NCBI RefSeq assembly: GCF_011045215.1
Contig: NZ_CP049201.1
Length of the DNA: 64,000 nt
Direction: 5' to 3' (one strand)
Source of the DNA: Escherichia coli
Lineage (GTDB): Bacteria > Pseudomonadota > Gammaproteobacteria > Enterobacterales > Enterobacteriaceae
Part shown: piece by piece, positions 1 through 64,000 of the stretch
Layout of the letters: every line of letters begins with the position of its first letter
How positions within the stretch are numbered: position 1 is the first letter of the stretch
Notes under the pieces: model-generated
Databases searched by the model: none
Told to the model about the DNA's origin: nothing
The model's input: the letters and a program-made list of their open reading frames with translations, nothing else
Position numbers and translations under genes: made by a program

Positions 1-2
1 TG

Positions 3-539
3 GTGATGAACGACACCGTACTGGACGGTCGCGATGTCACTAAAACCAACACCACCGACGTAGCGACCTTCAAGTCTGTTAACTACGGTCCTCTGGGTTA
101 CATTCACAACGGTAAGATTGACTACCAACGTACCCCGGCACGTAAGCACACCAGCGACACACCGTTCGATGTCTCTAAGCTGAATGAACTGCCGAAAGTC
201 GGCATTGTTTATAACTACGCTAACGCATCCGATCTTCCGGCTAAAGCACTGGTAGATGCGGGCTATGATGGCATCGTGAGCGCTGGTGTGGGTAACGGCA
301 ACCTGTATAAATCCGTGTTTGACACGCTGGCGACCGCCGCGAAAAACGGTACTGCAGTCGTGCGTTCTTCCCGCGTACCGACGGGCGCTACCACTCAGGA
401 TGCCGAAGTGGATGATGCGAAATACGGCTTCGTCGCCTCTGGCACGCTGAACCCGCAAAAAGCGCGCGTTCTGCTGCAACTGGCTCTGACGCAAACCAAA
501 GATCCGCAGCAGATCCAGCAGATCTTCAATCAGTACTAA
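3..539 (+). CDS. ansB: L-asparaginase II, C-terminal portion (5' end outside window)
   Basis: ORF-track translation matches the periplasmic asparaginase C-terminus (..GTLNPQKARVLLQLALTQTKDPQQIQQIFNQY); runs off the window start. Confidence 0.88.
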   Translation: MMNDTVLDGRDVTKTNTTDVATFKSVNYGPLGYIHNGKIDYQRTPARKHTSDTPFDVSKLNELPKVGIVYNYANASDLPAKALVDAGYDGIVSAGVGNGNLYKSVFDTLATAAKNGTAVVRSSRVPTGATTQDAEVDDAKYGFVASGTLNPQKARVLLQLALTQTKDPQQIQQIFNQY

Positions 540-546
540 TCACCTC

Positions 547-575
547 GCCCCGGTATCGTGCCGGGGCTTATTCAC
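547..575 (+). terminator. Putative rho-independent terminator of ansB
   Basis: GC hairpin gccccgg-tatcgtg-ccggggc followed by T-rich stretch immediately after ansB stop. Confidence 0.5.
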
Positions 576-655
576 TTCAGACTCACGTCCATTGCCAATT
601 GTGATTATGCTAATGATAATCACTGGAGTAAATTATTCCGCGTGAGGGTGTTCCG

Positions 656-1663
656 GTGAAAAAGCAATGGATTGTAGGCACTGCGCTGTTTGTGTTGATG
701 TCTGGTAATGTCTGGGCAGGTGGCGAACCGCCAACTGAAAATATCTTAAAAGATCAATTCAAAAAGCAGTATCACGGCATTCTCAAGCTTGATGCCATCA
801 CCTTAAAAAACCTTGATGCGAAAGGTAATCAGGCCACCTGGTCAGCAGAAGGCGATGTTTCTTCCAGCGATGATCTCTATACCTGGGTCGGTCAGTTGGC
901 AGATTACGAACTGCTGGAACAGACCTGGACGAAAGATAAACCGGTAAAATTCTCGGCGATGTTAACCAGTAAAGGAACGCCCGCGTCTGGCTGGACGGTG
1001 AACTTTTACTCTTTTCAGGCGGCAGCCAGCGATCGTGGTCGGGTGGTCGACGATATCAAAACGAATAATAAATACCTGATCGTGAATAGCGAAGATTTCA
1101 ATTATCGTTTTAGTCAGCTTGAGTCAGCGTTGAATACCCAGAAGAACTCGATTCCTGCGCTGGAGAAGGAAGTGAAAGAGCTTGATAAGAAAATGGCAGC
1201 GGCGCAGAAAGCAGCGGATGCATATTGGGGAAAAGATGCAAACGGCAAGCAAATGACCCGCGAAGACGCCTTTAAAAAAATTCACCAACAGCGTGATGAG
1301 TTTAATAAACAGAACGATAGCGAGGCGTTCGCGGTTAAATATGACAAAGAGGTTTATCAACCGGCGATTGCGGCATGTCATAAACAGAGTGAAGAGTGTT
1401 ATGAAGTGCCGATTCAGCAGAAACGAGATTTCGATATCAACGAACAACGGCGACAGACTTTTCTGCAATCACAAAAACTTAGCCGTAAATTGCAGGATGA
1501 CTGGGTAACGCTCGAAAAAGGGCAATATCCGTTAACGATGAAAGTTTCAGAAATAAACAGTAAAAAAGTCGCGATTTTGATGAAAATTGACGATATCAAC
1601 CAGGCTAATGAACGCTGGAAAAAAGATACCGAACAACTGCGGCGCAATGGGGTGATTAAGTAA
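656..1663 (+). CDS. yggM: Secreted protein of unknown function, YggM-like (GTG start, signal peptide)
   Basis: 335-aa ORF with N-terminal signal peptide (MKKQWIVGTALFVLMSGNVWAG); length and N-terminus match my recollection of YggM; adjacent to ansB. Confidence 0.75.
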   Translation: MKKQWIVGTALFVLMSGNVWAGGEPPTENILKDQFKKQYHGILKLDAITLKNLDAKGNQATWSAEGDVSSSDDLYTWVGQLADYELLEQTWTKDKPVKFSAMLTSKGTPASGWTVNFYSFQAAASDRGRVVDDIKTNNKYLIVNSEDFNYRFSQLESALNTQKNSIPALEKEVKELDKKMAAAQKAADAYWGKDANGKQMTREDAFKKIHQQRDEFNKQNDSEAFAVKYDKEVYQPAIAACHKQSEECYEVPIQQKRDFDINEQRRQTFLQSQKLSRKLQDDWVTLEKGQYPLTMKVSEINSKKVAILMKIDDINQANERWKKDTEQLRRNGVIK

Positions 1664-1678
1664 CTCATGTTAAGTGCC

Positions 1679-1720
1679 TTTGCCGGATAATATAAAAAGT
1701 TATCCGGCAAATTATTTTTC
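1679..1720 (+). terminator. Putative terminator after yggM
   Basis: Hairpin tgccggataa-N10-ttatccggca followed by aattattttt. Confidence 0.5.
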
Positions 1721-3020
1721 ACATTAGCCCTAGTAGCTGTGGAATGAACAAGGATATTTGCGGAATGTAAGTGATCATCATCAACGCTACTAGCAATGCA
1801 GCATAAAATGGCAGCAATGGTTTGATTAAATGTTGAATCTTCACACCCGAGATAGAACAACCAACAAATAACGCACTACCCACCGGCGGTGTTAACAGCC
1901 CAATACAAAGGTTGGCCACCATCATAATACCGAAATGTACAGGGTCCATTCCCAGCTCTTGTGCAATCGGCAAGAAGATCGGTGTAAAGATTAGTACAGC
2001 CGGTGTCATGTCCATAAAGATGCCGACAATTAATAAGACGATATTAATCAGCAGCAATATGATCAGTGGGTTATCAGAAATCCTCATCAATGCGTCGCTG
2101 ATCATATAAGGAATATCAGCATTGGTCATTGCCCAGGACATGCCCACGGAAAAACCGATCAACAGTAATACAATCGAAGTGGTAACAACCGATTCCAGAA
2201 TCAGTTTGGGTAAATCGCGCCATTTCACTTCCCGGTAAATCAGCACCGAGAGAATAAATGTGTAGACAACGGCAATTGCTGACGCTTCAGTTGCGGTAAA
2301 AATGCCGCCCAGAATGCCGCCCATCACAATGAACACCAGAAGCAAACTTGGTAGGGCATCCAGAAACGCTTTACAGGCCTGAGCAAAGGTTGCTCTATCT
2401 GAAAGTGGGTAACCACGGCGTTTAGCAATAATGGCGCAGACAACCATTACCGCGAGCCCCATTAAGATCCCTGGCAAATATCCGGCCATAAATAGCGATG
2501 CTACGGAAACGCCGCCAGCGGTCAGGGAAAACACAATTAACACGTTTGAGGGCGGTATCAGTAATCCAGTAATACAGGATGAGACGTTTACAGCGGTAGA
2601 AAATGCCGGATCATAACCTTCTTTGGTCTGAATGGGATTAAGTGTGCCACCAACGGCAGCAGCTGCCGCAACGGCTGAACCAGAAATGGAACCAAACATC
2701 ATATTCGCCAGGACGTTCACATGACCAAGCGAACCAGGAACGCGGCCAACCATTACCTGGGCGAGGTTAATCAAACGTATCGCAATACCGCCGCTGTTCA
2801 TCAGCGTTCCGGCAAAGATGAAAAAGGGGATTGCCAACAGGGCAAAGTTATCCAGTCCATTAGCCAGTCGTTGCGAAACAGTGATTGCCGCGATATCCCA
2901 GGGAAACATCAAAAGCAATGAAGCTACAGTGGCAATACCGATTGAGAACGAAATGGGCACACCAATAAAGACCAGCACAAAAAAACAGCCAAACAGTGTA
3001 ATCGCGATATAACTATCCAT
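1719..3020 (-). CDS. TRAP transporter large permease subunit (DctM family)
   Basis: 433-aa highly hydrophobic multi-TM protein; tightly coupled to the DctQ-like and DctP-like genes upstream on the same strand; family assignment from sequence character and operon context, no HMM run. Confidence 0.8.
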   Translation of the reverse strand: MDSYIAITLFGCFFVLVFIGVPISFSIGIATVASLLLMFPWDIAAITVSQRLANGLDNFALLAIPFFIFAGTLMNSGGIAIRLINLAQVMVGRVPGSLGHVNVLANMMFGSISGSAVAAAAAVGGTLNPIQTKEGYDPAFSTAVNVSSCITGLLIPPSNVLIVFSLTAGGVSVASLFMAGYLPGILMGLAVMVVCAIIAKRRGYPLSDRATFAQACKAFLDALPSLLLVFIVMGGILGGIFTATEASAIAVVYTFILSVLIYREVKWRDLPKLILESVVTTSIVLLLIGFSVGMSWAMTNADIPYMISDALMRISDNPLIILLLINIVLLIVGIFMDMTPAVLIFTPIFLPIAQELGMDPVHFGIMMVANLCIGLLTPPVGSALFVGCSISGVKIQHLIKPLLPFYAALLVALMMITYIPQISLFIPQLLGLM

Positions 3021-3532
3021 TAACTGGCCTCCTGCTCAGGTTGTTTCAGTTGTTGAATGCTTTGGTTAATAAAACACAAGGCATAAAACATCATCACCAC
3101 TCCACTTAATGGCAGAATGATATATACGTATCCCATCGGTATTTGCATAGCGGCAGATACCTGAGATGTTGCCAGTGTTTTATCAATTAACTTCAGGCCA
3201 CCAGTCACAATGACCGAACCGGCAAAACCTAAAATGAGAACGTTAATGACTATACTAAGAAGTAATTGCTTGCGTTTATTCAAGGCGAGAGCAAATAAAT
3301 CAATAGAGAGATGTCGCTGCGCGCCGACGGTATATGCAGCACCTAATAATCCTACCCAGATCATCAAAAAGCGTGCCAGCTCATCGGTTAATGTACTTGG
3401 CTGGTTAAGTACGTAGCGGCTAAATACTTGCCAGACTACGCATACAACCAGAGCAAGCATGACGGCGACAGAAAACGCGGCAATGACGCGGTCTACCGCA
3501 AGTTTCAGGCGGTTAAATATCATTGTAAGCAT
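3020..3532 (-). CDS. TRAP transporter small permease subunit (DctQ family)
   Basis: 170-aa 4-TM-like protein between SBP and large permease; start/stop overlap with the DctM-like gene. Confidence 0.75.
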   Translation of the reverse strand: MLTMIFNRLKLAVDRVIAAFSVAVMLALVVCVVWQVFSRYVLNQPSTLTDELARFLMIWVGLLGAAYTVGAQRHLSIDLFALALNKRKQLLLSIVINVLILGFAGSVIVTGGLKLIDKTLATSQVSAAMQIPMGYVYIILPLSGVVMMFYALCFINQSIQQLKQPEQEAS

Positions 3533-3567
3533 CTTGGAAAATCAGGGCCAGAGACTGGCCCGGAATA

Positions 3568-4554
3568 TTATTGAGCAGCGTTGTCGAATTTCTCTAACAA
3601 AGCAGCTTGTTTTGGATCTTTTTTGAAGTCGTCAAACAGAGGTTGCACGGCTTTACGGAATGGCGCTTTATCCACTTTTACAATTTCCCCCCCCATAGCT
3701 TTCGCCTGAGCACGTGTGTCAGCGTCAATTTTTTCCCACAATTTTTGTTGATAAGCTTCGGATTTCTTCGCCGCTGTTTCAAGGATTTGTTGCTGTTCCG
3801 GGGTTAATTTATTCCATGTTTTGGTGGAGATAACCAAAAAGTCAGGAATTGAGGCGTGTTCATCTTCAGAAAAGACTTTGGCAATTTCAATATGTCGAGT
3901 CTGCACCCAGGAAGGCACGTTATTTTCTGCGCCATTTACTACACCTTGCTGCATCGCAGTATAAACTTCGCCAAATGAAATTGGAGTGGGTGAACCACCC
4001 ATCAGTTCAATCATTTTGATGGTGGTCGGACTTGGCTGAACACGAATTTTCAGTCCTTTAAGATCTTCTGGCTTTGTAATCGGTTTTTTCGCATAGAAAC
4101 TGCGTGTACCCGCTACATAAGCTGATAAAGCAAAAAAGCCTTTGTCTTTTGTTGAGTCCATAATTTCTTTACCAACTTCACCAAAAACAACTTTGTTGAA
4201 GTGCGCCTGATCTTTAAATAAGAACGGCAAATTATAGATAGCATAAATATTATCAAAAGACTCCAGATCACTGGCGGAACCTTTGGTCATATCCAGTGCG
4301 CCATTTTGCAACAATTCCATAGTTTCTCGCGCATTACCCATCTGGCTGCTGGGATAAATACGGATCACCATATTACCTTTTGACAGCTGTTTTACCTCTT
4401 TCGCCAGCTCTTCAAAACTCTGATGTACAACATGACTTCTTTCCAGGTTGTGTGCTAACTTTAACGTCACTTTTTCTGCGGCGTTTACGCCAGTGCTAAC
4501 CAGAGCCAGCAAGGATGCGCAGACTAATGAGCGGGTAAATGACCTCATCTTCAT
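3568..4554 (-). CDS. TRAP transporter substrate-binding protein (DctP family), secreted
   Basis: 328-aa protein with signal peptide (MKMRSFTRSLVCASLLALVSTGVNAAE); first gene of P-Q-M operon. Confidence 0.8.
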   Translation of the reverse strand: MKMRSFTRSLVCASLLALVSTGVNAAEKVTLKLAHNLERSHVVHQSFEELAKEVKQLSKGNMVIRIYPSSQMGNARETMELLQNGALDMTKGSASDLESFDNIYAIYNLPFLFKDQAHFNKVVFGEVGKEIMDSTKDKGFFALSAYVAGTRSFYAKKPITKPEDLKGLKIRVQPSPTTIKMIELMGGSPTPISFGEVYTAMQQGVVNGAENNVPSWVQTRHIEIAKVFSEDEHASIPDFLVISTKTWNKLTPEQQQILETAAKKSEAYQQKLWEKIDADTRAQAKAMGGEIVKVDKAPFRKAVQPLFDDFKKDPKQAALLEKFDNAAQ

Positions 4555-4840
4555 AAAAAAACTCCCTGTTGAAGGATGGAAATTGGTTGATATCTAATTG
4601 TGCTTATCAGTGCTTTGTGCGACAAATTGGTTAACCTGTCTGACAACTTGTCTATGTTTATCACAACTTGAAATAAAGTCAGGAATTAAATATTAATTTT
4701 GTGCGCCAGGTTGTACATATTTATAATCAATGAATGATTAGTAAATATTCACTAAATATATATAATAAATGTCGTCGATATTTATTCAGTAAGAAATATA
4801 TTTCTGCCGAGGTTAATTAACGGGGGGGATAAAAGAAGTG
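4555..4840 (-). promoter_or_regulatory. AT-rich upstream region of the TRAP operon (promoter and possible regulator/H-NS sites)
   Basis: ~290 bp strongly AT-rich non-coding DNA directly upstream of the DctP-like gene; no ORF of convincing size. Confidence 0.4.
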
Positions 4841-4866
4841 ATTAATGCGCCCGCAGGCGCATTAAT
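4841..4866 (-). terminator. Perfect 11-bp inverted repeat at hemW 3' end (probable hemW terminator)
   Basis: attaatgcgcc-cgca-ggcgcattaat, 2 nt downstream of hemW stop; RC strand continues cacttctttt. Confidence 0.45.
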
Positions 4867-4868
4867 GA

Positions 4869-6005
4869 TTACTCAGCGAGGAATAATTCAAGAAGTGAGT
4901 TTAAGAATAATTTACCATGTTCCGTTATCTGCCAGTAATCCGCACATTCGGTGAGATAACCCTGAGCGATAGCTTCGTCTAACTGTGGGCGAATCACTGC
5001 TTCAGAAAGGCCAGTATACTGACTAAACTCCACGCGCGGCGCAGGTTCCAGCAACCGGAAGCGATTCATAAAGAACTCAAACGGCTTATCTGCGGCTTCT
5101 ACATCACGCTGGCTTTCCAGATACCTTCCTTGCATAAAACCACGCGGATGGCGCGTTTTGGTGGTACGCAGAATGCGCCCATCCGGGAAGGTCACTTTGC
5201 CGTGTGCGCCGCAGCCAATACCGATGTAGTCACCAAAGCGCCAGTAGTTGAGATTGTGCTGGCACTGATAACCGGGTTTGGCGTAAGCGGAGGTTTCATA
5301 TTGCTGATAACCCGCTGCGGTTAATAACTGATGCCCCTGTTCGAATATATCCCACAACGCGTCATCGTCCGGCAGTACAGGAGGGCGCGAGCCAAACAGC
5401 GTATTAGGTTCGATGGTCAGTTGATACCAGGAAAGATGCGGCGGATTCAGTTCAATGGCCTGGCGTAGATCGCCAAGTGCCTCTTCCAGTGATTGATCCG
5501 GCAACCCATGCATCAAATCAAGGTTAAAGCTACGTAACCCTAAACCGCTCGCCAGCTTTGCCGCTCGTTTCGCTTCTTGCGGGCCATGAATACGCCCAAG
5601 TCGTTTCAGCTTTTCTTCGCTAAAACTCTGCACACCAATAGAGATGCGGTTCACACCAGCACGCTGATAATCGACAAAGCGATCGGCTTCTACCGTTCCA
5701 GGGTTCGCTTCCATAGTAATTTCTGCATCCGCTGCCAGCGGCAAACGCGCACGCACGCCGTCCAGCAGCGTTTGCATCGCCGGGCCGGAAAGCAGGCTCG
5801 GCGTACCACCGCCAATAAAGATTGTCTTTACTTCACGGCCCTGAGCGTAAGCCACATCGTTGTCCAGATCGTTAAGCAGATGCTGAACATAATCGTCGTG
5901 CGGCACTTCTCCTTTCAACGCGTGAGAGTTGAAATCGCAGTACGGGCATTTCTGCACGCACCACGGGATGTGAATGTAGAGACTCAGCGGCGGTAATTTA
6001 ACCAT
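4869..6005 (-). CDS. hemW: Radical SAM heme chaperone HemW (YggW)
   Basis: 378 aa; CxxxCxxC radical-SAM motif ([12 protein letters not shown]); conserved position next to rdgB. Confidence 0.9.
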
Positions 6006-6591
6006 TACGTAAAGCGTCCAGCAGCAGTTTCAATGCCTGACCACGGTGGGAAATGGCGCTCTTTTCTTCGCGGGTCAGTTCGGCAGCGGTTTTCCCTTCG
6101 GAAGGTACGAAGAAGATTGGATCATAACCAAAGCCACCAGTGCCCGCCGGTTCACGAGTAATCACGCCCGGCCAGCTGCCGTGGCACACCAGCGGGGTCG
6201 GATCTTCCGCGTGACGCAGATACACCAGCACGCAGTGGAAACGCGCCTGACGTTGGTCGTCCGGTACGTCTTTCAGTGTTTCCAGCAGTTTTTGCAGATT
6301 CTTTTGATCGGTCGCGTCTTCACCGGAATAACGTGCGGAGTAAATACCCGGCGCGCCGCCAAGCACATCTACCGCCAGACCAGAGTCGTCAGCAATTGCA
6401 GGTAAACCGGTCACTTTTGCCGCATGGCGCGCTTTCAGAATCGCGTTTTCAATAAAGGTCAGGCCGGTTTCTTCAGCGGAATCTACGCCGAGATCTGTTT
6501 GGGCCACGATATCAAGACCGAAGTCGCTAAGCAGCGACGCCAGCTCACGCACTTTACCGGCATTGCCGGTTGCGAGGACAACTTTTTGCAT
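5998..6591 (-). CDS. rdgB: dITP/XTP pyrophosphatase (Ham1 family)
   Basis: 197 aa, [16 protein letters not shown].. Ham1-type N-terminus; overlaps hemW start by 8 nt. Confidence 0.9.
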
Positions 6592-6598
6592 AGGATAC

Positions 6599-6889
6599 CT
6601 AATTAATTAACGCCGCGATTTCTGGCGGGATTTGTTGCGGATTAATGATTTTAATTTGTTTGTGGCGGCCAAGTTCGCCTTTTTCAATCACCACCTGGCT
6701 TTTGGCAACCCGGAATTGCTTACCGAGAAACTTCACCAGATGGCTGTTGGCCTGGCCGTCAACCGGCGGCGCGGTTATGGCGACTTTTACCTCGTCGCCA
6801 TGTAAACCGACAATAGAATCACGGCTGGCTTTCGGCTGAATATAAAGCCGTAAAACCAGACCGTCATCGTTAACTGTTACGGCACTCAT
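6599..6889 (-). CDS. yggU: DUF167 family protein YggU
   Basis: ORF track gives 100 aa from an upstream ATG; I prefer the internal start [10 protein letters not shown] (96 aa) that overlaps the yggT stop. Confidence 0.75.
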
Positions 6890-7452
6890 AACGCCATCCA
6901 CAGCCCCGGCAGCAGCATGTTTCCGGTTGCCTGTAATACTTCTGCGACACCCATATTGATGACATACAGCAGCAGAACGAGGATCATCGGCGAGAAATCA
7001 ATCCCACCCATTGCTGGTAGCAAGCGGCGAATCGGGCGCAGCAGCGGATCGGCCAGCTGAATCAGCACGTATTCAATCGGGCTACGGCCCTGGCTTACCC
7101 AGCTCATAATCGCCATCACCAGCAGGACCCAGAAAATCAGCAGGCCGATGGTTTTCAGCAGAATCAGTAAACCGGCAATCCAGATGATTGGCAGGAAGGT
7201 CACCACTTTAAACAGCACGATGGCTTTGATAAAACTGAGAATATAGGCAACCAGCAGCGAGGCGCTGTCAATGGGTCCCATTGCCGGAATAACGCGGCGC
7301 AGTGGCCCGATAATTGGCTGTGTTACCTTCACTACAAACTGTGAGAAGGGGTTGTAAAAATCACAATGAGCCCACTGCATCCAGATGCGTAATAACAGCA
7401 CCATGGTATACAGCTCAATGACCGTTGAAAGCAGGAAAGTCAACGTATTCAT
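6886..7452 (-). CDS. yggT: YggT family inner membrane protein
   Basis: 188 aa, hydrophobic; conserved yggS-yggT-yggU order. Confidence 0.85.
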
Positions 7453-7469
7453 GGCGTTCCTTTAATTCC

Positions 7470-8174
7470 TTATTTTTTAGAGTAATCACGCGCACCAAAA
7501 ATTGCAGTGCCGATACGAACCATCGTGCTACCTGCCGCAATGGCGGCTTCCATATCGTCCGACATTCCCAGAGAGAGCGTGTCGATATGCGGGTAGCGCG
7601 TTTTCAGTCCGGCAAATGCTACAGCCATTTGACGTGCAACTTCAAACTGCCTTACATATTCTGACTCAGGCGCAGGGATTGCCATCAGCCCGCGCAGACG
7701 TAAACGCGGTAGTTCAGCGACCGCAGCTGCCAGCTCGTCCAGTTCTGCCAGTTGAATCCCGGACTTACTGTTTTCATCACTAATATTAATTTGAATCAGT
7801 ACGTTAAGAGGGGGAAGTTCTGCCGGGCGCTGATCGTTGAGGCGGGTAGCAATGCGCAAACGGTCGATGGTATGACACCAGTCGAAATGCTCTGCCACCA
7901 GGCGGCTTTTATTAGACTGCAACGGGCCAATAAAATGCCATTCTAATCCTGTTACGCCCAGTTCCTGAAAGTGGCGAATTTTATCTACCCCTTCCTGAAC
8001 GTAGTTTTCACCAAATTGACGCTGCCCGGCATCAATGGCTTCTGCGATGGCGCTCGCAGGTTTTGTTTTACTGACTGCAAGCAGCGTAATTTCTTCTGGA
8101 GAACGGCCGCAACGCGTTGCAGCCGCTGAGATTTTGTCCCGGACCTGTGCCAGGTTATGCGCAATATCGTTCAT
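7470..8174 (-). CDS. yggS: PLP-binding homeostasis protein (COG0325)
   Basis: 234 aa; conserved K in LLAVSKTKP; matches YggS. Confidence 0.9.
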   Translation of the reverse strand: MNDIAHNLAQVRDKISAAATRCGRSPEEITLLAVSKTKPASAIAEAIDAGQRQFGENYVQEGVDKIRHFQELGVTGLEWHFIGPLQSNKSRLVAEHFDWCHTIDRLRIATRLNDQRPAELPPLNVLIQINISDENSKSGIQLAELDELAAAVAELPRLRLRGLMAIPAPESEYVRQFEVARQMAVAFAGLKTRYPHIDTLSLGMSDDMEAAIAAGSTMVRIGTAIFGARDYSKK

Positions 8175-8191
8175 TTTCCGAGGATCTTAGT

Positions 8192-9172
8192 ATGAATATG
8201 GAAGAAATTGTGGCCCTTAGTGTAAAGCATAACGTCTCGGATCTACACCTGTGCAGCGCCTGGCCCGCACGATGGCGCATTCGCGGCAGAATGGAAGCTG
8301 CGCCGTTTGATGCGCCGGACGTCGAAGAGCTACTGCGGGAGTGGCTGGATGACGATCAGCGGGCAATATTGCTGGAAAATGGCCAGCTGGATTTTGCCGT
8401 GTCGCTGACGGAAAACCAGCGATTGCGTGGCAGCGCATTCGCGCAACGGCATGGCATTTCGCTGGCGTTACGGCTGTTACCTTCGCACTGCCCGCAGCTC
8501 GAACAGCTTGGCGCACCAACGGTATTGCCGGAATTACTCAAGAGCGAGAATGGCCTGATTCTGGTGACGGGGGCTACGGGGAGTGGAAAATCTACCACGC
8601 TGGCGGCGATGGTTGGTTATCTCAATCAACATGCTGATGCGCATATTCTGACGCTGGAAGATCCTGTGGAATATCTCTATGCCAGCCAGCGATGTTTGAT
8701 CCAGCAGCGGGAAATCGGTTTGCATTGTATGACGTTCGCATCGGGATTGCGGGCCGCATTGCGGGAAGATCCTGATGTGATTTTGCTCGGAGAGCTGCGT
8801 GACAGCGAGACAATCCGTCTGGCGCTGACGGCGGCAGAAACCGGGCATCTGGTGCTGGCAACCTTACATACACGTGGTGCCGCGCAGGCAGTTGAGCGAC
8901 TTGTGGATTCATTTCCGGCGCAGGAAAAAGACCCCGTGCGTAATCAACTGGCAGGTAGTTTACGGGCAGTGCTGTCACAAAAGCTGGAAGTGGATAAACA
9001 GGAAGGACGCGTGGCGCTATTTGAATTGCTGATTAACACACCCGCGGTGGGGAATTTGATTCGCGAAGGGAAAACCCACCAGTTACCGCATGTTATTCAA
9101 ACCGGGCAGCAGGTGGGGATGATAACGTTTCAGCAGAGTTATCAGCAGCGGGTGGGGGAAGGGCGTTTGTGA
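8192..9172 (+). CDS. yggR: PilT-like type IV pilus retraction ATPase homologue
   Basis: Walker A GATGSGKST; start chosen at MNMEEIVALS (326 aa) rather than the longer ORF-track start. Confidence 0.85.
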   Translation: MNMEEIVALSVKHNVSDLHLCSAWPARWRIRGRMEAAPFDAPDVEELLREWLDDDQRAILLENGQLDFAVSLTENQRLRGSAFAQRHGISLALRLLPSHCPQLEQLGAPTVLPELLKSENGLILVTGATGSGKSTTLAAMVGYLNQHADAHILTLEDPVEYLYASQRCLIQQREIGLHCMTFASGLRAALREDPDVILLGELRDSETIRLALTAAETGHLVLATLHTRGAAQAVERLVDSFPAQEKDPVRNQLAGSLRAVLSQKLEVDKQEGRVALFELLINTPAVGNLIREGKTHQLPHVIQTGQQVGMITFQQSYQQRVGEGRL

Positions 9173-9189
9173 CGTTGCCATGCCCGATG

Positions 9190-9315
9190 TGCAAGCTTAT
9201 CGGGCCTACAAAGGCAATAAACGTCTGATGCGACGCTTGCGCGTCTTATCAGACCTACAACCGCTGCCACATGTAGGCTGGATAAGGCGTTCATGCCGCA
9301 TCCGGCAATAAGACG
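9190..9315. repeat. REP/BIME palindromic elements
   Basis: gcctgatgcgacgc / gtaggctggataaggcgttcatgccgcatccggca REP-type palindromes between convergent yggR and ruvX. Confidence 0.6.
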
Positions 9316-9355
9316 CGATGATATTATTTACACTCCGCCAGGCTTTTAAATCGCC

Positions 9356-9772
9356 TTAATATCCCTGCTCGAAATAGCTTTCGAGAATAATAACCGCAGA
9401 GGCAGAGTCGACTTTGCCTTTGTTAAGCGCCCGATAGCCGCCCTGTTCAAACAGACCGGAACGGGCTTCCACGGTGCTAAGACGCTCGTCATGGAGCTTT
9501 ACTTCAACACCGAAACGACCATGAATACGGTTGGCAAATTTACGCGCTCTGGCGGTTAACGGCTGTTCGGTACCGTCCATATTCAGCGGCAAACCAACGA
9601 TGATTTCGTCCGGCTGCCACTCTTTCAGTAAACGTTCGATGAGATTCCAGTCCGGCGTACCGTCCTGTGCTTTAATTGCAGGCAATGGGCGAGCGGTGCC
9701 GGTAATGCGTTGGCCGACCGCTACGCCAATGCTTTTGGTACCGAAGTCGAAGGCGAGTAAGGTTCCACTCAT
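9356..9772 (-). CDS. ruvX: Holliday junction resolvase-like / pre-16S rRNA nuclease (YqgF)
   Basis: Internal start [20 protein letters not shown] (138 aa); the ORF track extends upstream into yqgE. Confidence 0.9.
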
Positions 9773-10335
9773 CAGGCGTGTCCTGCCACACCAGGCATGG
9801 TGAGAATATCCACACCAATCAGTTTTGCCGCCTCGCGCCAGCGGTCGGCAATTGGCGTTTTGAACAGAATATTCAGATCTGCCGGGGCGGTTAGCCACGC
9901 GTTATCGAGAATTTCTTGTTCCAGTTGACCTTTCTCCCAGGAGGCATAACCCAGAGCCACCAATACGTCAGACGGTTGTTTATCGGTGCCGAGCGTTTCC
10001 AGCACATCGCGGGAAGTGGTCATTACCGTGTTGTCTGAAATGCGAATGCTGGAAGCAAAATTAGAGGGCGGAGTATGCAAAATAAACCCGCGATCTTCAG
10101 CCAGTGGGCCGCCGAGCATAACCGGTTTATCCAGACGGATTGATTCATCACGCGGCTCCGGCGTGATCTTCAGCTTTTCCAGAATCCCTTCAATTTTGAG
10201 ATTTTCCAGCGGCTTGTTGACGATGATCCCCATTGCACCATTGGTATTATGTTCGCAAATGTAGACCACGGAACGACGGAAAATCGGATCCTGGAGAGCA
10301 GGCATGGCAATAAGAAAGTGATGCTGTAAATTCAT
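9772..10335 (-). CDS. yqgE: UPF0301 family protein YqgE
   Basis: Start at [13 protein letters not shown] (187 aa); stop overlaps ruvX start. Confidence 0.85.
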
Positions 10336-10443
10336 TGTCAGAGGTTCTGTTTCCTGGTTCAAAAAAGCAACAGCGCCCAGTATGCGTGGAAAGAAGGGCG
10401 CTGTCACTCAGAGTCTCAACGAGATCCTTCTCGCTAAGGTGGG

Positions 10444-22369: not shown

Positions 22370-22646
22370 GTTTTTTCTTCCGCACAAGGTCAGGATTATT
22401 CTATAAATGCGCCGTTTGCAGGTGAACCGACGCTCAGTCTCAGTATAAGGAAAAGCGCAGCGGACGGGCGAGTAGATTGCGCAACATGCGAGCATGATCC
22501 AGAGATTTCTGAAGCGGCAAAAGGATGTTCCATGTACATGACGCGCGGCTTGCGGTAAATTGTTGGCAAATTTTCCGGCGTAGCCCAAAACGCGCTGTCG
22601 TCAAGTCGTTAAGGGCGTGCCCTTCATCATCCGATCTGGAGTCAAA

Positions 22647-24638
22647 ATGTCCTCACGTAAAGAGCTTGCCAATGCTATTCGTGCGCTGAGCATGGACGCA
22701 GTACAGAAAGCCAAATCCGGTCACCCGGGTGCCCCTATGGGTATGGCTGACATTGCCGAAGTCCTGTGGCGTGATTTCCTGAAACATAACCCGCAGAATC
22801 CGTCCTGGGCTGACCGTGACCGCTTCGTGCTGTCCAACGGCCACGGCTCCATGCTGATCTACAGCCTGCTGCACCTCACCGGTTACGATCTGCCGATGGA
22901 AGAACTGAAAAACTTCCGTCAGCTGCACTCTAAAACTCCGGGCCACCCGGAAGTGGGTTACACCGCTGGTGTGGAAACCACCACCGGTCCGCTGGGGCAG
23001 GGTATTGCCAACGCAGTAGGTATGGCGATTGCAGAAAAAACGCTGGCGGCGCAGTTTAACCGTCCGGGCCACGACATTGTCGACCACTACACCTACGCCT
23101 TCATGGGCGACGGCTGCATGATGGAAGGCATCTCCCACGAAGTTTGCTCTTTGGCGGGTACGCTGAAGCTGGGTAAACTGATTGCGTTCTACGATGACAA
23201 CGGTATCTCTATTGATGGTCACGTTGAAGGCTGGTTCACCGACGACACCGCAATGCGTTTCGAAGCTTACGGCTGGCACGTTATTCGCGACATCGACGGC
23301 CATGACGCGGCATCTATCAAACGCGCAGTTGAAGAAGCGCGCGCAGTGACTGACAAACCGTCCCTGCTGATGTGCAAAACCATCATCGGTTTCGGTTCCC
23401 CGAACAAAGCCGATACCCACGACTCCCACGGTGCGCCGCTGGGCGACGCTGAAATTGCCCTGACCCGCGAACAGCTGGGCTGGAAATACGCGCCGTTCGA
23501 AATCCCGTCTGAAATCTATGCTCAGTGGGATGCGAAAGAAGCAGGCCAGGCGAAAGAATCTGCATGGAATGAGAAGTTTGCGGCTTACGCGAAAGCTTAT
23601 CCGCAGGAAGCAGCTGAATTTACCCGCCGTATGAAAGGCGAAATGCCGTCTGACTTCGACGCCAAAGCGAAAGAGTTTATCGCTAAACTGCAGGCTAATC
23701 CGGCGAAAATCGCCAGCCGTAAAGCGTCGCAGAATGCTATCGAAGCGTTCGGCCCGCTGTTGCCGGAATTCCTCGGCGGCTCCGCTGACCTGGCACCGTC
23801 TAACCTGACCCTGTGGTCTGGTTCTAAAGCAATCAACGAAGATGCTGCGGGTAACTACATCCACTACGGTGTTCGCGAGTTCGGTATGACCGCGATTGCT
23901 AACGGTATCTCCCTGCACGGTGGCTTCCTGCCGTACACCTCCACCTTCCTGATGTTTGTCGAATACGCACGTAACGCCGTACGTATGGCTGCGCTGATGA
24001 AACAGCGTCAGGTGATGGTTTACACCCACGACTCCATCGGTCTGGGCGAAGACGGCCCGACTCACCAGCCGGTTGAGCAGGTCGCTTCTCTGCGCGTGAC
24101 CCCGAACATGTCTACATGGCGTCCGTGTGACCAGGTTGAATCCGCGGTCGCGTGGAAATACGGTGTTGAGCGTCAGGACGGTCCGACCGCGCTTATCCTC
24201 TCCCGTCAGAACCTGGCGCAGCAGGAACGTACTGAAGAGCAACTGGCAAACATCGCGCGCGGTGGTTATGTGCTGAAAGACTGTGCTGGTCAGCCGGAAC
24301 TGATCTTCATCGCCACCGGTTCTGAAGTTGAACTGGCGGTTGCTGCCTACGAAAAACTGACTGCCGAAGGCGTGAAAGCGCGTGTGGTGTCCATGCCGTC
24401 TACCGACGCATTTGACAAGCAGGATGCGGCTTACCGTGAATCCGTACTGCCGAAAGCGGTTACTGCACGCGTTGCTGTAGAAGCGGGTATTGCTGACTAC
24501 TGGTACAAGTATGTTGGCCTGAACGGTGCTATCGTCGGTATGACCACCTTCGGTGAATCTGCTCCGGCAGAGCAACTCTTTGAAGAGTTCGGCTTCACCG
24601 TTGACAACGTTGTTGCGAAAGCAAAAGAACTGCTGTAA
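22647..24638 (+). CDS. tktA: Transketolase 1
   Basis: Start at [41 protein letters not shown] (663 aa). Confidence 0.95.
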
Positions 24639-24654
24639 TTAGCATTTTGGGTAA

Positions 24655-24681
24655 AAAGGTCGCTTCGGCGACCTTTTTTAT
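24655..24681 (+). terminator. tktA rho-independent terminator
   Basis: aaaggtcgc-ttcg-gcgaccttt followed by ttttatt. Confidence 0.6.
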
Positions 24682-24951
24682 TACCTTGACATGTCCGTTT
24701 TCGGACGAGCAATAGATAAAGCGTGTTGTAGATCACAAATATTTATATGCAATAAATATCAATTATGTAATATGCATCACGATATGCGTGTTGACATTTG
24801 TTGTTATATCTATAACTCAATGTTATATAAGAAATTAATAATTCACTGTTTTCAAAACACCGGTTTCCCTGCTCAATTGCTTTCATTAAACCGCACGAGT
24901 ATTTTATTTTTACCGCCGGACGGTACCCTAAAAATAAAATAAGGATAATTT

Positions 24952-25395
24952 ATGCGGCTTAGTGATTATTTTCCAGAATCATCAATCTCAGTTATACATT
25001 CAGCAAAAGATTGGCAGGAAGCTATCGATTTCTCGATGGTATCATTGCTGGATAAAAACTATATCAGCGAGAATTACATTCAGGCAATTAAAGATTCCAC
25101 CATTAACAATGGCCCTTATTATATTCTCGCACCAGGCGTGGCAATGCCTCATGCGCGACCGGAATGTGGGGCGCTTAAAACCGGGATGTCTTTGACATTA
25201 CTTAAACAAGGCGTTTATTTCCCGGGGGATGACGAACCGATTAAATTACTCATCGGACTTTCTGCTGCCGATGCCGATTCGCACATTGGCGCTATTCAGG
25301 CGTTAAGTGAATTACTGTGCGAAGAAGAAATACTCGAACAACTCTTAATAGCATCATCAGAAAAACAATTAGCGGACATTATCAGCCGCGGATAA
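24952..25395 (+). CDS. cmtB: PTS mannitol-type EIIA component (cryptic)
   Basis: 147 aa; EIIA(Mtl)-family size and conserved His region (GVAMPHARPE); precedes the EIICB gene. Confidence 0.8.
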   Translation: MRLSDYFPESSISVIHSAKDWQEAIDFSMVSLLDKNYISENYIQAIKDSTINNGPYYILAPGVAMPHARPECGALKTGMSLTLLKQGVYFPGDDEPIKLLIGLSAADADSHIGAIQALSELLCEEEILEQLLIASSEKQLADIISRG

Positions 25396-25422
25396 TTACT
25401 CTCTCCTCTACAGGATAATATT

Positions 25423-26811
25423 ATGGAAAACAAGTCTGCTCGTGCAAAGGTCCAGGCTTTTGGGGGCTTTTTGACTGCAATGGTCATCCCCAATATTGGT
25501 GCTTTTATTGCCTGGGGTTTTATTACTGCGTTATTTATTCCCACCGGTTGGCTGCCTAACGAACATTTCGCCAAAATTGTCGGCCCGATGATTACCTATT
25601 TATTGCCCGTGATGATTGGTTCTACCGGTGGTCATCTGGTCGGCGGTAAACGCGGCGCGGTTATGGGCGGAATAGGTACTATTGGTGTGATCGTCGGCGC
25701 AGAGATCCCGATGTTCCTTGGCTCAATGATTATGGGGCCGCTCGGTGGGCTGGTCATAAAATATGTCGATAAGGCACTGGAAAAACGCATACCTGCTGGT
25801 TTTGAGATGGTTATCAATAACTTCTCATTAGGTATCGCGGGGATGCTCCTTTGTCTGCTGGGTTTTGAAGTGATCGGCCCGGCGGTGTTAATTGCCAATA
25901 CTTTCGTCAAAGAGTGTATTGAGGCGCTGGTACATGCGGGTTATCTGCCTCTGCTGTCAGTCATCAATGAACCGGCGAAAGTGCTTTTCCTTAATAATGC
26001 GATCGATCAGGGCGTCTATTATCCGCTGGGAATGCAACAGGCTTCGGTTAACGGTAAATCCATCTTCTTTATGGTGGCCTCTAACCCAGGTCCGGGCCTG
26101 GGGCTGCTGCTGGCGTTTACCTTGTTTGGTAAAGGGATGAGTAAACGTTCTGCGCCCGGGGCGATGATTATTCACTTCCTCGGTGGGATCCACGAACTGT
26201 ATTTCCCATATGTGCTGATGAAGCCGCTGACTATTATTGCCATGATTGCGGGCGGTATGTCTGGCACCTAGATGTTTAACTTACTGGACGGTGGTCTGGT
26301 GGCTGGCCCAAGTCCGGGGTCTATCTTTGCTTACCTGGCGCTGACGCCGAAAGGTTCGTTCCTGGCGACAATTGCCGGTGTTACGGTAGGTACCCTGGTG
26401 TCCTTTGCTATCACTTCGCTGATACTGAAGATGGAAAAAACGGTGGAAACGGAGAGCGAAGATGAGTTTGCTCAGTCAGCCAATGCGGTTAAGGCGATGA
26501 AACAAGAGGGTGCATTCTCGTTAAGCAGGGTTAAGCGTATCGCCTTTGTTTGCGATGCGGGGATGGGCTCCAGTGCGATGGGCGCGACCACCTTCCGTAA
26601 ACGCCTGGAAAAAGCGGGGCTGGCAATTGAAGTAAAACATTACGCCATAGAAAACGTGCCTGCGGATGCGGATATCGTCGTTACTCATGCCAGTCTGGAA
26701 GGGCGCGTGAAACGTGTGACGGATAAACCACTGATATTGATTAATAACTATATTGGCGATCCAAAACTCGACACTTTATTTAATCAATTAACCGCCGAAC
26801 ATAAACACTGA
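25423..26811 (+). pseudogene. cmtA: PTS mannitol-type EIICB component, interrupted by in-frame amber codon
   Basis: ORFs 25423..26271 (282 aa) and 26272..26811 (179 aa) are contiguous in one frame, separated only by TAG at 26269..26271; combined length equals a 462-codon EIICB gene. Confidence 0.7.
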
Positions 26812-26825
26812 TTACAGAGGTAAAA

Positions 26826-28103
26826 ATGAAAACCAAAGTTGCTGCTATTTATGGCAAGCGGGATGTCCGTCTGCGCGAATTTGAACTGCCAGAAATTACC
26901 GATAATGAATTACTGGTGAGTGTGATTTCTGACAGCGTCTGTTTATCCACCTGGAAAGCGGCGTTACTCGGTAGTGAACATAAACGCGTACCCGACGATT
27001 TAGAAAATCATCCGGTCATTACCGGGCATGAATGTGCTGGGGTTATTGTCGAAGTGGGTAAAAATCTCACTGGCAAATATAAAAAAGGCCAGCGTTTTGT
27101 ATTGCAACCGGCGATGGGGTTACCAAGCGGATATTCAGCGGGCTACAGCTACGAATATTTTGGCGGCAATGCCACTTATATGATTATTCCCGAAATCGCC
27201 ATTAATTTGGGCTGCGTATTACCGTATCACGGCTCTTATTTTGCTGCGGCGTCGCTGGCAGAGCCTATGTGCTGCATTATTGGTGCTTATCATGCCAATT
27301 ATCACACCACGCAATATGTTTATGAGCATCGCATGGGCGTCAAACCTGGCGGCAATATTGCACTGCTGGCGTGTGCAGGTCCGATGGGCATTGGCGCTAT
27401 CGATTACGCCATTAACGGCGGCATACAACCGTCGCGGGTGGTGGTGGTCGATATCGACGACAAACGTCTGGCGCAGGTACAGAAGCTGCTGCCGGTGGAA
27501 CTGGCGGCCAGTAAAGGCATTGAGCTGGTGTATGTGAATACCAAAGGGATGAGCGATCCTGTCCAGATGCTGCGGGCGCTGACAGGAGATGCCGGGTTCG
27601 ATGACATTTTTGTTTATGCGGCGGTGCCTGCTGTCGTTGAGATGGCTGATGAATTACTGGCGGAAGATGGCTGTCTGAACTTCTTTGCCGGGCCGACGGA
27701 TAAAAACTTCAAAGTGCCGTTTAATTTCTACAACGTTCATTACAACAGCACGCACGTCGTCGGTACATCCGGCGGTTCAACGGACGACATGAAAGAGGCA
27801 ATTGCCCTTAGCGCCACTGGGCAGTTACAGCCGTCGTTTATGGTGACCCATATCGGTGGCCTGGATGCGGTGCCAGAAACCGTGCTCAATCTGCCGGATA
27901 TCCCTGGCGGTAAAAAACTCATTTATAACGGCGTGACCATGCCGCTCACTGCCATTGCCGATTTTGCCGAAAAAGGCAAAACCGAACCGCTGTTTAAAGA
28001 GTTGGCGCGGCTGGTTGAGGAAACGCACGGCATCTGGAATGAACAGGCCGAGAAATATCTGCTGGCACAATTTGGCGTTGATATCGGGGAGGCCGCGCAA
28101 TGA
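26826..28103 (+). CDS. yggP: Zn-dependent medium-chain dehydrogenase/reductase, YggP-like
   Basis: 425 aa; MDR zinc-site Cys/His (GHECAG) and Rossmann glycine motif (CAGPMGIGA). Confidence 0.8.
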   Translation: MKTKVAAIYGKRDVRLREFELPEITDNELLVSVISDSVCLSTWKAALLGSEHKRVPDDLENHPVITGHECAGVIVEVGKNLTGKYKKGQRFVLQPAMGLPSGYSAGYSYEYFGGNATYMIIPEIAINLGCVLPYHGSYFAAASLAEPMCCIIGAYHANYHTTQYVYEHRMGVKPGGNIALLACAGPMGIGAIDYAINGGIQPSRVVVVDIDDKRLAQVQKLLPVELAASKGIELVYVNTKGMSDPVQMLRALTGDAGFDDIFVYAAVPAVVEMADELLAEDGCLNFFAGPTDKNFKVPFNFYNVHYNSTHVVGTSGGSTDDMKEAIALSATGQLQPSFMVTHIGGLDAVPETVLNLPDIPGGKKLIYNGVTMPLTAIADFAEKGKTEPLFKELARLVEETHGIWNEQAEKYLLAQFGVDIGEAAQ

Positions 28104-29065
28104 TGTCCCTGGCGTGGCCATTATTTCGCGTTACGGAACAGGCAGCATTGGCTGCCTGGCCGCAAACCGGATGTGGCGACAAAAATAAAATTGATGGCCT
28201 GGCGGTCACCGCGATGCGCCAGGCATTAAACGACGTCGCTTTTCGTGGACGAGTGGTTATCGGCGAAGGAGAAATTGACCATGCGCCGATGCTGTGGATT
28301 GGCGAAGAGGTGGGCAAAGGCGATGGGCCAGAAGTCGATATCGCGGTTGATCCCATTGAAGGCACGCGGATGGTGGCGATGGGGCAGAGCAATGCGCTGG
28401 CGGTCATGGCTTTCGCCCCTCGAGATAGCCTGTTACATGCGCCTGATATGTATATGAAAAAGCTGGTTGTTAATCGACTGGCTGCCGGGGCGATTGATCT
28501 GTCTTTGCCTCTGGCGGACAACTTGCGTAACGTGGCGCGGGCGTTAGGTAAACCGCTGGACAAGCTGCGCATGGTTACGCTGGATAAACCGCGTCTGAGT
28601 GCCGCGATTGAGGAAGCAACACAGCTGGGGGTGAAAGTTTTTGCCCTGCCGGATGGCGATGTCGCCGCCAGCGTGCTGACCTGCTGGCAGGATAATCCTT
28701 ACGACGTGATGTACACCATCGGCGGCGCGCCGGAAGGCGTGATTTCTGCCTGTGCAGTCAAAGCGTTAGGCGGAGATATGCAGGCGGAATTAATCGATTT
28801 TTGTCAGGCTAAAGGGGATTACACGGAGAATCGGCAGATTGCAGAGCAGGAACGCAAGCGTTGCAAGGCAATGGGCGTTGACGTTAACCGTGTGTACTCG
28901 CTCGACGAACTGGTGAGGGGGAACGATATCCTCTTTAGCGCTACGGGCGTCACGGGCGGCGAGCTGGTGAACGGTATCCAACAGACGGCGAATGGGGTGC
29001 GGACGCAGACATTACTGATCGGCGGCGCGGACCAAACGTGTAATATAATAGACTCCCTGCATTGA
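28100..29065 (+). CDS. yggF: Class II (GlpX-type) fructose-1,6-bisphosphatase homologue
   Basis: 321 aa; GlpX-like sequence; start overlaps yggP stop. Confidence 0.8.
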   Translation: MMSLAWPLFRVTEQAALAAWPQTGCGDKNKIDGLAVTAMRQALNDVAFRGRVVIGEGEIDHAPMLWIGEEVGKGDGPEVDIAVDPIEGTRMVAMGQSNALAVMAFAPRDSLLHAPDMYMKKLVVNRLAAGAIDLSLPLADNLRNVARALGKPLDKLRMVTLDKPRLSAAIEEATQLGVKVFALPDGDVAASVLTCWQDNPYDVMYTIGGAPEGVISACAVKALGGDMQAELIDFCQAKGDYTENRQIAEQERKRCKAMGVDVNRVYSLDELVRGNDILFSATGVTGGELVNGIQQTANGVRTQTLLIGGADQTCNIIDSLH

Positions 29066-29086
29066 TGGTGATCTATCGGAAGACCA

Positions 29087-29596
29087 ATGGCGACGCTGAC
29101 AGAAGATGATGTGCTTGAGCAACTGGATGCACAGGACAATTTATTTTCATTTATGAAAACTGCGCATTCTATTTTGCTCCAGGGAATACGCCAGTTTCTG
29201 CCGTCGCTGTTTGTCGATAACGATGAAGAGATCGTGGAATATGCAGTGAAGCCGTTACTTGCCCAAAGCGGCCCGCTTGACGATATTGATGTTGCGCTGC
29301 GTTTGATTTATGCGCTGGGGAAAATGGATAAATGGCTGTACGCCGATATCACTCATTTTTCCCAGTTCTGGCATTACCTGAACGAACAGGATGAAGCGCC
29401 CGGATTTGCCGATGACATGACCTGGGATTTTATCAGCAACGTCAATAGCATAACCCGCAATGCGATGCTCTATGACGCGTTAAAAGCGATGAAGTTCGCT
29501 GATTTCGCCGTCTGGTCAGAGGCGCGTTTTAGCGGGATGGTCAAAACGGCGCTGACGCTGGCAGTAACGACCACCTTAAAGGAATTAACGCCGTGA
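29087..29596 (+). CDS. yggD: MtlR-like small protein (YggD/FumE)
   Basis: 169 aa, MATLTEDDVLEQLDAQDNLFSFMKTAHSILLQGIRQF. Confidence 0.7.
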   Translation: MATLTEDDVLEQLDAQDNLFSFMKTAHSILLQGIRQFLPSLFVDNDEEIVEYAVKPLLAQSGPLDDIDVALRLIYALGKMDKWLYADITHFSQFWHYLNEQDEAPGFADDMTWDFISNVNSITRNAMLYDALKAMKFADFAVWSEARFSGMVKTALTLAVTTTLKELTP

Positions 29597-30306
29597 AAAT
29601 TGAATTAACGGTGAATGGGCTGAACGTGCAAGCGCAGTACCATGAGGAAGAGATAAAACGCGTGCATAAACCGTTGCTGCGCATGTTGGCGGCCTTACAG
29701 ACGGTAAATCCGCAGCGGCGAACCGTGGTTTTTCTTTGCGCTCCGCCGGGAACGGGAAAATCGACCCTGACTACCTTCTGGGAATATCTCGCGCAACAAG
29801 ACCCCGAACTGCCCGCTATCCAGACGCTCCCGATGGATGGTTTTCACCATTACAATAGCTGGCTGGATGCGCATCAGCTACGCCCGTACAAAGGCGCGCC
29901 GCAGACATTTGATGTGGCAAAACTGGCAGAAAAATTGCGCCAGGCAGTGCAGGGCGACTGTACGTGGCCGCAGTACGATCGACAAAAACATGATCCGGTA
30001 GAAGATGCGTTGCATGTTACCGCACCAATAATCATCGTCGAAGGAAACTGGCTATTGCTGGATGACGAGAAGTGGCGCCAGCTTGCGCAATTTTGTGATT
30101 TCTCGATCTTTATTAACGCGCCCGCAGCGGCGTTGCGGGAGCGTCTGGTGGGGCGCAAGCTGGCGGGAGGGTTATCGCTGGCAGACGCAGAAGCTTTTTA
30201 TGACCGTACCGACGGGCCGAATGTTCGCCGGGTGCTGGAAGAGAGTCTGCCTGCAAATTTGACCTTAATGATGACCGCTACGGGTGAATATCGTCTGGTG
30301 GATTAA
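29593..30306 (+). CDS. yggC: P-loop nucleoside/pantothenate kinase-like protein YggC
   Basis: 237 aa; Walker A APPGTGKST. Confidence 0.8.
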   Translation: MKIELTVNGLNVQAQYHEEEIKRVHKPLLRMLAALQTVNPQRRTVVFLCAPPGTGKSTLTTFWEYLAQQDPELPAIQTLPMDGFHHYNSWLDAHQLRPYKGAPQTFDVAKLAEKLRQAVQGDCTWPQYDRQKHDPVEDALHVTAPIIIVEGNWLLLDDEKWRQLAQFCDFSIFINAPAAALRERLVGRKLAGGLSLADAEAFYDRTDGPNVRRVLEESLPANLTLMMTATGEYRLVD

Positions 30307-30955
30307 TGTTCCTGATTAGACCATCTTCCAGTCGCACCACACGAGAGAAATGACGCCGGGTAAATGCGGCGTCATGACTGATTGCTACGACGCTCGTGCC
30401 TCGCTGGCGGCACTTCTCCAGCCAGCTTTCAAACACGCTCAACCAATTTTCGTCAAAATCCCGACTCGGCTCGTCCAGCAGCAATAGTGGCGGAGAGAGT
30501 GCTTCCAGGCAGGCGACGGCGACCATCCGTCGCTGCGCACTATGCAGATCCAACGGGTGCGCGCTGGCAGTGTCTGCTAACTGACAACATTGCAGGGCAG
30601 CATGGGTACGTTGAGTGATTTCATCCGCCGGGCATTTTTGCAGTTTCAAACCAAATGCGATCTCGTCAGCGACGGTGCTGTGAAAAAGTTGGTTTTCCGC
30701 TTCCTGAAACAGTACGCCAATCTTTGCCGCGCGCTGGCGGTTTTTCAGGTTTTTCATCGCCTGTTGTTGCCGCATAACCGTACCGGCTGTGGGCGTAAGA
30801 AGACCTGCCATTACTCGTAACAGCGTCGATTTCCCTGCGCCATTGTCACCGGTCAGCGCCAACCATTCACCTTGTTTGAGTTGCAGAGAAATGTCGCAAA
30901 GACAATCCGTTGCCGCGCCAGGCCAGCGATAAGATATCTGATTTAACGTTAACAT
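30278..30955 (-). CDS. ABC-type ATPase (EcfA-like) with degenerate signature motif
   Basis: Walker A GDNGAGKST, Walker B LLLLDEP, but signature region reads LHSAQRRM instead of LSGGQ; start chosen at MLTLNQISYRW; 3' end overlaps yggC 3' end by 29 bp. Confidence 0.7.
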   Translation of the reverse strand: MLTLNQISYRWPGAATDCLCDISLQLKQGEWLALTGDNGAGKSTLLRVMAGLLTPTAGTVMRQQQAMKNLKNRQRAAKIGVLFQEAENQLFHSTVADEIAFGLKLQKCPADEITQRTHAALQCCQLADTASAHPLDLHSAQRRMVAVACLEALSPPLLLLDEPSRDFDENWLSVFESWLEKCRQRGTSVVAISHDAAFTRRHFSRVVRLEDGLIRNINPPDDIHP

Positions 30956-31632
30956 AGTGGCTGGAGCGCTCCGTTTTGCAATTGCCACGCTTGCTGGCAG
31001 TAGTTCAGGAAAGGTGTGCGATGACGTTCAAAAAGAATAATCAGCGAACCACGTTCAAACGCCCAGTGTTGTAATCGCTGCAACAGCATTTCGCTGGCCT
31101 GCGGCGTCAGGCGGCTAAAGGCTTCATCAAGAATTAATAGCTTTGGCTGCATCGCGATGGCGCAGGCGATGACCACGCGCTGTGTCTCTCCACCGGAGAG
31201 TGTTGCTGGGTGACGATGGCGCAACGGCTGGCACTCGGTCAGAGTCAGGGCGGCATCAATCCGCGCCATAATCTCTGCTTCAGCAAGACACAGATTTTCT
31301 GGCCCAAAGGCAACTTCTTCTTCCACGCTAAAGGTACAGCCGGAGAGCTGCAAATAGGGCGATTGCTGGACGAGCTGGATGGTGGCGGATTGTTCATTAA
31401 GCGGGAGATGCCCAATGGGCGTACCGAGGAGCGTCCCCGTGCCTGTTATCTCTCCTGGCAGAAAGTCCGGATACCAGCCCGCCATCAGCTGTGCCAGCGT
31501 ACTTTTGCCACTGCCGTTGTCACCAAAGATGGCGACCATCCCCGGTTTGACATAGTGAAAGTTATAACAGAACGGAGGATGCGTTGAGTGTGTCGGGCAA
31601 TAACGGAACTGTTCTAACGTAACCATATCCAC
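30949..31632 (-). CDS. ABC-type ATPase (EcfA-like), canonical motifs
   Basis: Walker A GDNGSGKST, signature LSGGETQRV, Walker B LLILDEA; start uncertain by a few codons. Confidence 0.75.
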   Translation of the reverse strand: MDMVTLEQFRYCPTHSTHPPFCYNFHYVKPGMVAIFGDNGSGKSTLAQLMAGWYPDFLPGEITGTGTLLGTPIGHLPLNEQSATIQLVQQSPYLQLSGCTFSVEEEVAFGPENLCLAEAEIMARIDAALTLTECQPLRHRHPATLSGGETQRVVIACAIAMQPKLLILDEAFSRLTPQASEMLLQRLQHWAFERGSLIILFERHRTPFLNYCQQAWQLQNGALQPLC

Positions 31633-32321
31633 GCTCCGAATTCTGTCAGCATCAGCAAGATCATGGTGTAACGCGCTACGCGTTGTAGGGTGCTATCGGC
31701 TGGTGCCCACAACGTTGTTCGTCGGTTGTGGATCCGAAATGCCCGCATATCCAGCGCCGCACCGCGGACAGCAAGATCGTTTAGCGCATTGTGTGTTAGC
31801 GGAATAATTAACGCGGGCATCGCACGTAAACGCTGATACCAGCCCTCATCCAGCGGCACGCCGCGGGCACGCTGCGCTTCATGAATAATCGCTAATTGCC
31901 GTTTTAACTGCTCAACGACCAATAACGGACCGGCAAACAGATAAGCGACGCCTGGCGGCAGGCGAGAAGCAAACAGAGCGCGGATAAAACATTGCACGGG
32001 GACGTACTGCATCCACAACTGTGAGGTTGAAACAATCGCCAGAATCCGCAACCAGAGCGTAATAGCATGCGTCCAACGCTCCGGCGAACGCGGCGTGCCG
32101 CTTAGCCATTCTGTTAGCCAGCCACCGTGTACCAGCCACAGCCCGGCTCCCAGCGAGAACATCAGCCAGACGACATATTTTGCCCGCCGCCGCGTGGCCT
32201 TTAGCGCAATAAGGCAGAAAAAGGTCGCCGCGCTATAGACTGGCAGTATTGTCTGTGTGGGCAGGATAAGCGTGGTGCAGGCCGCCAATGCCCATAGTGT
32301 TAATGAGGTAAATGGATGCAT
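31614..32321 (-). CDS. ECF transporter T component (EcfT/CbiQ-like)
   Basis: 235-aa multi-TM protein with two Ala-Arg-Gly-type coupling motifs (EAQRARGVP and DLAVRGAAL) in the C-terminal half; directly upstream of two ABC ATPase genes. Confidence 0.65.
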   Translation of the reverse strand: MHPFTSLTLWALAACTTLILPTQTILPVYSAATFFCLIALKATRRRAKYVVWLMFSLGAGLWLVHGGWLTEWLSGTPRSPERWTHAITLWLRILAIVSTSQLWMQYVPVQCFIRALFASRLPPGVAYLFAGPLLVVEQLKRQLAIIHEAQRARGVPLDEGWYQRLRAMPALIIPLTHNALNDLAVRGAALDMRAFRIHNRRTTLWAPADSTLQRVARYTMILLMLTEFGAWIWLR

Positions 32322-32900
32322 TTAGCGCACGGCAGCCATTGCCGGAAAATGGCGCGTGGTGCGAATCGGCAGCTGGCGCAGTAAAAGCCAGACAATCACC
32401 GCTGTAAGAGTTTTATCGACCAGGTTCGCGCCTATCACTGTAATTGCCACCGACTCCACCAGGTTTTGCCCCATCGAGTGCATCCAGGCAACGAACAAAT
32501 CGGCTCCGCTACCGGTGACACCGCCGAACAGCGCAGTACGCAGCGGTACAGCGACGACCGTTACCGCAAGCGTAATAATCACGCCGCTGACAACGACTTT
32601 TGGCAGGGTGCGGAACCAACCCGCTCGCGCCAGCCAACCAGCGACCAGGCCGATGACCATCGCCACGGGCGCAAATGCGGCGGCGATCGGGTCGGTCAGC
32701 AATCCCCAGAGTAAATTGGTCAGTAAGCCGGTCAGCATCCCGATCACCGGACCAAGCAGTACCGCGCTAATAAGTGTGCCGATGGAGTCGAGAAATATAG
32801 GTAATTTGACCATGCTGGCCAGTTGCCCGCCGATCATATTGATGGCGATAGATATAACGATCAACACCAGTGCCTGACTGGAAAAGTGGCTACGCGCCAT
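32322..32900 (-). CDS. Small integral membrane protein, probable ECF substrate-specific (S) component
   Basis: ~192 aa from MARSHFSSQALVLIVISIAIN (ORF-track upstream extension would overlap the PPC gene); 5-6 predicted TM segments; position directly upstream of T component. Confidence 0.5.
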   Translation of the reverse strand: MARSHFSSQALVLIVISIAINMIGGQLASMVKLPIFLDSIGTLISAVLLGPVIGMLTGLLTNLLWGLLTDPIAAAFAPVAMVIGLVAGWLARAGWFRTLPKVVVSGVIITLAVTVVAVPLRTALFGGVTGSGADLFVAWMHSMGQNLVESVAITVIGANLVDKTLTAVIVWLLLRQLPIRTTRHFPAMAAVR

Positions 32901-32922
32901 AAGAAAACCTCTCTGAAAGTAG

Positions 32923-33354
32923 TTATTTAACGGGGGAAATATGCAACTCGTCGTAACCAGAAAGCGCGCAAGGTTGGCGGCTAAACGCCAGTTCCTCAAG
33001 GCTACCGATCACCAGTTCAAGCGTGGTCCGCACGGTACAGCCGGGCATCATATGACCGCCAAGCATCGTGCCGTGTGGATCGGAAACGCAGAGATGAAGA
33101 TGCTCACCACTCTGTTCCAACGTGCCGTTTAGTGAGATCACTTCGAATGTACCGTTCAGGAGCGTGGTGCCTTCTTGCCCGGCATAGCGCAAGGCGATGT
33201 CAGTCAGGCTACCGGTACAGCCTGCAATCCAGGCGGCATGAAGTTGCTGCTGCTGTGCAAAAGCGTGTAGCTGGGAAAAAACTTCCTGCCCGGGGAGGAG
33301 GCGCAGTGCGTAAAAGCGTGCGGAGGAAGAATATGGGTAGGGCAATGTCATCAT
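32923..33354 (-). CDS. PPC/DUF296-domain protein
   Basis: 143 aa; pattern G.FEV.SLNGTL....HLH......G...GGH...GC.V....E.V resembles the PPC (plants-and-prokaryotes conserved, DUF296) fold; first gene of the operon. Confidence 0.6.
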   Translation of the reverse strand: MMTLPYPYSSSARFYALRLLPGQEVFSQLHAFAQQQQLHAAWIAGCTGSLTDIALRYAGQEGTTLLNGTFEVISLNGTLEQSGEHLHLCVSDPHGTMLGGHMMPGCTVRTTLELVIGSLEELAFSRQPCALSGYDELHISPVK

Positions 33355-33588
33355 TGGAGTACTCCGAAACTCGGACGTATTGCGGATAATATCGACGCTG
33401 CATCAGTCATATTCTGATATAAGTCAGGGTTTGTGACGGCACAACGAAAAGATTTTGCTACGCTTATTCGTGATTCTGCAAAGTGGAATAAATTCCACAG
33501 GGGCGGGGCTGAAAACGTGACGTAAGTCAGATATTTGTTTTCTTTGACTGGACAATCATTCCTTTTATTCCACGTTTCGCTTATCCTA

Positions 33589-33603
33589 GCTGAAGCGTTT
33601 CAG
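33589..33603. promoter_or_regulatory. Candidate Cra (FruR)-type operator upstream of epd
   Basis: gctgaagcgtttcag palindrome (TGAA-N6-TTCA core) ~125 bp upstream of epd start. Confidence 0.35.
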
Positions 33604-33725
33604 TCGATTAAATGTTCGACAATTAACCAATCAGTCGCAGTTTGCGACAGGTAAGGTTTCCCCGGACGATTTGCTGGATTACTCTGTCTGGCAAATTTGC
33701 TCAGGGAAAACCTTGCAGGAGATCT

Positions 33726-34745
33726 ATGACCGTACGCGTAGCGATAAATGGCTTCGGTCGCATCGGGCGTAATGTGGTTCGTGCTTTGTATGAATCCGGA
33801 CGCCGGGCGGAAATTACCGTGGTGGCAATCAACGAACTGGCGGATGCTGCGGGCATGGCGCATTTGTTGAAATATGACACCAGCCATGGCCGTTTTGCAT
33901 GGGAAGTACGACAGGAACGCGATCAACTTTTTGTTGGTGATGACGCCATCCGCGTATTGCATGAACGTTCACTGCAATCGCTCCCCTGGCGTGAACTTGG
34001 CGTTGATGTAGTCCTCGACTGCACCGGCGTATATGGCTCCCGCGAGCATGGCGAAGCGCATATTGCCGCCGGGGCCAAAAAAGTGCTCTTTTCACATCCT
34101 GGCAGTAACGATCTCGACGCGACCGTTGTTTACGGCGTCAATCAGGATCAACTTCGTGCGGAACACCGCATCGTTTCTAACGCTTCCTGTACCACGAATT
34201 GCATAATTCCCGTCATCAAATTGTTAGATGATGCGTACGGTATTGAGTCCGGCACTGTGACCACAATTCACTCCGCCATGCACGATCAACAGGTTATTGA
34301 TGCATACCATCCTGACCTGCGTCGCACCCGGGCAGCCAGCCAGTCGATCATTCCGGTCGATACTAAACTGGCCGCCGGTATCACACGATTTTTTCCGCAA
34401 TTTAACGATCGCTTTGAAGCGATTGCGGTACGTGTGCCAACCATAAATGTGACGGCAATCGATTTAAGCGTGACGGTGAAGAAACCTGTAAAAGCCAATG
34501 AAGTCAACCTGTTGCTGCAAAAAGCAGCACAAGGTGCATTTCATGGTATAGTTGACTATACGGAATTGCCGTTGGTCTCTGTAGATTTTAACCACGATCC
34601 ACACAGTGCCATTGTCGATGGCACCCAAACCCGGGTCAGTGGCGCACACCTGATCAAAACGTTGGTCTGGTGCGATAACGAATGGGGCTTTGCTAACCGA
34701 ATGCTCGACACGACGTTAGCTATGGCTACTGTTGCTTTCAGGTAA
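33726..34745 (+). CDS. epd: D-erythrose-4-phosphate dehydrogenase
   Basis: Start at [27 protein letters not shown] (339 aa); GAPDH family with active-site SNASCTTNC. Confidence 0.93.
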
Positions 34746-34794
34746 GACGCAAGCAGCGTCTGCAAAACTTTTAGAATCAACGAGAGGATTCACC

Positions 34795-35958
34795 ATGTCT
34801 GTAATTAAGATGACCGATCTGGATCTTGCTGGGAAACGTGTATTTATCCGTGCGGATCTGAACGTACCAGTAAAAGACGGGAAAGTAACCAGCGACGCGC
34901 GTATCCGTGCTTCTCTGCCGACCATCGAACTGGCCCTGAAACAAGGCGCAAAAGTGATGGTAACTTCCCACCTGGGTCGTCCTACCGAAGGCGAGTACAA
35001 CGAAGAATTCTCTCTTCTGCCGGTTGTTAACTACCTGAAAGACAAACTGTCTAACCCGGTTCGTCTGGTTAAAGATTACCTCGACGGCGTTGACGTTGCT
35101 GAAGGTGAACTGGTTGTTCTGGAAAACGTTCGCTTCAACAAAGGCGAGAAGAAAGACGACGAAACCCTGTCCAAAAAATACGCTGCACTGTGTGACGTGT
35201 TCGTAATGGACGCATTCGGTACTGCTCACCGCGCGCAGGCTTCTACTCACGGTATCGGTAAATTCGCTGACGTTGCGTGCGCAGGCCCGCTGCTGGCAGC
35301 TGAACTGGACGCGCTGGGTAAAGCACTGAAAGAACCTGCTCGCCCGATGGTGGCTATCGTTGGTGGTTCTAAAGTATCTACCAAACTGACCGTTCTGGAC
35401 TCCCTGTCTAAAATCGCTGACCAGCTGATTGTTGGTGGTGGTATCGCTAACACCTTTATCGCGGCACAAGGCCACGATGTGGGTAAATCCCTGTACGAAG
35501 CTGACCTGGTTGACGAAGCAAAACGTCTGCTGACCACCTGCAACATCCCGGTTCCGTCTGATGTTCGCGTAGCAACCGAGTTCTCTGAAACCGCTCCGGC
35601 TACCCTGAAATCTGTTAACGATGTGAAAGCTGACGAGCAGATCCTGGATATCGGTGATGCTTCCGCTCAGGAACTGGCTGAAATCCTGAAGAATGCGAAA
35701 ACCATTCTGTGGAACGGTCCGGTTGGCGTGTTCGAATTCCCGAACTTCCGCAAAGGTACTGAAATCGTGGCTAACGCTATCGCAGACAGCGAAGCGTTCT
35801 CCATCGCTGGCGGCGGCGACACTCTGGCAGCAATCGACCTGTTCGGCATTGCTGACAAAATCTCCTACATCTCCACTGGCGGCGGCGCATTCCTCGAATT
35901 CGTGGAAGGTAAAGTACTGCCTGCAGTAGCGATGCTCGAAGAGCGCGCTAAGAAGTAA
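34795..35958 (+). CDS. pgk: Phosphoglycerate kinase
   Basis: Start at [25 protein letters not shown] (387 aa). Confidence 0.95.
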
Positions 35959-35966
35959 AAAATCAC

Positions 35967-35993
35967 AGGGCAGGGAAACCTGCCCTTGTTTCA
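35967..35993 (+). terminator. Hairpin in pgk-fbaA intergenic (attenuating terminator candidate)
   Basis: agggcagg-gaaa-cctgccct followed by tgtttcag. Confidence 0.4.
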
Positions 35994-36172
35994 GCGCGCT
36001 TTTAGAGCACGCATTTTTTCATACTCTAAATAATTCGAGTTGCAGGAAGGCGACAAGAGAGTGAATCCCCAGGAGCTTACATAAGTAAGTGACTGGGGTG
36101 AGCGAACGCAGACGCAGCACATGCAACTTGAAGTATGACGAGTATAAGGCCCGACGATACAGGACAAGAGAC

Positions 36173-37252
36173 ATGTCTAAGATTTTTGATTTCGTAAAAC
36201 CTGGCGTAATCACTGGTGATGACGTACAGAAAGTTTTCCAGGTAGCAAAAGAAAACAACTTCGCACTGCCAGCAGTAAACTGCGTCGGTACTGACTCCAT
36301 CAACGCCGTACTGGAAACCGCTGCTAAAGTTAAAGCGCCGGTTATCGTTCAGTTCTCCAACGGTGGTGCTTCCTTTATCGCTGGTAAAGGCGTGAAATCT
36401 GACGTTCCGCAGGGTGCTGCTATCCTGGGCGCGATCTCTGGTGCGCATCACGTTCACCAGATGGCTGAACACTATGGTGTTCCGGTGATCCTGCATACCG
36501 ACCACTGCGCGAAGAAACTGCTGCCGTGGATCGACGGTCTGCTGGACGCGGGTGAAAAACACTTCGCTGCTACCGGTAAGCCGCTGTTCTCTTCTCACAT
36601 GATCGACCTGTCTGAAGAATCTCTGCAAGAGAACATCGAAATCTGCTCTAAATACCTGGAGCGTATGTCCAAAATCGGCATGACTCTGGAAATCGAACTG
36701 GGTTGCACCGGTGGTGAAGAAGACGGCGTGGACAACAGCCACATGGACGCTTCTGCACTGTACACCCAGCCGGAAGACGTTGATTACGCATACACCGAGC
36801 TGAGCAAAATCAGCCCGCGTTTCACCATCGCAGCGTCCTTCGGTAACGTACACGGTGTTTACAAGCCGGGTAACGTTGTTCTGACTCCGACCATCCTGCG
36901 TGATTCTCAGGAATATGTTTCTAAGAAACACAACCTGCCGCACAACAGCCTGAACTTCGTATTCCACGGTGGTTCCGGTTCTACTGCTCAGGAAATCAAA
37001 GACTCCGTAAGCTACGGCGTAGTGAAAATGAACATCGATACCGATACCCAATGGGCAACCTGGGAAGGCGTTCTGAACTACTACAAAGCGAACGAAGCTT
37101 ATCTGCAGGGTCAGCTGGGTAACCCGAAAGGCGAAGATCAGCCGAACAAGAAATACTACGATCCGCGCGTATGGCTGCGTGCCGGTCAGACTTCGATGAT
37201 CGCTCGTCTGGAAAAAGCATTCCAGGAACTGAACGCGATCGACGTTCTGTAA
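36173..37252 (+). CDS. fbaA: Fructose-bisphosphate aldolase class II
   Basis: Start at MSKIFDFVKPGVITGDDVQKVF (359 aa). Confidence 0.95.
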   Translation: MSKIFDFVKPGVITGDDVQKVFQVAKENNFALPAVNCVGTDSINAVLETAAKVKAPVIVQFSNGGASFIAGKGVKSDVPQGAAILGAISGAHHVHQMAEHYGVPVILHTDHCAKKLLPWIDGLLDAGEKHFAATGKPLFSSHMIDLSEESLQENIEICSKYLERMSKIGMTLEIELGCTGGEEDGVDNSHMDASALYTQPEDVDYAYTELSKISPRFTIAASFGNVHGVYKPGNVVLTPTILRDSQEYVSKKHNLPHNSLNFVFHGGSGSTAQEIKDSVSYGVVKMNIDTDTQWATWEGVLNYYKANEAYLQGQLGNPKGEDQPNKKYYDPRVWLRAGQTSMIARLEKAFQELNAIDVL

Positions 37253-37278
37253 GTCATTCCTTTCTGCTTATCTCAAGG

Positions 37279-37301
37279 CCCGCTCTGCGGGTCTTTTTTT
37301 T
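37279..37301 (+). terminator. fbaA rho-independent terminator
   Basis: cccgc-tct-gcggg hairpin followed by tctttttttt. Confidence 0.6.
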
Positions 37302-37317
37302 GCCAAAAGAAAAATTG

Positions 37318-37416
37318 CCTGATGCGCTACGCTTATCAGGCCTACACGTATCCTGCAATATATTGAATTAGCAGGTTTTTGTAGGCCGGATAAGGCGTTC
37401 ACGCCGCATCCGGCAT
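37318..37416. repeat. REP elements (two palindromic units)
   Basis: gcctgatgcgctacgcttatcaggcctac and gtaggccggataaggcgttcacgccgcatccggca. Confidence 0.6.
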
Positions 37417-37445
37417 GACAAAGCGCACATTGATATCTGTCTGAG

Positions 37446-37468
37446 CCCCGCTCTGCGGGTCTTTTTTT
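37446..37468 (+). terminator. Second copy of the fbaA-type terminator hairpin
   Basis: ccccgctctgcgggtcttttttt, near-identical to 37279..37301, on the far side of the REP block. Confidence 0.45.
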
Positions 37469-37610
37469 CGCCAAAAGCAAGGTGATACAGATGAGAAATC
37501 TGTGATCTATTTGGCAAAATTATGCTTTATTGTTTACCCTTGTCAGACTGCCCGTCATAAGGCGGCGGAGTGTATTTCTCCATTTTGAGTCAGTTGAAAA
37601 GGAATATTGA

Positions 37611-38471
<861 letters not shown>

Positions 38472-38479
38472 TCAACGCT

Positions 38480-38520
38480 GAGGCCAGATAATACTCTCTG
38501 GCCTCTCTCTTATTATTTTT
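38480..38520 (+). terminator. Putative mscS terminator
   Basis: gaggccag-ataatactct-ctggcctc followed by T-rich run. Confidence 0.5.
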
Positions 38521-38609
38521 TCTGATTGCCAATTAATATTATCAATTTCCGCTAATAACAATCCCGCGATATAGTCTCTGCATCAGATACTTAATTCGGA
38601 ATACCAAAC

Positions 38610-39245
38610 GTGTTTTCTTATTACTTTCAAGGTCTTGCACTTGGCGCAGCTATGATCCTACCGCTCGGTCCACAAAATGCTTTTGTGATGAATCAGGGCA
38701 TTCGTCGTCAGTACCACATTATGATTGCCTTACTTTGCGCTATCAGCGATTTGGTCCTGATTTGCGCCGGGATTTTTGGTGGCAGCGCGTTATTGATGCA
38801 GTCGCCGTGGTTGCTGGCGCTGGTCACCTGGGGCGGCGTAGCCTTCTTGCTCTGGTATGGTTTTGGCGCTTTTAAAACAGCGATGAGCAGTAATATTGAG
38901 TTAGCCAGTGCCGAAGTCCTGAAGCAAGGAAGATGGAAAATTATCGCCACCATGTTGGCAGTGACCTGGCTGAATCCGCATGTTTACCTGGATACTTTTG
39001 TTGTACTGGGCAGCCTTGGCGGTCAGCTTGACGTCGAACCAAAACGTTGGTTTGCGCTCGGGACAATTAGCGCCTCTTTCCTGTGGTTCTTTGGTCTGGC
39101 TATTCTCGCAGCCTGGCTGGCACCGCGCCTGCGCACGGCAAAATCACAGCGCATTATCAATCTGGTAGTGGGATGTGTCATGTGGTTTATAGCCTTGCAG
39201 CTGGCGAGAGACGGTATTGCTCATGCACAAGCCTTGTTCAGTTAG
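38610..39245 (+). CDS. argO: Arginine exporter (LysE family), GTG start
   Basis: 211 aa, [34 protein letters not shown]. Confidence 0.9.
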
Positions 39246-39337
39246 GCGCTATCTGATGGAAAAATAAAACAGAGGCGCTAAGCTTGCCTCCAGAGGTCCT
39301 GAATTTTGGGCAAGTCAATTAACACGGAGAGACTAAC

Positions 39338-40078
39338 GTGAAGTTCAAAGTTATCGCCCTGGCGGCATTAATGGGTATTAGCGGGATGGCAGCGCAGGCT
39401 AACGAATTGCCGGATGGACCGCATATTGTCACCTCCGGTACGGCAAGTGTGGATGCGGTGCCAGACATTGCCACTCTTGCGATTGAAGTTAACGTGGCCG
39501 CGAAGGATGCCGCTACTGCCAAGAAACAGGCGGATGAGCGCGTCGCACAATACATTTCCTTCCTTGAACTCAATCAGATCGCGAAAAAAGATATCAGCTC
39601 AGCGAACTTACGCACCCAGCCAGATTATGATTATCAGGATGGTAAAAGTATCCTTAAAGGCTACCGCGCTGTGAGAACGGTGGAAGTCACGCTCCGTCAG
39701 TTAGACAAACTGAATTCCTTGCTGGATGGCGCGCTGAAGGCGGGTCTTAACGAAATTCGTTCTGTGTCGCTGGGCGTGGCGCAGCCGGATGCCTATAAAG
39801 ACAAAGCACGTAAGGCAGCGATTGATAACGCGATTCATCAGGCGCAGGAACTGGCGAACGGCTTTCATCGTAAACTGGGGCCGGTATATAGCGTGCGCTA
39901 CCATGTTTCCAACTATCAGCCCAGCCCAATGGTGCGGATGATGAAAGCCGATGCCGCGCCGGTCTCAGCCCAGGAAACTTACGAGCAGGCCGCTATTCAG
40001 TTTGATGATCAGGTCGATGTGGTCTTCCAGTTAGAACCTGTGGATCAACAACCCGCTAAAACACCTGCAGCACAATAA
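39338..40078 (+). CDS. yggE: DUF541 periplasmic protein YggE, GTG start
   Basis: 246 aa with signal peptide MKFKVIALAALMGISGMAAQA. Confidence 0.85.
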   Translation: MKFKVIALAALMGISGMAAQANELPDGPHIVTSGTASVDAVPDIATLAIEVNVAAKDAATAKKQADERVAQYISFLELNQIAKKDISSANLRTQPDYDYQDGKSILKGYRAVRTVEVTLRQLDKLNSLLDGALKAGLNEIRSVSLGVAQPDAYKDKARKAAIDNAIHQAQELANGFHRKLGPVYSVRYHVSNYQPSPMVRMMKADAAPVSAQETYEQAAIQFDDQVDVVFQLEPVDQQPAKTPAAQ

Positions 40079-40244
40079 TACTTGTAGCCCGACGTATTCG
40101 TCGGGCTAATGCCTTTACCCGATATTGCCTCCTTTTTCTGTAATTTTCTGTAAAACCATGACGTAATCACCTATCTTTGCTCGCGGTTTCATCAAGGATA
40201 GGCTGACTGAAACGGTTAAGCGGACAAGGATGCGGGGGAGGGGG

Positions 40245-41141
40245 ATGGACATTTTTATTTCGAAAAAGATGCGCAATTTCATTTTATTAGCGCAAACCAA
40301 TAATATTGCCCGGGCGGCAGAAAAAATCCATATGACGGCTTCGCCATTTGGTAAAAGCATTGCCGCGCTGGAAGAACAAATTGGCTATACGCTATTTACC
40401 CGCAAAGATAATAATATCAGCCTCAATAAAGCCGGACAGGAACTGTGTCAAAAACTGTTCCCGGTTTATCAACGGCTTTCTGCGATTGATAATGAAATCC
40501 ATAACTCAGGGCGTCGTTCACGAGAAATTGTGATTGGCATAGATAATACTTATCCGACAATTATTTTCGATCAGTTGATTAGTCTCGGAGATAAGTATGA
40601 AGGCGTGACCGCCCAGCCAGTTGAGTTCAGCGAAAACGGCGTTATCGATAATCTTTTTGACCGCCAGTTAGATTTTATTATCTCCCCACAGCATGTATCT
40701 GCACGAGTTCAGGAACTGGAAAACCTGACTATCAGTGAACTACCACCGCTGCGATTAGGCTTTCTCGTTTCTCGCCGTTATGAAGAGCGTCAAGAGCAAG
40801 AGCTGCTTCAGGAGCTGCCCTGGCTACAAATGCGCTTTCAGAACCGGGCCAACTTCGAAGCAATGATTGATGCGAATATGCGACCTTGTGGGATCAATCC
40901 AACCATTATTTATCGTCCCTACAGTTTTATGGCCAAAATCAGCGCCGTGGAGCGCGGACATTTTCTGACGGTGATCCCGCATTTTGCCTGGCGACTGGTG
41001 AATCCGGCAACGCTGAAATATTTTGATGCACCGCACAGGCCGATGTATATGCAGGAATATCTTTATTCAATCAGAAATCATCGTTATACCGCCACGATGC
41101 TTCAGCATATTGCTGAAGATCGTGACGGGACAAACCATTAA
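40245..41141 (+). CDS. ygfI: LysR-family transcriptional regulator
   Basis: HTH region ILLAQTNNIARAAEKIHMTASPFGKSIAALEEQIGYTLF; start chosen at MDIFISKK (298 aa). Confidence 0.75.
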   Translation: MDIFISKKMRNFILLAQTNNIARAAEKIHMTASPFGKSIAALEEQIGYTLFTRKDNNISLNKAGQELCQKLFPVYQRLSAIDNEIHNSGRRSREIVIGIDNTYPTIIFDQLISLGDKYEGVTAQPVEFSENGVIDNLFDRQLDFIISPQHVSARVQELENLTISELPPLRLGFLVSRRYEERQEQELLQELPWLQMRFQNRANFEAMIDANMRPCGINPTIIYRPYSFMAKISAVERGHFLTVIPHFAWRLVNPATLKYFDAPHRPMYMQEYLYSIRNHRYTATMLQHIAEDRDGTNH

Positions 41142-42616
41142 CCCAGCATCGAGCCGGTTGCAATTAAATTACGGTGTAAGTCGAAGACGTGGCTAAGATC
41201 GTGGTGAATATGTCCGCCAGGCGCATTTTCCAGATAGCGATGCAGATAATCCCGATACATAGGATGTGCACAATTATCAATGATCGTGCGGGCGCGTTGA
41301 AGCGGGGAAAGACCGCGCAGATCGGCGATCCCTTGTTCGGTGATGATCACTTTGACGCTGTGTTCGCTGTGATCAACATGGCTGCACATTGGCACGACGG
41401 TTGAGATCTTGCCTTCTTTAGCAATCGACGGGGCCATAAAGATCGACAGATACGCGTTGCGTTCAAAATCACCGCTGCCGCCGATGCCGTTCATCAGATC
41501 GACCCCGGCTACGTGCGTTGAGTTGGCATGCCCGTAAATATCAAACTCCAGGCCGACGTTCAGAGCGATGACGCCCAGACGACGGATGATTTCCGGGTTA
41601 TTGGAAATCTCCTGCGGACGCAACACAATGCGGCTGGCAAAGTAATCCATATTGTCGTAAATCTTGCGCAGGGAATCGGCCGAGATTGTCAGGCTGGAGG
41701 CGCTGGCCCCGCTGATTTTGCCGGTTTCCAGTAAATGCACCACCGATTCCTGTAGCACTTCCGAATACATCATAAACGGAGGAATTTCCGGGTTTTCCCC
41801 CAGACGCGCCATTACCGCATTATTGATATTGCCCACGCCACTTTGCAGCGGCAGAAATTCCGGCGGAATACGCCCATGCGCCATTTCCTGCAATAAGAAC
41901 GTGACCACGTTATCGGCAATCTGCTGGCACATGGGATTTTGCTTATCCAGCATATTACCGGCGTCAGGCAAGTTGGTTTCCACGACGGCGACAATCTTTT
42001 TCGGATCGATTTGCACATAGCGGGTACCGACGCGATCCATTGCATGGAAGATCGACACGCTATTGCGCCGTGGTGGCGCGCCAGGAATCACAATATCTGC
42101 CAGTTCTGCAACGCGCGGATCGTGATAGTGATTAAGTTCAATGATCACTTTCTTCGCCCGCAGCAGCCATGTCGGCGCATTACCGATCCCGCTGGTTAAC
42201 CAGACTCGACCATCTGGTGCCAGTGCCGATGCTTCAATGACGGCAACATCAATGTCGCCGAAGAAACCGTAATTGACCATTTGCGCCACTTCGCTCAAAT
42301 GCAGGTCAACGAAACTCACCGCGCCCTGATTGATCTTTTTACGTAAACCGGACGATGTTTGATATGGCGCACGCCAGGAAACAGCATCGGCGTCAGAAAG
42401 TACATCGTCAGCGGCGGCGCTGATTGACGCCCCCGTCAGCAGGCGAATTTGATACGGCTTTTTGGCCTCATGCTGTTCGTTAGCTCTGCGGGCAATCGCG
42501 GTGGGTAGGGCTTTCGGCGAACCCGCCGGGGTAAAGCCGCTAAATGCCACCATGTCGTTATGCTGGATAATTTCTGCCGCTTCATCGGCGGTCATCCTTG
42601 TCCACTGAGTTTCCAT
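41138..42616 (-). CDS. scpC: Propionyl-CoA:succinate CoA-transferase
   Basis: 492 aa, METQWTRMTADEAAEIIQHNDMVAFSGFTPAGSPKALP. Confidence 0.9.
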   Translation of the reverse strand: METQWTRMTADEAAEIIQHNDMVAFSGFTPAGSPKALPTAIARRANEQHEAKKPYQIRLLTGASISAAADDVLSDADAVSWRAPYQTSSGLRKKINQGAVSFVDLHLSEVAQMVNYGFFGDIDVAVIEASALAPDGRVWLTSGIGNAPTWLLRAKKVIIELNHYHDPRVAELADIVIPGAPPRRNSVSIFHAMDRVGTRYVQIDPKKIVAVVETNLPDAGNMLDKQNPMCQQIADNVVTFLLQEMAHGRIPPEFLPLQSGVGNINNAVMARLGENPEIPPFMMYSEVLQESVVHLLETGKISGASASSLTISADSLRKIYDNMDYFASRIVLRPQEISNNPEIIRRLGVIALNVGLEFDIYGHANSTHVAGVDLMNGIGGSGDFERNAYLSIFMAPSIAKEGKISTVVPMCSHVDHSEHSVKVIITEQGIADLRGLSPLQRARTIIDNCAHPMYRDYLHRYLENAPGGHIHHDLSHVFDLHRNLIATGSMLG

Positions 42617-42639
42617 TTTTACTCCTTCGTTCGCAGGGA

Positions 42640-43425
42640 TTAATGACCAACGAAATTAGGTTTACGTTTTTCGAGGAAAGCGTTCATCCCTTCCTGGTAA
42701 TCTTCGCTGTCATAAACCGCGCGGCGCATCCCCTGAATACGTTCAAATTCATCGGAGTTCATGGTGTGTGCTTCGCCCAGTACACGCAGCTCTTCTTTGA
42801 TAACGGCAATGGCTAACGGCGCTTTCTCAGAGATGTGGTGCGCCATTTGTAAGGTGAAATCTTCCAGTTCTTCCACTTCCACAACATGGTTGAGGATGCC
42901 GACAGCCAGCGCGCGCTGGGCGGTGATTGGCGAAGCGGTAAAAATCAGCTCTTTGACAATGTGGAAGCCCGCGTCGCGGGTCAGGTTGTGAATGCCGACC
43001 AGGTTATACGGGACGCCGAGGTTTACAGGCGTCATTGAGAAGGTTGAGGTACTGGCGGCGATGATCAGATCGGAACTCATGATCATTTCAAATGCGCCAC
43101 CCCAAACACTACCTTCCACCATCGAAATGATCGGTTTCGGGAATTTTTGGATCATGCGGGTGATTTGACGCAATGGATCATCATAGGAGAGCGGATCGCG
43201 ACCGCCAGACGGCAGTTCGTGAATATCGTGACCTGCGGAGAAGACTTTGGATCCACTCGGCGCCCGCAAAATGATACAGCGAATTTCCGGCCGGTTGAGA
43301 TCGCTTAACGCCTGCATAAGATCATCAATAAAGACTTTACTTAAGGCATTAAGTTTTCGGCCATAGTTAAACTCAATGACCGCCACTTTGTTGATAGTGG
43401 CAACGTTCACATACTGATAAGACAT
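42640..43425 (-). CDS. scpB: Methylmalonyl-CoA decarboxylase (crotonase fold)
   Basis: Start at MSYQYVNVATINKVAVIEFNYGRKLNAL (261 aa). Confidence 0.9.
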   Translation of the reverse strand: MSYQYVNVATINKVAVIEFNYGRKLNALSKVFIDDLMQALSDLNRPEIRCIILRAPSGSKVFSAGHDIHELPSGGRDPLSYDDPLRQITRMIQKFPKPIISMVEGSVWGGAFEMIMSSDLIIAASTSTFSMTPVNLGVPYNLVGIHNLTRDAGFHIVKELIFTASPITAQRALAVGILNHVVEVEELEDFTLQMAHHISEKAPLAIAVIKEELRVLGEAHTMNSDEFERIQGMRRAVYDSEDYQEGMNAFLEKRKPNFVGH

Positions 43426-43435
43426 AAAAATTCCT

Positions 43436-44431
43436 TTAATCAAAATATTGCGTCTGGATAAATTCACTGAGCTGCCGCAGGCCGGTGCGCGGTGAGAGCG
43501 TATTGTTTTTGACCGCTAAAAGCGTCTGGCGGTAATAGCGATCGAAATCTTCATTCGCGAACAGGTGATTCAGTACTTCTTCTTCGGTCTGCTTACGCAG
43601 CCATTCCACCGATTGTTGTTGCCGCACTTGTTGTAAACGACCACTGGCAGTTAGCGCGGTTTTGAAGTCGATGATGGCGTGCCAGATCTCATCGATTCCA
43701 CGTTTTTCCAGTGCGCTACAAGTCAGAACCCGTGGCTGCCATTCGTCGTATTTACGTCGCAGAATATGCAGGGCACTCTCGTACATATGCCGGGCAATGG
43801 CGATATTGGTATGGTTATCGCCATCGTCTTTGTTGATTACGATCAGATCAGCCACTTCCATCAGCCCTTTTTTAATGCCCTGCAGATCATCGCCGCCACC
43901 GGCAATTTGCAACGAGATAAAACAGTCCACCATGCGGGCGACTTCCGTTTCCGACTGCCCGACGCCAACCGTTTCGACAATCACTACGTCATAACCCGCC
44001 GCTTCGCATAACAGCATTAATTCCCGCGCTCGCTGACTGGCACCGCCCAGATGACCGGAGGATGGTACCGGGCGAATAAACGCCGTCTCGGCACGCGCCA
44101 GGTCATTCATGCGGGTTTTATCCCCGAGAATGCTACCGCCAGTGACTGGACTGCTGGGATCGACCGCAATAACCGCAACCTTTAATCCATCACGAATCAA
44201 CAACATGCCAAAGGCTTCAAGAAAGGTACTTTTCCCCGCGCCGGGTGTGCCGGTAACGCCCAGTCGCAGGGCGTTACCGCAGTACGGCATAATGGCATCA
44301 AGCAGTTGCGTACTTAGCGCCTGATGACGCGGGTGACGGCTTTCCACCAGCGTCATGGCCTGGGCGAGTGTGGCACGCTCACCCTGACGTAAGCGGCGAA
44401 TACTTTCTGCCAGCGTGGCTTCATTAATCAT
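43436..44431 (-). CDS. argK: MeaB/ArgK-type G-protein chaperone of methylmalonyl-CoA mutase
   Basis: 331 aa; P-loop GTPGAGKST. Confidence 0.9.
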
Positions 44432-46568
44432 GATGCTGGCTTATCAGATTCAGTACGTCGCGCACACTGTCGAGCATAGGTGTACCTGGACCATAAATCG
44501 CCGCCACGCCGCGCTCTTGCAGGAAGGCGTAATCCTGCGGTGGAATGACGCCACCGGCGACTACGCAGATATCTTCGCGTCCCCATTTTTTCAGCGCTTC
44601 GACCAGTTCCGGGATCAGCGTTTTATGACCGGCAGCCAGTGAGGATGCGCCCACTACGTGAACGTCATTTTCTACTGCCAGGCGGGCGATCTCTTCAGGT
44701 GTAGAGAACATCGGGCTTAAATCTACGTCGAAACCGAGATCGGAATAGGCGCTGGCGATCACTTTCGCGCCGCGATCGTGCCCATCCTGGCCCATTTTGG
44801 CGATCAGAATGCGCGGGCGACGACCATTGTCGGCAAGGAACTGCTCCGTTTGCGCAACAATGGCATCGAACTCGGAGGCCGATTTCTCAGATTGATGATA
44901 GCTTTGCGCAATCACGCCGGTAACACACTGGCTTGGCACCAGATAACGGTCGAAAGCGGCTTCCAGCGCATCGGAAATTTCACCCAGGGTGGCGCGAACG
45001 CGAGCGGCATTAACAGCGGCAGCCAGCAGGTTTTCGTTATGCTGTGCGGCGTGAGTCAGGGCGTTCAACGCGGCGGTTACGGCGGCATCATCACGGGTGG
45101 CGCGAATGCGTTCCAGCGAAGCAATTTGCTCGTTACGCACCATCACGTTGTCGATCTCAAGTACATCGGTTTCGTCTTCGTGATCCAGTTTGTACTTGTT
45201 GACACCAACGATGACACGCTTGCCCTGGTCGATCAGCGACTGTTCGCGCGCTGAGGCCTCTTCGATCATTCGTTTTGGCAGACCTGCTTCGATCGCTTTC
45301 GCCATGCCACCGGCTTCGTCGATCTGTTGGATAATAGCTCTGGCTTGTTTGACGATTTGATCGGTCAGCGACTCAATGTAATAGGATCCGGCCAGTGGAT
45401 CGACGGTGCGGCAGAGTTCTGATTCTTCCTGGATGATGATCTGGGTGTTGCGGGCAATGCGTGCGGAGAAATCGGTAGGCAAACCAAGCGCTTCGTCAAA
45501 GGCGTTGGTATGCAGTGACTGAGTACCGCCCAGCGTCGCAGCCAGTGCTTCAATGGTGGTGCGGATAACGTTGTTATACGGATCCTGTTCAGTCAGGCTC
45601 CAGCCTGAGGTCTGGCAGTGGGTACGCAGCGCCAGTGATTTCGGGTCCTGTGCGCCAAATCCACTGACCGCTTCGCTCCATAAATAACGTGCCGCACGCA
45701 ACATGGCGACGTTCATAAACAGATCCATACCGATGCCGAAGAAGAACGACAGGCGAGGAGCGAAGTCATCAATTTTCAGTCCGGCAGAGATTGCTGCTTT
45801 GATGTACTCAATCCCATCAGCGAGCGTAAATGCTACCTGCTGCACGCAGTTGGCACCCGCTTCACCCATGTGGTAACCGCTGATACTGATGGTATTAAAT
45901 CGCGGCATGTTGCCGGAACACCAGGCGATGATGTCGGCGATAATGCGCATTGACGGTTTTGGCGGGTAAATATAGGTGTTGCGGCAGAGGTACTCTTTGA
46001 GGATATCGTTCTGAATGGTGCCGGTCAGTTTATCAGGTGTAACACCTTGCTCTTCCGCGGCGACGATATAAAACGCCAGTACTGGTAGCACTGCGCCATT
46101 CATGGTCATCGAAACCGACATTTTATCCAGCGGGATCTGGTCGAACAGGACTTTCATATCTTCCACGGTGTCGATAGCGACGCCCGCTTTGCCGACGTCG
46201 CCCGCCACGCGCGGGTTATCGGAGTCGTAGCCTCGGTGGGTGGCAAGGTCAAACGCAACGGAAAGACCTTTTTGCCCGGCGGCCAGGTTACGGCGATAAA
46301 AAGCGTTGGACTCTTTTGCTGTTGAAAAACCAGCATACTGACGGATGGTCCACGGTTGGGCGGTATACATAGTGGCACGCGGGCCACGAACGTAGGGCGG
46401 CAAACCAGGAAGGGTACCTGTCACCTCCAGATTATCGAGATCGGCTTCGGTATACAGCGGCTTGATGGCGATCCCTTCCGCGGTTTGCTGAACCAGCGAG
46501 TCGACAGTTTTCTCCCGACGGCTCAATTCCTTGTTGGCAAGCTGTTGCCACTCCTGCACGTTAGACAT
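44424..46568 (-). CDS. scpA: Methylmalonyl-CoA mutase (B12-dependent)
   Basis: Start at [25 protein letters not shown] (714 aa). Confidence 0.93.
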
Positions 46569-46737
46569 TATTTGCTCCATAAAACGCAATCAAAATGAGG
46601 GTATTTGCGCCTACGGTGAGCTTTTTACGTGGGTTTGTCGCCAGCAAAAAAAATGCATTCAGACGTCGTTTTTTGCCGCCTGAGATTTGTCTATTTTGTG
46701 ATGTGATTCAAGGAATGCAAAAAGAAGTGAGGACAAC

Positions 46738-46758
46738 GCCTGATATGTGCTATCAGGC
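46738..46758 (-). terminator. Putative argP terminator
   Basis: gcctgata-tgtgc-tatcaggc hairpin downstream of argP stop; U-rich on transcribed strand. Confidence 0.45.
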
Positions 46759-46771
46759 ATTATTTGATGGA

Positions 46772-47665
46772 TTAATCCTGACGAAGGACTTTGTGACCAT
46801 AATCGAGTAACGCATCAGTGACTTTACGCATCATGCGGCTTTCAGGTGCAAAGCGGTGCCAGTAAAGCATTCGGCGTTGAAATAGCCCAGGCGTTAAGTC
46901 AATCAGTTCACCGCTGGCCAGTTCTTTCTCGATTTGCAGGTGCGGGATCATACAGCAGGTGGTGCCCTGGCGAGCAAGTTGCACGAATGCTTCTGAAGAA
47001 TTAACGATATGGCAGGGTACGCTGCCAGGAGGCAGATCGAAGTTTTGCTGCAAAAAGGCCTGGTGCATATCGTCAAGATGGTCAAACGCGACCACTGGCG
47101 CTTTCAATAATGCCGAACGCGTTACGCCGTTAGGGAAATATTTTTCGGCAAAGGGTTTTGAGCTGACGAACAGATAGTCGAGCGCACCAAGTTTATCGAC
47201 AAGACAACTCGGCAGCGCCTGATGTTGAATACTCACCGCGCCGACCACTTCGCCGCGGCGCAGACGTTCCTGAGTGCGGGTTTCATCTTCTACCTGCAAG
47301 TTGAGGCGGATAGGCGAATCAGCCAACACAGGAGCCAGTGCAGGAAGCAACCACGTCGCCAGACTGTCGGCGTTGACCGCCAGTGAAAGCAGCAGCGGAG
47401 TCGAACCGGTTTGTTCATCGCCCAGCCACTCTTCTTCCAGCAACTCCACCTGGCGCAGCAGTGCCAGCAGTTTTTGCCCTTGTTCCGTCGGGCGCGGCGG
47501 TACGGTACGCACCAACAGCGGCTGCCCGAACATATTTTCCAGTTGCTTAATGCGCTGTGAGACGGCTGATTGTGTAATGCACAGCTTTTGTGCCGCGCGC
47601 TCAAATCCTCGTTCACGTATCACCGCATCCAGTGCCTGTAATGTTCTGTAGTCCGGGCGTTTCAT
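46772..47665 (-). CDS. argP: LysR-family regulator ArgP (IciA)
   Basis: Start at [43 protein letters not shown] (297 aa). Confidence 0.9.
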
Positions 47666-47806
47666 TGCTGTTGTCTGCTCCTGGTAAATGCTTTTTCCTG
47701 CACTATGACACAATTTTGTGTCAGGTTGCATATACCGAAGCCGTCGGCGGGTAACATTTGTATTCGTGGTTAAACGCGCAGCTTAAAAGATCAGGGATTT
47801 GCGCTA

Positions 47807-48037
47807 ATGCATTTCGCTCAGCGAGTTCGCGCCCTGGTTGTGTTGAATGGCGTGGCGTTATTGCCTCAATTTGCCTGTAAACAGGGGCTTGCGAACGGTG
47901 AACTGGTGCGCCTGTTTGCACCGTGGAGCGGCATACCCAGATTGTTGCATGCCTTATTTGCGGGGCGAAAGGGGATGCCTGCCATTGCGCGATATTTTAT
48001 GGATGAGTTAACCACGCGGCTTGCCAACGGGGTCTGA
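47807..48037 (+). pseudogene. yqfE: LysR-family regulator C-terminal remnant (yqfE-like)
   Basis: 76-aa ORF resembling only the C-terminal effector domain of a LysR regulator (..GELVRLFAPWSG..ARYFMDEL); no HTH-bearing N-terminus. Confidence 0.45.
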
Positions 48038-48092
48038 ATCGCTTTTTTTGTATATAATGCGTGTGAAATTTCATACCACAGGCGAAACGATC

Positions 48093-48752
48093 ATGACGCA
48101 GGATGAATTGAAAAAAGCAGTAGGATGGGCGGCACTTCAGTATGTTCAGCCCGGCACCATTGTTGGTGTAGGTACAGGTTCCACCGCCGCACACTTTATT
48201 GACGCGCTCGGTACAATGAAAGGCCAGATTGAAGGGGCCGTTTCCAGTTCAGATGCTTCCACTGAAAAACTGAAAAGCCTCGGCATTCACGTTTTTGATC
48301 TCAACGAAGTCGACAGCCTTGGCATCTACGTTGATGGCGCAGATGAAATCAACGGCCACATGCAAATGATCAAAGGCGGCGGCGCGGCGCTGACCCGTGA
48401 AAAAATCATTGCTTCGGTTGCAGAAAAATTTATCTGTATTGCAGACGCTTCCAAGCAGGTTGATATTCTGGGTAAATTCCCGCTGCCAGTAGAAGTTATC
48501 CCGATGGCACGTAGTGCAGTGGCGCGCCAGCTGGTGAAACTGGGCGGTCGTCCGGAATACCGTCAGGGCGTGGTGACCGATAATGGCAACGTGATCCTCG
48601 ACGTCCACGGCATGGAAATCCTTGACCCGATAGCGATGGAAAACGCCATAAATGCGATTCCTGGCGTGGTGACTGTTGGCTTGTTTGCTAACCGTGGCGC
48701 GGACGTTGCGCTGATTGGCACACCTGACGGTGTCAAAACCATTGTGAAATGA
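48093..48752 (+). CDS. rpiA: Ribose-5-phosphate isomerase A
   Basis: Start at [39 protein letters not shown] (219 aa). Confidence 0.95.
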
Positions 48753-49007
48753 TCTGACGGGGGAACCTCCCCCGTTAAAAAAATTCTCTTCATTAAATTT
48801 GGTGACATGTGTCACGTTTTTATCTGGCTATTGTCGATTGCTCTAAATAAATCCTCTAAACCAGCATATTCATCCAAGAGTTACCTTTGCGTGATATTTC
48901 CTCAACATCGCGACGCAAACGTTCATATTGCCGCAATATTATTTTTTGATATGTTGAAAGGCGGACGCAAATCCGCACACAACATTTCAAAAGACAGGAT
49001 TGGGTAA

Positions 49008-50240
49008 ATGGCAAAGGTATCGCTGGAGAAAGACAAGATTAAGTTTCTGCTGGTAGAAGGCGTGCACCAAAAGGCGCTGGAAAGCCTTCGTGCAGCTGGT
49101 TACACCAACATCGAATTTCACAAAGGCGCGCTGGATGATGAACAATTAAAAGAATCCATCCGCGATGCCCACTTCATCGGCCTGCGATCCCGTACCCATC
49201 TGACTGAAGACGTGATCAACGCCGCAGAAAAGCTGGTCGCTATTGGCTGTTTCTGTATAGGAACAAACCAGGTTGATCTGGATGCGGCGGCAAAGCGCGG
49301 GATCCCGGTATTTAACGCACCGTTCTCAAATACGCGCTCTGTTGCGGAGCTGGTGATTGGCGAACTGCTGCTGCTATTGCGCGGCGTGCCGGAAGCCAAT
49401 GCTAAAGCGCACCGTGGCGTGTGGAACAAACTGGCGGCGGGTTCTTTTGAAGCGCGCGGCAAAAAGCTGGGTATCATCGGCTACGGTCATATTGGTACGC
49501 AATTGGGCATTCTGGCTGAATCGCTGGGAATGTATGTTTACTTTTATGATATTGAAAATAAACTGCCGCTGGGCAACGCCACTCAGGTACAGCATCTTTC
49601 TGACCTGCTGAATATGAGCGATGTGGTGAGTCTGCATGTACCAGAGAATCCGTCCACCAAAAATATGATGGGCGCGAAAGAAATTTCACTAATGAAGCCC
49701 GGCTCGCTGCTGATTAATGCTTCGCGCGGTACTGTGGTGGATATTCCGGCGCTGTGTGATGCGCTGGCGAGCAAACATCTGGCGGGGGCGGCAATCGACG
49801 TATTCCCGACGGAACCGGCGACCAATAGCGATCCATTTACCTCTCCGCTGTGTGAATTCGACAACGTCCTTCTGACGCCACACATTGGCGGTTCGACTCA
49901 GGAAGCGCAGGAGAATATTGGCCTGGAAGTTGCGGGTAAATTGATCAAGTATTCTGACAATGGCTCAACGCTCTCTGCGGTGAACTTCCCGGAAGTCTCG
50001 CTGCCACTGCACGGTGGGCGTCGTCTGATGCACATCCACGAAAACCGTCCGGGCGTGCTAACTGCGCTGAACAAAATCTTCGCCGAGCAGGGCGTCAACA
50101 TCGCCGCGCAATATCTACAAACTTCCGCCCAGATGGGTTATGTGGTTATTGATATTGAAGCCGACGAAGACGTTGCCGAAAAAGCGCTGCAGGCAATGAA
50201 AGCTATTCCGGGTACCATTCGCGCCCGTCTGCTGTACTAA
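49008..50240 (+). CDS. serA: D-3-phosphoglycerate dehydrogenase
   Basis: 410 aa, MAKVSLEKDKIKFLLVEGVHQKALESLRAAGYTNIEFHKGALDDEQ. Confidence 0.95.
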   Translation: MAKVSLEKDKIKFLLVEGVHQKALESLRAAGYTNIEFHKGALDDEQLKESIRDAHFIGLRSRTHLTEDVINAAEKLVAIGCFCIGTNQVDLDAAAKRGIPVFNAPFSNTRSVAELVIGELLLLLRGVPEANAKAHRGVWNKLAAGSFEARGKKLGIIGYGHIGTQLGILAESLGMYVYFYDIENKLPLGNATQVQHLSDLLNMSDVVSLHVPENPSTKNMMGAKEISLMKPGSLLINASRGTVVDIPALCDALASKHLAGAAIDVFPTEPATNSDPFTSPLCEFDNVLLTPHIGGSTQEAQENIGLEVAGKLIKYSDNGSTLSAVNFPEVSLPLHGGRRLMHIHENRPGVLTALNKIFAEQGVNIAAQYLQTSAQMGYVVIDIEADEDVAEKALQAMKAIPGTIRARLLY

Positions 50241-50260
50241 TTCCCCTTCTCTGACAATCA

Positions 50261-50290
50261 ACGGGCAAGTTACTGGCTTGCCCGTTTTTT
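50261..50290 (+). terminator. serA rho-independent terminator
   Basis: cgggcaagt-tact-ggcttgcccg followed by ttttttt. Confidence 0.6.
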
Positions 50291-50424
50291 TATCCGTTTT
50301 CCCCACATTTGCAGTGCCGTGCATATGTCTTTGCGAGTCTGCTCGAATAAAGAAATTAAAGTCAGATCAATGCGTTGTCTTTGTATGTGAAGGATTTACG
50401 ATGGCGAGGCAGCATGGGGCTGTA

Positions 50425-50575
50425 ACGGTAAAGCCCTCACCGAAGCGAGGGCTTGAAGGAGAAGGGTTATGATGCGACTTGCCATCATACTGATTGTACT
50501 GTTACTCATAAGTTTCCCAGCTTATTAACAGTCAGTCACAGGGGAGGAGTAATCCTCCCTTACCCTTACTCACTA
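50425..50575 (-). ncRNA. Sib antisense RNA (antitoxin), copy 1, boundaries approximate
   Basis: Inferred from Ibs/Sib architecture (antisense sRNA spanning the toxin ORF); conserved hairpins at 50433..50452 and 50605..50631; ends not determined. Confidence 0.4.
50469..50528 (+). CDS. Ibs-family type I toxin peptide (19 aa)
   Basis: atg atg cga ctt gcc ... MMRLAIILIVLLLISFPAY; aggaga RBS upstream; too short for the ORF track. Confidence 0.7.
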   Translation: MMRLAIILIVLLLISFPAY

Positions 50576-50817
50576 AATTAGGTTAAAGAATCAACGATGT
50601 CAATCAGGGCGATGCGGGATGCATCGCCCTGAACCAATCTTGCTGAAGGCCATCTCATCGCCCGCGTTCATTGCGGTAATAAATCCCGTTTTCCCACAAT
50701 AAATTCATACCTTGCATCAGGTTTTACGAGCGCACTCGAAGAAAAGATTTAAAGTAAGATCAATGCGTTGTGGTTATTAAAAGAGAGTTTACGATGGCGG
50801 GGCAGCATGGGGCTGTA

Positions 50818-50968
50818 ACGGTAAAGCCCTCACCGAAGCGAGGGCTTGAAGGAGAAGGGTTATGATGCGACTTGCCATCATACTGATTGTACTGTTACTG
50901 ATAAGTTTCGGAGCTTATTAACAGTCAGTCACAGGGGAGGAGCAATCCTCCCTTACCCTTACTCACTA
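50818..50968 (-). ncRNA. Sib antisense RNA (antitoxin), copy 2, boundaries approximate
   Basis: By analogy with copy 1. Confidence 0.4.
50862..50921 (+). CDS. Ibs-family type I toxin peptide (19 aa), copy 2
   Basis: MMRLAIILIVLLLISFGAY; same RBS context; differs from copy 1 at one residue (P17G). Confidence 0.7.
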   Translation: MMRLAIILIVLLLISFGAY

Positions 50969-51021
50969 AATTAGGTTAAAGAATCAACGATGTCAATCAG
51001 GGCGATGCTGGTGTGTCGCCC

Positions 51022-51570
51022 TCACCACTCCCAGATTTTCGACGGTGTAACCACCGCAGGCAGTGGGATATCCCACTCTTCAACGGGGAGTTTTTCCACC
51101 AACTGACAATCATGCGCATAACCCACCGGTTGCATTTTATAGTGCTGCCAGTTTTGTAAGGTCCGATCATAAAAACCACCGCCCATTCCCAGGCGCTGGC
51201 CGTACTCATCAAAGGCGACCAGCGGTGTGATCAACACGTCTAATCGGGAAAGGGGTAGCACGTCACGCACATCCAATTTTGGCTCATGGATCTTCAACCT
51301 GTTCATCACCAGTTCGCTTTGCGGATGGTAATTCAGGAACAGCAAATTACCGGCACTAAAGGGATGCAAAACTGGAAGATATACGCGCTTACCGGCGCGC
51401 CAGAGTTGTTCTATGAGTGGCTGGGTGTCGAGTTCGCCATCAAAAGAGAGGAATACAGCGACCGTATGTGCCATCACCACCGGGGGATAAGTCATCATCC
51501 GGGTAGCGGCTTGTTGACCCATTTCCTGCTGTTGTTCCGGCGTTAACGTACGACGACGTTGCCGAATCAT
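51022..51570 (-). CDS. ygfA: 5-formyltetrahydrofolate cyclo-ligase
   Basis: Start chosen at MIRQRRRTLTPEQQQEMGQQ (182 aa), downstream of the 6S RNA 3' end; the ORF-track N-terminal extension runs through ssrS. Confidence 0.8.
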   Translation of the reverse strand: MIRQRRRTLTPEQQQEMGQQAATRMMTYPPVVMAHTVAVFLSFDGELDTQPLIEQLWRAGKRVYLPVLHPFSAGNLLFLNYHPQSELVMNRLKIHEPKLDVRDVLPLSRLDVLITPLVAFDEYGQRLGMGGGFYDRTLQNWQHYKMQPVGYAHDCQLVEKLPVEEWDIPLPAVVTPSKIWEW

Positions 51571-51644
51571 TTTGCGGATTTCTTGTCGGGATAATGTCAG
51601 TGGGAGTTCTGGTAGTTGCGTCATGGCTGGTGCCAGATAAGAAG

Positions 51645-51828
51645 GGAATCTCCGAGATGCCGCCGCAGGCTGTAACCCTTGAACCCTTGGTTCAAGGTGA
51701 ATGTGTCGTCGCAGTTTTAAGGCTTCTCGGACGGACCGAGCATGCTCACCAACCGCGGAGCGCCACATTCTTGTGGTATGAAATATCGGCTCAGGGGACT
51801 GGCCCGCTTGCGAACATCTCAGAGAAAT
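51645..51828 (-). ncRNA. ssrS: 6S RNA
   Basis: Reverse complement reads ATTTCTCTGAGATGTTCGCAAGCGGGCCAGTCCCCTGAGCCGATATTTCATACCACAAGAATGTGGCGCTCCGCGG...GGAGATTCCCT, matching 6S RNA as I recall it; immediately upstream of ygfA. Confidence 0.85.
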
Positions 51829-51869
51829 TTTGTCTTCACGGTTACTCTACCACAGTAAACCGAAAAGTG

Positions 51870-52265
<396 letters not shown>

Positions 52266-52366
52266 CTATAGCTACCCTGATGAGAAGAGACAAGCCCTTT
52301 TCTGGTCCACCAGGGCCCAAAGTGGTAGCATATCATGAATATTCCTCCCTTTGACGACGAATGCTT

Positions 52367-52945
52367 ATGTCTATACAGAACGAAATGCCTGGTTACAACG
52401 AAATGAACCAGTATCTGAACCAACAAGGGACGGGTCTGACCCCTGCTGAGATGCATGGTTTAATCAGTGGGATGATATGTGGCGGTAACGATGACAGCTC
52501 ATGGCTGCCGCTACTTCACGACCTGACGAACGAAGGCATGGCTTTCGGTCATGAGCTGGCACAGGCACTGCGTAAAATGCACTCTGCCACCAGCGATGCC
52601 CTGCAAGATGACGGCTTCCTTTTTCAGCTTTATCTGCCTGATGGCGATGATGTCAGCGTTTTCGATCGGGCTGATGCACTGGCAGGTTGGGTCAATCACT
52701 TCCTGCTTGGTCTTGGCGTTACGCAACCGAAGCTGGACAAAGTGACCGGAGAAACCGGTGAAGCCATCGACGATCTGCGTAACATCGCGCAGCTGGGCTA
52801 CGACGAAGACGAAGATCAGGAAGAGCTTGAAATGTCGCTTGAAGAGATCATCGAATACGTTCGTGTTGCCGCGCTGTTATGCCACGACACCTTTACTCAT
52901 CCGCAACCGACCGCGCCAGAAGTACAAAAACCGACTCTACACTAA
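52367..52945 (+). CDS. ygfB: UPF0149 family protein YgfB
   Basis: Start at [21 protein letters not shown] (192 aa). Confidence 0.85.
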
Positions 52946-52970
52946 AAACAAAAAACGTAAGGAGAGTGTT

Positions 52971-54296
52971 ATGAGTGAGATATCCCGGCAAGAGTTTCAG
53001 CGTCGCCGTCAGGCCCTGGTGGAGCAAATGCAACCCGGCAGCGCCGCGCTGATTTTTGCTGCACCAGAAGTAACACGTAGCGCCGACAGCGAATACCCCT
53101 ATCGTCAGAACAGTGACTTCTGGTACTTCACCGGCTTTAACGAACCGGAAGCGGTGCTGGTGCTGATTAAAAGCGATGACACTCATAACCACAGCGTTCT
53201 GTTTAACCGCGTTCGCGACCTGACGGCGGAGATCTGGTTTGGCCGTCGTTTAGGTCAGGATGCCGCGCCAGAGAAACTGGGCGTTGACCGCGCACTGGCA
53301 TTCAGCGAAATTAATCAGCAACTTTATCAACTACTTAATGGTCTGGATGTGGTTTACCACGCCCAGGGCGAATATGCATATGCTGATGAAATCGTGAACA
53401 GCGCGCTTGAGAAACTGCGTAAAGGTTCGCGGCAAAATCTCACCGCGCCGGCAACGATGATCGACTGGCGTCCCATTGTTCATGAAATGCGCCTGTTCAA
53501 ATCGCCGGAAGAGATTGCCGTACTTCGCCGCGCGGGTGAAATCACCGCCCTGGCGCATACTCGGGCGATGGAAAAATGCCGTCCGGGAATGTTCGAGTAC
53601 CACCTGGAAGGCGAAATTCACCACGAATTTAACCGCCACGGCGCGCGCAATCCTTCCTATAACACCATTGTCGGCAGCGGTGAAAACGGCTGCATTCTGC
53701 ATTACACCGAAAACGAGTGTGAACTGCGCGACGGCGATCTGGTGTTGATTGACGCGGGTTGCGAATACAAAGGTTACGCTGGCGATATTACCCGCACCTT
53801 CCCGGTCAACGGCAAATTCACTCAGGCTCAGCGTGAAATCTACGACATTGTGCTGGAGTCTCTCGAAACCAGCCTGCGCCTGTATCGTCCGGGAACTTCC
53901 ATTCAGGAAGTCACCGGTGAAGTGGTGCGCATCATGGTTAGCGGCCTGGTAAAACTCGGCATCCTGAAAGGTGATGTTGATGAACTGATCGCTCAGAACG
54001 CCCATCGTCCTTTCTTTATGCATGGCCTTAGCCACTGGTTAGGACTGGATGTCCATGACGTGGGTGTTTATGGTCAGGATCGCTCGCGCATTCTGGAACC
54101 GGGCATGGTACTGACCGTAGAGCCAGGGCTGTATATTGCGCCGGATGCAGAAGTGCCAGAACAATATCGCGGTATCGGCATTCGTATTGAAGACGACATT
54201 GTGATTACCGAAACCGGTAACGAAAACCTCACCGCCAGCGTGGTGAAAAAGCCGGAAGAAATCGAAGCGTTGATGGCAGCTGCGAGAAAGCAATGA
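52971..54296 (+). CDS. pepP: Xaa-Pro aminopeptidase (aminopeptidase P II)
   Basis: Start at MSEISRQEFQRRRQALVEQMQPGSAALIFAAPE (441 aa); M24 family. Confidence 0.93.
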   Translation: MSEISRQEFQRRRQALVEQMQPGSAALIFAAPEVTRSADSEYPYRQNSDFWYFTGFNEPEAVLVLIKSDDTHNHSVLFNRVRDLTAEIWFGRRLGQDAAPEKLGVDRALAFSEINQQLYQLLNGLDVVYHAQGEYAYADEIVNSALEKLRKGSRQNLTAPATMIDWRPIVHEMRLFKSPEEIAVLRRAGEITALAHTRAMEKCRPGMFEYHLEGEIHHEFNRHGARNPSYNTIVGSGENGCILHYTENECELRDGDLVLIDAGCEYKGYAGDITRTFPVNGKFTQAQREIYDIVLESLETSLRLYRPGTSIQEVTGEVVRIMVSGLVKLGILKGDVDELIAQNAHRPFFMHGLSHWLGLDVHDVGVYGQDRSRILEPGMVLTVEPGLYIAPDAEVPEQYRGIGIRIEDDIVITETGNENLTASVVKKPEEIEALMAAARKQ

Positions 54297-55471
54297 GCGT
54301 AATCATCGTCGGTGGCGGCATGGCGGGCGCGACGCTGGCGCTGGCTATTTCCCGGTTAAGTCACGGGGCGCTGCCGGTACATTTGATTGAAGCGACCGCG
54401 CCAGAATCACATGCTCATCCGGGCTTTGATGGGCGAGCGATTGCGCTGGCGGCGGGTACCTGTCAGCAACTGGCGCGCATTGGCGTCTGGCAATCTCTGG
54501 CGGATTGCGCAACCGCCATCACTACCGTGCATGTCAGCGATCGTGGTCATGCCGGATTCGTCACCCTCGCCGCAGAAGATTACCAACTGGCGGCGCTGGG
54601 GCAGGTTGTCGAATTGCACAATGTCGGGCAACGGCTGTTTGCATTGCTGCGCAAAGCACCTGGCGTAACGCTGCATTGCCCGGATCGCGTGGCTAACGTT
54701 GCCCGTACTCAGAGTCATGTTGAAGTGACGCTGGAGTGTGGCGAGATGCTGACGGGCCGCGTGCTGGTAGCCGCTGATGGCACCCATTCAGCGTTAGCCA
54801 CTGTGTGCGGCGTTGACTGGCTGCAGGAGCCTTACGAACAACTGGCTGTGATTGCCAACGTTGCGACTTCCGTTGCGCATGAAGGGCGCGCTTTTGAACG
54901 CTTTACGCAACATGGCCCGCTGGCGATGTTGCCGATGTCTGACGGACGCTGTTCGCTGGTCTGGTGTCATCCACTGGAACGGCGCGAAGAGGTGCTGTCG
55001 TGGAGCGATGAGAAGTTTTGCCGTGAACTCCAGTCGGCCTTTGGCTGGCGACTTGGGAAAATTACCCACGCTGGTAAACGCAGTGCTTATCCGCTGGCGT
55101 TAACCCACGCCGCCAGATCTATTACCCATCGTACCGTGCTGGTGGGCAATGCGGCGCAAACCCTGCACCCGATTGCCGGGCAAGGGTTCAACCTCGGTAT
55201 GCGAGATGTCATGAGTCTTGCGGAAACCCTGACTCAGGCGCAGGAGCGCGGAGAAGACATGGGTGATTACGGCGTATTGTGTCGTTATCAGCAGCGTCGA
55301 CAGAGCGATCGCGAAGCAACCATTGGCGTCACGGACAGCCTTGTACATCTTTTTGCCAACCGATGGGCGCCGCTGGTTGTCGGGCGCAACATCGGGCTGA
55401 TGACGATGGAATTATTTACCCCGGCACGCGATGTGCTGGCGCAGCGCACCCTCGGTTGGGTGGCGCGTTGA
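54293..55471 (+). CDS. ubiH: 2-octaprenyl-6-methoxyphenol hydroxylase (FAD monooxygenase)
   Basis: 392 aa; FAD motif MSVIIVGGGMAGATLALA; start overlaps pepP stop. Confidence 0.9.
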   Translation: MSVIIVGGGMAGATLALAISRLSHGALPVHLIEATAPESHAHPGFDGRAIALAAGTCQQLARIGVWQSLADCATAITTVHVSDRGHAGFVTLAAEDYQLAALGQVVELHNVGQRLFALLRKAPGVTLHCPDRVANVARTQSHVEVTLECGEMLTGRVLVAADGTHSALATVCGVDWLQEPYEQLAVIANVATSVAHEGRAFERFTQHGPLAMLPMSDGRCSLVWCHPLERREEVLSWSDEKFCRELQSAFGWRLGKITHAGKRSAYPLALTHAARSITHRTVLVGNAAQTLHPIAGQGFNLGMRDVMSLAETLTQAQERGEDMGDYGVLCRYQQRRQSDREATIGVTDSLVHLFANRWAPLVVGRNIGLMTMELFTPARDVLAQRTLGWVAR

Positions 55472-55493
55472 AGGCGGTTTTAAGGAATAAACA

Positions 55494-56696
55494 ATGCAAA
55501 GTGTTGATGTAGCCATTGTTGGCGGCGGCATGGTGGGGCTGGCGGTTGCCTGCGGCTTACAGGGTAGCGGCTTACGCGTTGCCGTACTGGAGCAGCGCGT
55601 ACCGGAACCTCTGGCGGCGGATGCACCACCACAACTGCGCGTTTCGGCTATCAATGCCGCCAGCGAAAAATTACTCACCCGTCTTGGCGTCTGGCAGGAC
55701 ATTCTCTCTCGTAGGGCCAGTTGCTATCACGGCATGGAAGTGTGGGACAAAGACAGTTTTGGTCACATTTCGTTTGACGATCAAAGCATGGGCTATAGCC
55801 ATCTTGGGCATATCGTTGAAAACTCAGTGATTCACTACGCGCTGTGGAACAAAGCGCATCAGTCGTCAGATATCACTCTGTTGGCCCCCGCAGAATTACA
55901 GCAGGTCGCCTGGGGAGAAAACGAAACCTTCCTGACGCTGAAAGATGGCAGCATGTTAACGGCGCGTCTGGTGATTGGTGCGGATGGCGCTAATTCCTGG
56001 TTGCGCAACAAAGCCGATATTCCGCTGACTTTCTGGGATTATCAGCATCACGCGCTGGTGGCGACCATTCGCACGGAAGAACCGCATGATGCGGTGGCGC
56101 GGCAGGTTTTCCACGGCGAAGGCATTCTGGCCTTTTTGCCGCTTAGCGATCCGCATCTTTGCTCGATTGTCTGGTCACTGTCGCCAGAGGAAGCGCAGCG
56201 GATGCAGCAGGCAAGTGAAGACGAATTTAATCGCGCGTTAAATATCGCTTTTGATAATCGCCTTGGCTTATGCAAGGTTGAGAGCGCGCGTCAGGTGTTC
56301 CCACTGACGGGGCGTTATGCGCGCCAGTTTGCCGCACACCGTCTGGCGCTGGTGGGCGACGCCGCGCATACCATTCACCCACTGGCGGGGCAGGGCGTTA
56401 ATCTCGGCTTTATGGACGCCGCAGAGCTGATTGCTGAACTGAAACGGTTGCATCGTCAGGGTAAAGACATCGGGCAGTACATTTACCTGCGCCGCTATGA
56501 ACGTAGCCGCAAGCACAGCGCGGCGCTGATGCTGGCTGGTATGCAGGGTTTTCGCGATCTCTTTTCCGGCGCTAATCCGGCGAAAAAACTGCTGCGCGAT
56601 ATTGGTCTTAAACTGGCTGATACACTCCCTGGCGTGAAGCCGCAGCTTATTCGTCAGGCAATGGGATTAAACGATTTGCCTGAGTGGCTGCGTTAA
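55494..56696 (+). CDS. ubiI: 2-octaprenylphenol hydroxylase (VisC; FAD monooxygenase)
   Basis: 400 aa; FAD motif VDVAIVGGGMVGLAVACGL; paralogue of ubiH. Confidence 0.88.
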   Translation: MQSVDVAIVGGGMVGLAVACGLQGSGLRVAVLEQRVPEPLAADAPPQLRVSAINAASEKLLTRLGVWQDILSRRASCYHGMEVWDKDSFGHISFDDQSMGYSHLGHIVENSVIHYALWNKAHQSSDITLLAPAELQQVAWGENETFLTLKDGSMLTARLVIGADGANSWLRNKADIPLTFWDYQHHALVATIRTEEPHDAVARQVFHGEGILAFLPLSDPHLCSIVWSLSPEEAQRMQQASEDEFNRALNIAFDNRLGLCKVESARQVFPLTGRYARQFAAHRLALVGDAAHTIHPLAGQGVNLGFMDAAELIAELKRLHRQGKDIGQYIYLRRYERSRKHSAALMLAGMQGFRDLFSGANPAKKLLRDIGLKLADTLPGVKPQLIRQAMGLNDLPEWLR

Positions 56697-56740
56697 AAAT
56701 TTCTCCTCTGTTGTTTATTTGATACCCATCACACTTTCAT

Positions 56741-56770
56741 CTCCCGGTTTTTTCGCCGGGAGATTTTCCT
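56741..56770 (+). terminator. Putative terminator after ubiI
   Basis: ctcccgg-ttttttcg-ccgggag followed by attttcc. Confidence 0.45.
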
Positions 56771-56779
56771 CATTTGAAA

Positions 56780-57120
56780 TAAACTAATTTCACCTCCGTT
56801 TTCGCATTATATTTTCTAATGCCATGATTTTTTGATTTAGTGTTTTTTGACATTTTTTTAGCTCTTAATATTGTCTTATTCAAATTAACTTTCTCATTAC
56901 ATCATCTTTGTATAGAAACTGGTGTATTTTTTGGTTTTTTATTCTGTCGCGATTTTTGCATTTTTTAACCATAAGCTAATGTGATGATCAATTTTACCTT
57001 ATGGTTAACAGTCTGTTTCGGTGGTAAGTTCAGGCAAAAGAGAACGATTGCGTTGGGGACCGGGAGTGGCTCCGATGCTGGGTTTCGTGGTGATAATTTC
57101 ACCATGAAAAGTTGTCAGCC
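56780..57120 (+). promoter_or_regulatory. gcvTHP promoter/regulatory region
   Basis: ~340 bp AT-rich upstream region with ctaat/attag-type half sites typical of GcvA-regulated promoters; individual sites not resolved. Confidence 0.45.
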
Positions 57121-57142
57121 CCGCTTATTCAATGAGGACAAG

Positions 57143-58237
57143 ATGGCACAACAGACTCCTTTGTACGAACAACACACGCTTTGCGGCGCTCGCATGGTGG
57201 ATTTCCACGGCTGGATGATGCCGTTGCATTACGGTTCGCAAATCGACGAACATCATGCGGTACGTACCGATGCCGGAATGTTTGATGTGTCGCATATGAC
57301 CATCGTCGATCTCCGCGGCAGCCGCACCCGGGAGTTTCTGCGTTATCTGCTGGCGAACGATGTGGCGAAGCTCACCAAAAGCGGCAAAGCCCTTTACTCG
57401 GGGATGTTGAATGCCTCTGGCGGTGTGATAGATGATCTCATCGTCTACTACTTTACTGAAGATTTCTTCCGCCTCGTTGTTAACTCCGCCACCCGCGAAA
57501 AAGACCTCTCCTGGATTACCCAACACGCTGAACCTTTCGGCATCGAAATTACCGTTCGTGATGACCTTTCCATGATCGCCGTACAAGGGCCGAATGCGCA
57601 GGCTAAAGCTGCCACACTGTTTAATGACGCCCAGCGTCAGGCGGTGGAAGGGATGAAACCGTTCTTTGGCGTGCAGGCGGGCGATCTGTTTATTGCCACC
57701 ACTGGTTATACCGGTGAAGCGGGCTACGAAATTGCGCTGCCCAATGAAAAAGCGGCGGATTTCTGGCGCGCGCTGGTGGAAGCGGGCGTTAAGCCATGCG
57801 GCCTGGGCGCGCGTGACACGCTGCGTCTGGAAGCGGGTATGAATCTTTATAGTCAGGAGATGGACGAAACCATCTCTCCTTTAGCCGCCAATATGGGCTG
57901 GACTATCGCCTGGGAACCGGCAGATCGTGACTTCATCGGTCGTGAAGCTCTGGAAGCGCAGCGTGAACATGGCACAGAAAAACTGGTTGGTCTGGTGATG
58001 ACCGAAAAAGGCGTGCTGCGTAATGAACTGCCGGTACGTTTTACCGATGCGCAGGGCAACCAGCATGAAGGCATTATCACCAGCGGGACTTTCTCCCCGA
58101 CGCTGGGTTACAGCATTGCGCTGGCGCGCGTGCCGGAAGGTATTGGTGAAACAGCGATTGTGCAAATTCGCAACCGTGAAATGCCGGTTAAAGTGACGAA
58201 ACCTGTTTTTGTGCGTAACGGCAAAGCCGTCGCGTGA
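57143..58237 (+). CDS. gcvT: Glycine cleavage system T protein (aminomethyltransferase)
   Basis: Start at [33 protein letters not shown] (364 aa). Confidence 0.95.
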
Positions 58238-58260
58238 TTTACTTTTTTGGAGATTGATTG

Positions 58261-58650
58261 ATGAGCAACGTACCAGCAGAACTGAAATACAGCAAAGAAC
58301 ACGAATGGCTGCGTAAAGAAGCCGACGGCACTTATACCGTTGGCATCACCGAACACGCTCAGGAGTTGTTGGGCGATATGGTGTTTGTTGACCTGCCGGA
58401 AGTAGGCGCAACGGTTAGCGCGGGCGATGACTGCGCGGTTGCTGAATCAGTAAAAGCGGCGTCAGACATTTATGCGCCAGTAAGCGGTGAAATCGTGGCG
58501 GTAAACGACGCACTGAGCGATTCCCCGGAACTGGTGAACAGCGAACCGTATGCAGGCGGCTGGATCTTTAAAATCAAAGCCAGCGATGAAAGCGAACTGG
58601 AATCACTGCTGGATGCGACCGCATACGAAGCATTGTTAGAAGACGAGTAA
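58261..58650 (+). CDS. gcvH: Glycine cleavage system H protein (lipoyl carrier)
   Basis: 129 aa, [34 protein letters not shown]; lipoyl-Lys region [15 protein letters not shown]. Confidence 0.95.
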
Positions 58651-58768
58651 CGGCTTTATTCCTCTTCTGCGGGAGAGGATCTGGGTGAGGAACATTCACG
58701 CCTCACCCTAACTCTCTTCGTAAGGAGAGAGGTTCACAATTCACTGCACGTTTCAGGAACCATCGCTC

Positions 58769-61642
58769 ATGACACAGACGTTAAGCCAGCTTGAAAATAG
58801 CGGCGCTTTTATTGAACGCCATATCGGACCGGACGCCGCGCAACAGCAAGAAATGCTGAATGCCGTTGGCGCGCAATCGTTAAACGCGCTGACCGGCCAG
58901 ATTGTACCGAAAGATATTCAGCTTGCGACCCCGCCGCAGGTTGGCGCACCGGCGACCGAATACGCCGCGCTGGCGGAACTCAAGGCTATTGCCAGTCGCA
59001 ATAAACGCTTCACGTCTTACATCGGCATGGGTTACACCGCCGTGCAGTTACCGTCGGTTATCCTGCGTAACATGCTGGAAAATCCGGGCTGGTATACCGC
59101 GTATACTCCGTATCAACCTGAAGTCTCGCAGGGCCGCCTTGAGGCACTGCTCAATTTCCAGCAGGTAACGCTGGATTTAACCGGGCTGGATATGGCCTCT
59201 GCTTCTCTTCTTGACGAAGCCACCGCTGCCGCCGAAGCAATGGCGATGGCGAAACGCGTCAGCAAACTGAAAAATGCCAACCGCTTCTTCGTGGCTTCTG
59301 ACGTTCATCCGCAAACGCTGGATGTGGTACGTACTCGTGCTGAAACCTTTGGTTTTGAAGTGATTGTCGATGATGCGCAAAAAGTGCTCGACCATCAGGA
59401 CGTCTTCGGCGTGCTGTTACAGCAGGTCGGTACTACTGGTGAAATTCACGACTACACTGCGCTTATCAGCGAACTGAAATCACGCAAAATTGTGGTCAGC
59501 GTCGCCGCCGATATTATGGCGCTGGTGCTGTTAACTGCGCCGGGTAAACAGGGCGCAGATATTGTCTTTGGTTCGGCGCAACGCTTCGGCGTGCCGATGG
59601 GCTACGGTGGCCCACACGCGGCATTCTTTGCGGCGAAAGATGAATACAAACGCTCAATGCCGGGCCGTATTATCGGTGTATCGAAAGATGCCGCGGGCAA
59701 TACCGCACTGCGCATGGCGATGCAGACTCGCGAGCAACATATTCGTCGTGAGAAAGCGAACTCCAACATTTGTACTTCCCAGGTGCTGCTGGCAAACATC
59801 GCCAGCCTGTATGCCGTTTATCACGGCCCGATTGGCCTGAAACGTATCGCTAACCGCATTCACCGTCTGACCGATATCCTGGCGGCAGGCCTGCAACAAA
59901 AAGGTCTGAAGCTGCGCCATGCGCACTATTTCGACACTCTGTGTGTGGAAGTGGCCGACAAGGCGGGCGTACTGGCGCGCGCCGAAGCGGCTGAAATCAA
60001 CCTGCGTAGCGATATCCTGAACGCGGTTGGGATCACCCTTGATGAAACCACCACGCGCGAAAACGTGATGCAGCTTTTCAGCGTACTACTGGGGGATAAT
60101 CACGGGCTGGACATCGACACGCTGGACAAAGACGTGGCTCACGACAGCCGCTCTATCCAGCCTGCGATGCTGCGCGACGACGAAATCCTCACCCATCCGG
60201 TGTTTAATCGCTACCACAGCGAAACCGAAATGATGCGCTATATGCACTCGCTGGAGTGTAAAGATCTGGCGCTGAATCAGGCGATGATCCCGCTGGGTTC
60301 CTGCACCATGAAACTGAACGCCGCCGCCGAGATGATCCCAATCACCTGGCCGGAATTTGCCGAACTGCATCCGTTCTGCCCGCCGGAGCAGGCCGAAGGT
60401 TATCAGCAGATGATTGCGCAGCTGGCTGACTGGCTGGTGAAACTGACCGGTTACGACGCCGTTTGTATGCAGCCGAACTCTGGCGCACAGGGCGAATACG
60501 CGGGCCTGTTGGCGATTCGTCATTATCATGAAAGCCGCAACGAAGGGCATCGCGATATCTGCCTGATCCCGGCTTCTGCGCACGGCACTAACCCTGCTTC
60601 TGCAAATATGGCAGGAATGCAGGTGGTGGTTGTGGCATGTGATAAAAACGGCAACATCGATCTGGCTGATCTGCGCGCGAAAGCGGAACAGGCGGGCGAT
60701 AACCTCTCCTGTATCATGGTGACCTATCCTTCCACCCACGGCGTGTATGAAGAAACGATCCGTGAAGTGTGTGAAGTCGTGCATCAGTTCGGCGGTCAGG
60801 TTTACCTTGATGGCGCGAACATGAACGCCCAGGTTGGCATCACCTCGCCGGGCTTTATTGGTGCGGACGTTTCACACCTTAACCTACATAAAACTTTCTG
60901 CATTCCGCACGGCGGTGGTGGGCCGGGTATGGGACCGATCGGTGTGAAAGCGCATCTGGCTCCGTTTGTACCGGGTCATAGCGTGGTGCAAATCGAAGGC
61001 ATGTTAACCCGTCAGGGCGCAGTTTCTGCGGCACCGTTCGGTAGCGCCTCTATCCTGCCAATCAGCTGGATGTACATCCGCATGATGGGCGCAGAAGGGC
61101 TGAAAAAAGCAAGCCAGGTGGCAATCCTCAACGCCAACTATATTGCCAGCCGCCTGCAGGATGCCTTCCCGGTGCTGTATACCGGTCGCGACGGTCGCGT
61201 GGCGCACGAATGTATTCTCGATATTCGCCCGCTGAAAGAAGAAACCGGCATCAGCGAGCTGGATATTGCCAAGCGCCTGATCGACTACGGTTTCCACGCG
61301 CCGACGATGTCGTTCCCGGTGGCGGGTACGCTGATGGTTGAACCGACTGAATCTGAAAGCAAAGTGGAACTGGATCGCTTTATCGACGCGATGCTGGCTA
61401 TCCGCGCAGAAATTGACCAGGTGAAAGCCGGTGTCTGGCCGCTGGAAGATAACCCGCTGGTGAACGCGCCGCACATTCAGAGCGAACTGGTCGCCGAGTG
61501 GGCGCATCCGTACAGCCGTGAAGTTGCGGTATTCCCGGCAGGCGTGGCAGACAAATACTGGCCGACAGTGAAACGTCTGGATGATGTTTACGGCGACCGT
61601 AACCTGTTCTGCTCCTGCGTACCGATTAGCGAATACCAGTAA
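58769..61642 (+). CDS. gcvP: Glycine dehydrogenase (decarboxylating), P protein
   Basis: 957 aa, [22 protein letters not shown]. Confidence 0.95.
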
Positions 61643-61664
61643 TTCACTGATTCGACTATCTTCT

Positions 61665-61686
61665 AAAGGCGCTTCGGCGCCTTTTT
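61665..61686 (+). terminator. gcvP rho-independent terminator
   Basis: aaaggcgc-ttcg-gcgccttt followed by ttt. Confidence 0.6.
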
Positions 61687-61765
61687 AGCTTGTTAATAAA
61701 GTGCGCTTTGTGTGTTTCGGCTGAGGCGTAATATAAAATCTTGCGAGCTCAATATATTAAAAGAG

Positions 61766-61797
61766 TGCCAGGCCTGATGAGCGTATCGCATCAGGCA
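61766..61797 (-). terminator. REP-like hairpin / probable bglA terminator
   Basis: gcctgatg-agcgtatcg-catcaggc palindrome downstream of bglA stop; U-rich on transcribed strand. Confidence 0.45.
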
Positions 61798-61807
61798 CAT
61801 CGGCTAA

Positions 61808-63268
<1,461 letters not shown>

Positions 63269-63285
63269 TTACAGGAAATAGTACC

Positions 63286-63597
63286 ATGCAGCCAAACGAC
63301 ATCACTTTTTTTCAACGTTTCCAGGATGACATTCTGGCTGGGCGTAAAACCATCACCATCCGCGACGAGTCTGAATCGCACTTCAAAACGGGTGATGTGC
63401 TTCGTGTCGGGCGTTTTGAAGATGACGGTTATTTTTGCACGATTGAAGTCACCGCAACCTCAACCGTAACGCTGGATACGCTGACGGAAAAACATGCAGA
63501 GCAGGAAAATATGACCCTGACTGAACTGAAAAAGGTCATTGCCGACATCTATCCCGGTCAGACACAGTTTTATGTGATTGAATTTAAATGTCTTTAA
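63286..63597 (+). CDS. yqfB: ASCH-domain protein YqfB
   Basis: 103 aa, [50 protein letters not shown]. Confidence 0.85.
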
Positions 63598-63757
63598 ATT
63601 GAACTCACGCCTGTTAGTTGAAATTTCGCATTTAATTTCATGATTTTTAGGAGATTAGTCTCAAATCAGAATTTATTTTAGCTAACAGGTGTTCACTGGA
63701 ACTATTCTCAGTTACGCTGGAGAGGTATACATGTGCGTGTACGTTTCTCCGGAGTAA

Positions 63758-64000
<243 letters not shown>

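Follow-up and report, generated by a model that had tools for sequence, protein, structure and literature searches.

A hemW-adjacent TRAP transporter operon, ancestral in Enterobacteriaceae and deleted from Escherichia coli K-12, is a predicted hexuronate importer

TRAP transporters of the DctP type combine a periplasmic binding protein with a small 4-TM subunit and a large 12-TM subunit. STM3169–STM3171 of Salmonella Typhimurium is a D-glucuronate TRAP transporter (Herman et al. 2020, PMC7660916); STM3169 was proposed as the high-affinity partner of the MFS carrier ExuT (PMC7660916) and was reported to be under ppGpp/SsrB control (PMC3022708). According to Zhao and Binns (2016), as cited in PMC5812351, GaaPQM of Agrobacterium tumefaciens is a TRAP P/Q/M system for D-galacturonate uptake. 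Structures of binding proteins exist as complexes with glucuronate (4N91 and 4MHF, PMC7660916; 4X8R, PMC11668362) and with galacturonate (4N8Y, PMC11668362). Here we describe a TRAP operon in a window of 64,000 bp, the whole stretch of Escherichia coli DNA that was analysed; a literature search found no paper dealing with this locus.

Between yggM and hemW, the window holds three intact, co-directional ORFs on the minus strand, and their consecutive matches to PF03480, PF04290 and PF06808 bear out the complete P/Q/M operon claimed in an earlier note on this DNA (Table 1). The interval given there, 1719–4868, corresponds to the operon and its upstream spacer, and no regulator gene adjoins it, as the note had said, the neighbours being yggM/DUF1202 and hemW. 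The NCBIfam matches TIGR00787 and TIGR00786 both lie above their cut-offs, and the DctM match to PF06808 spans profile positions 1–413 of 413. The binding protein starts with a Sec signal peptide (MKMRSFTRSLVCASLLALVSTGVNA, followed by AEK) and carries the TRAP carboxylate-binding arginine, R171, the aligned counterpart of an Arg invariant in solved homologues and of Arg170 in STM3169. RefSeq orthologues of dctQ use an ATG equivalent to position 3523, which gives a protein of 167 aa, and the dctQ stop overlaps the dctM start (ATGA at 3020). We conclude that the three-gene segment is a DctP-type TRAP transporter operon, with transport as its predicted function.

Table 1 Genes and candidate regulatory features of the TRAP locus (window coordinates).
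Feature	Position	Strand	Size or sequence	Remarks
yggM/DUF1202	656-1663	+		Flanking gene
Bidirectional terminator hairpin	1679..1711			Common to convergent yggM and dctM
dctM, large membrane subunit gene	1719..3020	-	433 aa	PF06808 E 5e-122; TIGR00786 474 bits
dctQ, small membrane subunit gene	3020..3532	-	ORF of 170 aa from ATG 3532	PF04290 E 2e-30
GC-rich hairpin, then T-rich tail	3545..3561	-	GGGCCAGTCTCTGGCCC	Between dctP and dctQ
dctP-type periplasmic substrate-binding protein gene	3568..4554	-	328 aa	PF03480 E 1e-83; TIGR00787 283 bits
Regulatory spacer	4555-4868	-	314 bp	32.5% GC
Shine-Dalgarno	4562..4566	-	GGGAG	7 nt before ATG
Box 3, ACCAATT half-site	4580..4594	-	GATATCAACCAATTT	Likeness to K-12 uxaC and uxaB promoters
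Box 2	4612..4628	-	AATTTGTCGCACAAAGC	Centre 21 bp from box 1
UxuR/ExuR-type operator-like site	4624..4637	-	AGGTTAACCAATTT	Escherichia-specific
Box 1, ExuR-type (TTGT-N3-ACAA) operator-like palindrome	4633..4649	-	AAGTTGTCAGACAGGTT	
Candidate CRP half-site	4661..4665	-	TGTGA	After A/T-rich bases; alignment of 16 taxa
hemW terminator hairpin + T-rich tail	4841..4866	-		
hemW	6005..4869	-		Flanking gene

The nine best PDB matches of the binding protein (E values of 1e-58 to 1e-67, nearly full-length alignment) form one group of D-glucuronate/D-galacturonate binders that includes 4N15, 4OVR, 4X8R, 4MHF, 4N91, 4N8Y and 4XFE. Those beyond 4N91, 4MHF, 4N8Y and 4X8R we take to be hexuronate binders as well. 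Vetting and colleagues reportedly carried out a TRAP binding-protein screen in 2015; the EFI-screen group (4N15/4N17, 4MHF/4MIJ and the others named above) and the window protein have in common the carboxylate-binding Arg and an AENN motif. Alignment places N36, L37, A75, R151, R171, N211 and D238 in the pocket, and R151, R171 and N211, like the AENN motif, are conserved in the aligned solved homologues. The window protein and STM3169 have the same best structural template, 4N15. Five of the seven STM3169 ligand contacts (N35, Q36, E74, R150, R170, N210 and D237) are present as N36, R151, R171, N211 and D238, with the two arginines, Asn210/211 and Asp237/238 kept at a constant numbering offset of +1, in a mapping made by numbering and by alignment to PDB homologues rather than on the STM3169 sequence itself. 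Leu37 and Ala75 stand in place of Gln36 and Glu74 of STM3169, and because these two pocket positions depart from it, specificity, and so the preferred hexuronate, may differ. All four solved homologues aligned have Glu at the equivalents of Ala75 and Asp238 of the window protein.

Gene context of relatives points in the same direction. In Aeromonas rivuli and Pantoea sp. IMH, a uxaC-uxaB-uxaA / dctPQM-exuR cluster has homologues of 60% identity in place of exuT; the order exuR-PQM-uxaA-uxaB-uxaC includes a 52% homologue, and another sits beside uxuR-uxuA. By BLASTP, the enzymes of these clusters are 44–80% identical to those of K-12. Representatives of 50% clusters that match with E values comparable to those of the PDB structures are 33–48% identical to the window protein, and its similarity to the solved structures is moderate. 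The nearest 50%-cluster representative, P0121, sits on a 1.7-kb contig without usable context; P0124, which represents a Vibrio/Pasteurellaceae clade, is 52% identical to the window protein and shares six of the seven numbered residues of STM3169. STM3169 itself was missing from the 120 best relatives of the window protein and likewise from the 120 best of P0124. No uronate genes lie next to the operon in the window or at other hemW-locus orthologues, and where the operon occupies other loci (Buttiauxella, Edwardsiella, Mangrovibacter and Enterobacillus) its neighbours offer no consistent functional clue.

Generic annotation would make this a TRAP system of the C4-dicarboxylate (DctPQM), sialic-acid (SiaPQM) or 2,3-diketo-L-gulonate (YiaMNO) type: many PDB and database entries are named 'TRAP dicarboxylate transporter', YiaM and YiaN of NCBIfam give sub-threshold matches, and SiaP and DctP structures match at E values of 1e-33 to 1e-40. 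The SiaP and DctP matches are, however, 20–30 orders of magnitude weaker than those of the hexuronate-binder group, the YiaM and YiaN scores fall far under their cut-offs (39 versus 260 and 295 versus 800), and both the relatives' gene context and the operator-like boxes described below indicate uronate metabolism, which leaves the generic types highly improbable. We infer that hexuronates, sugar acids such as galacturonate or glucuronate, are the most likely substrate. The earlier note had considered the substrate unreadable from the sequence, which was too pessimistic given that homology, context and boxes agree.

In K-12, yggM and hemW adjoin, as the note had said. Homology between K-12 and the window ends exactly at both stop codons, at window 1663 and 4869; in place of window 1664–4868, K-12 has a REP-type (REP/BIME) spacer of 154 bp, 98 bp of which are 96.9% identical to a BIME at window 9213–9310.

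The system is present in many Klebsiella, Citrobacter and Kluyvera, in some Salmonella and in 27% of complete E. coli genomes (1,460 of 5,426; it is absent from about 73%). Partial copies, with <80% coverage, occur in 32 E. coli genomes; in TUM9803, IS fragments and a pseudogene of the binding protein lie next to dctQM. The order rdgB-hemW-dctPQM is shared by Escherichia sp., Citrobacter (5 loci), Pseudocitrobacter, Kluyvera (7), Klebsiella (7), Phytobacter and others, so that hemW-dctPQM adjacency is common to at least seven enterobacterial genera. Salmonella enterica is among them and has the identical order, gshB...yggS-yggT-yggU-rdgB-hemW-PQM-yggM-ansB. Divergence of the TRAP proteins across genera is about that of the flanking core genes: identities are 83–93% for the binding protein and mostly 93–95% for DctM, with 88–93% for hemW and rdgB in the same genomes. 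Against E. coli O111:H8 and U12A, the TRAP genes have dN/dS values of 0.05–0.12 (hemW and yggM are similar) at a dS between the compared lineages of 0.07–0.13, and the genomes examined have intact copies of all three ORFs.

The earlier note had read the operon as inserted and had suggested a horizontal origin and possible H-NS silencing. On this account, a K-12-like ancestor gained, between yggM and hemW, a TRAP island that is silenced by H-NS at its AT-rich promoter. Its absence from K-12 and most complete E. coli genomes fits, as do a GC content of 42–46% in the TRAP genes versus 51–55% in most flanking genes (51.4% in the whole window), an upstream spacer of 32.5% GC, and a scan of species representatives that returned only one Escherichia locus. 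Yet yggM, at 44.6% GC, is equally low; the TRAP genes fall below hemW in GC in Klebsiella, Citrobacter, Salmonella and Kluyvera too, their GC3 tracks that of the host genome up and down, and the spacer is AT-rich in all genera compared (33.8–35.9% GC in Klebsiella, Kluyvera and Salmonella). At the borders we found no tRNA, no flanking direct repeats and no integrase, transposase or other mobility ORF; the breakpoints lie at stop codons, between which K-12 carries a repeated REP/BIME element. Together with the hemW-adjacent position in at least seven genera and the core-like divergence, these observations largely refute the part of the account that concerns origin, and we consider the account as a whole very unlikely; H-NS binding at the spacer is possible. 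Conservation at the locus, which the note had itself named as evidence against an insertion, holds at the family level, whereas within E. coli the operon is accessory.

Because the rdgB-hemW-dctPQM order recurs, divergence is core-like, the genes are under purifying selection and the borders lack hallmarks of mobility, K-12 is the derived, deleted state at yggM-hemW and the operon-bearing genome the ancestral one. Enterobacteriaceae ancestrally had the operon next to hemW; it has been lost from K-12 and from about 73% of complete E. coli genomes, which have a REP/BIME filler in its place. It is thus an ordinary and in part predictable feature, not a foreign insertion.

The AT-rich DNA of about 300 bp noted earlier upstream of the operon is the regulatory spacer of Table 1. 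Across five Escherichia lineages, 3–4% divergent elsewhere, its proximal ~130 bp vary at one site, whereas the distal part is variable. At the distal end, the hemW terminator hairpin is predicted to insulate the TRAP promoter from hemW read-through. A promoter alignment of 16 taxa from about 12 genera shows conservation of the operator-like boxes, of TGTGA and of the GGAG block of the Shine-Dalgarno sequence. TGTGA is readable at the aligned position in 13 of the 16 sequences, is CGTGA in Enterobacillus and is absent in Salmonella and Kluyvera genomosp. 1; the right half of this putative CRP site is poor. The site TGTGATGGnTCTCA stands at the equivalent place in the K-12 exuT promoter and in the homologous TRAP promoters of Aeromonas and Pantoea sp. 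IMH, where an operator-like box follows it.

ExuR/UxuR motifs were reportedly described by Suvorova and colleagues in 2011; our reference K-12 'operators' are our own pick from promoters known as ExuR/UxuR-regulated rather than published footprints, and the PWM built from five such boxes and all match scores depend on them. Box 1 has a single mismatch, at a specified position, to the K-12 exuT-promoter box AAGTTGTnnnACAAGTT, is the sole such match in 64 kb (0.02 expected) and has the top PWM score of the whole window (18.3 bits); in most genera a PWM match falls between -93 and -98 relative to the ATG. Box 2 ranks fourth in the window, with 11.9 bits, and reads ATGTCATACAG in other genera, the 9-base core of that form, TGTCATACA, being the reverse complement of the K-12 exuT box core. 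Between the two boxes, AGGTTAACCAATTT agrees at 13 of 14 bases with TGGTTAACCAATTT from the gntP-uxuA spacer of K-12, is the sole match in the window (0.01 expected) and sits where other genera have a GATAAT/GATAAG hexamer. Box 3 is kept as AGATATnnACCAATT in Salmonella, Citrobacter, Klebsiella and Pluralibacter. The boxes resemble those of the K-12 exuT, uxaB, uxaC and uxuA promoters and persist in other genera, from which membership of the operon in the ExuR/UxuR regulon is predicted. We regard two further PWM matches, at 1697–1713 (terminator hairpin) and 38531–38547 (AT-rich palindrome), as chance occurrences.

When the minus strand of the spacer was scanned strictly for sigma-70 promoters, none was detected. 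With the GATAAT-like -10 hexamer of other genera replaced in Escherichia, the operon lost from most E. coli and partial copies in existence, the operon could in Escherichia be a poorly expressed remnant nearing loss, its sequence kept but its working promoter gone. However, the low dN/dS, the intact ORFs and the near-invariant proximal promoter beside a variable distal spacer argue for ongoing selection on both proteins and regulatory DNA, and we judge decay of this kind improbable.

We therefore favour, as probable when taken as a whole, a functional hexuronate TRAP importer under CRP and ExuR/UxuR control, at an ancestral hemW-adjacent position lost in K-12. When little substrate is present outside the cell, such a system would take up D-galacturonate and/or D-glucuronate, or a close derivative. 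Its transcription would most likely start in the proximal ~120 bp of the spacer, with CRP as the probable activator at the conserved TGTGA half-site. Repression would probably come from the unlinked GntR-family hexuronate repressors ExuR and UxuR, acting at boxes 1 and 2, at the uxuA-type site between them that is specific to Escherichia and at the downstream ACCAATT half-site. At the dctP-dctQ junction, nine genera have a strong hairpin (-13 to -22 kcal/mol) despite differing sequences; partial termination or mRNA stabilisation is its probable role, which would raise the ratio of binding protein to membrane subunits.

A broader proposal, which we hold only tentatively and think doubtful in its entirety, is that Enterobacteriaceae have two hexuronate-type TRAP lineages. 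The hemW-locus lineage, with its Leu37/Ala75 pocket, would then differ in specificity from the glucuronate-specific STM3169 and might take up a substrate such as D-galacturonate or a keto-uronate. In E. coli and Salmonella, its repeated loss and retention would represent an adaptive polymorphism that helps to scavenge micromolar uronates derived from pectin or glucuronides, and the Escherichia promoter would have been rewired, its -10 region replaced by a uxuA-type operator that added UxuR control. Pectin, mucus and glucuronides supply uronates that matter as carbon sources in the gut, and a link with survival in macrophages has been reported for the Salmonella paralogue; presence or absence of the operon at the strain level could for these reasons affect niche fitness. 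A K-12-centred reading of the locus is corrected by recognizing the laboratory strain as the deleted state, and the generic label 'TRAP transporter' becomes a testable prediction of a high-affinity hexuronate importer, controlled by CRP and ExuR/UxuR, alongside ExuT.

Like STM3169–STM3171, the operon is an enterobacterial DctP-type P/Q/M operon without an adjoining catabolic or regulatory gene. The two occupy different chromosomal loci: we take STM3169 to lie near ftsP, and Salmonella has a separate hemW-locus orthologue that is 90% identical to the window protein. ExuT of K-12 is a single-polypeptide MFS carrier, whereas the system described here is a secondary transporter that depends on a binding protein; in Aeromonas and Pantoea sp. 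IMH, it is a TRAP homologue that stands in the place of exuT between uxaC and exuR. GaaPQM is a functional analogue by name only. None of these implications would surprise a specialist.

By every feature testable here, the three minus-strand genes between yggM and hemW encode a DctP-type TRAP transporter. The products matched the corresponding Pfam families as well as NCBIfam TRAP subfamily models above the cut-offs; RefSeq places the start of the dctQ orthologue at the ATG equivalent to 3523, which gives 167 aa. The 314-bp spacer upstream of the binding-protein gene (4555–4868) has a GC content of 32.5% versus 51.4% for the window, and no regulator gene adjoins the operon. A strong hairpin occupies the same place after the binding-protein gene in nine genera, with differing sequences in the more distant ones; such a hairpin is typical where an operon needs an excess of binding protein. 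RefSeq names the products merely 'TRAP transporter', and a literature search for the hemW-locus operon found no paper dealing with this locus.

Features of the TRAP operon, its flanks and its upstream spacer (window coordinates)
Feature	Position	Strand	Details
yggM	656-1663	+	operon flank
Bidirectional terminator	1679-1711		common to yggM and dctM
dctM ORF	3020..1719	-	433 aa; Pfam DctM, E 5e-122, full profile
dctQ ORF	3532..3020	-	170 aa; Pfam DctQ, E 2e-30
GC-rich hairpin, then T-rich tail	3561..3545	-	6 nt past binding-protein stop codon
Binding-protein ORF	4554..3568	-	328 aa; Pfam DctP, E 1e-83
Box 2 (operator-like)	4628..4612	-	AATTTGTCGCACAAAGC; weight-matrix score 11.9 bits, fourth in window
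uxuA-type site	4637..4624	-	AGGTTAACCAATTT; 13/14 bases of TGGTTAACCAATTT (gntP-uxuA spacer)
Box 1 (operator-like)	4649..4633	-	AAGTTGTCAGACAGGTT; one specified position unlike exuT-promoter box AAGTTGTATGACAAGTT
hemW terminator	4866..4841	-	hemW's own, at its end
hemW	6005..4869	-	operon flank

In K-12, yggM and hemW are direct neighbours; homology to the window stops precisely at the stop codons of the two genes, and 1664–4868 is replaced by 154 bp of REP-type sequence. ORF, profile, spacer and K-12 comparisons bear out every factual point of an earlier note on this DNA, which had described three TRAP genes, an AT-rich spacer, no adjacent regulator and the absence of the operon from K-12. 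That note further described the operon as inserted and suggested a horizontal origin. We scanned for relatives of the binding protein in one genome per species, which yielded 44 loci, and placed their neighbours by local tblastn with the window proteins. The order rdgB-hemW-dctPQM was found in Escherichia sp. MOD1-EC7003, Citrobacter (five loci), Pseudocitrobacter, Kluyvera (seven), Klebsiella (seven), Phytobacter and further Enterobacteriaceae. A Salmonella enterica binding protein is 90% identical to that of the window, in exactly the same gene order (gshB...yggS-yggT-yggU-rdgB-hemW-P-Q-M-yggM-ansB-yggN-yggL-trmB-mutY). Across genera, identity to the window was 83–93% for the binding protein, mostly 93–95% for DctM and 88–93% for hemW and rdgB, and in each genome the TRAP proteins have diverged about as much as the neighbouring core proteins. 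In comparisons with two E. coli lineages (O111:H8 and U12A), dN/dS was 0.05–0.12 for the TRAP genes and 0.04–0.11 for hemW and yggM, with similar dS; all TRAP ORFs are intact, and neither a tRNA nor a mobility gene nor a flanking direct repeat marks the operon borders. Core-like divergence, dN/dS, intact ORFs and unmarked borders are all in keeping with vertical descent; we conclude that the place next to hemW is ancestral and that the reference strain K-12 represents the deleted state, a loss.

The AT-rich composition cited in favour of a foreign source is a weak argument: yggM is as low in GC as the TRAP genes, which have less GC than hemW in Klebsiella, Citrobacter, Salmonella and Kluyvera as well; their third-position GC tracks that of the host genome up and down; and the AT-richness of the upstream spacer is just as marked in Klebsiella (33.8% GC), Kluyvera (34.5%) and Salmonella (35.9%). 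Silencing by H-NS is possible. The K-12 filler is a REP/BIME sequence (2162–2315 of the K-12 locus compared), 98 bp of which are 96.9% identical to the BIME at 9213–9310 downstream of yggR. It therefore has the look of a copy made from a REP element about 4 kb away, a hint of REP-associated replacement or deletion. In the window, the BIME/REP cluster that follows yggR occupies 9180–9310.

The operon is part of the accessory genome in E. coli: among 5426 complete genomes, at least 80% of 1664–4868 is present in 1460, and another 32 have fragments. Salmonella seems to show a presence/absence polymorphism at this locus as well, since the operon is present in some S. enterica, including subsp. salamae, and LT2 is reported to have just three TRAP systems, all of them others (PMC7660916). 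The window is only 96–98% identical to E. coli genomes and therefore stems from an Escherichia lineage that is somewhat divergent; its closest E. coli genome is strain OkiPb01695 (98.3% overall, 99.3% over the operon), only 4 of the 5426 genomes reach at least 99% over the operon, and over the flanking core genes its identity is about 96.5% with K-12 and 96.0% with Escherichia sp. MOD1-EC7003. The sole copy in E. coli TUM9803 (NZ_CP135671.1 71165-80963) is partial and relocated away from hemW, beside transposase and integrase fragments; its dctM and dctQ are 96% identical, and the binding-protein remnant is frameshifted and annotated 'TroA family'. Binding proteins with 98–99% amino acid identity also occur on contigs of a Collinsella MAG (L003), a Bacillota MAG (L005) and an Alicyclobacillaceae assembly (L044). 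DNA identity to the window is 96.5% for L003, which also carries hemW, and 97.5% for L005; in all three cases the sequence is almost certainly contaminating Escherichia DNA in the bin.

The nine best matches of the binding protein among solved structures (4N15/4N17, 4LN5, 4OVR, 4X8R, 4MHF, 4MIJ, 4N91, 4N8Y and 4XFE; E 1e-58 to 1e-67) belong to a single group; SiaP, DctP and other structures scored at least 20 orders of magnitude weaker. For the entries other than 4N91, 4MHF, 4N8Y and 4X8R, we take the ligands from the EFI screen. D-Glucuronate is the ligand in 4N91 and 4MHF, the latter being Bpro_3107, which binds both uronates (PMC7660916); 4N8Y holds galacturonate and 4X8R glucuronate (PMC11668362). 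In Aeromonas rivuli and Pantoea sp. IMH, homologues with 60% identity and the same HNL / G-x-P-R-E / P-D-F pattern of pocket residues sit between uxaC-uxaB-uxaA and exuR, the place of exuT in E. coli; BLASTP of these clusters against K-12 gave 77–80% identity for UxaC, 66–70% for UxaB, 68–78% for UxaA and 66–74% for ExuR. Two representatives of 50%-identity clusters, both 52% identical to the window protein, have similar surroundings: P0122, among the nearest, lies in the order exuR-like - PQM - uxaA - uxaB - uxaC, and P0124, from a Vibrio/Pasteurellaceae clade, adjoins a uxuR-like gene and uxuA. This family is thus linked to hexuronate catabolism, and by homology and the context of its relatives the operon is a putative member of the hexuronate branch of TRAP transporters.

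The Salmonella protein STM3169, for which 4N15 served as modelling template, has a Kd of ~0.2 µM for D-glucuronate, with N35, Q36, E74, R150, R170, N210 and D237 as contact residues (PMC7660916). At a constant offset of +1, the window protein has N36, L37, A75, R151, R171, N211 and D238. The pocket check proposed in the earlier note therefore went two ways: the carboxylate clamp is conserved, but two specificity positions (Q36 and E74 in STM3169) differ, position 75 being Glu in 4/4 solved homologues aligned. Because the full contact set is not present, we do not call the system a glucuronate transporter specifically. Four residues before ligand-contact Asn211, in QQGVVNGAENN, the window protein has Asn207 (codon at 3934–3936), which is Asp in both E. 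coli lineages examined and in all other genera aligned.

We compared the spacer with K-12 hexuronate promoters (NC_000913.3), using reference boxes that we picked ourselves in promoters with known regulation and that do not come from published footprints. Box 1 is the sole sequence in 64 kb that matches the exuT box except at the one specified position (0.02 expected), and the uxuA-type site is the window's only match to TGGTTAACCAATTT (0.01 expected), from the gntP-uxuA spacer that UxuR binds in genomic SELEX (PMC5934670). Scored with a weight matrix that we derived from five K-12 boxes (one each of exuT, exuR and uxaC, two of uxaB), box 1 tops the window at 18.3 bits, within the range of the training sites; over all the loci compared, the background of sites with at least 12 bits is 0.09 per kb. 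Boxes 1 and 2 lie 21 bp from each other, centre to centre. When the ~145 bp directly preceding the ATG were aligned across 16 taxa, only blocks were conserved and the remaining spacer had diverged: TGTGA after an A-rich stretch, box 1 as AGwTGTCnGACAAC, a GATAAT/GATAAG hexamer, box 2 as ATGTCATACAG (with a 9-base core reverse-complementary to that of the exuT box), AGATATnnACCAATT and the ribosome-binding site. The proximal ~130 bp have one variable site among five Escherichia lineages, versus about a dozen differences in the distal spacer, a contrast that speaks for selection acting on regulatory sequence.

In most genera the hexamer follows TGTGA by ~33–38 nt, a spacing that would fit a class II CRP promoter whose -10 element is flanked by repressor sites. 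In Escherichia the uxuA-type site takes the hexamer position, so the -10 element there is unclear; a strict sigma-70 scan of the operon strand of the spacer found no promoter. The lineage-specific changes in the pocket and the Escherichia promoter, the deleted state of K-12 and the predictable regulon membership are modest points of interest. We predict that the CRP-dependent ExuR/UxuR regulon includes the hemW-locus operon; this would also account for the lack of an adjacent regulator gene. In Aeromonas and Pantoea, the exuR-adjacent TRAP promoters contain TGTGATGGnTCTCA and then AGATGTTATACCAATT, the same arrangement as in the K-12 exuT promoter.

Follow-up and report, generated by a model that had tools for sequence, protein, structure and literature searches.

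Does a stretch of the Escherichia coli chromosome with three segments that are missing in strain K-12 carry three acquired islands, or does it show what K-12 has lost? We examined this question in a 64-kb window (the whole stretch of DNA analyzed), which runs from ansB to pgk and beyond. When the window was compared with K-12 MG1655 using blastn, the match was interrupted at 1663/4869, 19350/20286, and 30237/33517, and the following segments were missing in K-12:

1664-4868: segment with the TRAP transporter operon dctPQM
19351-20227: segment with a lipoprotein gene
30307 to ~33470: five-gene ECF transporter cluster

The presence of K-12-missing segments at three sites is an ordinary finding. 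An earlier note on this DNA had located the three segments, described two of them as transporters, and preferred ancient indels or deletions in K-12 to recent mobile-element insertions. The locations and the absence from K-12 MG1655 were confirmed by blastn, Pfam and NCBIfam models assigned two segments to the TRAP and ECF families, and the preference for ancient events is supported by the occupation of the same sites in other genera. In the reading that we favor, with a probability of roughly 85%, the segments already belonged to the ancestral Enterobacteriaceae chromosome and were inherited vertically, and K-12 and many other E. coli strains hold derived absence alleles with three separate histories. 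The window strain would then retain the full ancestral layout.

The first site lies between yggM and hemW and is organized as follows:

656-1663, plus strand: yggM (DUF1202), left flank of the TRAP site, from the annotation of homologous loci
1664-1718: spacer between the convergent genes yggM and dctM, with a perfect 12-nt hairpin at 1679-1711
1719-3020, minus strand: dctM, TRAP large permease, 433 aa (PF06808, E=5e-122; TIGR00786, 474 bits, above cutoff)
3020-3532, minus strand: dctQ, TRAP small permease (PF04290, E=1.7e-30)
3568-4554, minus strand: dctP, TRAP solute-binding protein (PF03480, E=1.3e-83)
4555-4868: AT-rich region (32.5% GC) upstream of dctP, with the hemW terminator hairpin at 4834-4873
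4869-6005, minus strand: hemW, right flank of the TRAP site

A large permease, a small permease, and a family-7 binding protein are thus encoded together, as in TRAP transporters of the DctPQM type, and TIGR00787 (NCBIfam) also scored above its cutoff in this operon. The hairpin at 1679-1711 is a probable bidirectional terminator; the first 14 nt of its spacer occur as two haplotypes among TRAP-positive strains. A PDB sequence search identified 4N15, 4MHF, and 4N91 as the closest solved relatives of DctP (E ~1e-59 to 1e-67), and 4MHF and 4N91 are binders of D-glucuronate/D-galacturonate (PMC7660916). The system is therefore probably an importer of a sugar acid, perhaps hexuronate-like. It shares its three-gene dctP-dctQ-dctM layout with YiaMNO of E. 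coli and STM3169-71 of Salmonella, a D-glucuronate binder system, but it lies at another locus and falls far below the cutoffs of the YiaN and YiaM equivalog models (295 vs 800 and 39 vs 260 bits). In contrast to known sugar-acid TRAP systems, no catabolic or regulator gene adjoins it. When 1-36 kb was scanned with Rfam, neither a riboswitch nor any other RNA hinting at the substrate of the TRAP or the ECF system was detected.

At the second site, the segment follows speA:

19351-19495: spacer from speA to the lipoprotein gene, within the 877 bp that K-12 lacks
19496-20227, plus strand: lipoprotein gene, 243 aa, with a signal peptide ending in an LAGC lipobox
20228-20285: spacer 3' of the lipoprotein gene, by eye a diverged counterpart of the 60-nt speA-speB spacer of K-12

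Lipidation of the 243-aa product is predicted from its N-terminal signal peptide with a lipobox of the form [LVI][ASTVI][GAS]C (MKKWKVRSALVALIVLLAGC...). No Pfam or NCBIfam family was found for this protein, a PDB sequence search returned no solved relative, and literature searches found no paper describing a lipoprotein between speA and speB.

The third site is located between yggC and epd:

29593-30306, plus strand: yggC (nucleoside/nucleotide kinase family), left flank of the ECF site
30278-30955, minus strand: ECF ATPase (A2; PF00005 and ECF_ATPase models, annotation)
30949-31626, minus strand: ECF ATPase (A1; Pfam/NCBIfam models, annotation)
31614-32321, minus strand: ECF T (transmembrane) component (weak CbiQ match, 21.4 vs 25 bits, below the Pfam cutoff; RefSeq name)
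32322-32900, minus strand: ECF S (substrate-specific) component (PF12822, 32.5 bits, above the 30.7 cutoff)
32923-33354, minus strand: PCC/PPC-domain protein, putatively DNA-binding, first gene of the cluster (PF03479, E=3.5e-28)
33355-33560: intergenic region between the divergent PCC-domain gene and epd

Here, the S component and two ABC ATPases were recognized by models, and the T component by the sub-threshold CbiQ match together with its RefSeq name. The arrangement of S, T, and two A components in one operon resembles that of BioMNY and CbiMNQO (dedicated, group I-like ECF systems), and the system is likewise predicted to be a dedicated importer. It differs from them in that the S component fits only the uncharacterized CD3073 family (NF045596), its nearest NCBIfam family, and does so below the cutoff (134 vs 180 bits), as a relative rather than a confirmed member; moreover, the operon begins with the PCC-domain protein, and no riboswitch was found upstream in the Rfam scan. 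No solved relative of the S component was returned by a PDB sequence search, and no paper describing an ECF cluster beside epd/yggC was found in literature searches. A vitamin-B6 paper considered as a source, since epd is a PLP-pathway gene, proved silent on the cluster. As for the margins of the segment, yggC and the 3' end of ecfA2 share 29 bp in the window, and identity to K-12 is at most 83% at ~33470-33560 and 100% from 33600.

The main evidence comes from the same sites in other genera. In Salmonella enterica and Kluyvera, hemW and yggM enclose the dctPQM operon; in Klebsiella variicola, the operon adjoins hemW. The lipoprotein gene is found directly 3' of speA in Salmonella, Citrobacter freundii, and Klebsiella. 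The gene string PCC-S-T-A-A' adjoins epd in Salmonella, E. albertii, and Atlantibacter, and the ECF cluster occupies the interval between yggC and epd in E. albertii, E. whittamii, several Citrobacter, Superficieibacter, Silvania, and Phytobacter. Because the segments are syntenic in other Enterobacteriaceae genera, their presence would be ancestral and the K-12 state derived; judged by gene order, "island" is a misnomer for all three.

Within the species, each site is essentially a two-allele system. In a clinically biased collection of 5426 complete E. coli genomes, counted marginally per site, the TRAP, lipoprotein, and ECF segments were present in 27%, 65%, and 61%, respectively, and the absence alleles were found in 72%, 34%, and 39%. 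The expression "lineage-specific deletions in K-12" used previously is therefore supported with regard to loss but too narrow with regard to K-12, as the absence alleles are widespread. Like other presence/absence polymorphisms of the E. coli backbone, the segments are single-copy gene blocks at fixed sites between core genes, free of tRNA, integrase, and IS. Unlike in the usual cases, polarity can be assigned, with presence in other genera and the K-12 reference derived. Ordinary homologous recombination, acting through the core genes on either side, may carry the alleles from one lineage to another.

The three absence alleles differ from one another, and this bears on the best surviving alternative, namely that all three absences are deletions that occurred in situ in E. 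coli and that the sequences at the ECF and TRAP junctions diverged afterwards, when evolution was relaxed or accelerated. For the lipoprotein site (3550 genomes with the gene and 1865 with the K-12 junction, out of 5426), such a deletion fits exactly. The absence allele is 99-100% identical among the 1865 genomes, flanking divergence is normal, and the loss is one clean deletion spanning the 877 bp between the stop codons of speA and the lipoprotein gene. Since it is nearly invariant among its carriers, this deletion probably had a single origin, later than those of the other two absence alleles.

At the ECF site, 3319 genomes carry the cluster and 2094 have the K-12 junction. The last third of K-12 YggC is only 67% identical to the window protein, which in this part is 94-95% identical to that of E. 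albertii; thus, the window allele resembles those of other Escherichia species, and it is the K-12 allele that is hyperdivergent. Over yggC codons 160-236, dS between K-12 and the window is undefined (saturated) and dN is 0.32, yet reading frame, length, and conserved motifs have been preserved, and the synonymous sites of the K-12 3' part are saturated against every Escherichia allele examined. The divergence is confined to a patch of ~0.7-1 kb (the 3' part of yggC plus the spacer) bounded by sequence of 98-100% identity. Loss of the ECF cluster would release the 3' end of yggC from its overlap with ecfA2, and constraint could shift as a result; relaxed selection, however, lifts dN rather than dS, and a short patch between nearly identical flanks points to a patch introduced by recombination or to an old haplotype in tight linkage. 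Because synonymous saturation is combined with such flanks, the K-12 ECF-less allele does not appear to be a recent in situ deletion. The comparison suggests that the 3' end of K-12 yggC is of foreign origin or very old. No donor was found among 56 yggC loci from 100,044 species representatives scanned, in which the best match outside E. coli reached 68%. Deletions of the other kind do occur in the genus: Escherichia sp. MOD1-EC7003 and E1V33 carry ECF deletion scars, in which ~230 bp from the 3' end of ecfA2 and 24-88 bp from the 5' end of the PCC gene are left, and their breakpoints differ, indicating independent deletions. The K-12-type allele would instead predate E. coli by far or have been brought in from an ECF-less relative that is unsampled. 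Tentatively, and with more doubt than confidence, we propose that the ECF cluster was lost not by deletion within E. coli but through homologous recombination with an empty allele from a distant unsampled enterobacterial lineage, or that its absence goes back to a presence/absence haplotype far older than the species, and that the TRAP and REP alleles may form a second such pair.

REP/BIME elements of E. coli are repetitive extragenic palindromes with a role in rearrangement. In TRAP-less genomes, such an element with 1, 3, or 5 units takes the place of the operon (3881 REP-only vs 1460 TRAP-positive genomes among the 5426), and both states are mixed inside phylogroups B1 and B2. Its units are ~35-nt imperfect palindromes of the GCCGGATG...CATCCGGC type, extragenic and multicopy; a query containing the K-12 REP spacer matched a median of 15 places per genome. 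The REP/BIME, a mobile-type repeat, belongs to the TRAP-less allele and is not part of the TRAP site of the window; a near-identical copy lies elsewhere in the window, at positions 9213-9310, which are 97% identical to the yggM-hemW spacer of K-12 (blastn). The array resembles other REP/BIMEs of E. coli in that palindromic units lie between two convergent genes, but differs from ordinary ones in that it sits precisely where a 3.2-kb operon and a neighbor's terminator would be: the REP-only allele replaces the whole stretch that starts 14 nt past the yggM stop and ends at the hemW stop, and with it the ancestral hemW hairpin. Empty alleles with 1, 3, or 5 units have one common right junction, and two types of the allele differ markedly in the left ~30 nt; by parsimony, a single origin may be argued. 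A REP-associated deletion would have swapped the operon span for a single REP unit, with later growth to 3 or 5 units, and REP could be either the cause of the deletion or a mere filler of the gap. Strains HS-02 and BS-04 seemed to hold remnants of TRAP pseudogenes, but these were rejected as deletion intermediates, as long homopolymer runs and scrambled fragments indicated poor assemblies. The last ~200 nt of hemW in the window are 84-85% identical to K-12, and the encoded last 40 residues are identical. The differences therefore fall where the protein is unchanged, which argues against relaxed evolution after an in situ deletion. The TRAP-less allele appears to be old because its A/B1/E and B2 versions have diverged and synonymous diversity at the hemW 3' end is high. 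Taken for all three sites together, in situ deletion within E. coli is thus unlikely.

A considerably less probable explanation is that the sites are insertion hotspots at which E. coli and other genera gained similar cassettes independently, so that presence would be derived. In some lineages, such gains could account for the patchy presence of the ECF cluster between yggC and epd across genera and among yggC-bearing species, as well as for its displaced location in Buttiauxella sp. B2, where it is found between tktA and cmtB, on the other side of the cmt-yggC module. The window-type TRAP is polymorphic in Salmonella too, since S. Typhimurium LT2 is described as having only three other TRAP systems (PMC7660916). 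Nevertheless, gene order, orientation, and the hemW terminator hairpin, whose core ATGCGCCCGCAGGCGCAT is common to TRAP-positive E. coli alleles and Salmonella, are kept across genera. Protein identities drop with phylogenetic distance and follow the species phylogeny (ECF S shares 96% with E. albertii, 91% with Salmonella, and 81% with Buttiauxella; DctP shares 90% with Salmonella). The ECF deletion scars in two Escherichia species are clear, and no vehicle for repeated acquisition is visible.

Signs of mobility were searched for at all three segments. ARAGORN detected no tRNA or tmRNA gene in the whole 64 kb, and RefSeq annotation of near-identical E. coli loci showed no integrase, transposase, or IS pseudogene inside or adjoining any segment, which bears out the earlier note on this point. 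Pfam matches of the segment proteins were confined to transporter and PCC domains. A repeat search of each segment with its flanks found no repeats paired across both boundaries, the matches being short and at chance level. The alignment with genomes lacking each segment that had been proposed located the junctions, and comparison with the empty alleles revealed no duplication there; the direct repeats or IS remnants that were to speak for mobility were not found at the boundaries. Because each segment is single-copy (median of 1 place per genome), embedded IS, MITE, or REP sequences are excluded. No genuine plasmid or phage copy was found among the matches: the plasmid matches were chromosomes of 4.8-4.9 Mb, or large pieces of chromosomes, that had been entered as plasmids, and the phage matches were fragments of host DNA or bacterial contigs. 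In terms of GC content, the window has 51%, the TRAP operon 42-46%, and the lipoprotein gene 48.8%; the low value of the TRAP operon could signal foreign origin, yet its core neighbor yggM is equally low (44.6%). None of the four hallmarks of a mobile genomic island (integrase, tRNA, flanking repeats, and outgroup absence or mobile context) was present. Recent mobile-element insertion (by integrative islands, transposons, or phages that later lost their mobility genes), which the absence of all three segments from the reference K-12 and the below-average GC of two of them might suggest, is thus effectively refuted by these results, by the same genes at the same sites in several other genera, and by a divergence within E. 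coli (95-99.9% identity) similar to that of core genes.

Under the vertical inheritance that we favor, the choice of K-12 as a yardstick makes ancestral segments look like islands, and it is the reference strain that has been reduced. An ECF-type transporter missing in K-12 is encoded by about 61% of complete E. coli genomes, and a second TRAP system, whose substrate is plausibly a sugar acid, by about 27%; the earlier suggestion that selection was driven by niche-specific nutrient acquisition is a conjecture. The absence of the TRAP and ECF systems is relevant wherever K-12 serves as a "transporter-free" host or as a template for metabolic models. In addition, the hyperdivergent yggC end tied to the ECF-less allele offers a small testable case of an absence allele spreading by recombination.

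Essentially all of 5426 complete E. coli genomes matched the window at 95-99% identity in a megablast search. The gene order, taken from RefSeq annotation for K-12 MG1655 and for the loci with the best matches, is ansB-yggM-[TRAP]-hemW-rdgB...gshB-rsmE-endA-galP-metK-speA-[lipoprotein]-speB-loiP-tktA-cmtBA-yggP-yggF-fumE-yggC-[ECF]-epd-pgk. The blastn alignment of the window with K-12 was interrupted at three places, whose gene content is as the earlier note had claimed.

Interruptions of the window/K-12 alignment (blastn), with contents and allele counts in 5426 complete genomes
TRAP, break at 1663/4869: 3205 bp in the window versus 154 bp in K-12; DctM, DctQ and DctP; present in 1460 genomes (27%), K-12-type junction (yggM and hemW adjacent) in 3881
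Lipoprotein, break at 19350/20286: 935 bp versus 60 bp; 243-aa protein whose signal peptide ends in LAGC, without family match; present in 3550 (65%), K-12-type junction in 1865
ECF, break at 30237/33517: 3279 bp versus 144 bp; two ECF-type ATPases, T component, S component and PCC-domain protein; present in 3319 (61%), K-12-type junction in 2094

These three segments are ancestral and were lost from K-12 and many other strains; they are not islands. To assess polarity, one protein per segment was used to find homologues in other genera, and the contigs were then inspected. The TRAP binding protein shares about 90% identity with its homologue in Salmonella enterica and 88-90% with those in Kluyvera and Klebsiella. 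The dctPQM operon is flanked by hemW and yggM in Salmonella and Kluyvera; in Klebsiella variicola it adjoins hemW, with yggN at the opposite side because this locus lacks yggM and ansB. The hemW terminator hairpin ATGCGCCCGCAGGCGCAT adjoining the operon is common to E. coli TRAP-carrying alleles and Salmonella. In Salmonella and Citrobacter (73-74% identity) and in Klebsiella (about 61%), the gene that immediately follows speA encodes the lipoprotein. The five-gene ECF cluster adjoins epd in E. albertii, Salmonella and Atlantibacter (S component 96%, 91% and 86% identical, respectively). Among 56 loci found with a YggC query in species-representative genomes, those of E. albertii, E. whittamii, several Citrobacter, Superficieibacter, Silvania and Phytobacter have the cluster between yggC and epd, and others lack it. 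In two ECF-less Escherichia species, the scars left behind consist of about 230 bp from the 3' end of ecfA2 and 24-88 bp from the 5' end of the PCC gene. Their breakpoints are dissimilar; the deletions, caught in the act, were independent. Given the same-site homologues and these scars, presence is ancestral and the K-12 state derived. The preference of the earlier note for ancient indels or K-12 losses over recent mobile insertions is thus supported, and refined.

Recent mobile insertion finds no footing in the segments themselves: annotation, tRNA search and repeat search bore out that they lack mobility genes, tRNA genes, IS and boundary repeats. No tRNA or tmRNA was found across the 64 kb, no integrase, transposase or IS fragment in the annotation of near-identical loci, and only short chance repeat matches, with no pair at the segment boundaries. 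With one copy of every segment per genome, an embedded multicopy element is excluded. Matches in plasmid and phage databases included no mobile copy of any segment: the former were mislabelled chromosomes or chromosome fragments carrying the entire neighbourhood, the latter bacterial contigs or short unannotated host fragments. Specifically, plasmid-collection records NZ_CP134663.1, NZ_CP141089.1, NZ_OL790696.1 and NZ_LN868944.1 are multi-megabase chromosomes or large chromosomal contigs, and phage-collection record AGRM01000002.1 is likewise misfiled chromosomal DNA; such records produce false "mobile" matches for core genes.

Within E. coli, presence and absence together account for about 5422 of 5426 genomes at the lipoprotein and ECF sites and for about 5340-5370 at the TRAP site, and each site is therefore essentially biallelic. 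The segments diverge from the window by 0.1-5%, as core genes do (ECF identity is 95.4% in ST131 and 99.1% in O157:H7). TRAP is absent in O104:H4 2011C-3493 and present in O111:H- 11128, both of which we take to be phylogroup B1; it is absent in CFT073 and present in MS14385, presumably both B2 and the latter an ST131 isolate. On these assignments, TRAP state varies inside B1 and B2. AB66, the genome nearest the window over 12-36 kb (99.1%), lacks TRAP. This patchiness without a mobile vehicle points to allele exchange via homologous recombination. O111:H- 11128 and QA-1986 83 also carry a ~7.3-kb insertion, absent from the window, within the equivalent of 12001-36000, with dagR among its annotated genes.

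In the empty TRAP alleles examined, repetitive extragenic palindrome (REP) units alone separate the yggM and hemW stop codons: one unit in GPEC617, MRY15-131 and CFT073, three in K-12, AB66 and O104:H4, and five in 08-3914. The right junction is identical in all of them (...CCGCATCCGGCAATACAA(G/A)T, then TTA). The first 14 nt past yggM, GTTTGATATAGTGC, are common to the A/B1 empty allele and the B1 TRAP-carrying allele, which fixes the left breakpoint. Empty alleles fall into two diverged types (A/B1/E versus B2). Over the final 200 nt of hemW, the window and K-12 share only 84-85% identity, yet the last 40 encoded residues are identical; the polymorphism is therefore old. A query containing the REP unit matches a median of 15 places per genome, and the window has one copy at 9213-9310. 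REP units may be either the cause of TRAP loss or later gap filler. REP/BIME elements lie in the yggR-ruvX (9213-9310) and speB-loiP (21373-21530) spacers; the latter is about 110 bp longer in K-12, by one extra repeat unit (overlapping blastn pieces). PGAP-annotated TRAP pseudogenes in HS-02 (7672-8861 of the locus inspected) and BS-04 (827-1527 of the locus inspected), RefSeq "complete" genomes from a single study, were rejected as real decay; in these yggM-hemW regions, TRAP fragments are scrambled and homopolymer runs are long, as if from faulty assembly or base calling.

Lipoprotein absence looks like a single simple deletion. K-12 lacks exactly the 877 bp from the speA stop to the lipoprotein stop, and its 60-nt spacer resembles, by eye, a diverged form of the window's spacer after the lipoprotein gene. 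The absence allele is 99-100% identical among carriers, and flanking genes show normal divergence.

The ECF site is more complex. Identity to K-12 is 98-100% over cmtA-yggP, 85-93% at the yggC 5' end and 57% at its 3' end, returning on the epd side first to 83% and, within 150 bp, to 100%. The last third of YggC is 67% identical between K-12 and the window; for the window, identity in this part is 94-95% with E. albertii and 76-80% with Citrobacter and Raoultella. Over codons 160-236, dN is 0.32 and dS saturated, with length and motifs retained. Judging from these alignments, a recent in-situ deletion cannot be the source of the K-12 pattern; its ECF-less allele would either predate the species by far or have been imported from an ECF-less lineage. 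No donor of the K-12 yggC end was found among the 56 loci.

More broadly, yggC (29593-30306) is unusually polymorphic within Escherichia and looks mosaic. The window and E. albertii are nearly identical in the last third (dS 0.11) and strongly different in the first 100 codons (dS 0.74); the K-12 first part is nearest to Escherichia sp. MOD1-EC7003 (dS 0.17). This suggests between-species recombination. Positions 33600-36000 (epd-pgk) are 99-100% identical to K-12 over 2.4 kb; much of the remaining region differs by 2-4%, and the adjacent yggC by far more, a sharp mosaic boundary. The six-gene module cmtB-cmtA-yggP-yggF-fumE-yggC (24952-30306) also varies across the family. In Salmonella, which lacks it, the ECF cluster adjoins tktA directly; an ABC ATPase gene immediately after tktA suggests the same layout in C. 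freundii, and in Buttiauxella sp. B2 the cluster lies between tktA and cmtB instead of yggC and epd.

GC content is 42-46% in TRAP, 48.8% in the lipoprotein gene and 53-57% in ECF (window, 51.4%). The core gene yggM is also GC-poor (44.6%), and low GC therefore characterises the region, not just the TRAP operon. The orthologous operon of Salmonella, Klebsiella and Kluyvera has 51-55% GC although the proteins are ~90% identical; in the E. coli copy, synonymous sites have shifted towards AT (656-4868 with yggM, 42-46%).

Among solved structures, DctP is closest to the TRAP binding proteins 4N15, 4MHF and 4N91; 4MHF and 4N91 bind D-glucuronate/D-galacturonate, and 4N15 served as a modelling template (PMC7660916). 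A sugar acid is a plausible substrate of this TRAP system. The ECF cluster is predicted to be a dedicated S-T-A-A' system with the PCC-domain protein gene in front; searches found no riboswitch or solved relative for it, and its sole family match, to the uncharacterised CD3073 family, was below threshold.

Segment loss of this kind is a well-known phenomenon; only the hyperdivergent yggC end that accompanies the ECF-less allele is mildly out of the ordinary. Niche-specific nutrient uptake, suggested in the earlier note as the selective driver, may or may not underlie the polymorphism; the high frequency of the absence alleles shows only that these genes are dispensable in many lineages.

Follow-up and report, generated by a model that had tools for sequence, protein, structure and literature searches.

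A perfect palindrome behind hemW in TRAP-carrying Escherichia coli as the probable 3'-end terminator hairpin of the yggS-hemW operon

A perfect palindrome separates hemW from the genes for a DctP-type TRAP transporter in the window (the entire 64-kb stretch of Escherichia coli DNA analyzed here), which raises the question of whether it ends the transcript of the upstream genes, is bound by a protein, or marks the edge of an inserted segment, all three of which had been put forward in a preliminary description of the site. The palindrome spans 26 bp at positions 4841-4866 and reads ATTAATGCGCC-CGCA-GGCGCATTAAT, with two perfect 11-bp arms and a 4-nt spacer, exactly as originally reported. It starts 2 nt past the hemW stop codon, since the minus-strand open reading frame (ORF) at 4869-6005 places that codon at 4869-4871, and the adjacent run of seven G residues is present on the plus strand at 4822-4828. 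The palindrome pattern had no match among 100 dinucleotide shuffles, and perfect inverted repeats with stems of 11 bp or more and loops of 3-8 nt were found at four distinct sites in the window, compared to a mean of 0.03 expected by chance from 30 first-order Markov simulations. A perfect 11-bp inverted repeat, CGGTAACGCCC-N7-GGGCGTTACCG, was observed at 44251-44279 within a long minus-strand ORF (43436-44431) rather than at the end of a gene. Also recognized on the minus strand were two Sib antitoxin RNAs and 6S RNA (ssrS), at 50453-50603, 50846-50996, and 51645-51828, with a perfect 12-bp hairpin at 50604-50632 abutting one of the Sib copies.

The genomic context places the palindrome at the end of a gene cluster. 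The hemW product was assigned to TIGR00539 HemW (E = 1.3e-141), in agreement with the RefSeq annotation of E. coli loci, and hemW is the last gene of a co-directional minus-strand cluster including rdgB (5998-6591), yggU (6599-6901), yggT (6886-7452), and yggS (7470-8174), for which the coordinates are those of the ORFs and the names were taken from homologous annotated E. coli loci. The ORFs are tightly packed or overlap, and this spacing suggests that yggS-yggT-yggU-rdgB-hemW are co-transcribed. Downstream of hemW, an AT-rich intergenic region of 314 nt leads to the TRAP transporter genes dctP (3568-4554), dctQ (3020-3532), and dctM (1719-3020), also on the minus strand.

Read as hemW-sense RNA, the order of elements is UAA-UC-AUUAAUGCGCC-UGCG-GGCGCAUUAAU-CACUUCUUUUAU-CCCCCCC. 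Folding and a terminator scan identified a minus-strand hairpin at 4841-4866 whose 11-bp stem places a 5-bp core of G-C pairs on six A-U pairs; a C-G pair closes its UNCG-type tetraloop, C(UGCG)G. Directly 3' of the stem is the U-rich tail CACUUCUUUUAU (4829-4840, minus strand), in which the U-tract is interrupted, and just past the tail is the C7 run of the hemW-sense RNA (4822-4828), a hypervariable homopolymer. The 26-mer of the hemW-sense strand had a folding energy of -16.6 kcal/mol (z = -4.3 vs shuffles), compared to -14.8 kcal/mol with a CGCA loop on the plus strand. The plus-strand sequence after the hairpin, GAUUACUCAGCG, is not U-rich, so the U-rich tail is confined to the hemW-sense strand. 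In accordance with this asymmetry, a consensus scan found the site to be terminator-like on the minus strand only, the tail CACUUCUUUUAU satisfying its rule of at least five T in the 8 nt beginning 0-2 nt past the stem, and six U are present within the 10 nt that follow the stem.

The palindrome most probably represents the 3'-end terminator hairpin of the yggS-hemW operon transcript. This was one of the options in the preliminary description, and it is the one favored by hairpin stability, strand asymmetry, position, and the homologs with a canonical U-tract in Salmonella and Leclercia that are described below. The element combines a stable, GC-containing stem-loop on the sense strand with a site after the last stop codon of the cluster and ahead of a dctP gene that has its own, hemW-independent upstream block. 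Once RNA polymerase had passed the hemW stop codon, the nascent RNA would fold into the 11-bp stem, and the stem with its C(UGCG)G tetraloop followed by the pyrimidine- and U-rich CACUUCUUUUAU would act as a Rho-independent terminator. The same hairpin may also serve as a barrier to 3'->5' exonucleases, and termination at this point would insulate the downstream dctPQM genes, whose conserved regulatory region sits ~115-285 nt further on. Termination at the hairpin in vivo and its efficiency are predictions from sequence, and in Escherichia termination may be only partial since the U-tract is set apart from the GC core by AAUCAC. One of the other three perfect inverted repeats counted in the window, AAAAAGGTCGC-TTCG-GCGACCTTTTT at 24653-24678, likewise has a perfect 11-bp stem and a 4-nt UNCG loop and lies 15 nt past the end of a long ORF; A- and T-runs flank its stem as in a classic bidirectional terminator, whereas the tail of the hemW hairpin is weaker and on one side only. 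No literature on this TRAP locus or on a hemW terminator was found, and no Rfam family reached its gathering threshold. The best Rfam match, STnc130 on the plus strand (23.9 bits vs 55, E = 0.39), was rejected as a chance hit since it is sub-threshold and absent from the homologous Salmonella loci.

The sequences that follow hemW in other genera pointed to a terminator. The TRAP-carrying Salmonella locus reads UAA-ACACG-AAUGCGCC-UGCG-GGCGCAUU-UCUUUU (AATGCGCC-TGCG-GGCGCATT followed by TCTTTT as DNA), and a Leclercia locus reads UAA-UGCCUG-AUGCGCC-UCCG-GGCGCAU-UUUUUAU (ATGCGCC-TCCG-GGCGCAT followed by TTTTAT). Both hairpins are like that of Escherichia in their GCGCC/GGCGC core, UNCG-type loop, C-G closing pair, position, and U-rich 3' tail, and Salmonella has a C6 run in the region equivalent to the C7 run of the window. 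They differ in that their U-tracts (UCUUUU and UUUUUAU) abut the GC stem, which is canonical terminator anatomy, whereas the Escherichia stem reaches 11 bp through A-U pairs (AUUAAU/AUUAAU), and ~7 nt (AAUCACU) lie between its core and the UCUUUU run. The Escherichia hairpin looks like the Salmonella and Leclercia element with those ~7 nt added between GGCGCAUU and UCUUUU and two changes on the 5' side, which together would have created three extra A-U pairs and made the palindrome perfect. In an approximate d'Aubenton-Carafa-type scoring, implemented here with modern energy parameters such that the zero threshold is indicative only, Escherichia scored -9.5 compared to +21 for Salmonella and +30 for Leclercia.

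The three homologous hairpins share a common stem to which the hairpins of the remaining genera could not be aligned. Hairpins of this unalignable kind follow hemW in Kluyvera, Klebsiella, Scandinavium, Pluralibacter, Pseudescherichia, and Enterobacter, starting 0-14 nt past the stop codon, and those of Kluyvera, Klebsiella, Pluralibacter, and Pseudescherichia are without a U-tract, while REP-type repeats occur just past hemW in Cronobacter and in TRAP-less E. coli. The end of hemW thus retains a hairpin even as the sequence that forms it is replaced, and this is the behavior of an RNA structural element and not of a sequence-specific protein site.

The REP/BIME elements of K-12-like, TRAP-less E. 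coli occupy the same place, ~11 nt past the hemW stop codon, and are imperfect palindromes also capable of forming a 3' hairpin. REPs are, however, multi-copy with a GCCGGATGCGGCG-type consensus, whereas the palindrome is single-copy and of unrelated sequence, occurring at a single locus in each of 1483 E. coli genomes and nowhere in the others, and it does not belong to this family. The preliminary description had proposed that the hemW 3' flank of genomes lacking the TRAP genes would show whether the palindrome was simply the hemW terminator; the same palindrome was not found there in E. coli, where REP elements take its place, and it was the comparison between genera that favored the terminator. 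A repeat in the hemW-yggM gap of a TRAP-less Salmonella (TTAATGCGCC-GCCGGCAA-GCGCATTA) was first taken for the same palindrome without TRAP genes. It was not counted because its homology is ambiguous, the 3' arm overlapping the yggM stop codon and aligning to the yggM-proximal sequence of TRAP-carrying Salmonella.

The suggested search for further copies, made with a 30-nt query against 5426 complete E. coli genomes, identified the palindrome in 1483 of them, at one locus each and always beside hemW, the two places returned per genome being both strands of one palindrome. TRAP-less E. coli genomes gave no match. The 30-mer was exact in 977 genomes and had one mismatch in 506, and exact searches with 66-nt queries found the perfect form in 941 genomes and a form with GGCGC changed to GACGC in 505. 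Across 100,044 species, each represented by one genome, a scan with TTAATGCGCC-N4-GGCGCATTAA, a pattern blind to the GACGC allele, gave two matches, Escherichia sp. MOD1-EC7003 and a 4-kb contig of a "Collinsella" metagenome-assembled genome. The latter was rejected as a copy outside Escherichia because the contig is 96.5% identical to the window and is Escherichia-type DNA. The palindrome was not found in phage records; a single viral contig contained GTTAATGCGCCAATTGGCGCATTAAC with no further similarity to the window and was considered an unrelated palindrome, and two "plasmid" records (one of 4.9 Mb and one of 103 kb carrying hemW) look like chromosomal sequence.

The GACGC allele separates the two strands. 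In the hemW-sense RNA, the change is C to U opposite G, giving a G·U wobble with the 11-bp stem intact (-13.9 kcal/mol), whereas on the other strand an A·C mismatch leaves the upper stem open (-8.3 kcal/mol). The allele thereby spares pairing in the hemW-sense RNA at the cost of the DNA dyad, which fits an RNA hairpin, although it is probably a single inherited event and hence weak evidence. The neighboring homopolymer also varies, with G7, G8, G11, G13, and G7AG6 forms in different E. coli. In the three GACGC strains inspected (L016, L017, and L019), G11, G13, and G7AG6 runs replace part of the U-tract, leaving CACUUCUUCCCC..., and about one-third of E. coli carriers combine the G·U change with a U-tract cut to UUCUU by expansion of the C-run. 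The shortened U-tract and the G·U change make selection for an efficient intrinsic terminator look relaxed. In E. coli AREA_492, the hairpin is naturally disrupted by an IS1B (748-1520 of that locus) that sits in the left palindrome arm, in the gap separating hemW and dctP.

These features bear on a second reading, unlikely but to be taken seriously, in which the hairpin mainly stabilizes the RNA 3' end or forms a processing barrier against 3' exonucleases without terminating on its own, and termination occurs further downstream, e.g., wholly or partly by Rho on the C-rich, G-poor stretch. The interrupted U-tract and negative discriminant score of the Escherichia element are consistent with it, as are the C7-C13 run just downstream, which may provide a C-rich, G-poor context, and the REP elements at the equivalent site in K-12-like strains and Cronobacter, given that REPs can play this role. 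Since the hairpins of several other genera also have no U-tract, the function conserved at this position could be to protect the 3' end and not to terminate transcription. Against this reading, the Salmonella and Leclercia homologs are textbook intrinsic terminators, and the Escherichia tail, with its six U in 10 nt, is still accepted by the simple scan. A variant of the terminator reading, rated as distinctly improbable, is that the Escherichia hairpin is the ancestral hemW terminator turned leaky and tunable, with slippage in the C7-C13 run and the G·U allele setting the read-through into dctPQM; it was considered because the extension of the stem moves the U-tract off the GC core and a hypervariable C-run follows immediately. 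Alternatively, the hairpin could interfere with termination of hemW translation, as it lies only 2 nt past the stop codon.

The suggestion of a protein-binding site also fared poorly. With its perfect 26-bp symmetry, AT-rich outer halves, and intergenic location ahead of dctP, the element has the appearance of an operator for a dimeric regulator of dctPQM or hemW, but the palindrome is centered ~300 nt upstream of the dctP ATG and is not found with the TRAP operon in other contexts. The operon is located away from hemW in Buttiauxella, downstream of a gene for a YdgH/BhsA-like protein, and on a Citrobacter freundii contig with IS66 fragments upstream, while in Pluralibacter ansB lies between hemW and dctP. 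The palindrome is absent upstream of dctP in all three, while hemW of Pluralibacter retains a different hairpin in the gap to the convergent ansB. A separate block within ~170 nt of the dctP start codon is instead conserved in nine aligned sequences from eight genera and in all contexts; it consists of AGCGCACAAAA, the half-site TGTGA, and a pair of short dyads of the form TGTCWGACA-N12-TGTCRYACA. In the window, its minus-strand components are GGCGCACAAAA (4697-4707), the CRP-like TGTGA half-site (within 4650-4669), and the GntR/FadR-like dyads TGTCAGACA (4637-4645) and TGTCGCACA (4616-4624), so that 4616-4707 contains credible candidate regulatory sites of the TRAP operon, with the palindrome more than 130 nt beyond the block. 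The palindrome is not co-conserved with this dctP promoter region; unrelated sequences occupy the equivalent spot in other genera such as Kluyvera, Klebsiella, and Scandinavium, it was never present in more than one copy in the 5426 E. coli genomes, with no sign of a regulon, and the common GACGC allele breaks the DNA dyad while keeping one-strand RNA pairing. An operator is consequently very improbable. Just past the G-run, a perfect 10-bp palindrome, GTTAATTAAC (4812-4821), was observed that resembles AT-rich response-regulator boxes. It is kept in the TRAP-carrying E. coli loci inspected and not in Escherichia sp. MOD1-EC7003, which reads GTTAATTTAC at the equivalent position.

The remaining question concerns the TRAP segment itself, which had been described as a putative island with the palindrome at its junction. 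In E. coli, dctP adjoins hemW in 1471 of the 5426 complete genomes, and in the remaining, K-12-like genomes yggM is directly downstream of hemW with REP elements between and no palindrome. The yggS-yggT-yggU-rdgB-hemW→dctPQM order also occurs in Salmonella enterica, Kluyvera, Klebsiella, Leclercia, and Scandinavium, such that the hemW→dctPQM synteny extends over at least six genera, with DctP orthologs in other genera showing 84-90% identity. This synteny indicates that the TRAP genes are not an island but belong to an ancestral arrangement that many E. coli lineages have lost. The segment carries dctP, dctQ, and dctM only, with no mobility genes, and a search for terminal direct or inverted repeats linking its ends (1560 to 4960) returned only short AT-rich matches at chance level. 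The GC content of the TRAP genes (42-46% vs 51% for the window) is moderately lower.

The alignments place the boundary between the TRAP-carrying and TRAP-less haplotypes inside the 3' end of hemW rather than at the palindrome. Over the final 48 nt of hemW, the two E. coli forms agree at 34 of 48 positions (71%), with all 14 differences synonymous and an identical C-terminus, and divergence is elevated ~180 nt into the gene (4869-5050 in the window). This is the level of divergence seen between genera. The TRAP-carrying form of the last 48 nt is nearest to Salmonella (39/48) and the TRAP-less form to Pseudescherichia and Cronobacter (41/48), suggesting that recombination with a distant relative introduced one of the two haplotypes. 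Escherichia sp. MOD1-EC7003 is a mosaic of both. In the 1-kb region compared, the window was 99.8% identical to E. coli OkiPb01695 from bovine feces, ~95-96% to other TRAP-carrying E. coli, and ~96.7% to Escherichia sp. MOD1-EC7003, which suggests that it derives from a divergent Escherichia lineage.

An insertion or recombination scar, or a terminal structure of a mobile TRAP island, is thus barely credible despite the strict co-occurrence of the palindrome with the TRAP segment in E. coli and the somewhat lower GC content, as the segment has neither integrase or transposase genes nor matching terminal repeats, its synteny is common to six genera, the haplotype breakpoint lies within hemW and away from the palindrome, Salmonella and Leclercia have a hemW-end hairpin with a homologous core, and the palindrome is absent from phage records, with the "plasmid" matches apparently chromosomal. 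At the other end of the segment, the convergent stop codons of yggM (plus strand) and dctM (minus strand) enclose a second perfect inverted repeat at 1679-1711, TTTGCCGGATAA-N9-TTATCCGGCAAA, which on the plus strand runs into TTATTTTT. The repeat is probably the yggM terminator and possibly that of dctM as well, and together with the hemW hairpin it would give the TRAP segment ordinary terminator hairpins at both ends.

As the probable terminator of the yggS-hemW operon, the hemW-end hairpin is an ordinary example, not described before, of a familiar class of element, and its significance beyond annotation is small. Mildly interesting aspects are the degraded U-tract beside a hypervariable homopolymer and the synonymous differences between the two E. 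coli haplotypes at the hemW 3' end, which are as large as those between genera. In TRAP-carrying Escherichia, the yggS-hemW transcript would end at the hairpin, which can now be told apart from the candidate regulatory sites of dctPQM, and the TRAP genes of Escherichia are better regarded as an ancestral, frequently lost segment than as an island.

Follow-up and report, generated by a model that had tools for sequence, protein, structure and literature searches.

The 313-bp spacer between tktA and cmtB is, in all likelihood, a compact and ancient region which combines the terminator of tktA with a catabolite-controlled promoter of the cmtBA-yggPFDC operon, activated by CRP from two sites. The spacer was studied within a window of 64,000 nucleotides of Escherichia coli DNA (the whole stretch analysed), where the gene order is speA-speB-loiP-tktA-cmtB-cmtA-yggP-yggF-yggD-yggC as in an E. 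coli-type chromosome segment. It covers positions 24639-24951, between the tktA stop codon (TAA, 24636-24638) and the cmtB ATG at 24952, which makes exact the ~ 310 bp given in an earlier note on this DNA. According to the model proposed here, the first ~ 40 bp form the Rho-independent terminator of tktA and the remaining ~ 270 bp the catabolite-controlled promoter region of cmtBA-yggPFDC. cAMP-CRP binds the published site 1 and very probably also, 44 bp downstream, a putative site 2 (Table 1), and this activation leaves the operon low on glucose and raises it on poor carbon sources, nucleosides included. The core promoter would be either a proximal one, starting near 24912, or a distal one, the start of which would fall near 24815-24836. 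With the former, the two CRP sites would stand at a constant 126 bp (12 helical turns) 5' of the promoter and work via bent AT-rich DNA and/or a partner protein; with the latter, site 2 would occupy a class I position. The AT-richness of the spacer would then reflect dense AT-rich signals held at fixed spacing, and not a foreign origin.

Table 1. Position in the window of the features discussed in the text
Feature	Position	Strand	Description
Intrinsic (Rho-independent) tktA terminator	24653-24679	+	A5-GGTCGC-TTCG-GCGACC-T6
Small second hairpin	24692-24707	+	GUCCG-UUUU-CGGAC; fold -10 kcal/mol, z = -2.7
CRP site 1	24722-24737		CGTGTTGTAGATCACA; experimentally bound (ETEC ChIP-seq, K-12 SELEX)
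CRP-like site 2	24766-24781		TGTAATATGCATCACG; predicted, 12.2 bits, position conserved
Central motifs	24790-24822		GTTG(ACA) 24790-24796, AAC 24814-24816, TG 24821-24822; near-invariant columns in alignment A1
Candidate distal promoter	24801-24829	+	TTGTTA-17-(TG)n-TATATA; PWM score 5.6; start near 24836
Proximal promoter-like block	24877-24912	+	-35 TTGCTT 24877-24882, 17 bp, -10 TATTTT 24900-24905; position-conserved, sigma-70-like
Imperfect palindrome	24900-24941		TATTTTATTTTTA (24900-24912) / TAAAAATAAAATA (24929-24941); variable 16-nt centre
Shine-Dalgarno	24941-24945	+	AAGGA, 6 nt 5' of the cmtB ATG; AAGGA or GAGAG in orthologues
Amber codon in cmtA	26269-26271	+	TAG at codon 283, truncates cmtA; TGG in strain 88-3493

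With 32.9% GC the spacer lies well below the 64-kb window (51.4%) and the local coding sequence (52.4%). Sliding windows of 313 bp with a GC content as low as this represent 0.75% of the total and fall at 4 places, all of them long regulatory intergenic regions 5' of a gene: a TRAP transporter substrate-binding-protein gene (the spacer beside hemW), galP, cmtB and gcvT. The three other equally AT-rich stretches are found at 4587-4898 (TRAP/hemW), 14998-15433 (galP) and about 56887-57175 (gcvT), and galP is a known CRP target which is also present among the CRP ChIP sites listed by Haycocks et al. 2015 (PMC4287617). When the 36 intergenic regions of 50 bp or more in the 64-kb neighbourhood are ranked by GC content (mean 44%), the cmtB spacer comes fifth lowest, in a near-tie with another local spacer of 312 bp and 32.7% GC. 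The spacer is AT-rich even among intergenic DNA, yet it is not unique; of the earlier description as "extremely AT-rich" the low GC content stands and the adverb is overstated. The multiple TATA-like stretches mentioned with it are present as well, TATA occurring 5 times, but dinucleotide shuffles give 3.8 +/- 1.7, a count no higher than base composition predicts, and TATAAT has no occurrence in the 313 bp. The AT-rich tract as a whole measures ~ 0.5 kb (24644-25150) and extends into cmtB, the GC content of which is 42.6%.

The spacer of K-12 differs from that of the window at 6 of 313 positions, with no difference inside a named site. Given that all six fall outside the elements discussed here, results obtained with K-12 can be transferred to the window spacer. 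In the RefSeq record of MG1655 no feature is annotated between tktA and cmtB (b2934), where the spacer corresponds to 3,079,331-3,079,643.

CmtB was searched in one genome per species, giving 32 loci, and 21 orthologous tkt-cmtB spacers were aligned (alignment A1). tkt is directly followed by cmtB in Citrobacter, Salmonella arizonae/diarizonae, Raoultella, Silvania, Lelliottia, Superficieibacter, Huaxiibacter and others, the synteny being found in about 10 enterobacterial genera, and the orthologous spacers measure 302-347 bp with 29-39% GC. Judging from this comparison, spacer length and AT-richness are ancestral and maintained; since both are conserved across genera, they mark a constrained regulatory region and not foreign DNA. 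The conserved footprint of alignment A1 consists of the terminator, CRP site 1, site 2, the central motifs and a near-invariant block from 24877 to the start codon.

The tktA terminator named in the earlier note is confirmed inside the spacer, 15 nt after the tktA stop codon. Its stem pairs 24658-24663 with 24668-24673 around the TTCG loop, the six T residues follow at 24674-24679, and the RNA fold reaches -19.1 kcal/mol (z = -5.1), a stability attained by 0 of 200 shuffles. Each of the 21 orthologues has a hairpin with a T-run at the matching place, and changes occur in both arms of the stem. A simple promoter/terminator scan missed this real terminator, and an Rfam scan of 23500-26000 returned as sole hit a chance match to rsmX (E = 0.52) lying over it. 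The small second hairpin is specific to the short type of E. coli spacer, to which the window belongs, and is not kept in other genera; it is probably without function.

Regarding the promoter function of the spacer, the sequence CGTGTTGTAGATCACA of site 1 is the reverse complement of TGTGATCTACAACACG, a site which CRP ChIP-seq of ETEC H10407 attributed to cmtB with a fold above threshold (FAT) of 16 (Haycocks et al. 2015, PMC4287617). Among the entries of that table considered here, this value is the fifth highest, after yibI, mtlA, ppiA/tsgA and fdoG. The same 16-mer was given for the cmtBA-yggPFDC/tktA spacer in a genomic SELEX of K-12 using CRP in vitro, and in the same study the activity of a lacZ fusion of the cmt fragment falls in a crp mutant of K-12 (Shimada et al. 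2011, PMC3105977). The primers of this fusion map to 24532-24951 of the window, so that the whole spacer was included. Furthermore, a PcmtA-gfp reporter is CRP-dependent, with its lowest activity on glucose and its highest on uridine, about 14-fold apart, and deletion of cmtA raises the tobramycin MIC in both MG1655 and BW25113 (Sci Adv 2025, PMC12412646). In EHEC, cmtB has been reported to be up 2-3-fold in bovine gut contents versus M9-glucose. The published CRP site and the CRP-dependent fusions over the spacer bear out the earlier assignment of this DNA as the cmt promoter region. The published reporter and ChIP work was done in K-12 and ETEC strains, from which the window strain differs by the amber codon in cmtA and, relative to the K-12 spacer, by the 6 SNPs.

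In order to score CRP sites, a matrix was built from 98 other ChIP sites (training median 14.1 bits, 10th percentile 10.2). Site 1 scores 14.0 bits, which is about the median of real sites, and site 2 follows with the score given in Table 1; these are the top two hits in the spacer, and by matrix score both match the CRP consensus TGTGA-N6-TCACA. Site 1 is found at one alignment column in 21 of 21 orthologues and is identical in K-12, and site 2 is conserved in position in 19 of 21. On the basis of this conservation and score, cAMP-CRP very probably binds the second site too. The K-12 and ETEC papers concern this very locus, with its 16-bp CRP site and a reporter fragment covering the spacer, but they name one CRP site only and do not give site 2, the 44/126-bp geometry, the proximal block or a mapped start. 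Hence, CRP site 1 and the CRP control of cmtB are already published, while site 2 and its geometry are new here.

The paralogous mannitol PTS operon of E. coli, mtlADR, is likewise controlled by CRP through several sites, one of which, TGTGATCTACAGCATG, resembles the cmt site TGTGATCTACAACACG. Its upstream region differs in that it is not notably AT-rich and shares with cmt no other alignable motif and no palindrome; indeed, an operator common to the cmt spacer and the mtlA control region was considered and none was seen on comparison. The mtl operon has a dedicated repressor, MtlR, and the cmt operon has the MtlR-like YggD, for which ChIP-exo detected no binding to DNA and whose present annotation is fumarase E.

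Sites 1 and 2 are 44 bp apart in 21 of 21 orthologues. Measured from the centre of site 2, TATTTT follows after 126 bp in 18 of 21; one orthologue has 127 bp, and the two Superficieibacter spacers (L029 and L033) have 114-115 bp. From TATTTT to the ATG, by contrast, the distance varies between 46 and 67 bp. The Superficieibacter value is due to a deletion of 11-12 bp, about one helical turn, at columns 206-216 of alignment A1; across the 21 orthologues, no other indel of notable size occurs from the CRP pair to the proximal block. After such a deletion the CRP pair would still be in the same rotational phase relative to the proximal block. Considering that indels are otherwise lacking, although the sequence between the anchors is near-saturated with substitutions, the geometry appears to be constrained.

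The low expression of the operon could also have its origin in H-NS, which would polymerise over both the AT-rich spacer and the first part of cmtB and silence the promoter, making the operon "cryptic". Silencing by H-NS had been proposed in the earlier note; AT-richness is the sole argument for it, and we regard it as unlikely. H-NS generally prefers AT-rich DNA; the spacer has 32.9% GC over its 313 bp and belongs to a ~ 0.5-kb AT-rich tract running into cmtB, and the cmt operon is poorly expressed on glucose. However, this tract is short and the rest of the operon is at normal GC, the cmt operon genes having 43-56%. The binding prediction that the earlier note had proposed as a check likewise fails to favour silencing: the nucleation motif TCGATAAATT has 0 matches within 2 mismatches on either strand of the spacer, where shuffles give 1.2 and the window averages 1.1 per kb. 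The region is moreover syntenic and constrained in length and geometry across genera. Of the xenogeneic features, the locus shows the AT-richness but no compositionally foreign, recent gene block.

The published data point in the same direction. The strong in vivo CRP peak listed for ETEC (FAT 16) argues for accessible DNA, and the reporter activity, the inducibility, the cmtA-deletion phenotype and the induction in gut contents reported in the literature indicate that the cmt promoter is not silent. This regulated reporter activity and these phenotypes come close to the robust wild-type expression that the earlier note had itself named as speaking against silencing. Among the papers covered by a full-text literature search, none linked H-NS to cmtB. 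The cmt operon shares with bgl, a cryptic operon silenced by H-NS, an AT-rich upstream region, the "cryptic" label and a dependence on CRP, but unlike bgl its promoter is measurably active and inducible, its region is conserved and syntenic, and it has no nucleation motif. H-NS therefore has only a small chance of being the main cause of the low cmt expression, although its occupancy could coexist with CRP control. Catabolite repression, together with the absence of a known specific inducer, explains the "cryptic" behaviour at least as well as H-NS.

Turning to the core promoter of the catabolite-controlled region, a simple promoter scan found no strong sigma-70 promoter on the + strand, and the sigma-70 matrix gives modest values in the spacer, about 5.6-5.9 bits at best. 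TTGACA-16-TAACTC ranks first among the sigma-70-like signals of the window spacer, but its -10 is not conserved. The proximal block is the only sigma-70-like signal which holds its position across genera: at a single alignment column, it is among the five best in 18 of 21 orthologues. Its -35 reads TTGCTT or TTGATT in the orthologues, and its invariant columns are TTG.TTT and CG.GTATTTT.TTTT.A. The predicted start is the invariant A at 24912, 7 nt after the -10, leaving a leader of 40 nt; counted from this start, the centres of the CRP sites would be at about -138 (site 2) and -182 (site 1), which are not classic class I/II positions. A start at the proximal block, taken together with the AT-rich DNA, the central motifs and the phase-preserving deletion, would thus call for bending, looping or a partner protein.

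With the distal candidate the sites would instead be centred at about -62.5 (site 2) and -106.5 (site 1). This geometry may fit a class I CRP promoter, which we state with low confidence, and the distal -10 hexamer TATATA is not conserved in other genera in alignment A1. A class II placement of site 2 was also considered: in 7 genera, -10-like hexamers lie 17 bp after TCACA, which would put CRP at -37.5, but they are absent from the window and this placement was rejected. Between the CRP pair and the proximal block, the central motifs read together as the repeats GTTG...CAAC...TTG, with TTG 24791-24793, A 24814 and TG 24821-24822 as invariant positions (columns T153 T154 G155, A176 A177 and T183 G184 of alignment A1). 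They are a candidate operator or a candidate piece of the distal promoter. No conserved match to the IHF consensus WATCAANNNNTTR was found in the spacer.

A more specific form of the long-range arrangement can be formulated from these elements. The two CRP dimers, 44 bp apart and 126 bp (12 helical turns) 5' of a weak, near-invariant core promoter, would constitute an activating module of fixed geometry that works only with a CytR-like nucleoside-responsive partner or a DNA-bending factor at GTTG...CAAC...TTG. We consider this quite unlikely. If it were true, the "cryptic mannitol" operon would turn out to be catabolic and responsive to nucleosides or uridine, its CRP control having an unusual long-range architecture.

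A related possibility is that the tandem CRP sites form a nucleoside-responsive complex of the CytR type, in which the repressor would contact both CRP dimers and nucleosides would release it. The fixed 44-bp spacing of the two sites is consistent with such a complex. So is the nucleoside induction of PcmtA-gfp, where uridine is the strongest inducer and is followed by inosine, guanosine, cytidine and adenosine (Sci Adv 2025, PMC12412646). In the orthologous spacers TGCAA/TTGCA occurs 46 times versus 14.4 expected, being three times commoner, but most of this excess comes from one conserved column, the left half of CRP site 2. In addition, the window holds a single, non-conserved TGCAA between the CRP sites, and the 28 bp separating the two sites are without a conserved octamer pair in the orthologues. 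The promoters of ppiA, udp, nupC, cdd and deoC belong to the known CytR regulon. In support of the CytR reading, these five are also among the CRP ChIP sites listed by Haycocks et al. (PMC4287617). Against it, 14 sugar-transporter promoters respond to uridine (Sci Adv 2025, PMC12412646), which fits a general rise of cAMP-CRP. None of the papers covered by the literature search links CytR to cmtB, and the paper reporting the uridine response (PMC12412646) does not mention CytR.

Like deoP2, udp, cdd and nupG, which are tandem-CRP promoters belonging to the CytR regulon, the cmt promoter has two CRP sites a few helical turns apart, and it shares with this regulon catabolite control and nucleoside induction. 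Known members have a CRP spacing of roughly 33 or 50-53 bp. The 44 bp of cmt differ from these values, there is no conserved pair of CytR half-sites between its CRP sites and neither of its CRP sites is known to lie at -40.5. Altogether, a CytR-type complex at cmt is improbable, and two-site activation by cAMP-CRP is the reading that we retain.

The last part of the spacer contains the imperfect palindrome, with arms of 13 nt, the left one far more conserved than the right. Before the ribosome-binding site, such a structure could be a leader RNA hairpin acting as an attenuator or in translational control, and its 13-nt inverted arms with a small inner GC stem do adjoin the Shine-Dalgarno sequence. 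Nevertheless, its RNA fold is no more stable than shuffled sequence (z = -0.09), the covariation does not exceed what shuffling gives (107/500), the inner stem pairs in only 50-75% of cells, RNAalifold gives 0 pairs on the orthologous palindrome and Rfam has no match for a leader hairpin. The right arm is moreover shortened in several genera while the left one is invariant. These results make an RNA hairpin very unlikely. Since the right arm erodes and the left one does not, a DNA signal is favoured over an RNA stem, and the palindrome would fit a promoter/leader DNA signal of the -10/start region, possibly an operator.

The tktA-cmtB spacer is dimorphic in E. coli. Among 5426 complete genomes, 3568 carry the short type seen in the window and 1817 have, between tkt and cmtB, a 909-nt gene of the prohibitin/SPFH family that lies on the other strand, and a terminator that differs. 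This insertion (for example locus L002, 2749-4000) is shared by E. albertii, E. whittamii and two further lineages of Escherichia, and none was found among the other genera compared. Positions 24702-24873 of the window (-250 to -79 from the cmtB ATG) are ~ 50% identical to the SPFH-type E. coli allele, a divergence equal to the distance to Citrobacter or Salmonella; the last 78 bp of the spacer and the flanking genes are 96-100% identical between the two types, and the SPFH-type allele of E. coli clusters with that of E. whittamii at 85%. This divergence, with its sharp breakpoint at about 24873/24874, would correspond to a very old or an imported allele. Site 1 is present in every spacer carrying the insertion, site 2 is kept at -186 from the ATG in SPFH-type Escherichia, and both types of allele have the CRP sites at -230 and -186.

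This dimorphism raises the question of whether loss of the SPFH/prohibitin gene by deletion left the spacer of the window behind as a scar, its composition being without function. About a third of the E. coli genomes do have the gene at this place, and 24680-24873 of the window is only distantly alignable to the AT-rich part of the SPFH-type allele. The short arrangement, however, with a homologous terminator and the same geometry, is that of all the non-Escherichia genera, which points to it as the ancestral one, and the SPFH-type alleles retain both CRP sites at the same distances from the ATG, so that a scar is hardly credible. Just as little can be said for a small protein encoded by the 83-codon ATG ORF at 24691-24942 (+): it fills nearly the whole spacer, ending 9 nt before cmtB, and its enclosing 95-codon open frame exceeds 99.45% of shuffles in 33%-GC DNA (P about 0.006), but the frame is closed in every other genus compared (longest there 40-73 codons), 3 of the 4 K-12/window differences inside it are non-synonymous as the frame is read here, no such ORF is annotated in MG1655 and it overlaps all the regulatory elements of the spacer.

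Downstream of the promoter, the amber codon that the earlier note had reported in cmtA is confirmed as a TGG to TAG change relative to strain 88-3493, the spacer of which is identical to that of the window, and the ORF list accordingly shows cmtA split into 282 + 179 aa. When 24639-26811 was compared with the complete RefSeq E. coli genomes, no 100% match was found and the best reached 99.6%. Since no complete genome is identical over the spacer and cmtBA, the amber codon would be private to this strain or lineage; the strain, absent from that complete set, may belong to a lineage that is Shigella-like or otherwise rich in pseudogenes. It breaks the operon and its transporter here, whatever the promoter does. 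In E. coli GDSC2227PM (L003, 4358-6575), an IS1A element has taken away cmtB and cmtA together with the 5' portion of yggP and has also truncated the SPFH gene; this event is another, independent route to the loss of the cmt operon. Other regulatory signals have been described within the operon body, namely a sigma-54 binding site inside yggP (about 26826-28103) oriented towards yggF (Bonocora 2015), as well as Nac peaks inside cmtA and yggP in a published ChIP-seq map, with opposite expression changes on Nac induction.

The second CRP site, the proximal block and the fixed distances add useful detail but do not amount to a new kind of element. For biology at large little changes, apart from the correction of the unsupported label of an H-NS-silenced cryptic promoter to that of a CRP-activated, inducible one. 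The cmt operon has recently been implicated in aminoglycoside uptake and its potentiation by uridine, and for that work the present results have a modest value, as the second CRP site, the proximal block, the central motifs and the 44/126-bp spacing may point to the start site and to the factor behind nucleoside induction.

Follow-up and report, generated by a model that had tools for sequence, protein, structure and literature searches.

The cmtA gene described here lies within a 64,000-nucleotide stretch of Escherichia coli DNA, which we refer to throughout as the window, and its reading frame is divided by an in-frame amber codon. The surrounding genes are arranged on the plus strand as tkt-cmtB-cmtA-yggP-glpX(yggF)-fumE(yggD)-yggC, which is the order typical of E. 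coli, and cmtB, yggP, glpX, fumE, and yggC are all intact. The two cmtA open reading frames are contiguous and in the same frame (282 and 179 residues, Table 1), and when read through the TAG they form 462 codons whose product matches K-12 CmtA (WP_000428805.1, 462 residues) at every position except residue 283; relative to that protein the lesions amount to one stop and no gaps. The first-pass annotation of this DNA had proposed that a single base change to an in-frame amber codon splits cmtA and that read-through would give a 462-codon EIICB protein, and both proposals agree with the open reading frames and with the allele alignment. Pfam identifies PTS_EIIC (PF02378, E 1.5e-29) in the N-terminal reading frame and PTS_IIB (PF02302, E 5.8e-14) in the C-terminal one, with the SPGS loop, the last transmembrane helix, the linker, and EIIB all encoded by the latter. 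The gene thus has EIIC followed by EIIB with its conserved cysteine, and it occupies the expected position in the E. coli gene order, but it does not have an uninterrupted 462-codon frame, the TAG being at codon 283. The cmtA gene here is an orthologue by descent and a pseudogene by state, and the pair of reading frames is a genuine interrupted gene, not a pair of chance neighbours.

Table 1. Features of the interrupted cmtA locus, in window coordinates.
Feature	Coordinates	Strand	Evidence or remark
cmtB (EIIA partner of CmtA), intact, 147 aa	24952..25395	+	Pfam PTS_EIIA_2, E 2e-29
cmtA pseudogene, mannitol-family PTS EIICB	25423..26811	+	Matches WP_000428805.1 except residue 283
N-terminal ORF, 282 codons plus TAG, truncated EIIC	25423..26271	+	ORF, Pfam, AlphaFold2 model
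Predicted transmembrane helix containing the stop, codons 268-287	26224..26283	+	AlphaFold2, DSSP, block pLDDT 97-98
Former Dcm site, CCTAG (CCTGG in intact alleles), mutated base 26270	26267..26271	.	
Amber TAG replacing Trp283 (TGG)	26269..26271	+	
Downstream ORF, 179 codons, beginning at Met284 directly after the stop	26272..26811	+	
SPGS, codons 297-300	26311..26322	+	P298 and S300 invariant in the family
Last predicted transmembrane helix of EIIC, codons 313-337	26359..26433	+	AlphaFold2 model
EIIB domain, codons ~367-462	26521..26808	+	Aligns with 1VKR; Foldseek 1VRV, 1VKR
Cys377, phosphorylatable, in EIIB	26551-26553	+	Nearly invariant in the family
yggP, zinc-dependent dehydrogenase, next gene downstream, intact	26826..28103	+	

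The ancestral form of codon 283 is TGG (Trp), which is present in K-12, in AHM8C212RI as the closest haplotype, and in every other intact allele examined. A G-to-A transition at position 26270 has turned it into TAG; the AHM8C212RI allele, the closest from a complete genome, differs from that of the window at 2 of 1,389 bases. A tyrosine codon (TAY to TAG) had initially been put forward as the ancestor on the basis of alignment with MtlA, but the comparison with other strains that was suggested at the same time returns the sense codon TGG, and its presence in every intact E. coli allele examined rules tyrosine out as the ancestral residue. The MtlA-like representative of 637 residues has Phe at the position aligned with residue 283, not the expected Tyr. 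More broadly, column 283 of a 78-sequence CmtA/MtlA alignment is variable and hydrophobic (F 24, L 15, A 11, Y 10, V 5, W 3), with Trp occurring in CmtA of E. coli, Citrobacter, and Enterobacter, and Tyr confined to more distant CmtA orthologues such as those of Rahnella and Serratia.

Several other features distinguish the window from its relatives. The locus, gene order, EIIC plus EIIB architecture, and sequence are shared with the cryptic K-12 CmtA and its partner CmtB, although the K-12 cmtA frame is uninterrupted and the window cmtB product carries three unusual substitutions relative to its K-12 counterpart. These changes (E85K, N93D, and T133I) fall in a patch at 25204-25349 with seven substitutions in 146 bp that are present in none of ten other E. 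coli alleles compared, and the patch looks like a short imported recombination tract; the exact CmtB protein of the window is found on one other contig in the collection. Between yggC and epd lies a 3.3-kb segment (30238-33504) that AHM8C212RI lacks and that encodes on its minus strand two ABC ATPases, a weak CbiQ-like T component, an ECF S component, and a PCC-domain protein. This ECF-type transporter island also occurs in six of the other loci compared (L005 and L007-L011), and the adjoining window yggC product is 83% identical to that of AHM8C212RI. Conversely, the window at 61640-61810 has no counterpart of the SDR oxidoreductase gene ygfF, which separates gcvP from bglA in AHM8C212RI; the gcvP-bglA intergenic gap here is approximately 170 bp. 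There is also a tandem-like repeat of ~110 bp between speB and loiP (21293-21606), and two copies of a ~290-bp sequence, ~93% identical to each other, at 50341-51022, where the reference annotates two Ibs-family type I toxin genes.

The position of the stop within the protein has a strong bearing on what the truncated product might do. We considered this using an AlphaFold2 model of CmtA built on the family alignment (mean pLDDT 89, pTM 0.77), in which, with DSSP assignment, residue 283 lies inside the transmembrane helix formed by residues 268-287. Following the stop, the model has the SPGS loop (297-300), a short helix, the transmembrane helix of residues 313-337, a linker that is disordered or of low confidence (pLDDT below 50 at 352-362), and EIIB. 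The best Foldseek match to the model is the E. coli MtlA model, and glucose-family IIC proteins, deposited integrative models of MtlA, PtsG, and PTTBC, and an IICB-Glc cryo-EM structure of low identity are also matched; a search for an experimentally solved EIIC of the mannitol family found none, the solved part being the IIB domain. That domain provides an experimental anchor, with the MtlA IIB structure 1VKR aligning with CmtA residues 366-462. E. coli MtlA (EIICBA) shares a homologous EIICB core that is ~50% identical to CmtA, although CmtA is without the fused EIIA of MtlA, its EIIA being the separate CmtB protein.

On this model the stop truncates EIIC itself, some 55 residues short of the end of the membrane domain and some 84 ahead of EIIB. 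It had been supposed at first that the stop falls between EIIC and EIIB, leaving a permease that lacks only its phosphotransfer domain, but the predicted helix, the invariant P298 and S300 downstream of the stop, and the alignment with 1VKR all place it within the membrane domain, and the EIIC portion is itself incomplete. A domain boundary at residue 277 might be suggested by the Pfam PTS_EIIC match, which ends there, although this profile misses the last part of the membrane domain. Translation would therefore end inside an EIIC transmembrane helix, and because the SPGS loop, the last transmembrane helix, and EIIB would all be missing, the 282-residue product is probably an inactive, truncated permease; here loss of function is predicted from the model together with residue conservation.

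We considered whether the two reading frames might instead constitute a functional split gene, in which ribosomes reinitiate at the ATG following the TAG and the 282- and 179-residue products reassemble into a working EIICB. The stop and start codons are directly adjacent (TAGATG), as in coupled gene pairs, both reading frames are otherwise undamaged, and E. coli provides documented cases both of ribosomes reinitiating after an amber codon and of complementation between the parts of split membrane transporters. However, the ATG is the ancestral Met284 codon and the TAGATG adjacency is incidental, and the ribosome-binding signal of a coupled pair is not seen: the best anti-Shine-Dalgarno duplex ahead of the ATG at 26272 is -3.1 kcal/mol and does not exceed the background across cmtA codons (-3.7 +/- 2.5). 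In addition, the break is predicted to be inside a transmembrane helix and not in a loop, and the allele is found infrequently, in scattered lineages, and nothing suggests that it is maintained. A consensus scan for an internal promoter or terminator near the stop gave fewer matches than shuffled controls, and none was relevant. Some termination-reinitiation at Met284 is plausible, and a small amount of the 179-residue piece could perhaps be made in this way, but it would not support transport without an intact EIIC. With no Shine-Dalgarno signal above background and with the split inside a helix, a two-piece CmtA transporter is unlikely to work, and we regard the functional split gene as very improbable overall.

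Alternatively, the stop could be read through, either by an amber suppressor tRNA or through natural leakiness, at a level sufficient to provide full-length CmtA. A suppressor could be located elsewhere in the genome, with which the contents of the window are compatible, and near-cognate tRNAs do decode UAG at a low level. Against this, natural isolates seldom carry suppressor alleles and read-through at its basal level usually stays well under 1%, and ARAGORN finds no tRNA gene in the 64-kb window. Moreover, programmed recoding is expected to leave a stop conserved among orthologues, and at codon 283 all of the orthologues examined have sense codons, with TAG in none. Useful read-through is thus extremely unlikely, and a truncated, probably inactive permease is the reading that we carry forward.

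Because the former Dcm site coincides exactly with the mutated base, an artefact of sequencing must be weighed with some care. About 70% of the consensus errors made with default ONT models occur in CCAGG/CCTGG motifs (PMC6591954), so a nanopore basecaller could in principle have written CCTGG as CCTAG with no stop being present in the cell. One of the TAG-bearing loci (L007, a 4.95-Mb contig) has frameshifted neighbouring genes suggestive of a long-read-only assembly, and since such an assembly may contain indel errors its TAG carries less weight than those of the other loci. In that assembly (GCA_964041975.1) cmtB is shortened to 139 residues and an ABC ATPase gene is truncated (9531-9950 and 15159-15533). 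In the window, however, inner-C transitions are present at 2 of the 166 aligned Dcm sites of AHM8C212RI, compared with 3 of 158 in the reverse comparison, so changes at Dcm sites are not in excess, and about 60 other genes are without stops, indels, or frameshifts. A 7.9-kb part of the window (positions 21498-29395), TAG included, is reproduced with 100% identity in an independent Logan assembly built from reads, SRR11014969_216, which is also the only other contig in the collection with the unusual CmtB allele of the window. The allele is furthermore present in many fragmented draft assemblies (for example HVH 121, BFZF01, BICN01, and BEIW01) which, judging by their fragmentation, are probably derived from short reads. 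An artefact is accordingly highly improbable, and the TAG at 26269-26271 is real.

The W283* allele is nonetheless infrequent among finished genomes. A 61-base query centred on the stop matches 5,373 of 5,426 complete E. coli genomes, and the match is exact in WEM25 only, where cmtA (NZ_CP061530.1) is annotated by RefSeq as a pseudogene with an 'internal stop' and has the same W283* TAG as the window. The corresponding 61-mer of the commonest TAG haplotype is exact in one further complete genome, that of strain 700481, giving a total of two in about 5,400, and the possibility raised in the first-pass annotation that the TAG is universal in intact cmtA genes does not hold. Representation is greater in a larger protein collection, with the exact 282- and 179-residue products on 174 and 176 contigs respectively. 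The TAG-bearing contigs are mostly short and come from multi-contig draft assemblies, which also speaks against an artefact. E. coli HVH 121, for instance, carries split products (EQR36559.1 and EQR36558.1) of 282 and 179 residues identical to those of the window, and several draft assemblies are similar. The window itself has a best 24-kb identity of 99.0% among complete RefSeq E. coli genomes. We conclude that W283* is a rare but recurrent loss-of-function allele of a dispensable gene, and one already annotated as a pseudogene elsewhere.

The sequence context of the substitution points to how it may have arisen. The ancestral ACC TGG contains a Dcm site, CCTGG, at 26267-26271 that is now CCTAG, and G26270 is paired with the methylated inner cytosine of the bottom-strand CCAGG. 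The change is therefore an inner C:G transition in an ancestral CCWGG, as expected of a Dcm hotspot. Dcm is near-universal in E. coli, and CCTGG to CCTAG is a textbook signature of 5-methylcytosine deamination. The scenario that we favor is a spontaneous G-to-A change in which the bottom-strand 5-methylcytosine deaminated to thymine and escaped very-short-patch repair, turning Trp283 into an amber codon. Strains deficient in Vsr show frequent C-to-T changes at 5-methylcytosines, and Vsr limits such changes (PMC2715241). This scenario would have Dcm active in the strain from which the window derives, dcm and vsr both being located outside the window. As a separate observation, CTAG tetranucleotides occur seven times in the 64-kb window compared with ~249 expected from base composition, one of the seven having been created by the cmtA mutation. 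Scarcity of CTAG is a known property of E. coli genomes.

The classic amber hotspots of lacI provide the closest parallel. These are Dcm-site CAG to TAG changes on the coding strand, and as with W283* a transition at the methylated C:G pair of an ancestral CCWGG gives an amber codon, and does so recurrently. They differ in that W283* would reflect deamination on the non-coding strand (TGG to TAG) and is found in natural populations, whereas the lacI mutations were recovered in a laboratory mutant screen.

Recurrence in independent lineages is another property expected of a hotspot, and it is seen with W283*. In a neighbour-joining tree constructed from 2,516 bp (cmtA from nucleotide 166 onward and all sequence through the end of yggP, leaving out the focal site), the TAG is found on five or six cmtA-yggP haplotype groups, each with zero to eight differences from a TGG neighbour: the window is three differences from its nearest TGG haplotype and 25 from the nearest other TAG haplotype, and the corresponding figures are 0 and 16 for L009 and 8 and 13 for L006. 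The WEM25 allele is on a K-12-like haplotype that carries E128D and has 17 further cmtA differences from the window, and this difference in haplotype points to an independent origin of its W283*. Dcm-site transitions can create just three stops in cmtA (Q11*, W31*, and W283*), and the other two are also found, as TAG codons, in public genomes: Q11* in four loci (L022, L025, L028, and L029) and W31* in two (L012 and L019), with the carriers of each scattered over separate groups of the same tree. The exact truncated product of W283* is on 174 contigs, compared with 54, 43, 33, 22, 16, and 5 for six stops arising by non-Dcm transitions. The difference is compatible with a hotspot, but these counts are semi-quantitative only, since clonal sampling skews them and some of the control fragments are 'partial' proteins from the ends of contigs.

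A different explanation for this distribution is that one ancient W283* allele has been spread by homologous recombination without repeated origin. E. coli does recombine, and the window has a mosaic character, with cmtA 99.9% identical to AHM8C212RI compared with ~98.2% for its flanks; some TAG carriers within the large haplotype group also differ by only zero to two sites. However, the longest tract that could be common to the window and another TAG haplotype measures 107 bp (26233-26339), and over this tract the TGG versions of the two haplotypes are identical as well. Compared with the commonest TAG group, the nearest difference is just 5 bp upstream of the mutated base, at 26265, and Q11* and W31* show the same scattered pattern as W283*. 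Some of the apparently independent W283* origins could be due to recombination over short tracts, but single origin with recombination appears unlikely for the window's allele, and as a general account of W283* it is improbable. Recurrent mutation offers the more economical reading of the haplotype pattern, the combination of a mutational hotspot and a dispensable gene having led unrelated E. coli lineages to acquire the same allele on several occasions. Taking these considerations together, cmtA in the window is very probably a true pseudogene that lost its function through a recurrent G-to-A change at a Dcm hotspot.

The cmtA gene is also disrupted in a variety of other ways elsewhere. Among loci L012-L030, which represent cmtA 5' ends in public genomes, there are IS1 insertions (including that of E. 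coli HS), a one-base deletion in a G run, a 10-bp duplication, and conversion of W31 to TGA; one of these loci, L015, is from an engineered strain in which TetR and GFP genes precede cmtA. The literature searched assigns no substrate to CmtA, and yielded an aminoglycoside-uptake study together with incidental mentions. In that study 26 transporters were deleted singly and the tobramycin MIC rose significantly only when cmtA was removed, and cmtAB was found to be under CRP control and induced by uridine (PMC12412646). The many routes to a knockout and the tobramycin effect of the deletion raise the possibility that loss of cmtA is positively selected, beyond neutral decay at a hotspot, although we consider this unlikely. 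If it were so, recurrent W283* could mark low-level adaptation to aminoglycosides or to some other cost of CmtAB expression. Given the reported effect of the deletion on the tobramycin MIC, natural cmtA-null alleles could slightly alter aminoglycoside susceptibility.

There are also practical consequences. The two reading frames are best merged in annotation as one flagged pseudogene, as the NCBI pipeline does for WEM25, and stops at CCWGG sites should be checked against nanopore methylation artefacts. For the wider biology W283* is a minor matter, being an ordinary loss-of-function allele at a mutational hotspot. It is nevertheless a neat natural case of a Dcm/5-methylcytosine hotspot repeating one nonsense allele in wild E. 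coli.

Follow-up and report, generated by a model that had tools for sequence, protein, structure and literature searches.

A predicted ECF-type importer of Escherichia coli with one consensus and one putatively degenerate ATP site

Within a 64,000-nucleotide stretch of E. coli DNA (contig NZ_CP049201.1; referred to in the following as the window), five genes in the order PCC–S–T–A1–A2 probably encode a group I ECF importer whose motor has one hydrolytic ATP site and one degenerate site that retains ATP. The two substitutions that set the degenerate site apart, an LHSAQ sequence at the signature of ATPase A2 and an arginine, Arg201, at the switch-histidine position of ATPase A1, are predicted to fall in the same composite site. 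The coordinates of the genes and motifs are collected in Table 1.

Table 1. Genes and motifs of the predicted importer, with positions in the window and residue numbers in each protein.
Feature	Position	Residues	Strand	Evidence and remarks
PCC/PPC (DUF296) domain protein, 143 aa, first operon gene	32923..33354		minus	Pfam PF03479, E 3.5e-28
ECF S component (substrate capture), 192 aa	32322..32900		minus	Pfam PF12822, 33.2 bits (cut-off 30.7)
ECF T component (scaffold), 235 aa	31614..32321		minus	PGAP annotation
T coupling-helix Arg motif EAQRARG	31860..31880			
T coupling-helix Arg motif LAVRGAAL	31752..31775			
ATPase A1, 225 aa	30949..31626		minus	Pfam ABC_tran, E 1.9e-21; PGAP CDS; signature consensus, H-loop and D-loop non-consensus
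A1 Walker A GDNGSGKST	31498..31524	35-43	minus	Lys kept in 60/60 loci
A1 signature LSGGE, consensus	31186..31200	143-147	minus	LSGGE in 60/60 loci
A1 Walker B LLILDE, then D-loop AFSRLT	31105..31140		minus	catalytic Glu present; D-loop Asp replaced by Thr
A1 H-loop LFERH	31021..31035	198-202	minus	Arg201 (31024-31026) in the switch-His column
ATPase A2, 225 aa	30278..30955		minus	Pfam ABC_tran, E 7.1e-27; PGAP CDS; signature degenerate, catalytic motifs all intact
A2 Walker A GDNGAGKST	30824..30850	36-44	minus	Lys kept in 60/60 loci
A2 degenerate signature LHSAQRRM	30524..30547 (LHSAQ 30533-30547)	137-144	minus	gap-free alignment with LSGGQKQR
A2 Walker B LLLLDE, then D-loop PSRDFD	30452..30487	157-162 (LLLLDE)	minus	Glu and D-loop Asp present
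A2 H-loop AISHD	30371..30385 (H194 30374-30376)		minus	consensus; His in 58/58 loci

The S, T, A1 and A2 genes are contiguous, with abutting or overlapping frames: the start of A1 overlaps the stop of T by 13 nt, and the stop of A1 overlaps the start of A2 by 7 nt. An alternative GTG start for the A1 frame is found at 31632. The dedicated S gene lies in one operon with the T and A genes, which places the system in group I, and the PGAP annotation of the operon contains no gene for a solute-binding protein. The S gene, named 'ECF transporter S component' by PGAP, gave 134.9 bits against the NCBIfam model of the CD3073-family S component, under the cut-off of 180; a sequence search found no solved relative. 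T scored 21.4 bits against Pfam CbiQ, under the cut-off of 25, and is assigned to the ECF class by its motifs, its PGAP name and its context. A membrane S component and a T component with two coupling helices, each bearing a conserved x-Arg-x motif of the Ala-Arg-Gly type, are the features of a type III (ECF) importer. The first gene, named 'PPC domain-containing DNA-binding protein' by PGAP, is directly upstream of S in about 60 related loci, and the structure of its Salmonella orthologue has been solved (2HX0/2NMU; E 7e-75). The complete gene order is kept in about 58 of 62 loci.

In E. coli, the operon is an accessory island, present in 3318 of 5426 complete genomes and missing from about 39%, including K-12. 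Its neighbours are yggC and epd, and there are no que genes. An Rfam search of positions 29500–34000 (E ≤ 1) yielded no RNA elements, riboswitches included, while a promoter and terminator scan of 30100–33750 gave sites not above shuffled sequence and none in the PCC–epd intergenic region. A literature search on the operon, using the Salmonella STM307x locus tags, 2HX0 and CD3073, turned up nothing useful. Assignment to the QrtT/QueT family of queuosine-precursor ECF transporters (described in PMC11130926) was considered and set aside, as there is no preQ1 riboswitch at 29500–34000 and no que gene nearby, and is kept as a lead. The only hint of the queuosine family is the source name of one Providencia orthologue, 'queuosine-regulated'.

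The A2 frame matches exactly a RefSeq/PGAP CDS, 'ABC transporter ATP-binding protein', of an E. coli genome with 99.5% identity. The first-pass annotation of this DNA had described A2 as an ATPase with intact Walker A and Walker B motifs whose C-loop reads LHSAQRRM instead of LSGGQ, downstream of an ATPase with a canonical signature, and all of these points hold. Both Walker motifs were located in A2, and the A1 signature in full reads LSGGETQR. HMMER aligned LHSAQRRM without gaps to LSGGQKQR of solved ABC proteins, placing it at the C-loop; in phmmer comparisons with ABCB4 and ABCB1, the longer lhsaqrrmvava paired with lsggqkqriaia, likewise without gaps. No LSGGQ was found elsewhere in the 225 residues of A2. 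The AlphaFold model of A2 (pLDDT 90.9) has the NBD fold, with a helix beginning at residue 139; the equivalent helix of the A1 model comprises residues 145–158, starting from the first glycine of LSGGE.

A1 carries an invariant arginine at the switch-histidine position, a feature overlooked in the first-pass annotation. Arg201 stands in the histidine column of a MAFFT alignment of A1 with its ECF-type relatives, F-E-R is invariant in the family alignment, and in the AlphaFold models, counting six residues on from the strand start leads to R201 in A1 and to H194 in A2. The H-loop register of A1 is based on this alignment, on the family conservation and on the strand register; HMMER comparison with the distant ABCB1 and ABCB4 was ambiguous, with gaps of 2–3 residues and low confidence. 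In E. coli, Arg201 is directly followed by His202, which is not conserved in the family and might in principle reach the γ-phosphate. The A-loop position is aromatic in both ATPases (FRY in A1, ISY in A2). In ECF ATPases, a Q-helix motif after the Q-loop, x-P-D/E-x-Q-hydrophobic, serves in docking to T (PMC6828968). The acidic residue is present in A2, together with a Gln (FQEAENQL, residues 83–90, comprising Q-loop and Q-helix), whereas A1 has a Tyr instead (VQQSPYLQL); the position is Y, Q, A or W across the A1 family, and relatives read xP[D/E]xQ here. Residues 94–108 of the A1 model, in the Q-helix region expected to contact T, have a pLDDT below 50.

Conservation was counted in 60 related loci, drawn from metagenomes as well as from the genomes of 59 species, with readable motifs as denominators. 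All 115 full-length close homologues of A2 with a readable motif have L-H-[T/S/A]-A-Q-R-R-M, and LSGG occurs in 0/58 A2 orthologues from species genomes and metagenome loci; the C-loop deviation is not an accident of this strain. The same motif is found across Enterobacteriaceae, Morganellaceae and related metagenome loci at 53–97% protein identity, and the wider family follows L-[H/N/D/Y/S]-x-[A/G]-[Q/E]-R-R-M. The Walker B DE and the D-loop Asp of A2 are each present in 58/58 loci. In A1, arginine occupies the switch-His column in 56 of 59 loci, the register having been inspected in 120 orthologues as well. Of these 59 loci, 32 have N immediately after that column, 8 have H and 5 have K; T, D, R and S also occur. 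The A1 Walker B DE is found in 59/59 readable loci and the Q-loop Gln is conserved; the final D-loop residue is T in 55 loci and D in 1.

Some relatives encode the two ATPases as a single polypeptide. P0123 is a natural A1–A2 fusion, and P0135 and P0144 are natural T–A1–A2 fusions; all three have the same motif pattern. The T domain of the latter two matches E. coli T with an E of about 1e-37, and the fused T domains keep the coupling motifs as EAQxARG and RSAALDM. The natural fusions show A1 and A2 to be partners in a single heterodimer.

ABC dimers have a head-to-tail geometry, which we used to assign the composite sites and which A1 and A2 presumably share. The five genes would then encode a dedicated ECF-type ABC importer of a small nutrient, with an obligate 1:1 A1:A2 heterodimer docked to both coupling helices of T. 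Site 2, made up of the Walker A and B motifs, Q-loop and switch His of A2 and the LSGGE of A1, is consensus throughout and would hydrolyze ATP and power the cycle. Site 1 would combine the Walker motifs and Q-loop of A1, and its Arg in place of the switch His, with the LHSAQ of A2. It appears to keep the set for binding Mg-ATP, comprising the A-loop aromatic residue, the Walker A Lys, the Walker B Asp-Glu and the Q-loop Gln, and to be missing two elements required for efficient hydrolysis. Most likely, site 1 retains ATP through many cycles and, as a hinge or allosteric element, would hold the dimer pre-assembled, comparable to heterodimeric ABC exporters.

This is the motif pattern of a degenerate site: the A2 signature and the A1 switch-His residue are non-consensus, while the other site is consensus. 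Loss of the Walker B Glu and loss of the switch His are the usual catalytic defects, and A1 shows only the latter. We infer that hydrolysis is lost at site 1, that ATP is retained there and that the direction of transport is inward. The first-pass annotation had predicted a heterodimer with one competent and one degenerate site, and this prediction gains support from the A1 arginine, the consensus second site and the fusions; the catalytic incompetence that it named is deduced from the motifs. Two features of A1 stand apart. Its D-loop, which has no Asp, adjoins the consensus site and does not fit a picture in which all defects are in one site, and its Walker B catalytic Glu is retained, so that site 1 may still hydrolyze some ATP.

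The closest relatives in a library of 1.84 billion proteins were fused two-domain group I ECF ATPases. The match of A2 is to the C-terminal NBD of these proteins; A1 is similar to the N-terminal one, down to an insertion after Walker A, and E. coli has two separate genes where these proteins have one chain. Among 141 two-NBD representatives, chosen as the nearest to A2 by similarity and not an unbiased census, 112 have a deviating site 1 and 15 a deviating site 2, and 111 carry a second-domain signature that is non-canonical. Losses of catalytic residues occurred in 34 of the 141 proteins, always in the N-terminal NBD and never in the C-terminal one, and 33 of the 34 co-occurred with a degenerate C-terminal signature (Fisher p = 0.0015). 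ABCC proteins similarly combine an N-terminal catalytic defect with a C-terminal signature defect, a pattern mirrored by the fused ECF ATPases. The two-NBD members that were checked adjoin S and T genes. The one-sided deviations and the restriction of losses to the N-terminal NBD suggest a relaxed catalytic constraint on one site. Judged by motifs, one-sided degeneracy is common in the clade nearest A2, and most of the fused ATPases share it with the E. coli pair; the L-H-x-A-Q and F-E-R residues are peculiar to the PCC-linked subfamily. The earlier view that such a site is unusual for ECF A/A' pairs is borne out for CbiO and for the group II EcfA/EcfA' pairs with known structures; in the clade to which A1 and A2 belong, it does not hold. 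A fused two-domain ATPase is also known in B. subtilis, YkoD of YkoEDC (PMC5037267), which we liken to these proteins by architecture only.

We considered several other explanations for the motif pattern. Both sites might be active, with the substitutions tolerated and two ATP used per cycle, as in a canonical ECF module. The Walker A Lys, Walker B Asp-Glu and Q-loop Gln of A1, kept in all loci, would fit this explanation, as would the His immediately after Arg201 in Escherichia A1 and the strong conservation of the A2 motif L-H-x-A/G-Q-R-R-M, which indicates constraint and not decay. However, a His follows the A1 arginine in only 8/59 loci, and in ABC ATPases the signature and the switch His, the two elements substituted here, contact the γ-phosphate or the attacking water. 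The bias in the clade towards deviations at site 1 also argues against two active sites, as does the confinement of Walker B Glu and Walker A Lys losses to the N-terminal NBD, and we regard this explanation as unlikely. It is less probable still that site 1 binds no nucleotide, A1 being a purely structural subunit that holds one T coupling helix and site 2 binding the single ATP. A1 does deviate at the H-loop, the D-loop and the acidic Q-helix residue (SPYLQL), and its model has a low-confidence segment in the helical subdomain. Yet GxNGSGKS[T] in Walker A, DE in Walker B and the Q-loop Gln are present in 59–60 of 60 A1 loci, which is unexpected if binding had been abandoned, and both ATPases have the A-loop aromatic residue.

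The composite sites themselves would disappear if A1 and A2 were not partners, but formed separate homodimers or belonged to different transporters. Homodimeric A components are indeed known from other group I ECF systems, for example CbiO (5X3X/5X40), which was among the matches. On the other hand, the single-polypeptide relatives P0123, P0135 and P0144 keep the same order of A1 and A2, the two overlapping genes always co-occur, and homodimers would have either two degenerate signatures (A2) or no switch His at all (A1), making this arrangement very improbable. Finally, the deviant C-loop could mark A2 as a gene of the accessory island that is in decay and no longer functional, as might be suspected from the patchy distribution of the island in E. 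coli and the existence of truncated A2 clusters. This reading was rejected as scarcely credible, given the conservation of the motif in Enterobacteriaceae, Morganellaceae and metagenome loci; A2 has an uninterrupted frame with a CDS annotation, its remaining motifs are all intact, and the full-length A2 clusters hold thousands of member sequences.

The preferred model, with one hydrolytic and one degenerate site, was compared with group II EcfA/EcfA'–EcfT modules from L. brevis (4HUQ/4RFS) and L. delbrueckii (5JSZ/7NNU/8BMS) and with T. maritima EcfA–A' (4HLU/4ZIR). These modules have the same ABC NBD fold and were among the best matches in sequence and structure. They have in common with the E. 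coli system two different ATPases on a T component with Arg coupling helices, a membrane S component and no soluble binding protein. Apart from the signature, the catalytic motifs of the studied EcfA and EcfA' are also canonical. At both of their sites, the LSGGQ signature is found in the opposite ATPase (PMC10368641), whereas one site of the E. coli pair is degenerate by sequence. ECF-FolT2 under turnover had ATP on one ATPase and ADP on the other, and in its closed state each ATP contacts the signature of the opposite subunit (PMC10368641). This asymmetric occupancy and these cross-subunit contacts show that asymmetry and composite sites already exist in ECF motors.

The S gene in E. coli is dedicated and located in the operon, unlike in group II. 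The E. coli ATPases are also without the C-terminal domain of about 55 residues found in EcfA/EcfA'. Residues 2–216 of A2 align to 6–220 of the 279-residue 4HUQ_B, and for A1, profile positions 2–221 align to 6–218; both chains end 4–9 residues past the NBD core, and the C-terminal helical dimerisation domain is absent from both. Morganellaceae-type relatives retain an extension of about 50 residues. The best-scoring NCBIfam families were EcfA1/EcfA2 (TIGR04520/TIGR04521), yet neither ATPase is a member, A2 scoring 147 bits against a cut-off of 330 and A1 120.6 against 315. The initial label 'EcfA-like' is therefore a loose one, in view of these scores and the missing C-terminal domain. A mapping of A1 to EcfA and A2 to EcfA' was tried and not adopted, since the PDB phmmer scores do not discriminate; the best stretches in the NCBIfam comparison and the domain order of the fusions lean towards it.

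Among other ABC systems, heterodimeric exporters (TM287/288, TAP1/TAP2, BmrCD, MsRv1273c/72c, CFTR and other ABCC proteins) have one degenerate site, as predicted here. In these exporters, the non-consensus catalytic residues share a site with the partner's non-consensus signature, and the other site is consensus (PMC3971661; PMC12038006). Many exporters have lost the Walker B Glu that A1, the defective NBD here, retains. Exporters have the type IV fold and belong to a transporter class unrelated to the type III/ECF importer; the likeness is convergent, with homology limited to the NBD fold. CbiO of CbiMNQO, BioM and NikO belong to dedicated ECF systems in which, as here, one operon holds the S, T and A genes, and it was homodimeric group I A components of this kind that the A1 model matched best in structure. 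Unlike A1/A2, they derive from a single A gene, giving a symmetric dimer with two identical consensus sites. In the RbsA/NupO importers, which have two NBDs per chain, one signature is far from LSGGQ and one site was judged incompetent by sequence (PMC11466899). That site has lost the Walker A Lys and Walker B residues as well, whereas A1 and A2 keep their nucleotide-binding residues, and RbsA/NupO are binding-protein-dependent importers of another class. A non-exhaustive literature search for a degenerate site in ECF ATPases, which leaves room for an earlier publication, found such sites described only for exporters and RbsA/NupO.

The number of ATP molecules used per ECF cycle and the division of labor between the two ATPases are unsettled, the only hints so far being the unequal occupancy by nucleotides that cryo-EM shows for a canonical complex. 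An ECF motor that is one-sided by nature would offer a ready test system in tractable hosts, non-K-12 E. coli and Salmonella, with split, A1–A2 fused and T–A1–A2 fused variants. Judging from the pattern across the clade, dedicated ECF transporters with two different NBDs may as a rule, and not by exception, hydrolyze ATP at a single site. If so, mechanistic models based on group II would generalize differently, a matter of some relevance as ECF transporters are pursued as antibiotic targets. The system is carried by most E. coli and by Salmonella, Citrobacter, Proteus and Providencia. We suggest tentatively, as a possibility that we consider less likely than not, that a large clade of dedicated ECF transporters, including the E. 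coli system, evolved an exporter-like hinge, with one site permanently filled with ATP and one ATP spent per toppling cycle, and that in enterobacteria an obligate cytoplasmic PCC/DUF296 partner receives or processes the substrate. Such a partner would be new, as ECF transporters are not known to have one. The finding also draws attention to an uncharacterised importer of major enteric pathogens and to the PCC-domain partner conserved alongside it.

The first-pass annotation described the downstream ATPase of the pair, A2 (225 aa), as combining intact Walker A and Walker B motifs with a degenerate ABC signature. Motif reading bore out GDNGAGKST and LLLLDE, and in a phmmer search of all PDB chains the A2 stretch "lhsaqrrmvava" paired without gaps with "lsggqkqriaia" of ABCB4 and ABCB1. 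In the AlphaFold model of A2 (pLDDT 90.9), a helix begins at residue 139; in the model of the upstream ATPase, A1 (225 aa), the equivalent helix begins at the first Gly of LSGGE. Both the alignment and the helix starts place LHSAQRRM at the C-loop position, and the whole A2 protein holds no canonical LSGGQ elsewhere. A1, as had been reported, has the canonical signature LSGGETQR, besides GDNGSGKST and LLILDE.

What had been overlooked is that A1, too, departs from the canonical motifs, having L-F-E-R-H as its H-loop. When A1 was aligned with ECF-type relatives by MAFFT, Arg201 fell in the switch-His column and Glu200 in the usual Thr/Ser column. The F-E-R triplet was invariant in the orthologue alignment and in 120 orthologues, while the next residue varied (N in 32, H in 8, K in 5, also T, D, R and S), making His202 of the E. 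coli protein an unconserved feature. The models agree with this register: the strand leading into the H-loop begins at residue 188 (A2) or 195 (A1), and counting six residues on reaches H194 and R201, respectively. HMMER alignments to the distant ABCB1 were gapped and unreliable in this stretch of A1; no conserved His was present in the A1 H-loop, whichever alignment register was used. A1 also has no Asp in its D-loop (AFSRLT; Thr in 55 loci) and no acidic residue in its Q-helix (SPYLQL); A2 keeps both. Residues 94–108 of A1, which span the Q-helix and the first part of the helical subdomain, were modeled with pLDDT <50 and contain a two-residue insertion (QLSGCTF), the usual acidic residue being missing. 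This segment should dock on a coupling helix of the scaffold component, T.

In an ABC dimer, one NBD contributes its Walker A/B, Q-loop and H-loop to the binding of each ATP, and the other NBD contributes its signature. Such composite sites are directly visible in the closed ECF module (PMC10368641). Because the sites are composite, the H-loop defect of A1 and the signature defect of A2 fall in the same site (site 1), and by its motifs site 2, made of the A2 catalytic motifs and A1 LSGGE, is entirely consensus. Degenerate-site heterodimeric exporters are described as having this same layout, with both defects in one site and the other site consensus (PMC3971661). The predicted heterodimer with one competent and one degenerate site is thus supported by the site 1 defects, the site 2 consensus and the natural fusions described below; loss of hydrolysis and retention of ATP at site 1 are what we infer. 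Set against it are the catalytic Glu retained in A1, His202 adjoining Arg201 in E. coli A1, and the degenerate A1 D-loop, which adjoins the consensus site.

The deviating A2 signature is a conserved feature and no accident. In the set of the 120 closest A2 homologues (Escherichia, Salmonella, Citrobacter, Klebsiella, Atlantibacter and others; 67–97% identity), every motif-readable sequence had L-H-[T/S/A]-A-Q-R-R-M, and Walker A, Walker B–D-loop (DEPSRDFD) and ISHD were constant. An S-component profile scan of one genome per species (GTDB r220) yielded 59 loci, from Enterobacteriaceae and Morganellaceae plus one Rhizobium and one betaproteobacterial MAG; with three metagenome loci added, 60 loci had both ATPases. 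The A1 signature was LSGGE in 60/60 loci, and the A2 signature was LSGG in 0/58, being mostly LH[T/A/V/S][A/G]Q. The switch-His column held Arg in 56/59 A1 and His in 58/58 A2 sequences. Walker A Lys was present throughout (60/60 for both), as was Walker B Asp-Glu (59/59 A1; 58/58 A2). The distant Rhizobium locus has the same pattern by other residues: LSAAE in A2 and an A1 H-loop without His.

We then considered the top 150 representatives of 50%-identity clusters, 141 of which were two-NBD proteins with a C-terminal NBD matched by A2, a sample that is not an unbiased census because it was drawn by similarity to A2. The N-terminal signature was canonical in 126 of the 141 and the C-terminal one non-canonical in 111 (LSRGQ, LTRGE, LGKGE, LHLSQ and others). 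Catalytic residues were lost in 34/141 proteins, always in the N-terminal NBD (switch His in ~30, Walker B Glu in 14, Walker A Lys in 4) and in 0/141 in the C-terminal NBD; 33 of these 34 were degenerate in the C-terminal signature as well (Fisher p = 0.0015). Per-site totals were 112 proteins deviating at site 1 and 15 at site 2. The two-NBD members looked up adjoin S (PF12822/PF07155) and T (CbiQ) genes, and their best NCBIfam models are ECF ATPase families. The earlier remark that such asymmetry is unusual for ECF A/A' pairs therefore holds for the group II EcfA/EcfA' and CbiO proteins that have been studied structurally, but is wrong for the A1/A2 clade, in which most members have a degenerate site 1.

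Pairing of the two ATPases is seen in natural fusions among the nearest relatives, for which 1.84 billion library representatives were searched. P0123 (503 aa), whose gene lies downstream of PCC, S and T genes, joins an A1-like N-terminal domain (LSGGEAQR, DEAFSRLS, YFERHL) to an A2-like C-terminal domain (LHAGQRRM, DEPSRDFD, AISHDM) in one chain. The metagenomic P0135 (683 aa) and P0144 (652 aa) are T-A1-A2 triple fusions, their first ~200 residues matching E. coli T (E about 1e-37); PCC and S genes precede the P0144 gene. These fusions fix the order and a 1:1:1 stoichiometry, and they argue against A1 or A2 homodimers. As a one-chain ECF module, the triple fusions could suit structural work.

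Coordinates of the genes, motifs and segments discussed
Feature	Position	Strand	Remark
PCC/DUF296 protein	32923-33354	-	Pfam, NCBIfam, PGAP names agree
ECF S component	32322-32900	-	Pfam, NCBIfam, PGAP names agree
ECF T component	31614-32321	-	Pfam, NCBIfam, PGAP names agree
ABC ATPase A1	30949-31626	-	Pfam, NCBIfam, PGAP names agree
A1 segment 94-108	31303-31347
ABC ATPase A2	30278-30955	-	Pfam, NCBIfam, PGAP names agree
A2 Walker A	residues 36-44		GDNGAGKST
A2 Q-loop/Q-helix	residues 83-90		FQEAENQL
A2 C-loop	residues 137-144		LHSAQRRM
A2 Walker B	residues 157-162		LLLLDE
A2 D-loop	residues 163-168		PSRDFD
A2 H-loop	residues 191-195		AISHD
PCC-S-T-A1-A2 island	30278-33354		about 3.1 kb
yggC, nucleoside/nucleotide-kinase-family gene	29593-30306	+	flanks operon
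yggC/A2 overlap	30278-30306		29 nt, convergent 3' ends
K-12 yggC	L007 1712-2425
K-12 yggC-epd spacing	L007 2425-2710		285 bp
PCC/DUF296 gene, related locus	L002 919-1383
PCC/DUF296 gene, metagenome locus	L003 3732-4190
PCC/DUF296 gene, metagenome locus	L006 2387-2815
P0144 fusion gene	L003 5001-6959
TAXI-type TRAP transporter genes	L003 889-3735
TAXI-type TRAP transporter genes	L006 6782-9796

In the E. coli chromosome, the five genes form a minus-strand operon between yggC and epd, with S, T, A1 and A2 abutting or overlapping (T stop/A1 start, 13 nt; A1 stop/A2 start, 7 nt). At least 80% of a 3.6-kb query was found in 3318/5426 complete E. coli genomes, and the operon is absent from K-12; it is an accessory island with presence/absence polymorphism in E. 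coli. The 3' ends of yggC and A2 overlap convergently. The window and K-12 copies of yggC share ~95% identity over the first two thirds and ~65% over the last ~230 nt, which puts the polymorphism boundary inside yggC; their 3' ends are old, divergent alleles.

On its defining features, the system classes as a group I ECF importer: the operon includes an S gene, its T component carries two Arg motifs, there are two ABC ATPases, and no binding-protein gene is present. NCBIfam scores below cut-off (A1, 120.6 against 315 bits; A2, 147 against 330 bits) ruled out EcfA1/EcfA2 equivalogs. Unlike EcfA1/EcfA2, A1 and A2 have no C-terminal domain of ~55 residues; a C-terminal extension is retained in Proteus/Providencia-type relatives. 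Each of the two models shows an ordinary NBD fold, and A1 is matched best in structure by ECF/CbiO ATPases. The system joins two known classes, the ECF importer and the degenerate-site ABC dimer.

The best NCBIfam match of the S component, below cut-off, was "CD3073 family putative ECF S component". One public source names its Providencia orthologue (P0507) [quoted passage not shown] (QrtT), and QrtT/QueT transporters also carry PF12822 (PMC11130926). Rfam detected no preQ1 or other riboswitch at 29500-34000, no que genes were among the operon's neighbors, and for the E. coli protein the queuosine name is only a lead on its substrate. The PCC/DUF296 gene ("PPC domain-containing DNA-binding protein") comes first in the operon in ~60 related loci, from Enterobacterales to Rhizobium; structural-genomics structures exist for the Salmonella orthologue (2HX0, 2NMU). 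Our literature search found no earlier description of a conserved soluble partner for an ECF importer. In two unrelated metagenome loci, TAXI-type TRAP genes (NMT1_3 binding protein and fused DctM permease) adjoin the PCC-ECF operon, possibly a sign that the two systems handle the same class of substrate.

In the mechanism we propose, ATP binding at both sites would close the A1–A2 dimer and shift the coupling helices of T, hydrolysis would occur at site 2 only, and site 1 would keep its ATP unhydrolyzed, serving as a hinge or allosteric site. A1 keeps the residues of Walker A, Walker B and the Q-loop in 59–60 of 60 loci, which argues that site 1 still binds ATP. In MalK, an H-to-R change of the switch His nearly abolishes ATPase activity, and in TAP1/TAP2 and ABCC proteins a defect of the H-loop or Walker B in one NBD accompanies a signature such as LAAGQ, LSVGQ or LSHGH in the other. 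ECF-FolT2 under turnover had ATP on EcfA and ADP on EcfA' (PMC10368641), so even canonical ECF motors behave asymmetrically; A1 may tentatively be viewed as the EcfA counterpart. Neither a degenerate site in ECF ATPases nor this operon was found described in our literature search, which is not proof of novelty. The main value of the A1/A2 system is as a natural test case, amenable to genetics, for the ATP stoichiometry of ECF transport.

What the first reader, a model, noticed from the sequence alone, without database searches (positions are those of the whole stretch)
30278..30306. Convergent 29-bp overlap of yggC and the last ECF ATPase gene with no terminator space
The 3' ends of yggC (+) and the degenerate ATPase gene (-) overlap by 29 bp, so both operons end without an intervening terminator. 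This is the kind of junction expected where a block of genes was inserted or deleted precisely at a gene end; it also implies transcriptional collision between the cmt-ygg operon and the ECF operon.
Basis: seen in the sequence. Interest (0 to 1): 0.3.

Follow-up and report, generated by a model that had tools for sequence, protein, structure and literature searches.

The report
Old tail-to-tail overlap of two operons
The last genes of two facing operons in E. coli share 29 bases on opposite strands; this is real, but it is an ordinary gene overlap inherited from before the enterobacterial genera split, not the scar of a recent island insertion.

Summary
yggC (+, 29593..30306) and the last ECF-type ABC ATPase gene (-, 30278..30955) overlap by exactly 29 bp. 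RefSeq annotates the same overlap, and the junction occurs in 3318 of 5426 complete E. coli genomes.

- **Age:** the same orthologous pair overlaps in Salmonella, Citrobacter, Silvania, Superficieibacter, Phytobacter and other Escherichia species (11-92 bp). The relative reading frame is always the same, so the junction is old.
- **Length:** 29 bp is what a neutral run-on of the ATPase frame into antisense yggC would give.
- **Four layouts of the tktA-epd interval:** both blocks overlapping (here); ECF only; cmt-ygg only (K-12); both blocks in the opposite order (Buttiauxella). In the three non-overlapping layouts each operon ends at a hairpin terminator and the ATPase is shorter.
- **Origin:** the junction is therefore best read as an old illegitimate join that lost both terminators.
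- **E. coli ECF-minus state:** it is not a clean deletion at the gene end. Its yggC 3' third is a deeply divergent allele.

No intrinsic terminator is predicted at the junction. Rho-dependent termination or polymerase collision is inferred, not shown. The finding is ordinary and of low interest.

The parts
29593..30306 (+). yggC, a nucleoside/nucleotide kinase family protein of 237 aa and the last gene of the cmtB-cmtA-yggP-glpX-fumE-yggC operon. Stop TAA at 30304-30306.
   Evidence: ORF list. Full-length match to NCBIfam NF006742. Annotated by PGAP in L001.
30278..30955 (-). Second ABC ATPase of the dedicated ECF transporter operon, 225 aa from the PGAP start (the longest ORF reaches 30988). 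Stop TAG at 30278-30280. The signature motif is LHSAQ; the other ATP-binding motifs are intact.
30278..30306 (.). The 29-bp tail-to-tail overlap. On the + strand it carries the last 8 sense codons of YggC, two bases of the codon before them, and the stop (…ATGEYRLVD*). On the - strand it carries the last two bases of an Asn codon, seven sense codons of the ATPase and its stop (…NPPDDIHP*). First codon positions face each other, and each gene's third position faces the other's second (overlap = 2 mod 3).
   Evidence: Read directly from the sequence. The same frame relation holds in all 19 junctions measured.
30949..31626 (-). First ABC ATPase of the ECF operon.
31614..32321 (-). ECF transmembrane T component (CbiQ-like).
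32322..32900 (-). ECF S component. Its nearest family is CD3073 (134 bits, below the 180-bit cut-off). The substrate is unknown.
32923..33354 (-). PCC/PPC-domain protein, the first gene of the ECF operon.
33483..33505 (.). Right-hand end of the segment that differs between ECF-plus and ECF-minus genomes. It contains the palindrome GTGGAATAAATTCCAC (33483-33498), which is homologous to the right arm of the hairpin that follows yggC in ECF-minus genomes.
   Evidence: Sequence comparison. blastn blocks resume at window 33505.
24952..29596 (+). Rest of the cmt-ygg operon: cmtB 24952-25395; cmtA 25423-26811, with an in-frame TAG at 26269-26271; yggP 26826-28103; glpX 28100-29065; fumE 29087-29596.
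24653..24680 (.). tktA terminator (A5 tract, GGTCGC-TTCG-GCGACC hairpin, T6 tract). In genomes with only the ECF block, the orthologous terminator sits 4-14 nt from the ATPase stop.

Best explanation
This is a genuine, old and stably inherited tail-to-tail overlap between the last genes of two convergent operons.

**Most likely history**
- In an ancestor of Escherichia, Salmonella, Citrobacter and their relatives, the ECF transporter operon and the cmt-ygg operon were joined 3' end to 3' end by one illegitimate recombination.
- That join removed both terminators: the hairpin that follows yggC elsewhere, and the bidirectional tktA terminator that the ATPase gene abuts elsewhere.
- The ATPase reading frame has no stop of its own outside yggC. 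It runs on into the antisense strand of yggC until the first in-frame stop.
- The resulting short C-terminal tail is variable and dispensable, and its sequence is largely dictated by the YggC C-terminus on the other strand.
- With no spacer left, only in-frame indels and stop-codon shifts are tolerated. The two frames are therefore locked while the overlap length drifts (11-92 bp; 29 bp in Escherichia).

**E. coli polymorphism**
The ECF presence/absence polymorphism within E. coli is a separate matter. ECF-minus strains such as K-12 carry a different, deeply divergent allele of the yggC 3' third plus the terminator-bearing spacer, presumably brought in by homologous recombination.

**Transcription**
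Both operons must terminate inside the other operon's 3' coding region. This is probably Rho-dependent or caused by polymerase collision, and would produce complementary 3' ends.

**Status of each step**
- Shown: the overlap, its conservation and frame lock, the four layouts, the terminators in the non-overlapping layouts, and the mosaic K-12 allele.
- Inferred: the direction of the rearrangement, the mode of termination, and the absence of a selected function.
For: - **Overlap and annotation:**. The junction is present in 3318 of 5426 E. coli genomes at 95% identity or more.
- **Orthologous overlaps:** 29 bp in Escherichia, 32 in Salmonella, 44 in Citrobacter, 26 in Silvania, 41 in Superficieibacter, 68 in C. 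koseri, 92 in UBA5654 and 11 in Phytobacter. All equal 2 mod 3.
- **Frame lock:** the distance between conserved anchors in the two genes is 160, 172, 184 or 205 nt. The classes differ only by multiples of 3.
- **ECF-only genomes** (C. freundii, Klebsiella pasteurii, Leclercia): the ATPase is 216-219 aa and ends 4-14 nt from the tktA terminator hairpin.
- **cmt-ygg-only genomes:** yggC is followed by a hairpin. In C. braakii it folds at -33.6 kcal/mol with z = -5.2.
- **Buttiauxella sp. B2:** it has both blocks in the opposite order, with no overlap and both terminators.
- **Citrobacter boundaries:** homology between the both-blocks layout (L017) and the cmt-ygg-only layout (L014) ends exactly at the yggC stop. 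Homology between L017 and the ECF-only layout (L061) starts 20 nt beyond that stop, which leaves a short junction-specific filler.
- **Neutral run-on model:** the median run to the first stop is 47 nt.
- **ATPase tail:** it varies in length and sequence, whereas the YggC G-E/G-Y-R motif on the opposite strand is also kept in species without an adjacent ECF operon.
- **Mosaic K-12 allele:** the first 474 nt of yggC are 88-94% identical to other Escherichia. The last 240 nt are 89.6% identical to one other ECF-minus E. coli and 69% or less to everything else.
- **Escherichia ancestry:** E. albertii, E. whittamii and (as remnants) two cryptic clades carry the ECF block, so ECF-plus is the ancestral state of the genus.
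- **Termination:** no terminator or significant structure lies at the junction, and C-rich/G-poor stretches occur on both read-through RNAs.
Against: - **Direction of events:** it rests on parsimony over a modest sample of about 65 loci and on the presence of terminators, not on a reconciled phylogeny. An ancestral overlapping layout, from which the other layouts arose, is not excluded.
- **Phytobacter:** it has the overlap (11 bp), yet its ATPase keeps a canonical-looking G-x-I-x3-G-T-P-D-E-V tail. This does not fit a simple 'stop lost, frame ran on' story and implies later in-frame deletions in the other lineages.
- **Frame-lock statistics:** only four independent distance classes are available, so the evidence is weak (about 1 in 27 by chance).
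- **Neutrality:** conservation of the arrangement across genera is also what selection for antisense coupling would give.
- **Transcription:** there are no transcript data.
- **K-12-type donor:** it was not found. The species scan used peptide patterns from the window's allele and could have missed it.
Confidence: 0.7

Rival explanations
1. One reading: the ECF genes are a recently acquired or lost island in E. coli, and the overlap is the precise indel boundary at the end of yggC.
For: - The ECF block is polymorphic in E. coli, present in 3317 of 5426 genomes.
- In Citrobacter, homology between ECF-plus and ECF-minus genomes ends exactly at the yggC stop.
Against: - The same overlap and frame occur in Salmonella, Citrobacter, Phytobacter and others.
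- ECF-plus is the state in E. albertii, E. whittamii and, as remnants, in cryptic clades.
- There is no GC deviation, no flanking repeat and no mobility gene.
- In E. coli the divergence between haplotypes starts about 250-300 bp inside yggC and reaches 57% identity.
- ECF-minus genomes carry about 45 nt of hairpin sequence that is absent from ECF-plus genomes, so neither state is a simple indel of the other.
Confidence: 0.08
2. The overlap is maintained by selection as an excludon-type switch. Convergent transcription of the two operons through each other's 3' ends gives transcriptional interference and double-stranded RNA cleaved by RNase III. Expression of the cmt-ygg sugar-alcohol operon and of the ECF transporter would then be mutually exclusive.
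For: - The arrangement and frame are conserved across genera.
- No terminator separates the operons, so overlapping transcripts are unavoidable if both are transcribed.
- Convergent excludons are common in E. coli (165 mapped in MG1655). Excludon pairs have short intergenic distances, and the authors set out to test whether they show higher synteny (PMC12288877).
Against: - Either block is readily lost, and the pair also exists un-overlapped in Buttiauxella.
- The overlap length drifts as a neutral model predicts.
- No functional link between the two operons was found.
- The frame lock follows automatically from the absence of a spacer.
- There are no expression data.
Confidence: 0.12
3. Annotation artefact: one of the two genes really ends earlier, or the ATPase is a decaying pseudogene, so no two functional coding sequences overlap.
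For: - The ATPase has a non-canonical signature motif.
- Its last residues are poorly conserved.
- ECF-only genomes manage with a shorter ATPase.
Against: - There is no in-frame stop before 30278.
- The length is 225 aa throughout Escherichia, in clusters of hundreds to more than a thousand member sequences.
- The odd signature motif is itself conserved in all orthologues.
- YggC is full length against its NCBIfam model.
- The ATPase is 66-97% identical across genera, with intact Walker A, Walker B and H-loop.
Confidence: 0.03

Closest known systems
[quoted passage not shown]
   Same: Two bona fide genes on opposite strands share their 3' ends. The overlap is short. By elimination from the phase definitions in bioRxiv 10.1101/2025.11.07.687268, the phase here is the one that paper calls phase 1, the commonest for convergent overlaps longer than 4 nt. 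The origin fits the accepted route of stop-codon loss or displacement followed by run-on to the next stop (PMC3887535 describes this route for same-strand overlaps).
   Different: Nothing essential differs. At 29 bp it is longer than the very common 4-nt class. It joins the ends of two whole operons rather than two single genes.
Convergent excludons / overlapping 3' transcription units (E. coli map in PMC12288877)
   Same: The units are convergent, with no room for separate terminators. Overlapping antisense 3' ends are expected whenever both are transcribed.
   Different: In most mapped E. coli excludons (146 of 165) a predicted terminator lies inside the neighbour's transcription unit. Here no intrinsic terminator is predicted at all. 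Transcript overlap and mutual repression are untested. MG1655, the mapped strain, lacks the ECF block.
Bidirectional intrinsic terminators shared by convergent genes
   Same: This is how the same ATPase gene ends in ECF-only genomes and in Buttiauxella: an A-tract, GC hairpin and T-tract shared with tktA.
   Different: In the window this terminator stays with tktA (24653-24680), 5.6 kb away from the ATPase. The junction itself has none.
Dedicated ('group I') ECF transporter operons with their own A, A', T and S genes (classification recalled from the ECF literature, not tested here)
   Same: The operon encodes an S component, a T component and two ABC ATPases.
   Different: The ATPases are short (225 aa) and lack the C-terminal extension of the EcfA/EcfA' profiles; alignment stops at about position 231 of 279. 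One signature motif is non-canonical. The operon starts with a PCC-domain protein. The substrate is unknown and no riboswitch was found.

Membership tests
Convergent overlapping gene pair | Both overlapping ORFs are real, conserved protein-coding genes. | tested here: met
   YggC is full length against NF006742. The ATPase matches ABC_tran and ECF ATPase models, and orthologues of constant length are found across Escherichia.
Convergent overlapping gene pair | The 3' ends, including both stop codons, lie within each other's coding sequence on opposite strands. | tested here: met
   Stops lie at 30304-30306 (+) and 30278-30280 (-), giving a 29-bp overlap.
Convergent overlapping gene pair | The overlap is conserved in orthologous pairs, so it is not a strain-specific error. 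| tested here: met
   All 19 junctions measured, from at least 8 genera or species groups, overlap in the same frame. The junction occurs in 3318 E. coli genomes.
Excludon | Transcripts of the two units overlap in antisense. | not testable with these tools
   No transcript data are available. Overlap is only inferred from the lack of a terminator.
Excludon | Expression of one unit represses the other, through interference or RNase III processing. | not testable with these tools
   This needs strand-specific RNA-seq or reporter fusions.
Excludon | A terminator lies embedded within the neighbouring transcription unit. | tested here: inconclusive
   The only terminator-like hit on the + strand is a weak one at 30724-30740. 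There is none on the - strand from 29000 to 31800, and the total number of hits does not exceed shuffled sequence.
Recently inserted genomic island boundary | There is a sharp homology break against island-free genomes of the same species. | tested here: not met
   In E. coli the identity decays gradually through yggC, from 98% to 57%, and the last 240 nt are a foreign allele. A sharp break at the stop codon is seen only in a Citrobacter pair.
Recently inserted genomic island boundary | Signs of mobility are present: compositional deviation, flanking direct repeats, an integrase or a tRNA. | tested here: not met
   GC is 52-57%, like the flanks. No boundary repeats were found. Only transporter genes and the PCC gene are annotated.
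Recently inserted genomic island boundary | The phylogenetic distribution is restricted and patchy within the species only. | tested here: not met
   The block sits at the same locus, with the same junction, in many genera.

The most novel reading that the evidence does not exclude
The terminator-less overlap is kept by selection as an antisense (excludon-like) coupling. It would make expression of the cmt-ygg sugar-alcohol/gluconeogenic operon and of the ECF transporter of unknown substrate mutually exclusive, and this coupling would have been maintained since before the Escherichia-Salmonella-Citrobacter split.
Probability: 0.1. Interest if true: 0.35.

Novelty: new member of a known kind. 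Interest (0 to 1): 0.15.

Why it matters
It matters little beyond this locus. It is a clean worked example of how a tail-to-tail gene overlap can arise when two operons are joined without their terminators. It also shows how the lack of a spacer then locks the two reading frames for a very long time while the overlap length drifts.

There are three practical consequences.
- The tktA-epd interval of Enterobacteriaceae exists in at least four layouts, which is useful for typing and for annotating this region.
- The E. coli 'ECF island' polymorphism is an exchange of old haplotypes, not a recent gain.
- Anyone deleting yggC or the ECF operon in an ECF-plus strain (O157:H7, O104:H4, ST131 and others) will clip the other gene's 3' end unless the construct is designed around the overlap.

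Tried and rejected
- **Intrinsic terminators or stable RNA structure at the junction:** none found.
- **Known RNA families or a riboswitch** that might regulate the ECF operon or name its substrate: no Rfam match at E<=1 in 29000-34000.
- **Mobile-element signatures around the ECF block:** no GC anomaly and no boundary repeats.
- **A functional link between YggC-type kinases and ECF transporters.** The lead was Alkalibacterium loci where a yggC homologue lies near ECF ATPase genes. Those turned out to be the housekeeping ecfA-ecfA'-ecfT-truA cluster, so the adjacency is taken as coincidence.
- **A donor for the K-12-type yggC 3' end** among the fetched species loci: nothing better than 69% identity.
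- **Literature on yggC, yggD or cmtA:** only one incidental mention.
- **Homology of the PCC-cmtB spacer of Buttiauxella with the window's intergenic regions:** too diverged to be informative, apart from a 19-nt hairpin upstream of the PCC gene.
- **The ATPase tail motif (T/P)P-x-D-I as a relic of the canonical ABC 'G-T-P-x-E-V' motif:** left undecided. The D-I-H part is forced by the antisense YggC G-E-Y-R codons, and in Phytobacter the canonical motif lies outside yggC.

Full report
**1. The observation**

The window carries yggC on the + strand (29593..30306, stop TAA at 30304-30306). On the - strand there is an ABC ATPase ORF whose stop TAG is read from 'cta' at 30278-30280. The two share 30278..30306, which is 29 bp. 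The best-matching E. coli genome (AB66, 99.5% over 5 kb) is annotated by PGAP with the same two CDS and the same overlap. This sets the ATPase start at window 30955, giving 225 aa.

Both genes are real.
- YggC aligns end to end with NCBIfam NF006742 (508 bits; cut-off 402).
- The ATPase matches Pfam ABC_tran, and several NCBIfam ABC profiles align up to residues 233-235 of the 236-aa ORF.

'Degenerate' is true only of the signature motif, which reads LHSAQ where LSGGQ is expected. Walker A, Q-loop, Walker B and the H-loop are intact, and the unusual motif is conserved in all orthologues read.

The island consists of a PCC-domain gene, an ECF S component (nearest family CD3073, below cut-off), a T component and two ATPases. 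It lies between yggC and epd.

**2. How common it is**

- A 241-bp query across the junction finds 3318 of 5426 complete E. coli genomes at 95% identity or more. It is 100% identical in O157:H7, and both genes are annotated under the match.
- The remaining genomes (about 2100) are K-12-like, with yggC followed directly by epd.
- The large E. coli, E. marmotae and E. ruysiae ATPase clusters are all 225 aa.

**3. The overlap is old**

A scan of one genome per species with YggC returned 56 loci. Fifteen of them have the ECF operon convergent on yggC. A look-up of a Salmonella orthologue shows the same full arrangement: epd, ECF operon, then convergent yggC-fumE-glpX-yggP-cmtA-cmtB, then tktA.

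The measured overlaps are:

| Lineage | Overlap (bp) |
|---|---|
| Escherichia (window, L001, E. albertii, E. whittamii, an E. coli-like MAG, and a remnant in strain E1V33) | 29 |
| Salmonella | 32 |
| Six Citrobacter loci | 44 |
| Silvania | 26 |
| Superficieibacter | 41 |
| C. koseri | 68 |
| An uncultured Enterobacteriaceae genome (UBA5654) | 92 |
| Phytobacter | 11 |

- Every value equals 2 mod 3.
- The distance between a conserved YggC motif (GPNV) and the ATPase H-loop is 160, 172, 184 or 205 nt. These classes differ only by multiples of three.
- With no spacer, only in-frame indels and stop shifts are tolerated, so the frames are locked while the length drifts.
- By elimination from the definitions in bioRxiv 10.1101/2025.11.07.687268, this is the phase reported as commonest for convergent overlaps longer than 4 nt.

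**4. Is 29 bp more than chance?**

No. I took 43 long ORFs of the window as stand-ins for genes; a few of these are probably spurious antisense ORFs. An antisense frame entering the 3' end in this phase meets its first stop after a median of 47 nt (mean 66). In 74% of cases it runs 29 nt or more, in 14% it stops by 11 nt, and in 19% it runs 92 nt or more. The observed range of 11-92 bp is what a neutral run-on predicts.

**5. Four layouts of the tktA-epd interval**

- **A (this window):** tktA, cmt-ygg operon, then the convergent ECF operon, then epd. The genes overlap.
- **B (C. freundii, Klebsiella pasteurii, Leclercia):** the ECF block alone.
  - The ATPase is 216-219 aa.
  - In C. freundii and K. 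pasteurii its stop lies about 4-14 nt from the tktA terminator, which has an A-tract, a GC hairpin and a T-tract.
- **C (K-12-type E. coli, C. braakii, Raoultella, Lelliottia, most Buttiauxella and others):** the cmt-ygg block alone.
  - yggC is followed by a hairpin.
  - In C. braakii it folds at -33.6 kcal/mol with z = -5.2. The K-12 version is weaker.
- **E (Buttiauxella sp. B2):** both blocks in the opposite order.
  - The ECF block faces tktA and uses its terminator.
  - The PCC gene lies divergent from cmtB, yggC has its own hairpin before epd, and nothing overlaps.

Citrobacter gives the breakpoints.
- Homology between layouts A (L017) and C (L014) ends exactly at the yggC stop. On the other side it resumes at a GGAATAA(A/T)TT motif, which is the right arm of the C-type hairpin.
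- Homology between layouts A (L017) and B (L061), which are 91% identical across the ECF block, starts 20 nt beyond the yggC stop.
- This leaves a short filler that is specific to the junction.

Layout C carries about 45 nt of hairpin that layout A lacks. Layouts B and E carry a terminator-adjacent ATPase end that layout A lacks. Layout A is therefore not a simple parent of the others.

The most economical reading is as follows.
- A Buttiauxella-like order, or the separate blocks, came first.
- Layouts B and C are single deletions of that order.
- Layout A arose once, by an illegitimate join of the yggC 3' end to the ATPase 3' end that lost both terminators.

This polarity is inferred. The sample is small, and Phytobacter is a complication. 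It has the overlap but keeps a canonical-looking ABC tail (GKIAADGTPDEVLTR), which would require later in-frame deletions in the other lineages.

**6. The ATPase tail is the passive partner**

- Its last 8-25 residues vary in length and sequence between genera, and B-type proteins do without them.
- On the other strand, the YggC G-(E/G)-Y-(R/H) motif is kept even in species whose yggC has no ECF neighbour, such as Buttiauxella and Limnobaculum.
- In Escherichia, Salmonella and Citrobacter the ATPase residues D-I-(H/R) are simply the antisense reading of those codons.

**7. The E. coli polymorphism is not a clean indel at the gene end**

- Identity between the window and a K-12-type genome is about 98% in fumE and about 90% in the first part of yggC. 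It falls to 66% in the 3' third of yggC and to 57% in its last 100 bp.
- At protein level the last third of K-12-type YggC is 63% identical to the window. It is only 48-65% identical to the YggC of every other genus, whereas the first two thirds are 90-97% identical to other Escherichia.
- At nucleotide level the last 240 nt match only another ECF-minus E. coli (89.6%). No other locus exceeds 69%.
- E. albertii and E. whittamii are ECF-plus.
- Two cryptic-clade Escherichia have independent internal deletions, at window 30526-33331 and about 30516-33267. These leave about 240 bp of the ATPase 3' end and an intact yggC.

ECF-plus is therefore ancestral for the genus, and recent deletions do not fall at the gene end. 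The K-12-type state is a replaced haplotype from an unsampled, distant source. The ECF block shows no GC anomaly and no boundary repeats.

**8. Transcription**

- No terminator-like site lies near the junction, and the total number of such sites in 29000-34000 is no greater than in shuffled sequence.
- Neither strand folds better than shuffles at the junction.
- There is no Rfam match.
- Both read-through RNAs contain C-rich, G-poor stretches. C/G is 2.07 at 80-158 nt past the yggC stop, and 1.4-1.8 at 40-280 nt past the ATPase stop. This is compatible with Rho loading once translation has stopped.
- Convergent transcription units with overlapping 3' ends are common in E. coli and can interfere with each other (PMC12288877; PMC7154746 and bioRxiv 10.1101/2022.10.23.513370).
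- Whether that happens here is untested. In this particular strain, cmtA carries a nonsense mutation (see the items noticed in passing). By established knowledge of Rho-dependent polarity, this would be expected to lower transcription reaching yggC.

**9. Verdict**

It is wrong about which event and when, because the join is an old feature shared across genera rather than the edge of a recent E. coli island.

It is an undescribed but ordinary example of a known kind, annotated in thousands of RefSeq genomes. A search of the held papers for yggC, yggD and cmtA returned only one incidental mention of two of them, and no account of this junction. Interest is low.

Noticed in passing
window 26269-26271 (base 26270): cmtA carries an in-frame TAG where E. 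coli O157:H7 has TGG (Trp). This splits the 462-codon gene into 282- and 179-codon ORFs. None of the 5401 complete E. coli genomes that match this 201-bp stretch is 100% identical; the best is 99.5%, which is this one base. It is therefore either a private nonsense mutation or a sequencing error. It may be polar on yggP…yggC.
   Followed up: yes
window 33362-33376 (- strand mRNA, just upstream of the PCC start at 33354): A small palindrome, TCCGAAACTCGGA, lies just upstream of the PCC gene start. Its 3' arm on the mRNA contains the GGAG of the likely ribosome-binding site. It is conserved in Citrobacter (L017) and Buttiauxella (L065) although the surrounding non-coding DNA has diverged. It may be a translational control hairpin for the ECF operon. 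There is no Rfam match.
   Followed up: partly
window 33483-33498, and 33564-33576: A perfect palindrome, GTGGAATAAATTCCAC, sits at the right-hand boundary of the ECF segment. A further complementary copy, TTTATTCCACG, lies 71 nt downstream in the epd upstream region. K-12-type genomes have three copies of the TTTATTCC/GGAATAAA motif. It could be a protein-binding site or a relic of the terminator hairpin.
   Followed up: partly
L003 6740-6912 and L006 6686-6924 (Escherichia sp. MOD1-EC7003 and E1V33): Two cryptic-clade Escherichia have lost most of the ECF operon through different internal deletions of about 2.75-2.8 kb, from inside the last ATPase gene to the start of the PCC gene. Both keep the 3' end of the ATPase gene that overlaps yggC.
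   Followed up: yes
L065 (Buttiauxella sp. B2), whole locus: The ECF block and the cmt-ygg block are both present but in the opposite order (tktA, ECF, cmt-ygg, epd). They have a 447-bp AT-rich divergent promoter region and no gene overlap. This is a fourth layout of the interval.
   Followed up: yes
L002 2568-2885 (K-12-type E. coli), corresponding to window ~30067-30306: The 3' third of K-12-type yggC and the spacer after it are as far from the other Escherichia alleles as those of other genera are (69% nt identity or less). The 5' two thirds are normal for the genus, so the gene is mosaic. The donor was not identified.
   Followed up: partly
window 30349-30375: A 9-bp GC-rich inverted repeat (ATGACGCCG…CGGCGTCAT) lies inside the ATPase coding region, 43-69 nt past the yggC stop. 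It is conserved in ECF-only genomes because it encodes the H-loop region (…SHDAAFT…). No U-tract follows, so it is not an obvious terminator. It might stabilise a processed 3' end of the yggC transcript.
   Followed up: no
window 30278-31626: Both ECF ATPases are short (225 aa) and lack the C-terminal extension of the EcfA/EcfA' models. One has the non-canonical signature LHSAQ, which predicts one degenerate ATP site. The S component is nearest to the uncharacterised CD3073 family. The substrate is unknown.
   Followed up: partly
hit H30 (E. coli PS3Tanimalfeces2): One E. coli genome matches only the epd end of the query and has cmtA annotated next to epd. This suggests a larger deletion that removed yggP to the ECF operon.
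   Followed up: no
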